DNA from: Azolla caroliniana
Taxonomy: Eukaryota; Plantae; Polypodiophyta
Direction of reading: 5' to 3'
NCBI GenBank assembly: GCA_043228905.1
Contig: JBHGNT010000012.1
Location: 5,766,001-5,830,000, forward strand
DNA: 64,000 nucleotides
Of the stretch, positions 1 to 64,000 are shown in pieces. Both the position numbers and the translations under genes were made by a program. Position 1 is the stretch's first letter, and each line of letters opens with the position of its first letter. The notes under the pieces were generated by a model, which was not told the DNA's origin, ran no database searches, and saw only the letters and a program-made list of their open reading frames with translations.

Positions 1-869
1 GAATCGACATTAAACATCATATGCAAATTCCCAGAAATGCTTCATCAAGTGCCACATAGATTGAAAACACAATGTGTAAAGTACAAAGTAATGTACACAC
101 AATTAGGAAACATTACCCAAAAACACTACAGGTATAACATATACAAGCCACATATAAGTTTTTGTTTTTAGTTTATTGAGACGTATTAAGAACATTGAGT
201 GATAAAAAACAATGTAATTTACAATAAAACAATCTTGAACTTAACACATACATCTCAAAGAGCACATATGGAACAATCCAAAATGCATATCAATAATGAA
301 ATTACTAACAAATTAACATTATGTTTGGTTTCATGGATATAGACTCATATAAAGCCATAATATTATTTTTTCTCAAACACATTGATCAAACAAATGGCAA
401 CCTACTTCATATTTCCATTTGAAATGTAAGACATCATATATTCACATACTCTTACCCAAATCAAAATGAAATAAAATAAATCATTTTGTTATTGCAATAT
501 CTACTTAAAAAACTTATTGCAATAAAGGTTACCCTTATAAAGACTGAGTATATAAAAAGAAAACCCTAAGAAGTTCATTTTAGGTTGTAAATTTCATGTC
601 GTTTCCATCTTCAACATTGGACCTATATCATAAAATGTAACACCAAAAGCAAGAAATCTTAATATACATGGAAGTAAATATTATCTTAATATACATGGAA
701 GTAAAGAAATCAAAAAATATATTTGGAATACCGTAGGTTTATATTTGGTTTCTACTCTTTTCTCCTTTTCCTATTAAAATAAAAAGCATAAATATTAAGT
801 TACTTTAATACATATTATATATGTACATGTATGCAAGTATATAATTCAAAATAGCTTATATATACATAC

Positions 870-3800
870 CTGGGTTTTATTTCCAAAAGAAAATCGTTGA
901 AAACTTTACAATCGCTTTCATCTAACAGATAGTTATCACATTTTGCATTATATGTGAGGTTCGCTCATCCAATAATTGATTCAAAGTCAACCATTTTAAT
1001 ATCTGTCAAATCATATGCAAATAATCTACTCCCCTTAATCTTCCTATACCAACCAAGTTGTAATTGAACATCTTCAAGTCTATCGATCAAGTCAATTCCT
1101 CTCTTATACTCCACAAATTTATTTCCAATCTTTCTTCGCATCCTTTGTACTCGTCCTAAGTACCAAACAACATTTTTATTTGATATTCCTTTTCTTTTCG
1201 GTCTTGTTGAATTAACATCTTCTTCAGTAAAGAATACACCACAATCTGAACCAATCCCAATTAGGTTCCCATTTCCATTTAGGAAATCATTTGCATTCTC
1301 ACATGAGTAGAAGACCCCCTTCTCTTACACGTGTGAGTCTATCCTTTGACAATGTTGGATTACCATTTAGATGACTCACAAGTGTCGATTTAAATATAAT
1401 CTTAACATCCACTTGAACAATTGAAGAGACTTTAGAGTTCACATTGTTTTCATCCAATATAGCATCCAATTCATGGTGAATTTCACTTATTGCAATCTCA
1501 TCATCATTCTCCACACATTCATGCATTGTGAAGTTTTTATTGTGTTCAGCACATTCTTCATCATTTTTCTCTCCATATATATAACTCAATGATTGTTTTG
1601 TCTCAATCTCGGGATAATTCCACCATTGCCCATTGTGTTTAGGCTTCATATTTAACGACTCACATAAAATTTGGGCTTCTTTTAAACCTTCTTTAAGTGC
1701 AAAAACAAGTTGATCATCATTTGAGATATCAATGTAGTCTTTTAAGTTTGCAAGAGGCTTGTCATGCATGAAATTGAGTTTAGACCATATTGATTATTGC
1801 TTCTTCCGAGCTCTTGGAAAAACCAATCCATTATCAATGCACTCAAAATTGGCAAGCTTGTTTACATTTCCGCTACAATGCAAAACATCTGATATATCAA
1901 ACGCACGTTCTATACCAATCATTCCCCCTATTTTACTAAAAAATATCTCAACTCCATCAGACCCTGTGAGATGCAATGGACATTCTAAAAGTCACGAAAC
2001 ATTTTTATAAGTAAAACTACAAAGTGACAAGATATTTGTACATCCAAAAATGTTTCTCGACTAATGAAATTACTTTTGAAGTTATAAATTGGATTATCTA
2101 GAATCCATAATCTCCATATTTGAAAGAAGAATGCAACTTTAGATGCGAGTACCACACGCTTGAATAAGCTCTCATGAGGGGATAGAAAAATATCAATATA
2201 GTCACCTAATATATGCAAGTATACATGTGTTCTCAAAGCGCCTCTTTCTCTTACTTTGACACCTTCTCCACTTGGTATAACATCTTTAAACAATTAGTAA
2301 CATTTCTACTTGCAATTCTTTGAGCTCCAGTCCAATTTTGTCTATCTTCTCTCGTAATATCACATTCCCTTAAGCCATGTGCATCAATAGAGAAGTTATT
2401 ATATACCAAAGACACATGATTCAATGTGATCCATACATCCCCAATTACTAATTGTCTTGAGGGATTATCTAGCGCATTCACAAGTTTCTTTCCATTATGG
2501 ATGAAATCTTGATCATGAAGACAACTTACCAGATCATTATGCATTTGACCTGTGAAGATCCAACCATCCCAAGGCAATTTATATCTTAAGCATTTGCTTG
2601 GGGTTAAGTAATCTTGAAGCATAATCTTTCTTCTCCTACTATCTCCATCCGATGCATGTCCAACAATTGGCCTAATACTTGTGGAGAGATGTTTTTCCCA
2701 TTAAGTTTCCACTTCATTCCATTGGCATTTTACAAAATCTGCATCAAAGCAAGTACATGTACATTGTACAACCAATACTAATCGTGGAAGTTTAGGGTGA
2801 AGAGGATTCGCAATTAACACCCTAGCATAGTGTCCAACCACATAGTCTTTAAAGGAGCTAACAATGGTTTCATAACCAACATTAGAGTCACCCACCTTTA
2901 TCATACATGATGAGACACGTTGGTGATTGGATGACTTCAGACCACAAAAACCCAAAAGTAAATCATTTGAGCTATCCCACTTAACATTCTGCTTAATCAC
3001 AGTCTCATTCTCAACAATAATGAAAGGAACCTTTGTTATAATGCCATGCACTCTTTTTTCATTTTCATAAATCTTAGCCACATCTTGAAATATATAATCA
3101 TGGATCCCTAGAAGGAATTTAGTTGCTTTCCTCTCAACTCTCTTTGTAGTGCTTAATGATGGTCCATCTAAATTTTTAGAAACAAAGTCGTGTAATCTTG
3201 GTCCAACCCACATTTTAATCATGACAAAATTGCCTTAGATGTGTCTTTAAATCGTTGTCCATGTGGCTTTCGAGTAAGGTTTTGTGCAACATCTGTCAAA
3301 AAATCCCATAATGCATTCTTTCCACCAAATTTTCCAGCTCGATGAGCCTCAATAATGTTATTACAAAATCTTCAAACATCCTTCCGTTCCACACTCTCAA
3401 GGGATGCTTCCTTGAGAGTCATTACCTTTACCGAAAGCATTGCAACTTTGCAAGCTAGCCACCATATTTGTCTATGAGCGCGACAGATAGTTTGCTTAGA
3501 ACTTGAAATTTCCTTTCTTGTCTCTTCTTTAGTAAGATAATCTAATCACCTACCCTCCCCAGTTCCTCGATTACCTCTTTTGACTTTAGCCCTACGCTCC
3601 CTATACACCCTCATACGGAAATCATTACATTTTTGGAATTTCATTACATTTTTCACATGTAAGATTATGAAAGGGTTCTTCAATCTTTGATACTCTTTTA
3701 CAATCAAAATGGCGAGAACATCCATCAATAACACACTCTTGCATTTCATACATCACAACAGCTTTGGTGTAAGGCTCAGAGAACCATAAGGCTCCATGAT

Positions 3801-4226
3801 TTTGACCGATGAGAAATGATTTTACATGTATTTCTTCATCATTTATCACTATGTTGTTATGCCAATATCCCCAACACAATAGTGACAAACCAAAATAATG
3901 TGGAGTAGAGAACTCACATTCTTGACTAGATGAAGGTCGCAAGGTTGAAACAAGAAATTTGCTCAAGGTTTGTTGATTTGAAGGTAAAGCTTCTTGTTTT
4001 TGTGGACGACCCCGAAATCCACTCATTATTGGTGTACTAGCATGTCGAACCATCTCCATTGCCTTTAGATGGGTCTTGGATTGTATGTGTTGAGACAAGA
4101 TTGTTGACAAATCACTCCGTGGAGGGCATAATGGCAACCAAGATTCATCAATCTTGCATTTTACCTTCACCATTGCCTTATCTTTATATCCATGAAGTGT
4201 TGCCTCTATTAAATCAAATTCTGCAT
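870..4226 (-). pseudogene. Decayed P-element-superfamily DDE transposase gene (large exon; several frameshifts and stops)
   Basis: ORF pieces 3625-4173, 2701-3222, 2251-2622, 1985-2293, 1794-1976 and 1299-1769 join collinearly. Motifs in P-transposase order: IVENETVIK (first D, here N), GHASDGD, QDFIHNGKK (D(2)H), RQNWTGAQRIAS, GDYIDIFLS, GSDGVEIFFS (catalytic E). Acceptor ttttatAG before 4226 and donor CAG|GTATGT at 870/869. Confidence 0.7.
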
Positions 4227-4992
4227 CTATAAAAAAATATTTTTCACATATATTAGCATATTATTCATAATTACAATATTAAGGTTTAAAGTACAAACAT
4301 GCTTACCACTTGTGTGTGTGTGTGTATGTACATATTGTGTTATGTGTGTATATGTGTATATAGGTATGTGTGTATGTATGTACATATTGTATTTTATTTT
4401 ATTTTATTGCATTTTGTGTGTGTGTATGTATGTATGTATGTATGTATGTACATATCGTGTTATGTGTGTATGTGTGTATGTATGTATGCATTATATGTGT
4501 ATATAGGTATTGTATTGATTTTATGCATGTGTGTATAGGTATGTGTGTATTATGTACATATTGTATGTATGTATGTGTGCATTATATGTGTATATAGGTA
4601 TTGTATGGATTGTATGCATGTGTGTATAGCTATGTGTGTATTATGTACATATTGTATGTATTTCATGTGTGTGTTGTGTGTTATGTTTGTGTGTGTGTAT
4701 GTATGTTCCATACAACATATATATGTGTCCATATGTGTATGCATATTCTACACATGTGAGTGTGTGTGTGTTTATGTATGTATGTGTGCACATATTGTAT
4801 TGTATGTATGTGTTATATGTGTAAATGTGTATGTATGTAAGTGTATATATGTGTATATAGGTATGTGTGTATGTATGTTCCATACAACATATATGTGTTT
4901 CATGTGTATTTCATGTGTGTGTATATAGGTATGTGTGTATATATGTACATATTGTATTGTAATGTATTAATTTCGTTTATTGTATGTATGGC

Positions 4993-5026
<34 letters not shown>

Positions 5027-7109
5027 CTAAGAATTTATGTGTTAGTTTATGTTTGTACTTATGTGTACCTATAAAATATTTGTTGAGTAGTTGTGGCAAC
5101 CCCAATAGAGAATAATGGTGAGCAAAAGTGGCACGACAAGGCGAGCGGTGGCGGCGGTGGCGGCGGCGGCAAAACGAGAACAGAGGCGGCAGCAAAACGA
5201 GGACAAAAAGAAGGGGAGAAGAAGCAATCGCATAAATGAGCAGAGAAGAAGAGGGAGCAAAGGAGGAGGCGACAAATAAATAAAAAAACATGAATGTTTG
5301 AATGTATGTTTAGTATGAATGTATGTTATGTATGTATGTGCACATAATGTATGCATGAATGAATGAATGAATATATATATATATATGTAATGTATGCATA
5401 AAATATGTATGCTTCAATGAATAAACATGAATGAATGAATATATGAATGTACATATGTAATATGTAATGTATGTATATTTGTATGTGTGTGTGTGTGTGT
5501 GGATATTTGTTTGTAATATGTATGTATGTGTATGCATATATGCATATGCAAATGTACATGATTCAATGTGTATGGATGTGTGATTGAAATATGTGCATAA
5601 TATCTATGTATATATATGTGTATGTATATGTAGCAATGTATAAATGAATATATGTATATTCATGTACGAATGTACATATGTGTATGTATATGTAGCAATG
5701 TATAAATGAATATATGTATATTCATGTACGAATGTACATATTTGTATGCATATATCCATATGTAATGTGTGTGTATGTATAGAAGACTATATGTATGTGT
5801 ATATATATATATACGTATGTGTGTATATATCTAATATATGTATGTATGTACGTATGTGTATGTACATGTAGCAATGTATAAAAGACTATATGTATGTCCA
5901 TGTACGAATGTATATATGTGTATGCATATATGCATATGTCATGTATGTATGTATGTATGTATGTATGTATGTATGTATGTATGTGTATGCATATATGCAT
6001 ATCCAAATGTACATGATTCAATGTGTATTGATGTGTGATTGTAATATATGCATAATATCTATGTAGATATCTTATGTATATATGTGTATGTATGTGTAGC
6101 AATGTATAAATGAAGATATGTATGTCCATATACGAATGTATGTATGTGTATGCATATATGCATAATATCTATGTAGATATCTTGTGTATATATGTGTATG
6201 TATGTGTAGCAATGTATAAATGATGATATGTATGTCCATATACAAATGTACATATGTGTATGCATATATCCATATCTAATGTATGTATGTATGTGTATGC
6301 ATATATCCATATGACAATGTACATGATTCAAAGTGTATGGATGTGTGATTGTAATATTTATGTATATATCTAATTTATGTATATGTAGACAGTAGCAATA
6401 TATAAATGAATATAGGTATGTCCATGTATGAATGTACATATGTGTATGCATATATATGACAATGTACATGATTCAATGTATATGAATGTGATTGTAATAT
6501 ATGCATATGCAATGTATGTATGTACACGCATGAATGTACATGTATGCATGTACATATGTATATATATGTAATATGCAATGCATGTATGTTTGTATGTGTA
6601 ATAGTCTACTATGCATACATGAGTGTGTTCATAATATTTATGTATGTGTAAGTATACATGTATGTATTGTAGTCTGTGATGAAATGTATGTATGTATGTT
6701 TATGTAACATATTTATGTGTATGCATGTATGTAATGTATGTATGTTTGTAAAACTTTTAACATTGTAGGCATATGTACATATATATATGGTGATATGTGG
6801 AATATGTATGTACATATGTAATGTACAGTAAACATTCGGTTAAGTACGCACTTTGAACGCAAGGAAGAAGTGCGTACTTAATCGAGCCGCGTACTTAGGG
6901 CTTTTTACACACAATTTTTTTTTCCCCAAATTTTGTTTTGTTTGCACATTTTAGAGAGCGTAGCCCCAACAGCCACCGATCAAACCCTGTTTGCTTCTTC
7001 ATTGATCACGCGCAGCTGCATAGAATACTATTTCTTCACCTTAGCTCTTCTCAACACATTGTTTGTGCTCCTATCATCTTCTCCGGGTATGTAGAATTTC
7101 TGTGCATTT

Positions 7110-7990
7110 CTAGGTTTTCTAAGACCGAGGGTTTAGGGAACTAAAAAATAATTGGCTGTGGAAGAGTATGTGATGCATGTGTCTTGTTTTCATTGCTTAA
7201 TCAGATTTCATACAATGATTAAGTTCATAAATTGTTGGTTCCTTAGATCAAGGGTTTAGGGAATTCGAAAATTATTGACTATGGAAGCGTAAATGATGTA
7301 TTTGTCTTGTTTTAATTGTTGAATTGGAGTCCATATGGCGATTAGGTTCATAAATTATAGGTTTCTTAGATCGAGGTTTAGGGAAATGAAAAATAATTGA
7401 TTGTAGAAGAGTTTGTGATGTATTCGTTTGGTTTTTATGGCCGAATTAGAGTCCATATATCAATTAGGCTTACAAATTATGGGTGTTTTAGTTCGTGGGT
7501 TTAGGGAATTCAAAGATTATTGGCTGTGGAAGAGTATATGGTGTATTGGTCTTGTTTTTATGGTTGAATTAGAGTTCATATATCAATTAGGTTTCTTAAT
7601 ATGAGGGTTAAGGGAATTTGGAAATTATTGAATGTGAAAGAGTATGTGATGTATTTGTCTTGTTTTTATGGCTGAATTAGACTCCATATGTCGATTTGGT
7701 TCACAAATTATGGGTTTCTTAGTCCAAGGGTTGAGGGAATCAAAAAATTATTGATTGTGGAAGAGTATGTGATGTATTTGTCTTGCTTTTATTGCTGAAT
7801 TGAACTCTATATGGTGATTAAGTTCATAAATTATGGGTTTCTAAGGCTGAATGTCTAGGGAATTTGAAAATGATTAATCGTAAAAGAGTATGTGATGTTA
7901 TTGTCTGGTTTTTATGGCTGAATTAGAGTCCATATGTCGATTAGGTTCGCAAATATTGGGTTTCTTAGTTTGAGGGTTTGGGGGAATTAA
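7110..7990 (+). repeat. ~120-bp tandem repeat, ~7 units, inside the pogo element
   Basis: Recurring AGGGTTTAGGGAA...GGAAGAGTATGTGATGTATTTGTC at ~7128, 7251, 7373, 7497, 7604, 7727, 7850, 7972. Confidence 0.9.
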
Positions 7991-8041
7991 AAAACAATAG
8001 ATAAGTCAATGTGAAATTAGCTAATTAGCTTTATTACAGAG

Positions 8042-9789
8042 ATGAATGCAACCCGCAAGCGAGGTGTTGGACCTCGTTTGAATGATGAACAAAGGCTACA
8101 AATTTTGGAGATAGTGGAACAACCATCAGCTCCTTCTCTTCGCAAAATTGGCAGAAAATTTGGTGTGAGTGAAGGTGCAATTAGAAGTTTGATCAAGAAG
8201 AAGGATGAGGTACGAATGCGTGTCCAATTAAAAGATCATAATACAAGGAAAACAACTTTTCGGGGATCTAAAGGGAAATATCCAGAATTAGAGGAACGCT
8301 TGTATGCCTGGATTGATGCATCTCGTAGATTGTCGATTGCATTGCCTCCATCAGTTATAATGGAAAAGGCTCGACGACTGGCTACACAAATGAATATTTG
8401 TGATGATGATTTCAAAGCAACTTGGGGTTGGTTTAGGAAATTTCGTCATCGCCAGTGTTTGAATACTATTAGTTTGTATGGCGAAGGAGGGGCAGTTGAT
8501 CGAAATGACCCTCAATTGTTGGCTTCTTTGGAAAGGCTCTATGCTATAGTCAACGAGTATGATCCTCATTGTGTTTACAATATGGATGAAACAGGCTTGT
8601 TTTTTCGATTAGTTCCGAGATACACAGTGCTTTTGCCTAGTGAAGATCCTACAACAATTCGGGGTAAGAAAAAATTGCTAGATAGAGTTACCTTAGTTGT
8701 TTGTTGTAATGCGACTGGAACTGAAAAAGTTCCTATTACAATGATTGGAAAGGCTAAGGAACCTTCTTGTATCGTTGGAAATTCTTGGCCATTACCTTAT
8801 TTAGCACAAAAAAATGCTTGGATTGATATCCCTACATTTAATAAGTGGTTTGATCATGTGTTTGTACCTTTTGTTCGTTCTCGAACTAATCGTAAAGTGC
8901 TTCTAATCCTTGATAATGCTCCTGGACATGCCGAAGCATTTGAGCGTGATGCTATCAAAGTGATTTTTTTCCCATCAAATGTCACATCATGGAAGCAACC
9001 AATGGATATGGGAATTATTGCAGCTTTGAAAAAGAGGTACAAATATCATTTGATAAGAGAAGTTTTGACATATCATGATAGTCCAGAAAATGTTAAGATT
9101 CGTTTGGAGGATGTAGCTCAACGAATGAGACGAGGTTCTGTTGGTTTAGCTTTTGGAAAGTCGGCACATTTGCTAGATGCTGCCAATCTCATTGTTATTG
9201 CTTGGAATGAGATCACACAAGAGACACTTTTTAATTGCTATAGAAAGGCAGATATTATTCCATCATTCCGTATTAATGATGTTGAAGTTGTTGAAATGGA
9301 AGATCAATGCCTTGATGATCTTGTTGCTTTGTTATGTAACTGCAGTTTGCTTGAAAATGCACATAATGTAGAAGAATTTGAGAGGAAATCATGGAATGTG
9401 TCAATGCAGATGCAAATGAATCAGAAAAACTTAATCAGAATCTCCTTGAAGAGATTGATGAAGTTATAGCGCAAGCATCCAACACTAATGAACCACTTGC
9501 AGATGATGAAAACGATTCAGATTCTGAGTTTATTGAGATGCAAGATATGCATGGATGCTTAAAGGAAGACAATGTGATTATTCCTAAAGTATTGCAAAAT
9601 ATTGTTGATACCGAACTCATGGTGAACTCGATAATGACAACAACTTATCTAAGTTCTGAGAAAGCAAACCAAGTGAAATTAGCTTTATCGAGTGCTCGTA
9701 GAATTATTCAAGAAGCAAATTTTGTTATTGTTTCTAAGCGTATCGCTAAAAGTAGGCAAATGACCCTACATGATTTTGGTATGAAATAA
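8042..9789 (+). CDS. pogo-type DD30D transposase (CENP-B-like HTH + DDE_1), one frameshift near 9383
   Basis: N-terminal HTH, YNMDETGLFF, LILDNAPGH, QPMDMGII with 30 residues between the 2nd and 3rd D. ORF 9391-9789 supplies the acidic tail ending QMTLHDFG (PIP-box-like). Confidence 0.9.
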
Positions 9790-12199
9790 CGAAAGACTTA
9801 GAAATCTCATTTTTGTTGATTTTTTGCGATTGTTCTAATCAATCTTAAAAGTATGCACATGACCTTACATGATTTTGGTGTGAAATTGCAAAAGAATTTA
9901 GAAATCTTATTTTTATTAATGATTTTGTTGTTTTTTGAATTATTGGAACATAGTTTCAATTTGGTTGAATGTATTTTTTTGCAAAACAATGTAATTTTTT
10001 TGAACAGGATTTTGACATCTATAAAAAGCGTATTTAATAGAATGGAGTACTTAATTGGACACGTACTTAACCGAATGGTTACTGTATGTATGTGTATGCA
10101 TATATGTATATGTCAATATACATGATTTAATGAGTATGAATATGTTTGTAATATGTGCATATATATCTAATGTATGTATGTGTGTGTATGTATGTGGTTA
10201 TATATATGTAAATGTATGAATGTATGTACGTGTATATATGTAATGTATTTATGTATGTATATTTTTGGGATATTTTCATGTTTAGTACATATGTATATGG
10301 CTCGCATATGGATGTATGTTTGTAATATGTACATAATATGCATGTATATATCCAATGTATGTGTAAGTATACATATATCTAATGTGTGTGTGTGTGTGTG
10401 TGTGGTCTAGTATGATCTATACATATGGTGATATGTAGAATATGTATGTACATATGTAATATATCTATGTATGTATATATGTAATTTATGCATGTGTAAA
10501 TTTGTATATTGTGTAATAGGTATGGATTATGTGCTATGTAATATCTAATTTATTTATGTGTAAGTATACATATACATATCTAATGTGTGTGTGTGTGTAG
10601 TATGTATATATATAAGTATTGTGGTTTGTATGGTCCAATATACTCTATACATATATATGGTGATATGTGGAATATGTATGTACATATGTAATATGTATAT
10701 CTATGTATGTATCTATATATGTATATATGTAATTTATGTATGTGTAAATTTGAATATTGTGTAATATATGCTATGTAATATCTAATTTATTTATGTGTGT
10801 GCACGTGTATATATATGTAATATATGTAACTTGTTTGTAAGTATGAAGATTTGTATATATATAGTATGTAATCTTAGCCTTTAAGTGTTAATATGTATGT
10901 GTATGTGTATACATATATATAATATGTAATTTATTTTTGTGTGTTTTGTATGTATATATGCATTTGTGTATGTATATATGTATGTAATATGTAATTTTAT
11001 TGTATGTATTATGTACATATTTACATATGGTAATATATATTTGTACATATATTTATGTTTAGTTAATATGTATGTATAAATGAGTGTAATGTATGTATAT
11101 ACATATTCATGGATGTAGGTATATATGCATGTGTGATGTGTGATATATGAATGTAGCATGTAGGTATATATGCATGTATATGATATGCATGTGTGATGTG
11201 TGTTATGTTTGTGTGTGTATGTATGTACATATTGTATTGTATTGTATGTATGGAATGTGTGTATGTGTATATAATATATATATATTATTATTATATATAA
11301 TATGAATTTTATTTTTTTTGTGTTTGGTTTGTATATTTGCATTTGTATATAATTGTGTGTAATATGTAATATATCAAATATGTTTGTAAGGAAGTGTATG
11401 TATAAATGTAATATGTAATTTTTATGTATGTATGTCAATATATATGGCCAATTCTAATATGTATGTAGTATGTAATGCATGCATGTATGTGTATGTACAT
11501 ATTTATATATGGTAATATATATTTATACATATGTAATATATAAAATATGTTTGTAAGGAAGTGTATGTATAAATGTAATATGTAATTTTTATGTATGTAT
11601 GTCAATATATATGGCCAATTCTAATATGTATGTAGTATGTAATGCATGTATGTATGTGTATGTACATATTTACATATGGCAATATATATTTGTACATATG
11701 TAATATATAAAATATGTTTGTAAGGAAGTGTATGTATAAATGTAATATGTAATTTTTATGTATGTATTATCTATATATGTATGTCAATATATATGGCCAA
11801 TTTTAATATGTACGTAGTATGAAATGCATGTATGTATGTGTATGTACATATTTACATATGGTAATATATATTTATGTTTAGTCAACATGCATGTATAAAT
11901 GGGTGTAATATATGTATGTATATACATATTCATGGATGTAATGTTTGAATGTAGGTATATATGGATGCATGCATGTATATGTATGTATGTATGTATGCCA
12001 CTTCAAATTTGAGTATTGTTTGCATAATATATTCTTTACTATCTCATTGAAATATCTAATATTTCATGGGCTTATGTAAAAAAATTTTCAGCATAATTGA
12101 TAATATACCCTTATGTAAAAATATTTTCAAATATTTTTTAATACCCTTATGTATATATATTCTGTATCTCACTGATTAATTAAAACCCCTTTTGATGAA

Positions 12200-15100
12200 C
12201 TCACGTGCTATCATACAAGTTTTGACAGTGAAGTCCCCGGGATTACGGTACGACGGTACCATTCCTTGCAACGCAATCACCTTGAGGTCTAGGTCGAAGG
12301 ATTGACCGTAGACAGTGTTCCTAATCGGCAACAAGCACATCCGAAAAAATTACCCTTTGGACTTCAATCGGTTTTTTAGGTAATTGGTGCATGGTTGACT
12401 CATTGAACACTACGTTCAAACTTCGGACGATTTGTCTGTGCTCAAGGTCCTAGAGTCGATAGCCAATTTCGCCATCTGGTCCATAACCAAGGAAAATACA
12501 TTTCCTGGACCTTGGTGCAAGTTTGCAATGAACATCTTTCGGCATGAGGGTGTCCACCTCGCATCCGAAAATCCTCAACTTATCGTAATTCAGTTTACTT
12601 CCAGTCCATAATTCCTGAGGTATGCAAAGTCCTAGAGACATGTCCGGCGACATATTGATTATGTGTACTGTCATACGCAGTGCCTCTGCCCAAAAGTTAT
12701 TCGATAGTCCGAAGTGTTGGAGAATGGAAACTATCTTTTCTTGAATTGTCTGATTTATCCGCTCGGCAATTCCGTTGTAGTGTGAATCTTCACACACTAT
12801 GTAAAATAATAATAATGAAATAATTAATATAGATTAGATTAGTAGCTTATTATAGAAAGATGGATATACTCAAGAGCTTCAAAACGTATTTTACTATATA
12901 CAAAATGGAGAAATACATATCAAGTTATGTAAAAATAAAGTTTGAGAAGATAGGGAAATTAGAATTATCCCACATAGATAGGAAAGTTAAGGCCCTAGCT
13001 ATATAAGCACCTTGAGCTCCCTCATTTTTCATTTGTGCTAAGAGCACTTTGGCCACTTTGTCTTGATGGATGATGGTGGCCAAATTCCCTAAAACCGGAA
13101 ACCGGTCGGTAAGCAAATTTGAAAACCGATCGGTAAGCAAATTTGGAAATTGACCGGTAAGCAAAACCGGAACTGGCCGGCAAGCAAAACCGAAATCGGC
13201 CGGTAAGCAAAACTGGAACCGGAACCGGCCGACAAGCAAAACTAGAATCGATCGGCAAGCAAAATCGAAACCGGCCGGCAAGCAAAATGGAACCGACCGG
13301 TGAGGGATTTGGTGATCGGGCGGAACCGGCTATCGGACGAGGTTGGACGCGGACGGACGGAAGATTGGATCATGCAACGGAAGAGAATTAAAGTAAAGGC
13401 CATGTGGATGCAAGCAACTAAAGTTGGAGTGCATGCAAAAAGTAAAGGTCACGTGGACGGTCACATGCAACTAAACGAAAAAGCCATGCAACTAAAAATA
13501 GATGCAACTAAACGAAAAAGCTAAGCAACTAAAAGTAGAGGTCATGCAACAAAAAGTGGACAAGCAGATGATCAAGGGAGAACTCCAAATAAAATTCCAT
13601 TTTTTTTCCTACACTCATGCTCTCTCCATTATTTTTCTTTTCCTTCTTAGCTCCCTTATCTTAGGGAAGCCATAACTCTCATAAACCCTAAATTCCCTAC
13701 GGAAGCCATATCTCTCAAAATCCAAAATTCCTTATCAAAGCCATATCACTCAAGAATCATAATCTCTTATTTCCTCTAATCTATTATTCTAGTAATCTCC
13801 TTAAGATAAAACTTTTGTAATCCCAATCTTGGGATTGATTGTAATTTTTCTTTTCTATTTATTAATGAAATTTGTCAATCTTTCTCATTTTCCATTAATT
13901 GTATAATATAAACATAGGTATTTGAAATCTTCTGGTAGGAGGCCTCGGGGTCCTGCCTCAAGTTCACGTATCCTCGTCGTATTTCCGTGACATCGTTCTG
14001 CTCCGAACTATGGGGTGTCGTATATTCACGTCGTATGCCACGTTGTCGGCAAAATCTGACGAATTCTTCATATTTGAATTCTCCTCCATTGTCGGTCCGA
14101 AAGCATTTCAGTTTTCGGCCTTACTGATTCTCGACCATAGCGAGCCAGTCGGAAAAAATCCAGAACACTCGATCTTTAGTTTTAATTGGGTAAGCCCACA
14201 CCTTCTGAGTCGAGTCGTCAATAAAGATGACGAAATACAAGGCACCATTGAGAGACTGATGTGGCCACAGACGTCCGAGTGGACCAAATCGAGGGGACTC
14301 GATTCTCTCAGTGCTGATGTTGGATGTGATACGGCTATCTGTTTGTCGTACTGGCAATGCTCACAGAAATGATGATCAGAGAAGGAGAGTTTGGAGATGT
14401 ATCCGGCTCTAGATAAATGCGTGATGTCGGCCTTGCTGAGGTGTCTGAGTCGTCCATGCTAGAGTAATGACACGGGAATGTCGACCAAGAACAAGTCACC
14501 CTCTCTGAGTGTGACATATAACAAGTACGAGTGTACTTTCGGTCCTTGAGCAAGCAGGAGGTTTCCCCTATGGAGTGTTCACCCTCCTGATGAGAAGGCG
14601 GCACAGATGCCATCTTCGTCTAATTGTCCAACTGAGATCAAAGGACTTGAGAGCTCAGGTACATGTCAGACATTATGTAGTACCAATGTAGAGCCACCCG
14701 GAAGATTGAGCTCTATTGTGTCGATTTCGATAATCCCGCAGTGCTGCAAATTTCTGACTCGAACTAAGTCAGAATGTCGGGCTGAGTATTGCCGAAATTG
14801 GGTTCGATGAGGAGTCACGTGATATGAAGCGCCCGAATCCAAGAGCCATGTGCTCGATTCCTCTGTCATAAGCCGATATTCTGATTCGACTAGGTTCTCA
14901 ATGGATAGTATGTTCGGGTCGCTCGTTATTGGCGGAATCATTTGCAAATGATTTCCTTCGAGTTGTTTCAGTCAGAATTGCGCTCGTGACTGAGTATTTA
15001 ACGTCCGCAATCAATGCGTTGCACACGATTGTGATGAAAGTTTCCCACGAAGGGGGGAGACTACTCATAAGCAGCATTGCTCTTAGTTCATCCTCGATAG

Positions 15101-16884
15101 TCGTCCCTTGAACCGAAATTTGGGTGTTTAGACTTTCTTACTCGTTGAGGTGTGCCTGGATTGAATCAGATTCTTTCATCTGAAGGTTATAGGGGCACCG
15201 TATCAAATATATCTTCGTGGCGGCGACCTTCTTTTCATAGTTGGAAGGCAGTCGAACATGATTGCAATATAAAGTACACGGACTCCGATAGGTGCATTCG
15301 AATAGTGGCTCGGTCAATTATGTCGAGCTTCTCCCATTCAAGCGGCTTGTATCCTTCTGGATTGAATCGGATTCTTTCATCCGAAGGTTATAGGGGCACC
15401 GTATCAAATATATCTTTGTGGCGGCGACCTTCTTTTCATAGTTGGAAGGCAGTCGAACACGATTGCAATGTAAAGTACACGGACTCCGATAGGTGCATTC
15501 GAATAGTGGCTCGGTCAATTATGTCGAGCTTCTCCCATTCGAGCGGCTTGTATCCTTCTGGAGCATTTTCTTTTTTCATGGGATCGATTTGCCCCTTGAC
15601 TATTAAATAGTCTTGCATTTGCTCTTTTCTAGAAGTTGAAGTTTGATCCATCGAACTTCCTTAGACTCATCTCTAATGAGCCGGATGTTTATGCCATCTG
15701 TGTCGATTTTGAAGGGGGCTTTGTTAGAGATTGGCTATGAACAGTGGTTGGGTGCAACAGACTAGCTCACCCGAATTCGTTCTAGTCGAGTTTGAACACA
15801 AACCGAATCTGATTTGAAATTCGGGAGACTCAATCCGAAGTGACCACGACTGGCTATCCTAGTCGAGTTGAACCCGAGTATGTCGATTTTTTTTTTGAGA
15901 TTTTCGAACACAGAGTATGTGCTGATTATCCAGGTCGATCCTACTTCAGGTGACTACGACAATGAGAAGAACAAATTCAGCTAATCTTTCCGAATGTTGT
16001 CTAGCCGAATGAAGTGCGGAAGGGGGTTGTTCCTAGAGCCTAGACAACAACGAGTGATTACGACAAGCTAGTGACTAGCGTCAGGTGACATATTCGGTTG
16101 TTGTCTAATCCAATGTAGTTCGGCTGAGGGAGAGCTTGTGAAGCGAAATCTCACTCCGAGCGGCTACAATCACAAGAGTGAAGTGCGATCGAATGTTGTC
16201 TAGCCGAATGAAGCACGGAAGAGGGTTGTTCCTAGAGCCCAGACAACAACGAGTGATTACGAGAAGCCAATAACTAGCATCAGGTGACATATTCGATTGT
16301 TGTCTAATCCAATGTAGTTCGGCTGAGGGAGAGCTTGTGAAGCGAAATCTCACTCCGAGCGGCTACAATCACAAGAGTGAAGTGCAGTTGATTGGCTCAC
16401 TTCAATGATGATTTAGAATAGTGGAGTGCAGATTTTGCTAGCGTTTCTCTTCACGGCGAAAACGATCTTGTAGAGTTTTGCCAACTGAGATCTTCACGGT
16501 GTACAGAAGAAGAGTTGTTGATAGAAATTAGATAGACGGCAGCAACAGAATCGAAAGAACCTAGCTCTAATACCAACGTAGTCGTACTATGCGGAACAAA
16601 TCAACACTCTCCAAATGTGAGGATCATAAGTGGATTCAGGCAATGTAGATTGATGGCATTAGAAACAGAAACAGAGAAAACAACACACAACAAATCCATA
16701 GAGAGAGACGATTAGGCACAAGATGAACTATATTTCAACAACCTCAAAACTAGGTTACAAAGTCAGTTTATATACTAACTAACTTAGGGCAACTGCCCTT
16801 CTCACTATTTACATAAATAGCCTAAACCTACTATGTACAAAAGGAGACAATGTGAATATGTTCATTAGAGACCCGCATTCAACA
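12200..16884 (-). mobile_element. Degenerate Ty1/Copia element 1 (5' LTR ~16577-16884, tRNA-iMet PBS, gag, protease, integrase; RT end missing)
   Basis: PBS TGGTATTAGAGC (~16564-16575, minus); WLLDSGASYHVT protease; FVIFIDD and NGIAERINQT...FWAEA...RKCIFLGY integrase. Internal ~207-bp (15150-15560) and ~200-bp (15990-16385) tandem duplications. Confidence 0.85.
12776..13992 (+). mobile_element. Solo LTR (~1217 bp) inserted in Copia 1 integrase
   Basis: TGTAGTG...GTGACA termini; flanks CCGT/TCGT; removing it plus 4 bp restores CAG AAC GGA ATT (QNGI). Contains a ~23-bp CCGG-rich array at 13090-13330. Confidence 0.8.
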
Positions 16885-17759
16885 GAGCTTCCATTCTGGT
16901 CCGGGCCAACAAACCTCGATCGAATGCGGATATTGTGGAAAAATCGGTCACCATGAAGAAGAGTGCCGAAAGAAGAAGCGCGAGTCAACTTCCACAAGCA
17001 CAACTCATCAATTACGCCACCAATTCCGACCATGACGACCATAGCGGAATGTTCGTGATGAAAAATAGAGCAAATTATATGTCGGTCTCTACTTCAAATA
17101 ATGCCTCTAGTTCGGAAGACGTATGGTTCGTCGACTCCAATGCCTCAAACTATATGACGTCTCATCAAGAATGGTTAGGAAAAGTTCGAGAGCCGGATCG
17201 ACCTGGCTATGTCTAGACCGGAGACGACACTACTCATCCAATTCGGCACATCAGCAATGTTCCATTCGGAAAAGAAGGTAACCAAACTTACATTAAGAAT
17301 GTTTTGCATGTACCAACCATTACGAAGAATTTGGTCTCCGTCAGCCAAATTGTTGAGCAAGGGATGCAAGTTTGATTTAATCAAGGTGGTTGCTTCACCA
17401 AGAAAGAGGGTCAACTCATCGCTCGCGGACGAAGAGAGGGCTGAATGTTCATTCTCGACTGGCAGGAGATGAAATCGGCCATGTTTGCAAAAGGCACCAA
17501 AGCCGACACCGACATAGAGTTGTGGCACAAGCGGATTGGCCACATCAACCTCCAAAAGCTAAAGACAATGCAATCGAAAGGAGTTGTCATCGGACTCCCG
17601 ACCTTCAAAGAGAAAGAGATGGAAGGCGTACGTGCAGCGTGCCAATTCGGCAAGCAACATCGGCACCCATTTTCGAAGGAGAGGAACAGGAGCAAAGGCG
17701 TACTCAACATAATTCATTCTTATGTATGGGAACCAACTCAAACGGCTACATTCGACGGA
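16885..17759 (+). mobile_element. Copia element 2 fragment (zinc knuckle, protease, GAG-pre-integrase)
   Basis: CGYCGKIGHHEEEC knuckle, VWFVDSNASNYMT, LWHKRIGHINLQKL; same family as the element at 54203-56629. Confidence 0.85.
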
Positions 17760-18185
17760 TGTTGATAGTACGTGGCCAAAAGGAAACGTGTGTTAGGGCC
17801 GTAGCCAAAGACAAGTTTAAAATGAAGAAAAGAATGAGAAGTAGAAAATAAGAGAAGAATGAGGGAGAAATAAGATGTTGAAAATGTATTAACAATGAGA
17901 ACAAGGGTTACAATAACAATGAGAACAAGAGTTACAAGAGTATGCCGAAGACTGGCGTTGAACCATAATGGTTCATCAATAGTTCAATATATATGTTTAT
18001 ATAGCATGCTTTGGATACATGCATGCTCGCCACCTCATAGGGACACATGCTCGCCATTTGTCATTCATGCAAGCATGACACTTGGTAATCATGCGTTAGC
18101 CTATGCGGTGGCAACGTGTCAAACTATTATATATGTTTCTTCTTGATAATATAAGAATTTACAATTTAATAAATGTAATATAATG

Positions 18186-18245
18186 TATCCTAGTGGTTGA
18201 TGCTATACATCATCTTTGAGGAGGTCGTGGGTTTGAATCTCTATA
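18186..18245 (+). promoter_or_regulatory. tRNA-like A/B-box module in chromovirus A LTR
   Basis: TATCCTAGTGGTT...GAGGTCGTGGGTTTGAATC. Confidence 0.6.
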
Positions 18246-18939
18246 TATTACAAGTCTTAGAGTTTTGGTATATGTTCATGACATTATCCCCTTCCTTTGA
18301 CGATGAGTTCCACGAGTCGCAATGCACAAGCTAGGAGTTGGCTCATTTGGATATTGTCGATGAAATTCAGCTAGAAGTTCTTTGGTACTATTGAGATTTT
18401 CAGTTGGCTCCCATGTTCGATCCGTTGGTGTATAACCCAACCAATCAACAAAATGATACAATTTGTTCTTCACAACTTTGGAGTCCAAAATGGATTTCAC
18501 TTCATATTACAGGCCTTCATCAAGCTCAATAGGAGGTGGAGGGGGAACAACGTGATCTGGAATAGAATTTGAAGCGGTTCCAAGAGTGAGACATGGAACA
18601 CTGGCAGAAGACGCATATGAGGAGGGAGATCGAGATGAAAAGCAACTTCATTGATCTATTTAGTGATTAAATATGGACCAAGAAGTTGATAATCCAACTT
18701 GTTACAAGGCCTAGTGGTCTTCACATTACGTTGTAAGAGCCATACACGATCTCCAGCTTGAAATTTGGGTTTTTTCGGTGATGAGTTTCTGCAAATTTCT
18801 TATGGGTGGCTTGAGCATGATGTAAATGATGAGAAAGAGCAATATGAATTTCTCATATATGACGTAGGCAATCCTTTGCATCAGGGCTTTTCGAGATTCT
18901 TGGGTGGTCAATGTCATGAAGACAATATTTTGGCTTATC

Positions 18940-18995
18940 AAAAATCGAACCCATGACTTCTTGGTCTATGTGTTGAACCCTTAACCATTGAAATA
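18940..18995 (-). promoter_or_regulatory. tRNA-like A/B-box module in chromovirus B 5' LTR (also in the 3' LTR, ~24210-24265)
   Basis: TATTTCAATGGTTAAG...GAAGTCATGGGTTCGATT. Confidence 0.6.
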
Positions 18996-19395
18996 ACATA
19001 TATGTTGTGTGATTATAATAATTATATTTTTAGTTATTATGAGATATCTAAAATATTCTAGAACATTCTAGAATACTCCATAAGGATCTATAAATAAGTG
19101 TCCATACATTCATTTCAAGTCATTTGGTTCAACACCAGTCTTTAACCCTTAGCCTACTCATCGTAATCTTGTTTCATCATAATATAATCTCATTTCTATT
19201 TCAAGTCTTATCTCTCTCTCTCGCTCGCTCGCTCTCTCTCTCACGCACAAACACACACCCTCTCTCTTTCGCTATCGCTCTCGCTCTATGTCCTACCCAC
19301 GTGTCTCGACAGTTTGAACCAAATATTTCTGTTTCCTTTTCCAATAACCCTACCAAGCTTTCTTCTTTTCCCTTCTTTCTTTTTCCCCCTCGGTT

Positions 19396-22300
19396 ATGGA
19401 ATCCGTCAACAAGCAAGAGTATATGTGTGTCCTTTCGGAGCTCGACATGCTCACGACTAAGTTTGAGGCATTAGAGCAAGAAAATCAAAGGTTGCTCGGG
19501 GATTTACAACAAGTGAGTACCAAGAAAGCTCATCAATATGAGGAGTTATCACAACGGGTTCATCAACTCGAGGCTACTATATTAACATTACGAGAACTCC
19601 CCAAGGGAACCAAAGATTAGCCTCCCTACCAAGTTTGATGGTACCCGATCTTTGTTTCGGGGTTTCCTAAATCAAGTCCGTTTGGTGATTCAGTTATATC
19701 CCAATCGGTACCCAACTGATGTTGCTCATGTGGGATTAATAGGAACCTTGCTAAGCGGTACAACATTAGCATGGTTTGCACCACTTCTAGAGAAGAAATC
19801 ACCATTGTTGGAGGATTTCGGGGCATTCGTTAAAGAGTTTCAAGCTAGTTTTGGAGACACTGATAGCACTAGGACGGCAATAAACAAGATTCGAAGACTC
19901 CAACAAGGAGATCGTCCCGCATCAGCCTACGCAGCCGATTTCCGTCTCTTGGCATGTGACATCCCTTGGGATGAGGCAGCCTTAATGGATCAATTCCGTC
20001 AAGGTTTGCGTAACGATGTCAAAGATCTTCTTCTTACTTTCCACGAAGATCCAAAGTCTCTTACAGAGGCCATTAGTTGAGTTGTGCGATGTGATAATCG
20101 CCTATTTGAGCGACGTTCTAAACGTCAACAAATGTTACGCCGCCAACCAGAACAGACGTATGCTTCAATAGTCGCAACACCGCCACAAGTTCCCATACCC
20201 GTTACAAGGGATGGTCCCACTCCAATGGAAATAGAGTCAACACAACATCGAGGGCCTTTATCAGATGCTGAGAAACAATGACGTTGGGCGCATCGCCTAT
20301 GCCTCCATTGTGGTGATCCAGGACATATTGTTGTGAATTGTCCACATAAACCCAGACATCAAGTTTACCAAGTAAGTGCACATGACAACCCTACCTCGAG
20401 TTCTACTATCACTTCTAATAACTTAACTACTAAGCCTAATAACCCATGCCATGAGAATAGATTTGATTTCTTGAGCCAATTAGAGGATGTGTTAAACGAA
20501 TAAGTCCGGCCAAAATAGGAGCCATTTGGTTGGGCCATCCTAGATATGTAGAGTCAGTACCTAGTTGTGGTTCCATTTCATCAAATCAAGTTAGTAGAGT
20601 TTTTTCTGCACAAGTCGAGCTTAGCACATCTATAGGTCATCGAGTTCTAGCCTCTACCCTCCTAGATTCTGGAGCCAATTCTTGTTTCATGGATCGCGAG
20701 TTTGCATTGACCCAAAACATCATCTTGAATAATCTCCCAAACCCAATAGCCGTAGGAGTCATCGATGGTCGCCCTTTAGCATCATGTGATATAGTCGAAG
20801 AGTCTAAACCAATCCGTGTAGTCCTAGGTAATTTGGCTAGTATCATCTCATTCAATGTCATTAGTAGTCTAGAGCAATCTCTAGTTCTTGGTCTTCCTTG
20901 GTTTGAGTTACATAACCCAACTATTGATTGGAGAAAAAGAACTATTGAAGAGGTCACACTACAATCCGAATCTCTTGAAACTCCAACAAAGGATCTAGGA
21001 TCCCACACGATTTCAACAATCTCTATACATCAGTTACAAGAGGATGGAAGGAAGGAAGACATGATGGTGTTTGCGGTTTTAGCAACTCCCTCATCTAGCT
21101 CACAAGAATTGGGGGTCCAATTACCAAAGAAGTACATAGAATTCTCCGATGTGTTCGATAAGGTGAAGGCTAATAGACTACCAGAGCATCGACCATATGA
21201 TTGCCCGATTGATTTGCAGCCAAGAAAAGAGCCTCCATGGGGGCCAATTTATAACCTTTCGCCCACGGAGTTAGAGGTTCTTCGAGAATATATCGATGAG
21301 AACATGGGAAATGGTTTTATCCAACATTCAATATCTCCTGCTGGTGCACCCATCTTTTTCATTAAGAAGAAAGATGGTACGCTTCGTATGGTCGTGGATT
21401 ATCGGGGCTTGAATAAAGCGACTATTAGAAACCGATATGCTCTACCATTGATCTCAAGCCTTCTAGAACGCCTCAGTGGAGCAAAGTATTTCACGAAGTT
21501 AGATCTTCGAGGTGCCTACAACCTTGTTCGAATTCGTCCTAGGGATGAATGGAAGACCGCGTTCCGCACTCGCTATGGTCATTTTGAGTATACAGTGATG
21601 CAATTTGGTCTCACGAATGCACCAACAGTTTTCCAACATATGACGAATGACATTTTTCGAGACTTCCTCGATATCTTCATCATAGTTTACCTGGATGATA
21701 TCTTGATCTACTCAAAAACTCAAGAGGAGCATGAGATACATGTTTGCCAAGTTTTGCAATGGTTACGAGAGTATGGTCTCTATGCAAAATTGGAGAAGTG
21801 TAGTTTCGACCAGTGTCAAGTGGGATTTTTGGGGTACATAGTCTCTTCAAATGGCATCTCTATGGATCCATCAAAGGTTCAAACAATTTTGGATTGGCAA
21901 ACACCATAGTCTGTGCGAGATGTACAATGTTTTTTGGGGTTAGCAAACTTTTATCGCAAGTTCATCAAAGATTATTCAAAGATTGTATTGCCCCTCACTC
22001 AACTAACGCACAAGAATCAACAATTTATATGGGGTATAGATGCGAACTCTGCATTTGAGGGTTTAAAGCAAGCATTTACATCTACACCAATTTTAATGCA
22101 TGTCGATCCAATGAGGCGCTTTATACTTGAAGCTGATGCATCTGATTTCGCACTCAAAAGCATACTATCCCATATTGATGAAGATGGCAAACTGCACCCT
22201 GTGGCTTTTCACTCATAGAAATTTGAAGCCGCAGAAATCAACTATGAGATTCACGACAAAGAGCTTCTTGCCATTGTGGATTCTTTTCAACAATGGCATC

Positions 22301-24180
22301 ATTTTTTGGAGGGTTCTTCTCAACAGATTATTGTCTACAATGATCACAAAAATCTAACATACTTCCAAAGTGCTCGATTCTTGAATCGTCGACAAGCTCG
22401 TTGGGCGCAGTTCTTAACTCGTTTTGATTTTGTAATTCTATATCGCCCTGGGATGCAACAAGGAAAAGTAGATGCTTTATCTCAACGTTCGTATATGGAA
22501 CTTCAACCAGGAGAGGCTGCATTTGAAAGTCAAAAGCAAATCCTCTTAGGTCTTGATTGTCTACGAGTAATGGCAATACATACTATCAACACACCGGGAG
22601 ATTCAAGGCTTCTTGATTCCATTCGGGAGCAGATTGCGACCGATGCATTCGCCCAATAGGTTTTGAGTCATATTATCCTAGATCGTGCTTCCAGCTCCCA
22701 ATCTCAAAATCCTCGTCTAGACCACACCCAGTTCAGTTGGCATGATGATTTGATTTTTCGGCAAACTCTCTTGTATGTGCCTGACGGTCCTTCTCAACTC
22801 AAAGTCGTGCAACAATGTCATGACACGGCAATGGTTGTACACTTCGGCATCCACAAGACTTTTGAGTTGATTTCTCGTCGATATTGGTGGCCACGGATTT
22901 GCCATTTTTTTATGGATTATGTTTGTAGTTGTGATACATGTTGCCGATCAAAAAAGCCTCAACATCATCCATATGGCCTATTACAACCAATGCCTATTCC
23001 GAAGAGCCCATGGAAATCTATTTCCTTGGACTTTATTATGGATCTTCCACCTTCCAAGGGATTTGATTCTATTCTCACGGTAGTCGATCGTTTTACGAAG
23101 ATGGCGCATTTCCTTCCATGCACGAAGACCATTACTAGTCAAGAGACAACTGATTTACTCATGCGGGAGGTGTTTCGTCATCATGGTCTTCCGGATGATA
23201 TTATCAGTGATCGGGGTCCCCAATTCATCTCGAAATTTTGGCGGCACATGTTCAAACTCTTACATACTTCTTGTAAACTCTCTTCCGGCTACCATCTAGA
23301 GACTAATGGGCAGAGTGAGCGCACCAACCAAATAGTCGAACAATATCTACATTGTTTTGTCAACTATCAACAAGATGATTGGGTGGATTTATTACATTTG
23401 ATGGAATTTTCTTACAACAACTCCGAACATTCTTCTACTGGATATTCCCCATTTTTTGCTAACATTGGGTACCATCCTCGTTGGACGATGCTTGAACATC
23501 CCAAACTCCCGAAAAACCCGGTTGCTGAAGATCGGCTCACTAGACTCCAAGAAGTTCAGGATATACTTTTGCATCATTTATGTGATGCCCAAAAAACTCA
23601 AAAGAAGATTGATGATCGTCATCGGCATGATTCATCGACTACATTTCAAGTAGGAGATCGTGTATGGTTGTTACAAGGTAGCCTTAAAACTACCCGACCT
23701 TGCTACAAATTGGATTATCAACGTTTCGGCCCATATGTGATCTCTGGTAAGATCAATGATGTGACATTTCGTCTTGATCTCCCTCCTCATATGCGTCTTC
23801 ACCCGGTCTTCCATGTTTCACTTTTGGAGCCCTACACAACAAGCTCTATTCTAGGTCGTCTTACACCTCCCCCACCTCCAATCAAAGTTTCCAACGGCTC
23901 TGAATATGAGGTTACTGTCATTCTCAACTCCAAGATCATCCGCAACAAACTATATTATTTGGTTGATTTTCTCAACTCCAAGATCATCCGCAACAAACTA
24001 TATTATTTGGTTGATTGGTTAGTTTATACACCTAATGATCGAACATGGGAGCCTGACGTTGCCGAGCATCTTGCTAATGCCTCTGACATGGTGATTGTAT
24101 TTCACAACAAATATCCCCATAAACCAAGTCCGAACTCTTATCTTCCGACTCGTGGAACTCGTCATCGGAAGGGGGGATAA
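19396..24180 (+). pseudogene. gag-pol of element B (gag, protease, RT, RNase H, integrase, chromodomain)
   Basis: LLDSGANSCFM, YLDDILIYS, ADASDF, IISDRGPQF, GPY, C-terminal chromodomain with a 13-aa internal duplication; in-frame stops. Confidence 0.92.
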
Positions 24181-24476
24181 TGTCATGAAGACAATATTTT
24201 GGCGTATCAATAATCAAACCCACAACTTCTTGGTCTATGTGTTGAACCCTTAACCATTGTAATAACATATATGTTGTGTGATTATAATAGTTATATTTTT
24301 AGTTATTACGAGATATCTAAAATATTCTAGAACATTCTAGAATACTCCATAAGGATCTATAAATAAGTGTCCATACATTCATTTCAACTCATTCGGTTCA
24401 ACACCAATCTTTAGCCCTTAGCCTACTCATTGTAATCTTGTTTCATCATAATATAATCTCATTTCTATTTCAAGTC

Positions 24477-24519
<43 letters not shown>

Positions 24520-25068
24520 GCACACACACACCCTCTCTCTTTCGCTCTCGCTCTATCTCCTACCCACGAGTCTCGACAGTCAAGCATTGTCCAACGGGGA
24601 TGAACACCCGTGTTGGCAAAGAAGGGAGTAAGTTTGGTAGAAGAATGAATTGAATTGTTGTAAGAAAACTCTGCAAAATGTAAATAATCTACCCAATCAT
24701 CCTGTTGATAATTGATGAAGCAATGAAGGTATTGTTCCAAGGTTTGATTGGTACGTTCGGTTTGACCATCAGTCTCTGGATGATAGCTTGAAGGGAGTTG
24801 ACAATCAATTTGGAGGAGCCCAAACAAGCGTTTCCAAAATGTTGAGTTAAATTGTGGTCCTCGATCACTAATGATGCCATCAGGAAGACCATGATGCCGA
24901 AACACTTCACGCATAACCAAATTTGTTGTCTCTTGACTATTAATTATCTTTTTGCATGGTAGAAAATGTGTCATCTTAGTGAACCGATCTACAACACTAA
25001 GGATGGAATCAAAACCTTTGAAAGATGGAAGATCAGTAATGAAATCCATAGATATAGACTTCCAGGGT

Positions 25069-26988
25069 CAAAAAGGGGTAAGCATAATAGATGTTTGCAT
25101 AATTGATGCAGATAAAGAGTGTGAAGCGGATGTGATTAAGGAGGTAGCCACAAAAGACGAAATCGAATCGGAGGTGGCTATGGACGAATCAATGGCGGAT
25201 TGCCATATCGAGACTTCCCCACCACTGATTCCAGAGACTCCGGCGGTTGCGATCGAAAGGCAACGTGAGACCGAAGAGACGGAAGGTGGCGGAGAGAAAA
25301 CGAATGTCGAAGCCGACGAATACGATGAAGAGATAGCCGAGAAGAATGCTAAGGGTGAAACTACGAAAGAAGGTAATACCGAGGATTCATGCCAACAATA
25401 TCTAGAGACTTCGGCGGTTGTGTCCGAGAACCAACGTGAGACCGGAGAGACGGGAGATGGCGGCGAGGAAGGTAAAGTCGGAAGTCGGTTCGGATGGAAA
25501 ATGATCCATCCGAAATTCCAATCTAAAAGAAAGTGTGACAATGCGGAGGTCGGGTCTACGACGGGAGAAGCGCGTAATACAGAGCACGCTCTACGGCGAA
25601 TAAAGAAACGCGTGTTATGGCGAATAAAGAAGCACGCGCTACGGCGAGAAAAGAAGCATGCATTACAACCACACGAGGACCGAACAACGAGCACATATCG
25701 GAGGACCTACGTAGCGAACAACGGAAAGAAGTGCCGAAAGTCGAACCGGACAAGGCAGGTGAAAACGAAGAAAAGAAAGCAAATCCGGACGAAAAGAAAA
25801 GAAAAGAAAACGACCCGAAAGAGCACTGAATCGGTAAAAACCGATCAACCGAGTCCGGATCGACCGAATACAAATCGGAAAGGAAGCCGAACTAAACGAA
25901 AGACGATCCGACGAGACCGAATCGGAAGTAAGCTAATCCGACTAAACCGAAAATCCGAAAAGAAGTCGAGATTGATGAAGAAAAGAAAGAGGCCAAGAAA
26001 AGATACTACCGCGGATGACAAGGACCAAGCGGGCCATGCAAAAAGCGAACGAAGACTATGGTGGATCGGATGTCGACAATGGTTCGGGTGGAAAGAATGG
26101 ATGTGCTCCAAATGGAGAGACAAAGTCAACATAACAAGAGAAGTCGAGGGTACTACGAGCCGGCAACGAAACCAATCGGGTAGAGACCGGACGGAGGAGA
26201 CTAACAAACACCAACAACTTCGGCACATACCGGAGGATGTGCGGGTTTGGAGGGGGTGAGTGTCGTAGTGTATTTTGTACACTACGTGAAAAACGTATAT
26301 AGTATTAGATTCAATAAAAAATGAAGAAATAGAAGAAAATAGCAAAATAAATGGAACATGCATAGGGCAAGATTCGAACCTTGCACCTCCATGTTAATAA
26401 TGTAATGTCTTACCATTACACTAGCATTTCATTAGTGTTAAAGCATAGATGTCCCACATAGAAAGGTAAATTCACGCTAGGATAAACATTAGAAAAACGC
26501 ATAACAAAAGAAAAAGCTACACATACACATCTAGCGTGCATGATAAAAAACGCACAAGTTAGAAAAAAGCATGATCACTTTAGATAAAGCATATAGTCTA
26601 TCTATAGGAAAAGCATGGGGTCTATAGTTAGAGAAAAAGCATGGATTACTAAGACTTCCTCATCACTACATAAGGATGGGGAGCACAATGTAATTGTGTG
26701 TGAAAAATATTTGGAAACTGGATATGTTTCTAAAAAACACCAATTAATAAACTATACTCGTGGGATTCACGAGAATTCTATATCATTCTCTTTCAACCGA
26801 AGTTTATATTCTTATATTCATATTGATTAATCTAATACAATACACTCGTGGGATTCACGAGTTTGCTATAACTCTTTCTTACAACATATTTATATTCTTA
26901 TTAGCCTTAAAACTCTCCTCTTCCTAGTCCAAAACCCCAGCGGTTCCCACCCGACTCACGCAACGATCCGGAGCCGAAAGGCACGACA
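25069..26988 (+). mobile_element. 5'-truncated Gypsy fragment: charged low-complexity 3' region, PPT and 3' LTR (26261-26988)
   Basis: CACATACCGGAGGATGTGCGGGTTTGGAGGGGG..TGTCGTAGTG junction and the ...GGCACGACA LTR end match the element at 61397-64000. Confidence 0.85.
26359..26426 (-). promoter_or_regulatory. tRNA-like A/B-box module in an LTR
   Basis: TAGTGTAATGGTAAG...GAGGT GCAAG GTTCGAAT CTTGC (paired T-stem). Confidence 0.75.
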
Positions 26989-27499
26989 GCGAATGTAGTC
27001 TTCAACATAATTACGAAGATGCGGCCACCAATAATTTCTAGAAACTAATTCCAAAGTTTTGTGAACTCCAAAATGTATATCCATTGGCATGTCATGGGAG
27101 TGTTGTAAATAAGGAGTCAAGAGCGGCCATCAGGGACATAAAGTAAATTATTTCGAAAAAGTAAATTATCATGCCATCTGAACTAATTATAATCTTTACG
27201 AGAATTCACAGACCTTGAACAAGAAGCATGATCTAGAATGATATGATTCAAGACATCTTGTGCAAATGCGTCTGCGTTAAGATCCGTATGAATCGTAATT
27301 ATAAGTATCACGTCCGTAGGCGTCTTAAAAGCATTAGCAACCATCACTTGTAAACGATCAAGATCAAGCAGGATCTGCTTTTGATGATCAAAAGTAGGTT
27401 CCCCTAAATAGGGCGCCATGTATGAACGGCGAGATAGCGCAAATTTGTCTTTCCCTAGTGTATTGTTGGGTGATACACGATCAAGAAATCAAAGCGAAT

Positions 27500-27900
27500 T
27501 GCAAGAAATGTAGTTGAATTCCATTAATCCTCGTAGGTCCCATCCGTAGCAACTTCATCACCATATCACCATATCATCAACCGTAAACTCAACATAATAA
27601 CATCCTTTGCCTAGGAATTGAATATCCACAATCCAAGGGAGATCTTCTTGGAATCATGCATGCATCAAGTGAGGCAACTCCCCACAACTAGGATGGCCTT
27701 CTAATTACATGTACTACCACCAACAGCTGACACAAATGGTCTATTTCGGCCTGCACCTCCATAGGCAAGGTTACTTTGACGACTAGATCTGCGACAGGAT
27801 GAATAACGAAGGGGAGTTCCCCAGAATCCCTTCTTGAGGTCATCAGGACCATTGTCTCAGCCATCGTCTCTATGTTTTTCTCTAATACAATCATAGAATT
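27500..27900 (-). mobile_element. LINE (L1-like) ORF1 N-terminal relic
   Basis: Minus-strand IVDIQFLGKG..YYVEF resembles plant L1 ORF1 (DUF4283-like). Confidence 0.45.
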
Positions 27901-30900
27901 ACTGAATCAAGTCTCTAACTAATTTCATGGCTCTCAAGAGGACAAAATGTGAATGAATCCAAACACAAGTTTGAATTATATATGTCATAGGAAGTCAACT
28001 CTATGTCGATTTCTTCATAGGTTTTCCTTATTGCCAATTCACCTTTTTTTCTTCTAGATGCCCACTAGCAACTCACGCCGACTTCAAGTGTTGTTCGCCT
28101 CCAATTCTTTTAACTCCCTCGTCGGCTCACCACCAACCAACTCACACTAACTACAATGTGCATGATGACTTAGAAACTTGTCGAACCTCGATTCAATCAT
28201 GTCTCGTAGCCTTTGCCTTTTAATGATCTGCCCACAACGTCGAACATAGTTTCAGATGAGCCACAAGAAGAGAAGTTATGTTGTTGATTCACCAAATTAC
28301 TTGTTTTTGAATAGTGAACAAGTTGGGTTTTAACCTTTTCCTGAAAGTGTGGTTCCAAACCATGTTTTGTAATGTTACTTTAGTACTTTTCCATACAAAT
28401 AATGATTTTGGACATTCCATCATACACGACTCGCAATTTAGTCCTTTGACGAGCACCCTTGGCCTTCATGATGTTGGTTTCTACAAAAAAAAAATTCATG
28501 TCAAATGCTAAATTTTCAAAAGTTATTAAACCTAGAAAATATTTCACACCTTTTCCCGAATTGTATTTGTAAATATGCAACAATAGGTATGGTTTTCAAT
28601 CATGGTTATTATAGTTCACCAAATGTCTCTTATACGATGTTTCCATGCCTCGCCACTTCATACATTGTCCAATTTACTCATGTGATTCGGTGCCAACTTT
28701 CTTAGATTTAGCAAGTTGTTACCTTACATTGAAGCAATCAACATTGGTGCAATTCACACAACCTAACATAATATCAAAGGTGGAAGTGGTTTTCTCTTTT
28801 GAGTTATTGAGGAATCCAACATGTATGTTAAGACATTGTTGCAATGGTTGTGCAAATTGTTTGGTGATCAAGGTCATAAGTTTGATACATTTATGTAGTA
28901 TGGAGTAAAGACCTTGTCTCGATAGTCATAAAGCTTGCAATTAGGGCAATCAAAATTGTCACCGTTTTTGAGTTCTCATGAATGGAGGTTCATGGAAAGC
29001 CCTAATTGGGTCAAATATATATACCTTTATTGATAACCATCTTGAACATTTACCTTACTTTCTAAATCAAGTCCAATAGCCTGCATAAATGGTTGACAAA
29101 TATCAAACATTTTAATGTATTAATAATTCAAGTTTGATATAATTGATGGAGGTTTTGGAAGGATGCATATTGTCGTTTATCTTTGTAATGGCATCTCTAT
29201 CAATGCATTGAAAATAATTAATATGAAAGGCAATATGAACTTTGTTGTGTAAAGGTGAATTTGTGTATGGCACTTCCCAATTTCATTTTATAATGATAAA
29301 TAGAACAAATTATCATGTTGAGAACTTAGTAACCTTGACTCACATAATCACCAACAAGGAACCTTAACAATGATTTTTTTCACTTTCTTCAAAGGCAACA
29401 ACTTGCTGATGCACGTTTACATAATTTTTATTCTACTATCGAGACTCATATATGGTGACATGTGACATGTACAACAAATGAGGATGATCTAAAGTAGAAT
29501 ACAACAAAAATCCTCATCAAATGCATCTAGAATTGACGATCAAGGTTGAAACCCATCCTTAATTTGAATGGCTTAAGAAACATGTGTTGCACCATTGTAT
29601 AGAACTCTATAGGAATTAATGATCATCTTGGTTGGTTTGTTTACTTAGTGACACCATCCACTCACCACTGCTACCAAACAAAGTCATGACCTATGCATGT
29701 GTTGATCGATTAACAATGAAATTAGGTGAAATGCTTTTTGACTTTACATTAGGGATTTGAATGCTGCAACAAACCTCCTATATATTGAGATGCTATCATC
29801 ATTATTTGTTTGACATATGTCATTTGAGTACATACTCATAAATATCATTGTAGAAGTGTTATCAATAAGATTGTCACGTACAATGACATAAATTTTACTT
29901 ATTCTGGGACGATGGAACGTTGAACTATTGTGATGCACATGAAGGAAATGGGGCCAATTTTCAAGATCCATAGGTATGTATATATATGCATAATTATTTG
30001 TATATCTATCTATTTCAATCGGTCTCTTTCTCACAATTACATCTATGATGTTTGAGCCAGTGGCAACCCAAGGGCATTCATTTTGTAGATGCATGAGACC
30101 AAGTTGTTGTTGCCTTTTTTTTCTTTGTGCATCATATTAAGGTTTTCAATCTTTGGCATTAAAGTGATTGGCTACAAAAAGGCAATTTTTTTCTTTCTAT
30201 GAACACTACCTTCTTGCATGGTGTTTCCAATTGTTCAACCACTTGTGAAGTGGCGAAGTATAGGTGGGGTTATTGCATTTCTTAGTTTTTTTTACCTTTG
30301 TAATACACCTCTATGTCTTGATGGGTTTTTCCTCCCAATCCATGACCTACCCCCTCGGTGTTTAGACCTTGCATTGAACGATGTCTACATTACCGATGTG
30401 TAGATTCGACATACATATAAATAGATTATTAACTCTAAGGTCATGAGTGCAAGGCTTGATTGTACTGACACTTCCATTGTGGAATGTAGGGGGGTAGAAT
30501 GCATGACTTTCTAGTCTTCGCTCTCTCGACAACCAATCAGGTCAAGTGTGTTGTCATCATTAGGGAAATTGTAACTCTAACCAACTCTTGAGAGCCGAAA
30601 CTTTGACTTCAGAAGCATTTCAATGTATCATTAACTATTTTCACCTGTTGGAGATTGATAGTATGGTCCCCGATTAATTCCCCTTTTTTGGATGATATCC
30701 TAGCTTGTCGTATCAAAGGTGTTATTGGCAAAGGCTAAGAGTTGTTTTCATGGATTATAATTAGCTTTATCTTGCCAAATATCATCGCTTATATTTGGTT
30801 CTTTCTTTGATGATATATACTTGTGGAGTGGAAACTATTATGTACTATTTGTATATTGCCTTTGGCATTGTTAATTTTAATACCAATGGAGCATATTTTT

Positions 30901-31139
30901 TATCGAAAAAAAACTTTGACATCAGAAGCAACGACGAATAGGCCAATCGAAACGTGCGAGGCTTCAGACCATAGTTTCCTTTTCCTCTCTTTACGACAAC
31001 TTGCCCTCCTACTTGTCTCATTCTCCCATCTCTCGCTCTCTCTCAGGAGCCGCAAGCCGTGGCCGCCTCTCTCACTCGATGGGGCTTCTAGGTCACACTT
31101 TCTCGTGTCCCCCGAATCGGTGGAGTGATAAACTTTAAG

Positions 31140-31870
31140 ATTTTTTCAATAACACTATTGGTGTTAAGTAAAGATGCTCACTCTCGCCAACTCTATTTTG
31201 TCTGTACATTGATGAATTAGACGAAATGGTTGCCAAGTTTGTCATGGGAGAAGGTGTTCAAGAAGTTGCCATTGGGAATGTTGCCATTATGCTTTTGTTA
31301 CATGCAGATGTAGTGCTTTTGTAAATACTTTAGGAGATGCACAAAAGCTTATGAAGGCATTGGAAAATTTTTGCATGCATATTAAATTAAGTGTCAACAA
31401 CTCTAAAACAAAAATTATGCTTGTGAAGAGAAAAAAAGAGATAAACCATGCATTATGTACAATAATGAGCCACTTGAATGTGTCGAAAGCTTCAAATATG
31501 GTGCCCTTAAAATTCTTTCAAATTATCGATGGAATGAATGTGCTACATGTAGTTTAGAGGTAGGAAAGAGGGCACATTATGCATTTTAGAACATATGCAA
31601 TCATGGAGATATGAATTGTTGGGTCCTCGGAAAATACCATTTCAACACTTTGGTGACACCTATGCTTATGTCTGGGGTGGAAATATCCTTAGATATACTT
31701 GGAAAGAGTTTGAAAATGTCCAAAAACATTTTTCTTACAAAGTTTCTTTCTACAAGTTAAGAAACAAACACACAAACACCCTCCACCTCCTTGAGACGGG
31801 ATCACATCCCATTGAGATCATGACCATGGAAAGGGGGTTGTCGAATACATGCTTAAGGTTAAAAAAAAAA
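31140..31870 (+). mobile_element. Degenerate non-LTR (RTE-like) reverse transcriptase fragment
   Basis: GVK*RCSLSPTLFCLYIDE, LLHAD, LENFC..KLSVNNSKTKIM motifs; ends near an A-run. Confidence 0.7.
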
Positions 31871-32039
31871 AAAGGTCTCTCGTTATCGACTTCCTAAAAT
31901 TACATGCATGGGAAACAAGCCCAAAAAAGATCTAAACGGACGCATAAAGGCAAAAATTTGTGTTCCGAGGATCCAAAATAAGCATATCACGTATTATTTT
32001 TTGGTCTCGTTTACTCATATTTGACCTCCGAAGACGATA

Positions 32040-32550
32040 ATACAATCTCTCTCTCTTTCCGTGGGCCCCTCTCTTCCCCGTTCTCTCCCTCTCTCTCCCT
32101 CTCTCTCCCGTTCCGCGGCCTTTCTCTCTCTAGAAAACCCCCTCCTCTCTCTCTCTAGAAACTCCCCTTTTTCTCTCTCTAGATACGCCGACTTTCTCTC
32201 TCTAGCAACTCCCTCCCTCTCTCTCTCTCTCACTTTCCGTGGGCCCTCTCTTCTCTTTTCTCTCTCTAGATCCGCCGCCTTTCTCTCTCTAGCAACTCCC
32301 TCTCTCTCTCTCTCTCGCTTTCCGTGGGCCCTCTCTTCCCGTTTCTCTCTCTAGATCCGCCGCCTTTCTCTCTCTAGCAACTCCCTCCCTCTCTCTCTCT
32401 CTCTCTCTCTCTAGAGCCGCCCTTTTCTACTCTCTCTCTCTCTCTCTCTCAAGCGCTTCAAAATTCGAGTCTTGGTCTCAGCGTCTGTCTCTGTCTCAGA
32501 CTCTCTCCTCATTCACCAATTCTACACACACACACTCTCTCTCTCTCGAT
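32040..32550 (+). promoter_or_regulatory. (CT)n/GAGA-rich repeated tract upstream of AACT
   Basis: Repeated TCTCTCTAGCAACTCCC / TCTAGATCCGCCGCC units directly before the ATG; function inferred. Confidence 0.55.
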
Positions 32551-32563
32551 CGATCGAGCAGCC

Positions 32564-39006
<6,443 letters not shown>

Positions 39007-41077
39007 GGGTAATTTTAATTCCTTTTTTGGTCATTCTTAGGGTTTTTGCCAGTGGGCTTGTTTGAAGGGTAAAAAGGAAGAGAACTTATCAATAATGAAC
39101 AGGACCTTCCTAAGAACTTTTCTAGAAATGAGAACAAATAGATTTAGGAACAACAAAAGAACTAATATCTGTTTTGAAGAGCGTATAGAATATGCAGGAT
39201 CAACAATTAATTTGATAAGGTTGGTATGAAAAAGATAAATTTATTCTCTTATGTTTCCTTGTATGTTCTTCACTAGAATTGAGTTATATCTTTTATACAA
39301 ATACATATGTTGTTTTGTCTTGTACAACTAAATATTTTGTGGGCCACATGGTGTTTTGAGCTGATGAGTAGATTTTTTTTTTTGTGACAGGGTTCATCCT
39401 TTGTGCTGCCAACTTATTTATATCACATATTTGCGTCATTCTTTGAACTGCAATAAAAGTTTGAAATCCACAGAATGCATACATTGCGAGAAGAATTTTT
39501 TGATCTTCATGGCAATGGGAAGGAAAAAAAAGTTCTGAAAGAGATAGATTGTGGATGTTAAGCATTCCAATATAAGAAAGTGGATGGTTGTTTTTTGTTA
39601 ACATTGAGAAAAGCTTAAGTTAAGTGGTTCAGATCATGTTGTTTTCCTGTCTAGTGCATATAAAATTGCTCAATGAACTACCTTGTCAATTGCGACCATT
39701 CTGCAATAGGAGTTAATTTGTAAATAGTTTATACCTCCAAATGTAGAGAAGAGAATTACGGTGACATAGTGGGTGTACGAGGGTTCTATTACATTTTGCG
39801 ATGACTGTCCATGTTGAGGTGAATAGACAACACAATGATTACAACCGAAGGACTGAAGGGTTATAATAACAAGAAGTCAAGTACAGAAAAGATTGAGAAA
39901 CAAGATGAATTTTGTTGGGACATATCATAGAAAACTAGATGTTGGGGCATCATCATGCTAGTTTTTTGGTTGACAATATGTTAATGAAAAACAGACCATG
40001 AAATCATTTAATCTGAACTGTTTAAGATACTCTAAGCCTAAAATAGTTTATGCTTTTAGCAATGAAATTGATTGAAAATGGAGCATGTGAAGTAGTTAAG
40101 ATGTTAAACCAACCTCATTTTGAAGCTTGGACAAATTGTAAACCAATAAAACACAATTCAAACAGAACTGAATCAACTGAATCCTTAGCTCCCCAAATTG
40201 AACGTAACTGTTTTTCATCATCTAAGTAATTGAATTGCAGCGATGTGGGTCAGTTTCCACTTAGAACGTGCTATATTACTATCGTAATTGTGTTAGGCCT
40301 AGCAATAATTCAATTAACTATTTGGAAATGGTGATGTGGACATTTTGCACCCCAATATACTCCTTAATTCTGATGTGTTGTCTCATTGGTTATAAATATA
40401 TCTATGTTTGGGTTGTGCAATCTCCATGTTTGGGAAGGGGTTGGGAGAGGTGCAAAAGATTGAGTATGTTATGAATGTGGGGTGGGGTAGGACTCGCAAC
40501 TATCCAAACCATATTGGCTCTATAAGATGTTGATCCACCAAGTCATGATCTTCACATACATTCTTGCAAACCGAATGAAGCAAGCCTTGTTTAACTAGAG
40601 TTAATGACATGACACAAGATTCTTGAGCCCCTAAAACTATGCAACAATAATAGTGCGTAGCATTGTTTGCATCCATGTGGGATATGCTCACAAGGAATAA
40701 TTTTGACCAGACATGCAAACTCAACATGTACATCATCAATAATAAGAGGAAACACATAACTGAGTAGCACACCCCAACATGACAACCTATAATTTCCATG
40801 GAGACCTATTTGGGTTGATTCAAGTTCGTACTCAACCATAGGTAGAAAAGATTTTTTTGACCTTCATGATTTCATATCTTCTTACATAAAATAGCCAAGT
40901 GCAACGTAAAGTTCTCCAAAGTGTGCATAAAAAGGATTCATGCACAAAGATTGTACGTTAAATATTCAGCACTTAATGTTAAGTAGGTAGATCATAAACA
41001 ATTTCTTCACTTCGTTGGTTCCCTAGGTCAAAGGTAATAACACTCTTCATCAATGTTTCTACCAATGCAAAATTGAT

Positions 41078-41475
41078 AATTTTCTACATATAGCACCTTC
41101 ATAATTCTTACTCAACGATTTTTATTTATTCGATTTGATTTAGGCTATGAAAAGACTCTAAGGATTGATGCCTCTGAAGATTAGTTTCTTAAAGAGAGAG
41201 AAAGGTGTTATGTTCTACGAAGCATACAATGTGTACATATGGCGGTGAGGCTTTTCCACGTAGAAACTTCTTTGTATTTTTCTACATATAGCATCTTCAT
41301 AATTCTTACTCAACGATTTTTATTTATTCGATTTGATTTAGGCTATGAAAAGACTCTAAGGATTGATGCCTCTGAAGATTAGTTTCTTAAAGAGAGAAAA
41401 AGGTGTTATGTTCTACTAATCATACAATGTGACACATATGGCAATGAGGCTTTTCCACATAGAAACTTCTTTGTA
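41078..41475. repeat. ~198-bp tandem duplication
   Basis: TTTTCTACATATAGCA...AGAAACTTCTTTGTA present twice, nearly identical. Confidence 0.9.
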
Positions 41476-42409
41476 AAAGGATCATGTGATGACCATACAA
41501 ATAAGGTGTTTTCGGTTCTTTTTGTTAGGTATGCACATTGCCATAGTTTACATAAGGAATTACGATTTCCAACTTGAAAGATATCATTGCTAGTGGGATG
41601 TCGTAGTTGGGATCTTTTGTTTGATAATGTATCGGTGCATTAAATGATCAATCATTTGAATGGAACTTGGACGTTGTGGTTGGAACTTTTGTTTGATAAT
41701 GTGTTGGTGCGCTAAACAATCAATAATGTAAGATGGCACACAGTTTTCAATATCGATATTGAGAGGGATTGAAACGATATTGAGAGGGATTGAAACATCT
41801 GCATGCTTTTTTTGCGAAGAAAATTCCAATTAGAGATTTAAACAAGATTCAAGTTTGGTTCACAATTTTTTTTGTATGCAGTAATAGCTTTTTGAAATGC
41901 TCTACCTTTTGCATTGTTAATTTTTGTTGGTGTTTCCGAGACAATGCACTTTGTTGAGATGGCATGCTCCTTCAAATAAAAAAACAAACATAACGTTCTT
42001 TTTTCGTAATCTAACCTATAAACCTAACTAAACCTTCAAAGGCTTCATTGTAAACATTAGAGAACTTTGGTGGGGTGATGCTTATGAGAAAAAAAGCCAT
42101 TTTTACCTCGGCTCAATGTGGGGCCCTGAAAACTATCGGATTGACATTATAATTGGTGCATGGACATATATTTTGTGCGGGTTCGAGGATGTCGTAAATG
42201 CCTTCTCTTCTCTGTCTTAGGGTTTAGTCAAATTAAGCATTGTAACCACTTAGGGCTCTTTGCCTAGTAAGCTGGGGTCGGATCATTCACTAAATGCCAA
42301 TGTAAATTTTCACAAGATCAATAGTTCCCGAGTTTTCTGACGACAATAGGAACTAACCCTTTAGACAATGACATTACATATCCTTCAATAAGCACTCCCT
42401 TAGGTAGAA

Positions 42410-42763
42410 GCGAATCAATTACTTGCGGTTAGTTAAGTACTGACTGTTCATGATTAATTACTAATCACGAGGATTAGCTATAATCACCAATGACTATCAA
42501 TTTAAGTCAATGATTCCTTTTTTTAACTACCCTCTAGTCCCTTAGGAGAGAATGTATTGCTCGCAGTTAAGTACTAATCGTTGATGGTTAACGATTAATC
42601 ACGAGGATTAGTGACTAGTCATGGATGATTATCAATTTCAAGCCACGAGGAACGGATTGCTCGTGGTTAAGTACTAACGGTTGATGATTAATTACTAATC
42701 ACGAGGATTAGTTACTAATCACCAATGATGAGATTAACTTTTAAGTCAATGATTCCTTTTAAC

Positions 42764-42770
<7 letters not shown>
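42410..42770. repeat. Three-copy palindrome-rich repeat in the SAUR promoter
   Basis: GGTTAAGTACT...TGATTAATTACTAATCACGAGGATTAG at ~42430, 42565, 42665. Confidence 0.8.
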
Positions 42771-42804
<34 letters not shown>

Positions 42805-43021
42805 TGAAGCCACAAACGGTCTTCTTTTGGTCGGTCTTCCTTCCCTTTCTTCTTCTTCTCTGATCTCCCGAAACCCTAACCCTAATAATCTTCCCCTCTT
42901 CCAAACCCTAACATTCTCTCTGCTCTCTCAGAAATCCTCACCCTGCCTCTGATTATCTGTCCTCTCAGAATCCCTGATTCTTTTCTCTCTCTCTCTCTCT
43001 CTCTTCTCCCTGTTCTTCACC

Positions 43022-43600
43022 ATGCCGTTCGGAGCCATTTTCTGCAACTTTCACCCCTCCTCCTCCTCTGTCTCGCGATCCTCTTCAGGCTACCATCAGC
43101 TCCTCTCTTCATCTGAAATTTCTCAGAAATCAGATGATGACCATTTTCGACTGCCTTCCTCTTCGCCGTTATCATCATCGTTCCCGTCGTCATCATCTTA
43201 TTCTTTTCCATCATCAAGGAAAAAGAAGAAGCGACGAAGATCCATCGTTCCTGTCGTAGTCGAAGGAAACGGTTCTAGTACAGCTAATCAGATCTTTTTT
43301 GTCGATCCGCATATCCTCGAACATTCTCTCTTTCAAGATTTGCTGAGAAAATCCATGATAATGAAGCAATATTCGTGGAAGAGTCGCTCTGAATTTCAGG
43401 ACTCACTTTGTCAGGGAAAATATTATCATTATCGTGATCGTGATCATGATAATGAACCTATCTTTCTCAACTGTGATGCAATCCTGTTTGAATTCTTCAT
43501 CTGGCTCGTGGAGAACGATGATCCTTCTCTGAGAGATCTAGATCTTAATGATCTCATGGAGTTCTATGGTACGGGTGAAGCAGACTCGATACAAAATTAG
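43022..43600 (+). CDS. SAUR: SAUR (small auxin-up RNA) family protein, SAUR76-78-like, with Ser-rich N-terminal extension
   Basis: Intronless; VPVVV..FFVD..LEHSLFQDLL..CDAILFEFFIWLVENDD..LMEFY matches the Auxin_inducible core and the C-terminus I recall for AtSAUR76-78. Telo-boxes AAACCCTA at ~42871 and ~42903. Confidence 0.75.
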   Translation: MPFGAIFCNFHPSSSSVSRSSSGYHQLLSSSEISQKSDDDHFRLPSSSPLSSSFPSSSSYSFPSSRKKKKRRRSIVPVVVEGNGSSTANQIFFVDPHILEHSLFQDLLRKSMIMKQYSWKSRSEFQDSLCQGKYYHYRDRDHDNEPIFLNCDAILFEFFIWLVENDDPSLRDLDLNDLMEFYGTGEADSIQN

Positions 43601-45149
43601 TCTTCTTTTCATCACAGAAAAAATGAGAATGTTCTCCTTTAATTAACGACAGGAACAATGTAATTAGTCTTCTTTAATTATGGAAGAAAAGTTGAAGCAT
43701 TCGTTCAATTCCCTGCAAACAAAGTGTAAGCTTTACTAATAAGGTAGACTTCGATCCAAGAAGATCAAGGAGATGATACGTCAGTGAGTTCTATTAATGA
43801 TCATGGTGCAGAAGGAAAATAATGGAAGTTTTTCATTTCATTACACACACGCATGAATTTGGAACTTCTGTAACTCAATTACAGAATGTGAAAGTATACT
43901 TTTTTTTCTTTATATATCCAAAGAATGATGCCATGGAGTCAAAAACAATGGAAATCCTTGGAACATCATGATGGAAGTTCTTGTTTCTTTCCCCTATGGC
44001 AAAAGAGGGGAAATGGTTGCTCTCTTCCATGGACATGGAAGGCAACAGAGAGAATGTGTGTGTTTTCTTTTCCATTTGCAATGAGAAAGCAGATGAATCA
44101 AAGTGTTCAGATCTCCATAGCACAAAACAAATCTGAGAAGCAAAAATTTCTGTTCTTTTGTTTCAGGTTTCTCTCTACATACACATACACATACACATAC
44201 ACATGCATTGCATGTATTTGTGTGTTATGTGTATGTGTAAGTATGTGCATATACATGTGCAAGGTATGCATGTGGGTATGTGTATGTGTATGTATGTCGG
44301 TATGGGTGTGTGCATGTGCATTCCCACATGGGCATGTGTATGTGTATTGTATGCATGTTGGGCATACACATACATAATACGAATGTCGGATGGAGGTATG
44401 CCTCTCCGGTCCATTTGTGTGAATGCCGCCGGCATGGGCTCTCGAGTCTCAACTGTATGTAAATGGGTGTGTAGAATAACATATGTTTTACTTTGATTTT
44501 TTGTGTATCTTTTAAGGATATTGGATTGTTTTGCTTAAAGTTTCACGAATTTGCAAGGAAATATGGAAGTAATCATTGGGTATGTTCGTCGTGAAGTTGT
44601 TTACTTGGGGGCTCAACATAATTGCTCTAGAGCCTAGGCTTAACGCACGTTTAAGTGGTCGCCCTGAATATCCTATGACCATATTGCATGCACTATGAAA
44701 GTAGTGGTGTTGAGCACATGAGAATAAGCTTGAATAAAACATGGTACAAGTAGTGAGTGCGTTAGAGCAAATTGTCCAAATTCAATGGTTCTTTGAGGAA
44801 TTCAGAATACATTTACAATGTGTAGCAAAGGCATTTAAAAAACCAAAGGCTTTGCATTGTTTAAGTGTTCAAGTGTGCATCCGAAACTAGAAATGTGTTA
44901 ATGCAAAGGCTTTTAAGATCCAATTGTCTGCAACTTTCACATTTCATGAGAAGGGATCAAAGCATGAGCAATGGGAAAACGTTTCGGTGTTCAACACATA
45001 TCTTTAATTCATCTTATCCCTTTACTTGAACGTAACCCATGTTTAGGTAGTCATAGATTTCCATAAGGTAATCGGGAAATGCTTGATATCGTACATAGAC
45101 AAGTAGCTTTGTAAAGTGAGTATCCTAAACGAAACATAGTAAATCTCGT

Positions 45150-45627
45150 ACTTAGTTGTTGAGTCTTTGAAGTTTGGACTATGCTTTCAATACTTGCTTG
45201 GAAATGGTTCATGTACTTCCTTTAGTGATTGTGAAGTTTTTAGGAAGAAGGAAGGAGATACAACCATTATGGGAATTATTGAGTAGTTCCACCATATTTT
45301 ACATTTGGAAGGCTCGTTGCTCTTCCCTTTTTCATCAAGTTAGGGTGTGACCAGTTGAAGTGGTGCATAACATTTGGCTAGACATTGTCCATAGTACATA
45401 CTTTGAAAGGACAATGGGATTGTCTCATCGGGGATTCAGACACTAAAGGCTCAGGGTCTCAAGTTTATCACTCTTTGGAAAGATACTCCACTTTTGTCCT
45501 TCAAAGATTGTAGCTCTTTTTGGCATTTTCAGCCACCAGGATGGTTGTTCCCTGCACCAATCACTTAGAGAATTACATCTCTATGTAAATTTCTTTATAC
45601 TAATGAATGGATTTCTTTAAAAAAAAG
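45150..45627 (+). mobile_element. LINE 3' end relic with short poly(A)
   Basis: HIWKARCS..F, HNIWLDIVH..LKGQWD, similar to the C-terminus of the LINE at 51600-51860; A-run at ~45619. Confidence 0.6.
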
Positions 45628-46454
45628 TTGCATCAATTGGACTCCTTATAAGATAGAACAACATTTGTTTGGTTGAAATAATAAATTCCAAGAGACATGC
45701 CTGAATATTACTAATATGGACAACATGTGAGATCAACCATGGAAACTTCCCATTTGGCATTCTTTAGCAATAGATTTGCTATAGTTTTACTACTTTGTAT
45801 CAAACCTTTGATGAAAAGGGTACTTAACGAGAATGAATTCATGAGTTTTGTTGATATTGAAGGAATTTCACACCAACCAACCTCACCTTTACATTTTGGT
45901 CAAAAGTATGAAGTTGATGAAGAGAATACATATGAAATGTATAACACGACAAATGCTCACATGATCCACATATGTCAAACCTACATAAGAAAATTGATTA
46001 TTGTATTATATGTTCGTTCTAAGAAAGAATTTGATATATTTGAAGGTATGCACTACTATGATAAAGATTATGAAAAATTAGATACATACATACGAGTCAA
46101 GACAATGTATGTATCTAATTCATGCAATCCTTTAGGGAAGGAGTCATGCGCATTCATTAATCTAGAAGACTATAAAGGAGAATGACAACATTTTATTATG
46201 CCAACGAGAAATGGTTGCAGAGAGAAAACATCACGAAATTGGTAAAGTTTTTGGTAATTGGGGGGTTTTGTAATTGATAAATATATTCCATGATGGATTC
46301 TATCATCTTTTGGCACAAATATGTGGGGTTTTGGATAAATGTTACATTTGTTTTAACTATTGCAAGCTATTAAACAAAATAAATAGACATCGTCTATGAA
46401 AACAAATGTTGAGTATTTATAAAAATATCTTATGCTTGTGCAACATTTTCTTTA

Positions 46455-46770
46455 TAATGTCAATTAACAATTAACAATTCACACTTTTCTTAGAATTAAC
46501 AATTAACAATTCTTTCAAATGTCAATGGACAATAAAAAAAATCTTTCAATTGTCAATTGACAATTAAAGATTTCTTAGAATATCAATGGACAATTAACAA
46601 ATTTTTCAAGATGTCAATGGACAATTAAAGATTTCTTAGAATATCAATGGACAATTAACAAATTTTTCAAGATGGCAATGGACAATTAAAAATTTCTTTC
46701 AATTGTTAATTGACAATTAATGATTTCCTCGAATATCAACGGACAATTAACAATTTTTTTAAGATGTCAA
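46455..46770. repeat. ~23-bp minisatellite (TGTCAATGGACAATTAA core)
   Basis: About a dozen copies seen directly. Confidence 0.9.
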
Positions 46771-48142
46771 GAAACTACCAAGTTAAAAATTCAACATCTC
46801 AATCGGATTGACATGTGTTAAGAAAAATGTCCCATGAAATTGTTGGGTGTATGTCATATCCTAATGTTTGTTGCCAAATGGCTTTAAATTATAAGTCCAC
46901 ACAATATGTGGAATCCTTAATGATGACTATATGACTTTATATAGAGAAATGGAGATTTGCAAGAAGCATAGGCATTGTTTTCTAGTTGAAAATGCATGTA
47001 CATATGTCTCTCATCAAATACAACTTTCTATATGATTGAATATCGTGGTCTTTCTTTTTCAACCACTTCAATTTTAGTGATCATGTTATCTCATTATGCA
47101 TTGAATACCCCGATCTTCCTTATCATTCCAAAGATAGTAGGAAAAAGTCAAGTTCAATGCTTGGTTCACTTAAAGAGTACTATATTTTCACAAGCCAATT
47201 GTATTGAGATATATTAGAACAAGAGAAAAAAAGATACAAGGCTTGACTTGTTGAGGAATGGCTTACCATACGCTCATGCCTTCATCCAATGAAGTGGTTG
47301 TGGCCTTGAATCCCTTTATCCTAAACTTCTCTTTGAGCTCTAGAGAGCGAGTTGCATTATTCTCTTGATATATTAATCTCCTCCTTGAGGGTAACCTAAT
47401 TTCTTGCTTGGAGCTGTTTGTTAACCTTGAGTTGCTTCATCTAGAGACTAGAACCCATTGATTATTTTCTCCACATCACACAAATGTTTTTTAAGCTAGG
47501 CATAGCAACAAACAAAAAACAAATTTTTTTGAAGCTAGATGTAGAGGCATATCATCAGTCTACCCAAAAAAACAATAATTTCTTCATTCTCCTTCAAGCA
47601 TAGAATATTGAAAAGCTAAAGGTCATGTTCATGGAGGAAGAAGGGTCAATTAATTGGTTCCAAGTCCTCTTTGCTTACCTTTAATGATTGGAAAGTTTTG
47701 ACCGAATAACACCTATGTTTCAACATCCAATCAAATGCCATAGATAATAGCCCTTGTGCAAATCCTAGTTTTCTCATTTTTTAAAGATGTCAAGCTCAAC
47801 ACACACCTTGTATCACAAGATTGGGGCAAGAGGGAAAACACAAGAAAAGCGGAATTCAAGAGGGAAACGATGGAAATTTCTTTTTTATTTTAATTTTCAA
47901 ACTACATAAATAGTCGATTCAAAAAATAAGAACCAACTAGATTTCGACTTTTGGGAAATTCTGGTTAGAATCAATTTCGGTTGTCCCCAACATTGGTCGG
48001 CAAGAGTCCCAACCCAACATGAATGTTGACACTATTATTGGGACTTTGCCCAACACTTATTGTATGTAATGTTTAACATTGAATTAATCCAATCCACCTA
48101 TTTTTAATAACCTCAGAACTTGGAATTAATCCCTAGCTCCAT

Positions 48143-48288
48143 TGATTTGAAACTATGGAATTGACTCACAAAGGCATGCTTGCTAGCATTTCCGGCCTTA
48201 TTGATAGAGAAGGTCCATTGATTTGAAACTATGGAATTGAAACACAAAGGCATGCTTGCTAGCATTTCCGGCCTTATTGATAGAGAAA
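48143..48288. repeat. ~76-bp tandem duplication
   Basis: CCATTGATTTGAAACTATGGAATTGA...TTGATAGAGAA twice. Confidence 0.85.
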
Positions 48289-48388
48289 GCTCATTCTAAA
48301 GTATGGCATAACAAAATCGAGGTCAAGAATCTAGAAGAAGGTTATACATCACAAGGACACAAGAAAAAAATTAAAACTTAAAAGGTTA

Positions 48389-48600
48389 TTATGGCAAGAG
48401 ATGACCATAAAATACCATTAACATCCCAAATGTCACAATGAAAGGTGTAACTAGTCCATTCCAAATCCAAAATGCCATGGATTTGTTCCAATTGAGAAGT
48501 GCACCTGAAGCCTTACAAAATGTAGTTAGGGTCATTTCAAATTTTTGGATGTTATCCAAATCACCTTGCAAATGGCACGGTGTAGAGGGCGGAAAAAGAT
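48389..48600 (-). mobile_element. Inverted LINE RT fragment from a different copy
   Basis: LQGDLDNI...FCKASGALLNWNKS is homologous to, but diverged from, 50240-50325. Confidence 0.7.
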
Positions 48601-48659
48601 GTATGGGATAAGTTTTGTTTAACATATAATGTGATAGATTGTTGGAATGCACCTAACTT

Positions 48660-51600
48660 TCAGATGCAAAAAGAAAAATCTCTTCTATACTCTAAAGTAG
48701 GAGGAAGCGTGCATGGCGATGTCCAGGCTGGACAGATGGTATTTGGACCCTCATCTCATCGATAGGAAAGACAAATGCATTATTTGTCCTAGAATGATGT
48801 TCTCAGACCATGCACTAGTTCTATTGCATATACAAGAAAACAATCAATGCAGGCCACATAATGTGAAGGGGAGCAAAGAATTGGTTATTGACAATAAATG
48901 GACTGATGATATATTAAGAAGAATATGGTCTGATGTCAAATGGATGTATCATGATCCCGCTCATAGGCTGGCTGGAAAAATTGTGGAATGTGCATTCTTC
49001 TTTCAGAAGAAAGCAACTGAAATTAGAAAAGAGACGAGGAGAAACTGCAGAGAATGCAATGGACACTCACTTCTGTGCAATGACTAAGAGAACAATACCC
49101 GAATAATGTATGGATTGAGGCCCGACTAAAGGAGGCAAAATGCAAACTGGATATGTATTAAGAAACTAAGGACTACCAATGCCTATCAAAGTAAAGCAAC
49201 AAGTTGGATGAGGGTATGAGACCATGTTACTAAACGTTTTTTTGAAGCTGTCAAATGCAGAGGCTCCGGTCATGTTTAAAAAAGATAGATGGCACAATGA
49301 CCACGTGCGCGGTGGAAATGCTTGAAATGGCCACGAGCTATTATATGCAACTATTGAATGTATGCAAAGAGGGACAGATTGATCAAGATGCCTTTAGAAA
49401 TATAATAAATAGGATACCGAAGAGAGTTACTGCTCAAATGATAGATCGACTAAATACCCCTATATGTATGCAAGAATTGTGGGATGTAATTGCAGATATG
49501 AACAAACAAAGTTGCACACGCATTGATGGACTCCTTATATACTTTTATATCAAACATTGGGATCTAATTAAGGATGACATGTTGGGAGGGATGCAATATA
49601 TTATGATAGAAGGTTTAATGCTTACAACAATGTGCAGATGAATGATTTATTTAACACCCAAGGATGGAAAAGATGTGACAATACTTGATAATTGGCGACC
49701 ATTGACGATTCTCACCAATGCCTATAAGATAATGGCTGAAGTTGTAAGTAGTCGATTGAAAACAGTACTAGGGGACATTATACATACAACACAAATTGGC
49801 TTCCTAGAAAACCGAAGCATTGTTGACAATGTGATAACTTTATGGGAGTATTCAGCATGGGCAGAGGAGCAAGAAGTGGACCTGGCAATAAGGCTACTCA
49901 ACTTCGAAAAAGCATATGACAGGATCTCATGGGAATTCCTAAAAGCAATGATGGAGGCCCTAGGGTTCGAGTAGCAATGGATCCTTGGAACAGATGCCTT
50001 CTACAGGGATGCATCCAACCAAGTTTTAATGGCTGGAAGCATGGGCAAGAGCTTTAAGACATCACAATCGGTACACCAAGGATGCCCATTGGCCCCGTAC
50101 ATATTCATTATTGCAATAGAAGCTTTGCATGATCAGATTGCTGATAGATCTTGGCAAATACAAGGTCTTCCCTTGCTCGATGATGTAGGAATGTTGCTTG
50201 ATACAGAATATGATGATGATACAACGACTTACATTAAGGGGGATGCAAACAACTTGGGCAAAATAAAAAGTGCAATTAATGAGTTTTGCAAGAGCTTGGG
50301 TGCTAAAATAAATTGGAATAAATAAGTGGGGATTTGGATTAGTAATAAGCCTGTGTGAAATTGGACGCCGACCCCCAATTTCAAATGGTTGAGGAGAGGA
50401 GAAGCTACCAGATACTTGGCTTTCAAAATCGGTATGGACATTGATTGATTAGAACACTACAATCTACTCGTGGACAAAATAAAAGCGAAGCTAATATGGT
50501 GGAATGCAAGAAAACTATCCTTCACATGCAAGATTGTGATTGCAAATCAAATTCTAATGGCCACCATATGGCATACTAGATAATCACGACCAAGTTGATG
50601 AAAGTGATAAAAAGGCTTATAAAAAATTTCTTATGGGGGGCACCGAGGAAAAACATGCTTGTGAAAATGTATATGGGCACTCAAAAGGCTAGAATATGTA
50701 GGATAAACAAGGGTAAAAGCATGCTCAAGAGAATTACAGATGCCATTGCACGCATCATGCAAACCTTGGAAGATGAAGATATAATTACCTCCGAAATTGA
50801 ATGGGCAGGACTTATAGATGTTGGAAATTATCCAATTGGAATTAAGGGAATGAAAGCAGGATCTAATGAGGCATACTACAACAAAATAGAGCATGGAATG
50901 GCAACATGTGAGCAACCAACCTATCAAACTGAAAGGCCGATTAGGTTGATTGCAAAAATAGAAAGGATATGATTGTTGACCCCAGGCCGAGTGAGATCAC
51001 ACCAATGACAATGTGTTGGCCGGTAGAAGCGCATTCAGATCACTTATCATGGGACCCAACAATGTATTTCTGGAGAACTCAAGGATGAATTGAGGGTGCC
51101 AAGTTGGTTCAATGTTTTAGGTACAACACGAAAATCAAGAGGCAAATTATTCTAGAACAAGAACACAAAGATATTGCAGCACATAAATATTGGATACAGA
51201 AGGGCATTAATGAAAGGAGATTAGATCAATTCTGGAAAATGATATGGCATGACAGTGGTGATCGCAAGATAATGATGTGATTAAGCCTTGCCGATAGGGA
51301 CATGGGGTAAACGCCCCAATGTAGACCCTAGATATAGTGCATGTGAAAACCATCTAGAAATCATTTCCCATTGTCTATGGGAATGTCGCAAGGCAACGGA
51401 TGTATGGGGAAGGGCATTGCGATTGCTATGCCATGCCTCTAGCTCATTTATCCTCAAATGGGGACATGCTTATTGGAACTGTCTTGATGATGATGTGGAA
51501 AAATTTGATAGCACATGCAAAGCAATGTATAGAGGGAAGAATGGAACTATTTGATTGATCATTGATAACAAGACACGTATAGTTAGTGCACAGAAGAAGT

Positions 51601-51870
51601 AAATTGGAGATCTATGGATGTTGCTTGTACCCATTATCATATGTGCATATGGACGACAAGATGTACCCTGAGGGTATTTTCAGCTAACAAACGACCTCTA
51701 GCTGAATCTATTAAGCTAATATGGCACACATTAATAACTACATTGAGGGCACAATATGAGTGGATTGATGGAACAGATGATGCTTTAGAACGAATGAGGC
51801 TGAATTTCAGAAATTGTTGGTGTACTACATCGATGGCTGCAAAAACTGGAATGAATATATGATGGCAGTA
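48660..51870 (+). mobile_element. Degenerate L1/Tx1-like LINE ORF2 (endonuclease end, RT, zinc finger)
   Basis: SRLDRWY..SDH, NWRPLTILTNAYKI, FEKAYDRISW, QGCPLAPY, EYDDDT, CENHLEIISHCLWEC; many stops. Confidence 0.9.
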
Positions 51871-52859
51871 AGATGTGAATAGATGGGAATCCTGTAATCA
51901 TGTATTCCTTAGGTTGATGAAAGTACAACCATGTATTCCTTAGGAATTCTCAGAAAAACAACTGAAATAAGGGTCAAACGGTACCTTGAGTTCATAATTT
52001 TGACGAGATTGAAGCCCGGTTTCCAAGACAAAAAACAAGCAGCTGCATTCTGAATGTTGATCATATTCGCATTCAACATGACATGTATGGGCTCAATCAT
52101 ATCCAATTCTAGGTGATAGAAAGCATGTCTCATACATTAGATGTCAATTATTTTACCTATGTGATGTTGAATAACTTCATCAATGAGGTCACGTAAATCT
52201 CCTCTCTTCAACTGTAACCCTATTACCCCACACACAATTGAGTAGGTGTGTAGACAACTTACCTCTTTCTACAACAAGGCTCCTTCATTAGGCGTGAAAA
52301 CCATCGTAATAGGAAACCGTTGAGGAGCTGTCAGGGGCACTACATCCAAGTTCTTGTGGCGTGTAGCGTTGGGCATCTTGTAAAACGTCTTCTTCTACTT
52401 TTCCGTCTTCTATTTGCTTTGTTCGCTCACTCCCTCGGGTCCATCTATTTTCTTTTATTCTTTCACATTAATTTTTTTCATCTATGTGATTGTGATTGTT
52501 AATTTCTATATTAATTTTTCTATGTACACATATAGTAAACCCTAATTTTTCTATGATGGCATCCGGTAAGGTTACAAAAGGGGTGCCTCATCCGACTACC
52601 CGATTACAGAACGGTGCGGATCCGGATTGGTACAACTATCCAGATCCCTCATTTCCTTAATCTAAATTACCTATAATATTCTATTATCCGTTGGCTTTAT
52701 CCCTTTTCGGTTCACACCTCCGCCTCTAGATCATACTCTTTCTTAGGCCAACACATGGCACACCCGGGGGACATTGCATTGTGCGTCGAACCCACAAGTC
52801 AACTCCCTTACTCCTCGTCGAGTATGTCCAGGATGCGTTGGTCCAATGGTTCCATCCGC

Positions 52860-53909
52860 TGTCGTGAAGATTTTCGGCAATAGTGTGAAAATCCCATAAA
52901 ACGTACGAAATCGAGTATGAATCACGTAATACAATAATTGTGAAGATAACATTTTTAATATCTAAGTACAAAATGATGGAGGTTTCGAATGCACTTTATT
53001 ACACGAGAAATGGAAAACTAAATGTCAAGATATGAGGGTATAAAGTTTGTGAAAAGAAAAGAGAAAATTGTGAGATATCCCACATAGGCACGACAAATAC
53101 GGCTCTCATCATATATAAGGTGGAGCAAAAGATATTATCTTTGTGTTTATGTGTGGAGCATAGAGAGTTTAAGCTAACTTGAACTAACAGTGGAGGTGGC
53201 TAGCTACTCGAAAAGGGTTTTGGCCAACCAAAACCGGACCGGCGATGGAGCCGGTGATCCGACGGCATCCGGCGGCGGCACTGGTATCTGACGTCGGCAT
53301 CCGGCGGCGGCACCGGCACCGGTATCCGGCGACGACGTCGGCATCTGGCGGCAGCATCTGGCGAGGCATCGGTATCCGGCGAACCGGCGTCCGGCGACTA
53401 GATAAAATAAATATATAAATATATATATATTTACATATACAAGGAGGGCAAGTATGGATTCGAACCTTACACCTCCAAGTTAGGAGTCAATTGGCTTACC
53501 ATTAAGCCATGTTATTTAGTTGAAATTATATTTCTATCATTGTACTTTTACGTGTAAATTCTCATCCATGAGAGCTAAAATGAGTGACATGGTTAGCATG
53601 CACCACATGTAATACTTAAGCGCCAAATGGCAAACATGCAATTTATGCATGTCTTGTACCCTCACATGCATCATATGCATGAGAGCATCTATAAAAGAGG
53701 GAAGGGGGAGGAGAAAAACATGGTTTTTTTTATGAAAATTAAGAGGAAGAAATTCGTTTTCAAATCAATCGTGTAATCTCAACTTCTCTCTTTCCCAATC
53801 TATCTTAAGTACTTTCTCGCCAAAGCTTGTATCGACTCTAAATCCTTCTGGTCCAGAACCCCGGCGGTTTCGCCTCACGATCCGCGCATAGTGACGGATC
53901 TTCATGACA
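52860..53909 (+). mobile_element. Solo LTR (~1050 bp)
   Basis: Termini TGTCGTGAAGAT / ATCTTCATGACA (11/12 inverted match), 4-bp TSD CCGC, TATA at ~53689, CCGG-rich array 53225-53400. Confidence 0.9.
53452..53509 (-). promoter_or_regulatory. tRNA-like Pol III A-box/B-box module in an LTR (best-preserved example)
   Basis: TGGCTTAATGGTAAGCC (A-box, D-stem GGCTT/AAGCC), CTCCTAA loop, GAGGT, GGTTCGAATC B-box. Confidence 0.75.
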
Positions 53910-54202
53910 CCGCTCTTCTTTAGTCCCCGTCTGTTGCTTAATCTCCGGCTCTAACTGCTTCACTTGGGACTCCGGCTGCTTCGCTTGTGTCTCCGGCTCC
54001 GGCTCTGTCTCTGTCTGCTCCATCCTCTGCGTCTCTAGTTTTGGATTCGACTGTTACTGTTTCGAGGTCCCCGGGTCTACTTGTTGGTCTTCATCACTAA
54101 TATCTATCTTTTCAGCTCTCTACTCCACTTCTTTCCACCTTCGCTCCCACTCATATGCTTCCAAGTCCAGTGTCGCTTGTAGTTGATCATCTTCAAATTG
54201 TT

Positions 54203-56629
54203 TGTTAAGAATTAGGTAATTAAGCAAGGGTTAGTTAGTACCTAATATGTGATTAAGTTAAGCGAAAGATTAAGTGATATGTGTGTGTATGTGTGTGAGA
54301 GGAAGAGAGAGAGGAGGATACACTTATGAACAACAACAAGATGGGGGATGAGTAACTATATTAAAAAGCATCATCAAAGTCCAAAAATACCCACAATGAG
54401 GTATATATACAACTCATGTGCAATGGTGCACATGTTTGAGTAGAATATAGGTACAAGGATGTAAGTCCTATATTCAATATACTTGGTAGTGGAGGATCTT
54501 CAATGTATGTCCACTTACATACAAAGTACAAAATCCTATTTAAGGGTTTATAGTCAACACTCCTAACTAGATTCTATCTAGGTAACTACAAAGTTACATG
54601 GCTGACTAGATAACTAAACTAAGATGAGCTTGATCTCTCAACACGCCCCCTCAAGCTCAAGTGTGAGGCTTCCGACATCCGCTTTGGCTTTCGTCGGCTT
54701 CGTGTGCTTCCGTTCGGCCTTCGGCTTTCTTCGGCCTTTTCAAGCCAATCTCGGTTCCTCCCCCTCAAGCCGTTGACGAAGGCTTGTAGAGTGTGGGCGA
54801 AGGCCGACTACTTCCACCCATCGTGGGTTGTGAGCCACTTTTGTAGAGCTCTCAGGCTCTTGTTCGGCCGCTACCTTCATCGTGAAGGCATAATGATGGG
54901 CCATGTACTCGTTGTAGTCGAGCCGAGCGATGGGATTCTTCTCTTTAGAAGAGCGTCGAAGTTTTTCGCTCGTCGATGTGAGCACCTTCTTTACTCTGGG
55001 TGTTCGCATGATGGGTACACCAAACTCACTGTCTAGTGAGGGAGCCGACACATCTGAATCACTGTCGTCAGGGTGGTTGACTTCGTATTTGGGCATCTTA
55101 CCTTTGCCTTTGTCGAAGGTCGTACTTGGTCGCGACGTGCTTTGGTTCGCTCGGGGGCTCTTGTGGCCCACTACGCCTTGTCGTAATCGGACCTCCGAAT
55201 ATGTGCTTCAGTCGATCTTCAACTTCTATCTCTATTTCGGCGGATTCCGGGTCGAGTGGAGTCGGAGTCGAAGTTGTCTCTGGTGCGTACCAGGATGCGA
55301 ACTTGTCGAAGACTACATCTCGACTTACCCAAACCGCTCGGGTAGAAGGGTTGCAACACTTGTATGCCTTCTTCTCGGACGAGTATCCTACGAGAATACA
55401 TTTCTCCGACTTCGCGTCGGGCTTCTATCGGTTTTCCTTCGGGATGCGTACATTCACAATGATTCCGAACACCTTGAGGTGCAACAGGATTAGCTTCCTT
55501 CTGACGGGGAGCTCGTATGGAGTTAGCTCATGCACTCCATTAGTAGTGCATCGATTCATGAGATAGATGGTCGTGGATGCTGCGTCAACCCAATAGAAGT
55601 TCGGCATGTGCTTCTTATGTCGCATGGCCCATACTACCTCGAGTATGTGCCGATTCTTCCTTTTGGTGACTCCATTTTGTTGGGGTGTGTGTCGGCATGA
55701 GAACTCTTTCCGATTGCCTTCACTTTGGAGGTAGGAGATGAATTCATCGGAGAAGTACTCCTTGCCTCCATCCGATCGTAGGCATCGAATGTGCTGACCA
55801 GTTTCTTTTTCGACTTGGCCCTTGAGCTTTTGGAAGTGGGAGAACCCTTCACTCTTCTTCTTCATCGGGAAGATCAACGTGTAGCGCGAGTAGTCATCGA
55901 TGAAGGAGACGTAGAATCGGCATCCGCCGATCATTGGCGCTTGAGCCGGTCCCCATACATTCGAGTGTATGATGTCGAGGAGGCCTTTGCTTGCGTAGCT
56001 CTCCTTCGGGAATGGGAGTCGATGTTGTTTGCCGAGTTGGCATGCTTCACATACTCGATCGATTCGTTTCGACTCGAATGCCGGAAGTCCGATGACGACT
56101 CCCGTTGATTGCATTGCTTGAAGACGTTGGAGGTTTATGTGGCTGATTTTTTTGTGCCACAACTCGATGCTTGTCTCGGTTTTGAGACCTTTGGCATACA
56201 TGGCCGATTTCACCTCATTCGAATCGAGGATGAACATTCGACCGTCTCTCCATCCCTTGGCTATGAGTCGGCCATCTTTCTCGATGAAACAACCTTCATT
56301 GTTGAAGCAGACTTGCATGCCTTGCTCCAAAATTTGGCCGACCGAGACCAAATTCTTCGTTATTGTGGGCACGTGCAAGACATTCTTGATGCAAGTTTGC
56401 TCGTCTTCCTTCCCGAATGGGACATTGCTGATGTGCCGAATGGGATGTGTGGTGTCGTCTCCCGTCTCTATGAAGCCGGGTCGGTCCTACGTTCGTAAGT
56501 CACGAAACCACTCTTGGTGTGACGTCATATGATGTGAGGCGCCGGAATCGACGAACCACACGTCTTTCAAATTGGAGGTGCTTGCGGAGTCGGAGGCCGA
56601 CATAGAGTTCTCTCTATGCCTCATTACAA
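54203..56629 (-). mobile_element. Copia element 3, internally deleted (protease and integrase; RT/RNase H lost), 3' LTR 54203-54643
   Basis: WFVDSGASHHMT, FIDDYSRY, LRSDGGKEY, PQQNG; jumps from NPRWVE to the PPT TTGAGGGGGCG. Confidence 0.9.
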
Positions 56630-57880
56630 TGTCGTGATGTTTTCTAACACATAGTGTGAAACCAACCTCGAAAAGAAGTAAAATAGTAGTTCAAATAAAC
56701 TAGTATTGTGAAGTCAACTTTATTGGTAACAAAAATACTTTTTCATTTACCAAAGATAATTCCTTATAAATAAATGGTCAAAGGTTGAACATTACAATAA
56801 ATAATGATGAATATTAAGTTAGAGGCGGTTTTCAAAAGTAGAGAAAAAGATGGAGAGAGAAATAAACAACGCGTGGATATGAGGAGCATAGTAGAGAAAA
56901 ATGTCATAATTTCCACGTCAAATGTCCAAATTAGAAAAGAAAATATGCATAAGAAAGATAACCCAAAGAGCTTTCTAAGAATATCTTGCATGTGAAATTT
57001 GGGGCTAGAAAACAGAAATAGTGAGAAAAAGAAATGTCAACTCATATAGACAAATTTTTTTTAGGGGAAAAAGGCAAGCAATCCTAAACCTATAAATAAG
57101 AGCCTATTCTAGTGAAGAAGAGGGGGAGGGAGAAGGAGCATGGAAGCTCTACTCAATTGGAAGGCAAAAGTAGAAGGATCAACAACATCGAGAGGCATCA
57201 TCAACAAAGAATCACCTTCTTCTATATTCCACTCGCTTCTTTCCTCCACCTCTCTTCCCCCTTCCTTTATAAATTATCTCTCATATTCATATCAAACCCG
57301 TTGTAAAATTGATTCTTATTTTATAAAAGAATCTATTATATTGCAATAAAATAATGTTTGGTTTCACCTACGTATCTTATATGTTATCATCATTTTTGCT
57401 TATTTGTTTGTGTGCCTTGTGACAAGGGAGCGTTTCGGGCTTGCCCATGCACCTCTCCTTTCACAAAGGCATTCAAACATACATGCCTTATATGTTATTG
57501 TCATTTGTGCTTATCTGTTTGTGTGTCTTGTGACAAGGGAGCATTTCAGGCTTGCCCATGCACCTCTCCTTTCACAAAGCCATTCAAACTTTTGTGTCTT
57601 GCGTGTTAGTGTAAATCTTGCTTGTGTGTTCGTGAAACTTGTGGCAAGGGAGTGTTTGGGCTTGCCCATGCACCTCTCCTTTCACAAAGGCGTTCGAAAT
57701 TGTATCCCGTGTGTAAACTTTGGTAGTGTGTTCGCGTGTCTTGTAACAAGGGAGCGTTCAGGCTTGCCCATGCACCTCTCTTTTCACAAAGGCATTCGAA
57801 ACTTTGTCTCTCGTGTGTGTAAGTAAGCCTTTTCCTTGTGTGTCCGGGTGTAAGCCTTCCTCACGTGCATTCGTTCGCCT
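56630..57880 (+). mobile_element. LTR with the same 5' terminus type as 52860, cut near its 3' end by Copia 4; contains four ~102-111 bp repeats
   Basis: Starts TGTCGTGATGTTTTC..ATAGTGTGAAA; TATA at ~57090; repeats at 57418, 57529, 57640, 57742. Confidence 0.75.
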
Positions 57881-60800
57881 TGTGACTAACGAGAAATATA
57901 AGGAATGTAAACGTAAGTGTTTGCAGAAGCGTAAAACAGAGAACAACAGAGAGAGAGAGAGAGAGAGCCCGAGAGAGTAGAACACAATTTCAAAATTATA
58001 TTGAGACTCTATATACACACTGTGCTAAGTAGCACTATTTATACAAGTCCTCTTGGGACTGACAGAAGTACCATGTACTTCAATGCTCACACGAGCATCT
58101 GACACTTACTACGAGACTATAGCTACCTAGTAGTCTATCCTATACTAGGCTTCCGATTGGACTTCCGGTTACGGATTGCACCCGGCCTCCACTGCTTGCC
58201 GGTTCGGTTGCTCACCGTCATACCGATCCGTTTCGCCTGATCTGTCTCGCTTACCGGCTCCGGCTTATTCAGCCGATCCGGCTCCGGTTGAGCTTGCCGC
58301 TCAACACTCCCCCTCAAGCTCAACCTGAGGTGGGGTCGTAGTGTCGACCTCTGTGGCAGTCGGTTCTTCCAACCGACTTCTCCTGGCGTCACTCCGCCTT
58401 GCTCGCGCTCCTCGTCCGGTCCGGTCCCGTTTGCCGCGACCCCTTTGGTTCTGCGCGCCTCGACCCTCTCGGTCGGCATGTCTGCTCAATAGGCCCATCT
58501 CAGCACTCACGTTGCTGTGACTCCGGCGCTTGCCGATCCGTCGGTTCTCCCACGATGGCATTGACTTCCGCTGTGTCCGTGTCCCCTTGGCCTTCAGTCG
58601 ATCCAACTCATCCGGATCCATCTGTTGATCCGAGTCAGCTATCTCCGACTCGTTCCAGCTCTTGTCCAAACCGGTACACTCCGATTCGACTTCCGGCTTC
58701 AGGCCTCTCACCACATCGGACCACTTCCGAATCTTGGCCTTCTCCATGCTTCCCTCGGCTTCTTCAGCCGGTGAACCGAAATCGAATTCTTCATTCGACT
58801 CTGTATCATGGTCAGTACCGTCGTGATGACCTCCGCACAGCATGCACTTCTCTTCCTGAGTGCACAACTCTTCTTCACAGCCGCTTGCTCTGACCTGTTC
58901 AGATGTGTCGACTTCCTTCGTTGAATCGGCTTCCTTCATCTTCTTGTCTCCTCTTCTTCCGGCTCTCCTCTTACCGACGGGTTCAACCGTTTTTTGGCCT
59001 TTGCCCGTTTCGATAAAGACTTTGCCCTTGCTTCTCCCCCTCAAGTGCGGCACGTCGAGATGCTGAATACCAAAGATGTCGGTAAAGTGCTGCAACTTGT
59101 CCGATCCGAGCGGCTTGGTGAAGATGTCGACAACTTGCCAATCCGTATGAAGATATCGTAGGTAAACTTCACCGCTCAGGACCCGCTCACGCACGAAGTG
59201 GTAGTGCACCTCGATGTGCTTTGTGCGAGCATGGAACACAGGGTTCCTGGCGAGCTGCAGGCTGCTCATGTTATCGCAGTAAATCGGGATTGGGGTCGGT
59301 ACCTCGATCCGCAAGTCTCGCAGCAGTCGCCGAAGCCAGATGGCTTCACAAGTGGCAACGGTAGCGGCCCGGTACTCAGCCTCAGTGCTTGACAAAGCCA
59401 CTGTGGGCTGCTTCTTGCTGCTCCACGCAACGGTCGTGCTACCTATGGAGAACATGTATCCGGAAGTGGAGCGGTGATCAGATGCATCGCCAGCCCAGTC
59501 AGCATCTGTGTAACCGACAAGCTCTTCGGGTATACCTCGCCGGTATAGTAGTCCCCGGTCCTTAGTGCCGCTGACATACCGTAATATTCGTTGTGCGCAC
59601 TGAAGGTGCTCCACGGTCAGCTTCTGCATGAACTGGCTTACCATGCCGACCGGATAGCTGATGTCGGATCGGGTGATGGTTAAGTAGATTAGGCTTCCGA
59701 CAACCTGTCGGAACCGTTTCTCATTGCAGGCCGGTCTGGAGTTGGGACGGAGCTTTTGGTTCCGGTCCAGGGGTGTGGAGACAGGTCGGCAATCCGTCAT
59801 GCCGAACTTATACAGCATATTCAACACGTAATGTCGTTGTGAGAGCAATATGCCGTCGGGGGTCCGGATCACTTCGATCCCAAGAAAATAATGAAGGTCC
59901 CCCAGGTCCTTCATTTCGAATGCGTCCGACAACTGGGACTTGACGCGGTTGATTTCGGGAAGACCAGGTCTGGTGATGACTAAATCATCCACATACAAGA
60001 GTATACATACCGGACCGTCAGAGCCTTGCCGGATGAACAACGAAGAGTCTGACTTAGAGACAGCAAACCCCAGCTTACGCAACCGGTGCGTGATCTTCGT
60101 GTTCCAGGCTCGGGGGGCTTGCTTCAAGCCGTAAAGCGACTTCTTCAGCGGCATACCGCCGATTTGTTCATCTCCGATTGAAATCCGGGGGGCTGAGTCA
60201 TAAAGACTTCTTCTTCAAGCTCTCCTTGAAGGAAGGCGTTCTTCACATCCATCTGGTGAAGATGCCACCCCCTTGCCGCAGCAACCGCCAGTACCACACG
60301 AACCATCGTCATCTTCGCCACAAGAGCGAAGGTCTCGTCGTAGTCGATTCCGTGGGTCTGCGCGTATCCCTTCGCCACTAACCGGGCTTTGTACCGGTTA
60401 ACAGAACCGTCGGCGTTGTACTTGACCTTGTACACCCACTTGCATCCGATCGGTTTACAGTGACGGGGAGGATCAACTAAGTCCCAAGTTTCGTTGGCAT
60501 CGAGTGCCCGCATTTCTTCGTCCATAGTGGCACGCCAATTTGCGTCCTTTGCTGCTTCTGTCACCTTAGTCATGTACGCATAATGATGCGCCATGTATTC
60601 ATTGTACCCGTACCGCATGACGGGATCCTTCTGACAGGTTGATTGGCGCAACACACCGTCACCTGATTTGAGGCCCTTCTTGGCTAGTTCGGTCTTCATT
60701 GCCGAAGATCCGCCTTTCTCCTTTCCGGAGTCGGATACGCACCGATCCGACTCATCATTGCTGGTTTCGAATTCCGGCATCTTCCTCTTCCCCTTCTCTT

Positions 60801-61396
60801 TGCGCGTGAACCGTTTCCTCGGTGCCTTGCGCGGGGAGAGCACGGCAGAGTCTCCACCACTTGCCGTCTCTTCATCCGACTGGTCCAACCGACTTAGTCG
60901 CTCGTTCGGTCCACTCAACCGTAACGATTCCGGACTCTCATCTTGAGTCCCGACATCATCATCCTCTGCCAGGGCTGATTCAGGCTCACTGGCCTGATCT
61001 TCCGACATTGGGTCGGGATCGGAAGTCGGAGTCGGTACGGAGTACCAGGATGCCGATTCATCGAACTCGACATCCCGGCTAACCTGGACTTCCTTCGTCC
61101 GGGGGTTATAGCACTTATACCCCTTTTGCTCTTCAACATAGCCGACTAGGATGCATTTTTCCGATTTTGCATCCAGCTTTCTCCGCTTCTGATCCGGCAC
61201 ATGCACATACGCTATGCTGCCGAATATCCGAAGGTGTCTAAAGTTCGGCTTGCGCCCGAAATACAGCTCATGAGCTGACACCTTGTCACCAATGTGGTTT
61301 TGTATGTAGACGGCCGTCTGGACCGCCTCCGCCCAGTAGAACCGGGGCATGCTCTTTTCCTCCAGCATTGCCCTTGCCGCTTCGACGAGTGTCCGG
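57881..61396 (-). mobile_element. Young Copia element 4 (integrase C-terminus, RT, RNase H, long C-terminal extension), 3' LTR 57881-58306
   Basis: [59 protein letters not shown]; one frameshift at ~60150; PPT TTGAGGGGGAG. Confidence 0.95.
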
Positions 61397-64000
61397 TGTC
61401 GTGCCTTTCGGCTCCGGATCGTTGCGTGAGTCGGGTGGGAACCACAGAGGTCTTGGACTAGGAGAAAGAAGTTCGTGAGATAGAGATTAATTATGAGTAA
61501 ATAGCAAAGAGAAAGACAAGAAACTCGTGAATCACACGAGTATACTATATTAATTGGTACTTAGGGTGTTAAGAGAGAAGTAGATGTATAAATCGTGAAT
61601 CCCACGAATAATTTTTGTATTGATTAATACTTAATCCAAATAATCAACAACCCTTTACATATTTTTCTCCTCCTTATATAAGGAAAGAAGAGCTAAGCAT
61701 GGCTTCATGCTTTTTTTTTTTTTTACAAAAAGTGTTCATGTCCACTAAATGTCCATGTGATGCTTTTTTTATTTCCTAAGTATAGGGCTCATGCACGCTA
61801 GATGTGCATGAGTTATTTTTAGTGTCTCGCGTTTTTCTTTTTCATATATTAAAAAAATACACGATTTACCTTTTAATAAAGGTATGCATAAATAAAGGTC
61901 TTATACGTATTAAATCTATATTTAAAACACTTAAGATAAGTTAATGTAATGGTAAGGTTGGGGTTTGTCAACGTGGAGGTGCAGAGTTCGAATCACGCCC
62001 TGCGCAGTAGTGAGTATTTCCTTTCTTTTTACATTTATGTCTCTTTCTTTTTACATTTGCCGGTATGCCGTTTTCTTCCTTGCCGGTATGCCGTTTTCTT
62101 CCTTGCCGTTTTCTTCCTTGCCGGTATGCCGTTTTCCTCCTTGACGGTATGCCGTTTTCTTCCGGTTCTTACCGAGCACTCCATTCTCTATCCGGAGGGA
62201 CAAAAATATAATTTCCACATAGTGTGCAACCTACACTACGACACTCGCCCCCTCCAAACCCGCACATCCTCCGGTATGTGCCGAAGTTCTTGATTCTTCA
62301 TATCTGTCTTCATCCGAAGCTTCCTCCGATTCTCCCCTTATGTCGACTATGAGTTGTAATCCACTTTCTTCGCTTCCCGCATCATTGTGGTCTTCGTCCG
62401 ATTGCTCCTCGTTGTTGGCCTCGACTTGGATCACATAAGGTTTGTCGTCGGTCCGCTTCTTGAAAATCTTCACCCGTTTCCCGGCTATAGGCACTCGTAG
62501 TATTGTTCCATCCAACTCGGACAGTCGGTACGTCCCGTTGTCGAAGACCTTCCGAACCTCGTACGGCCCGAACCACCTTTTCGCGAATTTCCGCATCGTT
62601 GTATGTTGATGGTCCAAGCTACTATCATAGACGATCACCCAATCTCCTTCTTCAATCCTCCTCGGTCGTAGTCGGTGCTTTGTGTCGAACCGGCTTTTGT
62701 TCCGGAACCGTGCTTCTTGTTGTCGGCGTGACGCTTCCGCTACATCTTTCGGTCTTCCCTCCAGTTGTCGTATCCGGACCGCTAGTAGTTCTTCCCGGCT
62801 CATCTCTTCCTTCCACGGTAGTATTGTCCATGTCGCGATTGCGGTTTCCGTTGGCATTACCGGTGCTTGTCCGGTCATGAGTTCTGCCGGCATGTAACCG
62901 GTCACGGAGCTATGCGTCGTCCGATCCGCCCATAGTGCATACGGAAGCATTTGTGGCCAATCCTTCACCCTTCCGTCGCATGCCTTCGCAAGTGCTTTCA
63001 CGATCGGACTATGTCCTCGTTCGATCTTCCCGTTGGCCTCCGGATTGTAGGCCGTTGTCAACGTTAACCGAACTCCATGTTTGGCGAAGAATCCCCTAGC
63101 TTTGTCCGAGTCGAGTTCTCCCCGGTCCGCAATCACTTGTCCTACGCAGCCGTACCTACAAAACACTTCTTCCAAAAGAAATTGGCACACCGCGGCACAC
63201 GTTTTCCTCCGAAGCGCCCGACCTTCAACTTGGTTTGTGAGATCTTCTCGAGCTAACACCAAGTATTTCTTTTGTCCAATCCCGGTCGGCATAGCTACAA
63301 TGTCGACCATCCACTTGAAGTTGATTGTCGGTGAGAATGTCGGATGCAGCTCATCTCGGTGTCGGACCCCGGAGTAGACTTGACATTTCTCGCAGCTTTC
63401 TGTGAACTCCGCGACATCTTTATACATGTTCTTCCACCAATATCTTTGCTTGATTTTCACAAAAGTTGCCCATGTTCCTCGATGTCCAGCCCAATCGGAT
63501 TCGTGGAACTCGGACATTATCCGGTTTCGTTGCTCTTTCGTCCCGACTACTCGAAGTGGTATCCCATCCGGTCTTTTTGGCGTCCTCCATATTAAACCGT
63601 TTTCCAAGAAGAACTTTTGGACTTGCCTCTTCATCCTTCGGATCTCGGCTCTCCTTTCTTTATCATTGGTTGAATCCTCGACCTCTTGTAGCATCTTCCC
63701 GATCATCAAGGTTTCCCCCTCGTATTCTTCTTCCCGGAATTCTCGGATCACGTTCACTCGGCATATGTGTTCTGACGTGAAGTAGTCTTCGGAAACTTCT
63801 TCATTATCTGATTCGGTTATGTCGTCTTCAAACCGCGCCCTCGATAACATGTCCGCTACCGCGTTGTCCTTCCCCGAGATGTGTCGAACCTCCGGATTAA
63901 GTGACTTGACATATGCAATCCACCTTAGCATAGCCACATCCGGTATCGTACAACACCGCATCATCCCGAGTATCGGAAGACAATCCGTCTCGATCACCAC
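61397..64000 (-). mobile_element. Young non-chromovirus Gypsy inserted into Copia 4; 3' LTR 61397-62243; intact RNase H-integrase ORF 62231->64000 running off the window
   Basis: RHISGKDNAVADMLSR, H..H..C..C zinc motif, VIADRGE, NGKIERGH, GPY; no chromodomain; PPT GGAGGGGGCGAG. Confidence 0.93.
61942..62006 (+). promoter_or_regulatory. tRNA-like A/B-box module in an LTR
   Basis: TAATGTAATGGTAAG...GAGGTGCAGAGTTCGAATC, followed by a T-run at ~62026. Confidence 0.7.

Follow-up and report, generated by a model that had tools for sequence, protein, structure and literature searches.

Antisense tRNA-like A/B-box modules under selection in the U3 of Gypsy LTRs from two dissimilar lineages in Azolla caroliniana

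In the stretch of Azolla caroliniana DNA analysed here (64 000 nucleotides of contig JBHGNT010000012.1, hereafter the window), LTRs of two dissimilar groups of Gypsy elements carry in their U3 a tRNA-like pair of A and B boxes, lying antisense to the LTR. Comparison with related elements indicates that this module is real and under purifying selection. Indeed, the boxes are conserved well above their flanks and above synonymous sites, in line with an earlier sequence-only reading, according to which selection had kept the boxes while tRNA identity was lost. On balance, we consider it just probable that the module is a TFIIIC-binding promoter pair acting as DNA, which would protect or open the LTR promoter.

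Results

Position and scores of the modules

Six modules lie at the positions given by the sequence-only reading, each antisense to its own LTR, in U3 and upstream of the TATA box. The earlier reading listed six LTR copies; as modules 2 and 3 belong to the 5' and 3' LTRs of a single insertion, the independent hosts number five: two Tcn1-like chromoviruses and three Phygy-like LTRs. Module 1 (18186..18241, plus strand; T8 at 18186, A14 at 18192, G53 at 18231) scores 37.3 bits; module 2 (18940..18995, minus strand; T8 at 18995, A14 at 18989, G53 at 18950), which has lost C61, 34.7 bits; and module 3 (24209..24264, minus strand; G53 at 24219), with C56T and C61 lost, 23.7 bits. The A and B boxes are intact in module 4 (26369..26423, minus strand; T8 at 26423, A14 at 26417, G53 at 26379; 31.3 bits) and in module 5 (53455..53509, minus strand; T8 at 53509, A14 at 53503, G53 at 53465; 31.6 bits), and module 6 (61942..61996, plus strand; T8 at 61942, A14 at 61948, G53 at 61986; 25.8 bits) has A at 52 and 10. 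From A14 to G53 the distance is 39 nt in modules 1–3 and 38 nt in modules 4–6, equivalent to the 43–44 nt measured earlier, which runs from T8 to G52.

These scores come from a matrix built from 24 loci outside the window only. The six modules are its six best matches in the window (37.3–23.7 bits), and the highest score in 100 block-shuffled windows was 19.8 bits. A generic A+B pattern is not enriched in the window (12 matches versus a shuffle mean of 9.0); at a spacing of 37–40 nt it occurs seven times, versus 1.95 in shuffles (maximum 7). Four roughly delimited candidate regions for Copia LTRs reach at most 4.5 bits with the matrix. A seventh, degraded match (28880, plus strand, 20.7 bits) stands without a recognizable LTR and resembles no related locus.

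Single copies vary at C56, which is missing from modules 1 and 3 (C56T in both) and is replaced by T at 26376, in module 4, in about 25–30% of sequencing-run contig depth. Over module 4 the contig depth exceeds that of the adjacent sequence in all four runs, but depth is unfit for ranking parts and is given no weight here.

Host elements

Chromovirus B carries module 1, in antisense, in its 3' LTR (17791..18283, minus strand, 493 nt, after a PPT). The TATA stands some 280 nt into this LTR, with RY-like CATGCA motifs between it and the module, and identity to the LTR of related locus L009 is 85%. The integrase C-terminus and chromodomain of B (18279..18911, minus strand) are split at 18911 by element A, and B resumes past A at 24579–25076 and 26982–27509.

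Element A, which carries modules 2 and 3, is 5.7 kb long with gag-pol (its relatives have gag and a colinear pol) and is flanked on both sides by the TSD GTCAA. It comprises a 5' LTR (18912..19311, plus strand, 400 nt), an internal region (19312..24180, plus strand) with PBS, gag, zinc knuckle, protease, RT, RNase H, integrase, chromodomain and PPT, interrupted by stops in this copy, and a 3' LTR (24181..24578, plus strand) 91.9% identical to the first. Between module 2 and the TATA of the 5' LTR stands an array of nGAAnnTTCn motifs (19056..19074, plus strand), which we take to be heat-shock-element-like. The Pol II TATA at 19088 and the inferred transcript 5' end at 19122–19132 (19088..19132, plus strand) come next; this end contains an 11-nt complement of the PBS, and its pairing with the PBS (self-priming) fixes the U3/R border. 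A, together with 13 of the 15 ingroup loci that have a full LTR, shows a PBS complement of 11–12 nt about 30 nt past the TATA, so the Tcn1-like hosts likely use no primer tRNA. A Pfam Chromo domain ends the integrase of both A and B; self-priming and a 5-bp TSD, both of Tcn1 type, are seen in A, B being truncated. On these features A and B appear Tcn1-like and fit the Tcn1 clade.

Module 4 lies in LTR4 (26261..26988, plus strand), the 3' LTR of a non-chromovirus fragment inserted in B, with a PPT in front and an NCGN-type flank behind. The host of module 5 is a solo LTR, LTR5 (52860..53909, plus strand, 1050 nt, 4-bp TSD CCGC), with a TATA at about 53689 and, outside the module, a CpG-rich repeat at about 53240–53400; loose contig ends occur at both its borders, and one contig represents the empty site. 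Module 6 belongs to LTR6 (61397..62243, minus strand), the 3' LTR of an element whose integrase ORF (62234–64000, minus strand) lacks a chromodomain and reaches the PPT; named homologs of this ORF come mostly from Riccia. The 3' flanks of LTR4 and LTR6 agree with an NCGN target, as does the TSD CCGC. We regard all three LTRs as Phygy-like, LTR5 being assigned from LTR-end similarity and TSD alone, and the window contains no 5' end of these elements.

The two host groups, Tcn1-like chromoviruses and Phygy-like non-chromoviruses, have integrases that are 22% identical. Placement in U3 was upheld, though not at the LTR edge throughout: the Phygy-like LTRs have their modules 119–606 nt from the LTR end, module 5 being about 600 nt into LTR5. 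The three Phygy-like LTRs, hardly alignable otherwise, have in common 9/9 B-box, 5/5 variable-loop and 7/11 A-box positions, versus 1/13 in the D/anticodon 5' stretch. Module 5 may resemble a tRNA-Trp, the primer type of Phygy elements.

Conservation among related elements

On the chromovirus side, relatives are a protein-anchored sample of 36 non-redundant LTRs from one metagenome scan; the Phygy-like side consists of the three window LTRs and sequencing-run contigs only. Strict A and B boxes were found antisense in 27 of the 36 LTRs (shuffles: 0.24; sense strand: 1), and boxes with at most one mismatch in 34 (shuffles: 6.4; sense strand: 6), so that the orientation is indeed fixed. The A14–G53 spacing is 38–39 nt in 32/36. 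More distant chromoviruses yielded no module (0/12), in a comparison where ingroup and outgroup come from different datasets and lineage and host are confounded. Relatives sought in three scans of viral contigs were not found.

The type-2 promoter B-box consensus is GGTTCRANYCY (PMC12498455); 18 of the 36 LTRs match it fully and 12 with one mismatch, i.e. 30/36 with at most one. For the A box (TRGYNNARNNG) the corresponding count is 21/36, with T8, R9, Y11, A14, R15, G18 and G19 conserved and the canonical G10 present in just 11/36. At the 56–57 CpG, G57A occurs in 14/36 LTRs and is common to whole subclades; C56T occurs in 2/36, at single tips only. In yeast, loss of the B-box C56 cripples TFIIIC binding (PMC4228148).

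Twenty-four families, hand-picked for recognizable boxes, provided the figures on LTR-end distance, covariation, T4 runs, A+T content and integrase sites. Across them, mean pairwise identity is 0.83 at positions 44–48, 0.75 in the B box and 0.63 in the A box, versus 0.39 in the anticodon arm, 0.38 upstream and 0.34 downstream (0.63–0.83 versus 0.34–0.38, the excess over flanking U3 that had been looked for). Integrase codons give 0.42 at four-fold sites and 0.77 at positions 1+2; the 17 nt between the boxes and the synonymous integrase sites are both saturated. A gapped alignment of 16 LTRs has its sole peaks at the terminus (0.73), the two boxes (B 0.81, A 0.71), the TATA (0.72) and the transcript start (0.72). 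The spacing of the boxes stays fixed while the module-to-LTR-end distance ranges from 25 to 72 nt. In 24/24 families, A+T makes up 68–92% of the tract that lies upstream of the A box. The modules fall within the textbook box distance of type-2 promoters, 30–60 nt (PMC12498455); the near-invariant AGGT at 44–47 and the fixed 38–39 nt spacing go beyond textbook promoter needs.

A tRNA-derived SINE insert, which the earlier reading had named as what would undo its proposal if copy-specific, was rejected: the module is family-wide, stands in both LTRs of A and in families whose flanks are saturated, and comes with no shared tail.

Loss of tRNA identity

ARAGORN found no tRNA in the window; relaxed to 90% of its threshold it made four calls, module 4 among them, and noise dominates lower down. 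A whole-window Rfam scan gave no tRNA match at E up to 10, and modules 4 and 5 score 13.4 and 11.8 bits with the Rfam tRNA model (threshold 29). On 10 of 80 loci, Rfam matched as tRNA only two real genes in L031 and none of the modules. Neither Levitt pair, anticodon identity nor stem covariation was found in the 24 families: of 26 position pairs tested none covaries convincingly (lowest p 0.03, uncorrected). The partial D- and T-stem pairing described earlier is accompanied by no covariation among related families. The mean fold z of the module is −0.92.

The T-run downstream, proposed as a regular feature, did not hold up. The first T4 after G53 falls at 32, 6, 530, 32, 58 and 40 nt in modules 1–6; among related families a T4 lies within the LTR in 8/24 and is missing from 400 nt in 7/24, and no conserved T-terminator was found. 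With no cloverleaf covariation, Rfam scores below threshold and no conserved oligo-T terminator, a tRNA gene was rejected. The lack of stem covariation and of a conserved terminator favours a DNA element over a folded RNA, and the earlier option of a short antisense RNA is weakened, neither terminator nor fold being conserved. Its other option, a putative insulator, agrees with the layout of the LTR.

Discussion

Proposed function and alternatives

Given the box pattern, TFIIIC may bind the antisense A and B boxes in U3, and TFIIIB would probably be loaded onto the A+T-rich tract at the module's inner side; no TATA-like position upstream of the module is conserved at a single place. By analogy with yeast tDNAs and ETC sites, a bound module could hold the Pol II promoter of the LTR in an accessible state, or protect it against neighbouring heterochromatin or read-in transcription, and the outward orientation would be kept since Pol III is then directed away from the Pol II start. 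That autonomous Gypsy elements of two deeply diverged lineages, in non-seed plants, independently domesticated a tRNA-gene TFIIIC site as a portable barrier is a tentative extension, which we find conceivable but would not yet bet on. A barrier would have a cost here: in the 3' LTR, the element's Pol II transcript has to run through the module, and Pol II can be blocked by yeast tDNAs (PMC4228148). Further points against the proposed function are the position away from the LTR edge in Phygy-like LTRs, the mostly absent A-box G10, and an AGGT and fixed spacing that it does not account for. The C56/R57 asymmetry is also compatible with RNA pairing, as box bases double as tRNA loop bases.

Other readings share part of this evidence. 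A working Pol III gene, with selection acting on the antisense transcript or on transcription as such (for element regulation or small-RNA seeding, for example), would account for the presence of both boxes, the native tRNA spacing and the maintained A+T-rich tract, and the LTR cassettes of simian foamy virus do require A and B boxes (PMC3993851). We nevertheless hold it unlikely: besides the scarcity of T4 runs within the LTR, the would-be transcribed body has diverged like synonymous sites without conserved fold, and depletion of A-runs upstream of the 3' LTR is mild and not above the outgroup. As a sign of long antisense Pol III read-through this depletion was rejected, not being peculiar to module carriers. 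Alternatively, the sense U3 in genomic RNA might base-pair to the D-loop and T-loop of a host tRNA and so aid packaging, dimerization or minus-strand transfer. Fixed antisense orientation and tRNA-exact spacing would follow, the U3 position fits, and variation at conserved positions consists mostly of transitions; the T and D arms of the Ty3 primer pair with U3 (PMC5371799), and Phygy elements are tRNA-primed, 81% of them by tRNA-Trp (PMC6317226). Yet the Tcn1-like hosts are likely self-primed (PBS complement in A and 13/15 loci), invariant runs measure just 4–7 nt, variation at 49–51, 59 and 62–63 is incompatible with any one tRNA, and the longest pairing to three real tRNA genes from the loci has a median of 7–8 nt and a maximum of 12, which makes such pairing rather improbable. 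We also discarded base pairing between the module and the 5' end of the element's own RNA (at most about 7 nt, family-variable, A box unexplained).

The boxes could also serve integration, TFIIIC/TFIIIB-bound LTRs being landing pads for tRNA-gene-seeking elements or steering their own cDNA. Ty3, DGLT-A, TRE5-A and Skipper-2 target tRNA genes (PMC5006619), and three real tRNA genes stand close to element fragments, at 2 of 60 loci. However, these genes adjoin truncated coding ends rather than LTR ends; the nested insertions in B (A and the LTR4 fragment) struck the integrase gene and no module; the breaks that could be placed among 47 related LTRs (at least 250 nt) fall at unrelated positions, in collapsed assemblies that would hide rare insertions; and luring other elements brings the carrier no obvious benefit. 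An integration role thus seems decidedly improbable. Finally, a captured tRNA or SINE might be carried along neutrally as a relic. 'Not a few' Repbase LTRs have tRNA-like parts, as Kojima noted in passing (PMC10886601), and single copies do decay, as the C56T of modules 1 and 3 and of some contigs at 26376 shows, whereas box identities of 0.63–0.83 beside a saturated 17-nt interval and saturated synonymous sites, and a spacing that stays fixed as the LTR-end distance changes, leave this reading next to no chance; the sequence comparison has already largely refuted it.

The preferred reading, a TFIIIC-bound DNA element, addresses an open question, how elements residing in heterochromatin, or targeting it, stay transcribable, and a one-base kill mutation (C56) makes the conserved cis-element directly testable. 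If it is true, Pol III promoters in LTRs would extend from the Cassandra and Helenus miniatures to protein-coding elements, with opposite orientation and a different job. Should TFIIIC bind, these plants could have, in their high-copy LTRs, a major class of extra-TFIIIC sites; should the portable-barrier reading hold as well, each copy would bring its own insulator into heterochromatin, scattering TFIIIC sites genome-wide. To our knowledge, the barrier activity of tDNAs has hardly been studied in these plants, and the module is a candidate insulator, of compact size, for use in plant constructs.

Comparison with known systems

A tRNA-Lys3-like sequence has reportedly been described in the U3-R of HIV-1, where the element is said to match one primer tRNA over a long run. 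In the bipartite PBS of Ty3, U3 sequence is complementary to tRNA, as the modules are here, but Ty3 engages one primer tRNA in long runs (PMC5371799), whereas the Tcn1-like hosts self-prime and their runs measure 4–7 nt. Such a module was not found described in the available parts of the sources on the Tcn1 and Phygy clades (PMC6317226, PMC2864245), and the Selaginella SM-Tcn1 LTR (PMC2864245), as far as presented there, displays no antisense B box by eye. We did not find an earlier description of antisense tRNA boxes put to a shielding use in protein-coding LTR elements.

The closest likeness is Helenus (TRIMp3), also with tRNA-derived LTR sequence in which A and B boxes are conserved and tRNA function is lost; one of its families occurs in Selaginella (PMC10886601). 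Helenus is non-coding and 311–1263 bp long, however, whereas the hosts here are 5.7-kb gag-pol elements, and the Pol III promoter it carries has been proposed to drive the element's own transcription, whereas the module here points outward and the TATA is separate (PMC10886601). Its autonomous partners are argued to use Pol II and not to share the LTR sequence, and in the portion of that source available to us box orientation is nowhere explicit (PMC10886601). Cassandra TRIMs likewise have an internal Pol III promoter in plant LTRs, but of the 5S type 1 (boxes A and C) and in a non-autonomous element; transcription begins in the 5S part and terminators are conserved (PMC7215508, PMC10886601), unlike here. 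In simian foamy virus, too, the LTR of a protein-coding retroelement contains Pol III units with A and B boxes, except that its cassettes yield conserved miRNA hairpins with terminators (PMC3993851), whereas the body of the module is unconserved and unstructured and the terminator absent. For the proposed function, the nearest counterparts are yeast tDNAs and ETC sites, which act as barriers and insulators, phase nucleosomes and form roadblocks to Pol II independently of any product; those are host loci (PMC4228148), whereas the module, known from its sequence, is the cargo of a mobile element.

Host elements of the modules

The window (39% G + C) is plant DNA holding nested retroelements and a thiolase gene fragment. 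Clades reported from moss and club-moss accommodate its elements, whose named homologues belong chiefly to a liverwort, which makes a non-seed land plant the likely host. Element A, a full chromovirus carrying modules 2 and 3 (18912–24578; LTRs of 400 and 398 nt, 91.9% identical; TSD GTCAA), sits within the chromovirus B integrase; module 1 is in the 3′ LTR of B (17791–18283, minus strand). Modules 4, 5 and 6 lie in LTR4 (26261–26988), LTR5 (52860–53909) and LTR6 (61397–62243, minus strand), which have common 3′ ends. LTR5 stands alone, as a solo LTR flanked by the 4-bp TSD CCGC; its insertion is marked by loose contig ends at both borders and confirmed by one empty-site contig. A 4-bp NCGN target is given as a hallmark of Phygy (PMC6317226). 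The integrase of element 6, the owner of LTR6, is without a chromodomain and 22% identical to that of A. Thus, from the paired LTRs of A, the Phygy traits of LTR4–LTR6 and this integrase identity, the six modules represent five insertions in two distant lineages. The two Gypsy lineages proposed in the sequence-only reading are borne out, and its six LTR modules are indeed all antisense, but they are not six independent cases; each lies about 100–270 nt upstream of a TATA-like box (placed by motif only in LTR4, LTR5 and LTR6).

Between module and TATA box, A-type LTRs (19056–19074 of the window; related metagenome loci L001–L008 and L039–L044) carry tandem nGAAnnTTCn motifs, heat-shock-element-like, in place of which B-type and Phygy-like LTRs have CATGCA (RY-like) motifs. 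CpG-rich short tandem repeats lie somewhere between the outer LTR end and the module in Phygy-like LTRs (53240–53400 and 62050–62170), and the A chromodomain carries an in-frame 48-bp tandem duplication (about 23925–24020). The LTR4 element is missing its 5′ part; its 3′ internal fragment (25077–26260) has charged low-complexity reading frames with no Pfam match. Elsewhere lie a Tc5/pogo-like DDE transposase ORF (8021–9786) flanked by long TATG-rich repeat tracts (4300–6750 and 10080–12000), a minus-strand run of broken ORFs (968–4260) that give no above-threshold Pfam match and may be the remains of a DNA-transposon gene, spliced thiolase gene fragments (32800–38500) and a decayed LINE with RT pieces (48700–51900).

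An 11-nt stretch 34 nt past the TATA box of A complements sequence just inside the 5′ LTR, the self-priming layout typical of Tcn1, which fixes the U3/R border. Such a PBS complement about 30 nt past the TATA box (19122–19132 versus 19312–19324 in the window) is also present in 13 of 15 full-LTR ingroup loci, on the window elements' side of the protein tree, in a comparison that took in 10 outgroup loci, and changes in step with the PBS from family to family. In several families, the primer includes a sense B-box-like GGTTCAAC. By eye, published SM-Tcn1 seems to be organised likewise, although PMC2864245 reported no self-priming site.

Occurrence among relatives

In the window alone, a generic A + B pattern was not convincing (12 matches versus 9.0 in shuffles). 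Relatives were sampled with an integrase SH3 and chromodomain alignment against metagenome contigs, the best 80 of 387 being taken; LTR starts were placed automatically in 68 loci and by hand in 4 more, and 8 without a visible start were left out. Merging at 90% identity gave 48 representatives, 36 on the window side and 12 on a branch lying farther away in the protein tree (support 0.78), a division drawn after viewing the sequences and between groups from different source datasets. Strict antisense boxes occurred within 200 nt of the LTR start in 27 of the 36 window-side representatives (34 allowing one mismatch); dinucleotide shuffles gave 0.24 (6.4), and the sense strand 1 (6). The distant group had 0/12 in the same interval, and 1 with one mismatch for 2.6 expected; strict matches lay about 950–1100 nt downstream in two of its members. 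The published Selaginella SM-Tcn1 LTR (PMC2864245) has no antisense B box by eye.

When a scoring matrix built solely from 24 of the related loci is run over the window, the six modules, the three Phygy-like ones included, take the top six places, and all outscore anything in 100 shuffled windows. A degraded seventh A/B-box module (28837–28890, plus strand; 20.7 bits; T56) lies outside any recognised LTR and has no match among related loci. Flanking DNA of locus L045 (1150–1260) holds the start of another, more distant chromovirus-type LTR with a module (spacing 40).

Conservation of the boxes

Mean pairwise identity across 24 families, picked by hand because their boxes were recognisable, was 0.83 at positions 44–48 (tRNA numbering), 0.75 for the B box and 0.63 for the A box. 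The corresponding values were 0.39 for the anticodon arm, which separates the boxes, 0.38 for upstream and 0.34 for downstream sequence, and 0.42 for four-fold integrase sites. G53, T55, C56 and T47 are each present in 24/24. Boxes thus exceed flanks, the test set beforehand, and the proposal that boxes are kept while tRNA identity is lost agrees with these values and with an anticodon that is not kept. When 16 LTRs are aligned with gaps, the boxes prove as conserved as the TATA box and terminus. Box spacing is 38–39 nt in 32/36, while the module lies anywhere from 25 to 72 nt from the LTR end. Positions 56–57 of all 56 ingroup loci, anchored without these positions, read CG in 29, CA in 21, TG in 4 and otherwise in 2. 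G57A is common to subclades of 2–4 families; C56T is confined to single tips among the tree's representatives, and L011 and L013, merged into the L010 cluster, have it too.

LTR4–LTR6, compared ungapped, agree at 9/9 B-box, 5/5 variable-loop and 7/11 A-box positions and at 6/7 of positions 37–43, versus 1/13 in between and 4/56 upstream. Contigs of four organism labels run from the LTR4 start into or across module 4 with 16–25 differences; three runs provide contigs over module 5. This coverage and the family-wide conservation show that the module is ancestral to families and not copy-specific; dead copies decay, as with C56T at 26376, present in all four runs of LTR4 contigs. On sequence grounds, selection on the boxes is demonstrated.

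DNA element or RNA

Covariation across 26 position pairs (T, D, anticodon and acceptor stems, Levitt pair) was nowhere convincing (lowest p 0.03, uncorrected), and the mean folding z of the module was −0.92. Outer T-stem pairs are intact in 9–10 of the 24 families, and the reported partial pairing of D- and T-stems shows no convincing covariation. That the module pairs with a host tRNA is, on our estimate, unlikely. A T-run, previously listed as a module feature, fails as one: a T4 terminator lies within the LTR in just 8/24 families and in 7/24 none is found inside 400 nt. That the module yields an antisense transcript is unlikely. The kept bases match the literature consensus for the boxes (PMC12498455), except for G10 (11/36) and an additional AGGT. 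The simplest reading is a predicted TFIIIC-binding DNA element.

Three real tRNA genes (Asp, L009 128–201; Asn and Thr, L031 552–627 and 831–906) were met among the relatives. They lie about 140–410 nt from truncated chromovirus fragments and adjoin broken coding ends, not LTR ends; integration targeting by the module seems unlikely. The module could have begun as an inserted SINE, as a tRNA gene close by or as a primer tRNA that was reverse-transcribed; the last route would give antisense orientation without selection. Positions 43 and 48 and the modal spacing set Tcn1-like and Phygy-like modules apart, a hint of separate captures in the two lineages.

Proposed function and known systems

Chromodomains guide insertion into heterochromatin, a setting in which promoter protection would be valuable. 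In the 5′ LTR, the module points outward and separates the Pol II promoter from flanking DNA; TFIIIB might load on the A + T-rich tract along its inner side, and the module may protect or open the LTR promoter. A TFIIIC-based function is likely, judging from the boxes. The proposal leaves the rigid spacing and AGGT unaccounted for, and a roadblock within the 3′ LTR would be a cost to the element. Work in yeast credits tDNAs and ETC sites with barrier and insulator activity, nucleosome phasing and the blocking of Pol II, and shows that binding requires the B-box C (PMC4228148).

Within the open full-text literature covered, we found no autonomous plant Gypsy element described as having a conserved antisense A/B-box module in its LTRs. 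Kojima mentions ‘not a few’ LTRs with tRNA-like parts (PMC10886601), so Repbase curators may have met such cases already. Among the nearest systems found are the tRNA/Pol III-type LTR sequences of Helenus and Cassandra (PMC10886601, PMC7215508), foamy-virus LTR cassettes (PMC3993851), the tRNA-complementary sites of Ty3 (PMC5371799) and HIV (cited in PMC6468702) and tRNA-gene targeting by retroelements (PMC5006619).
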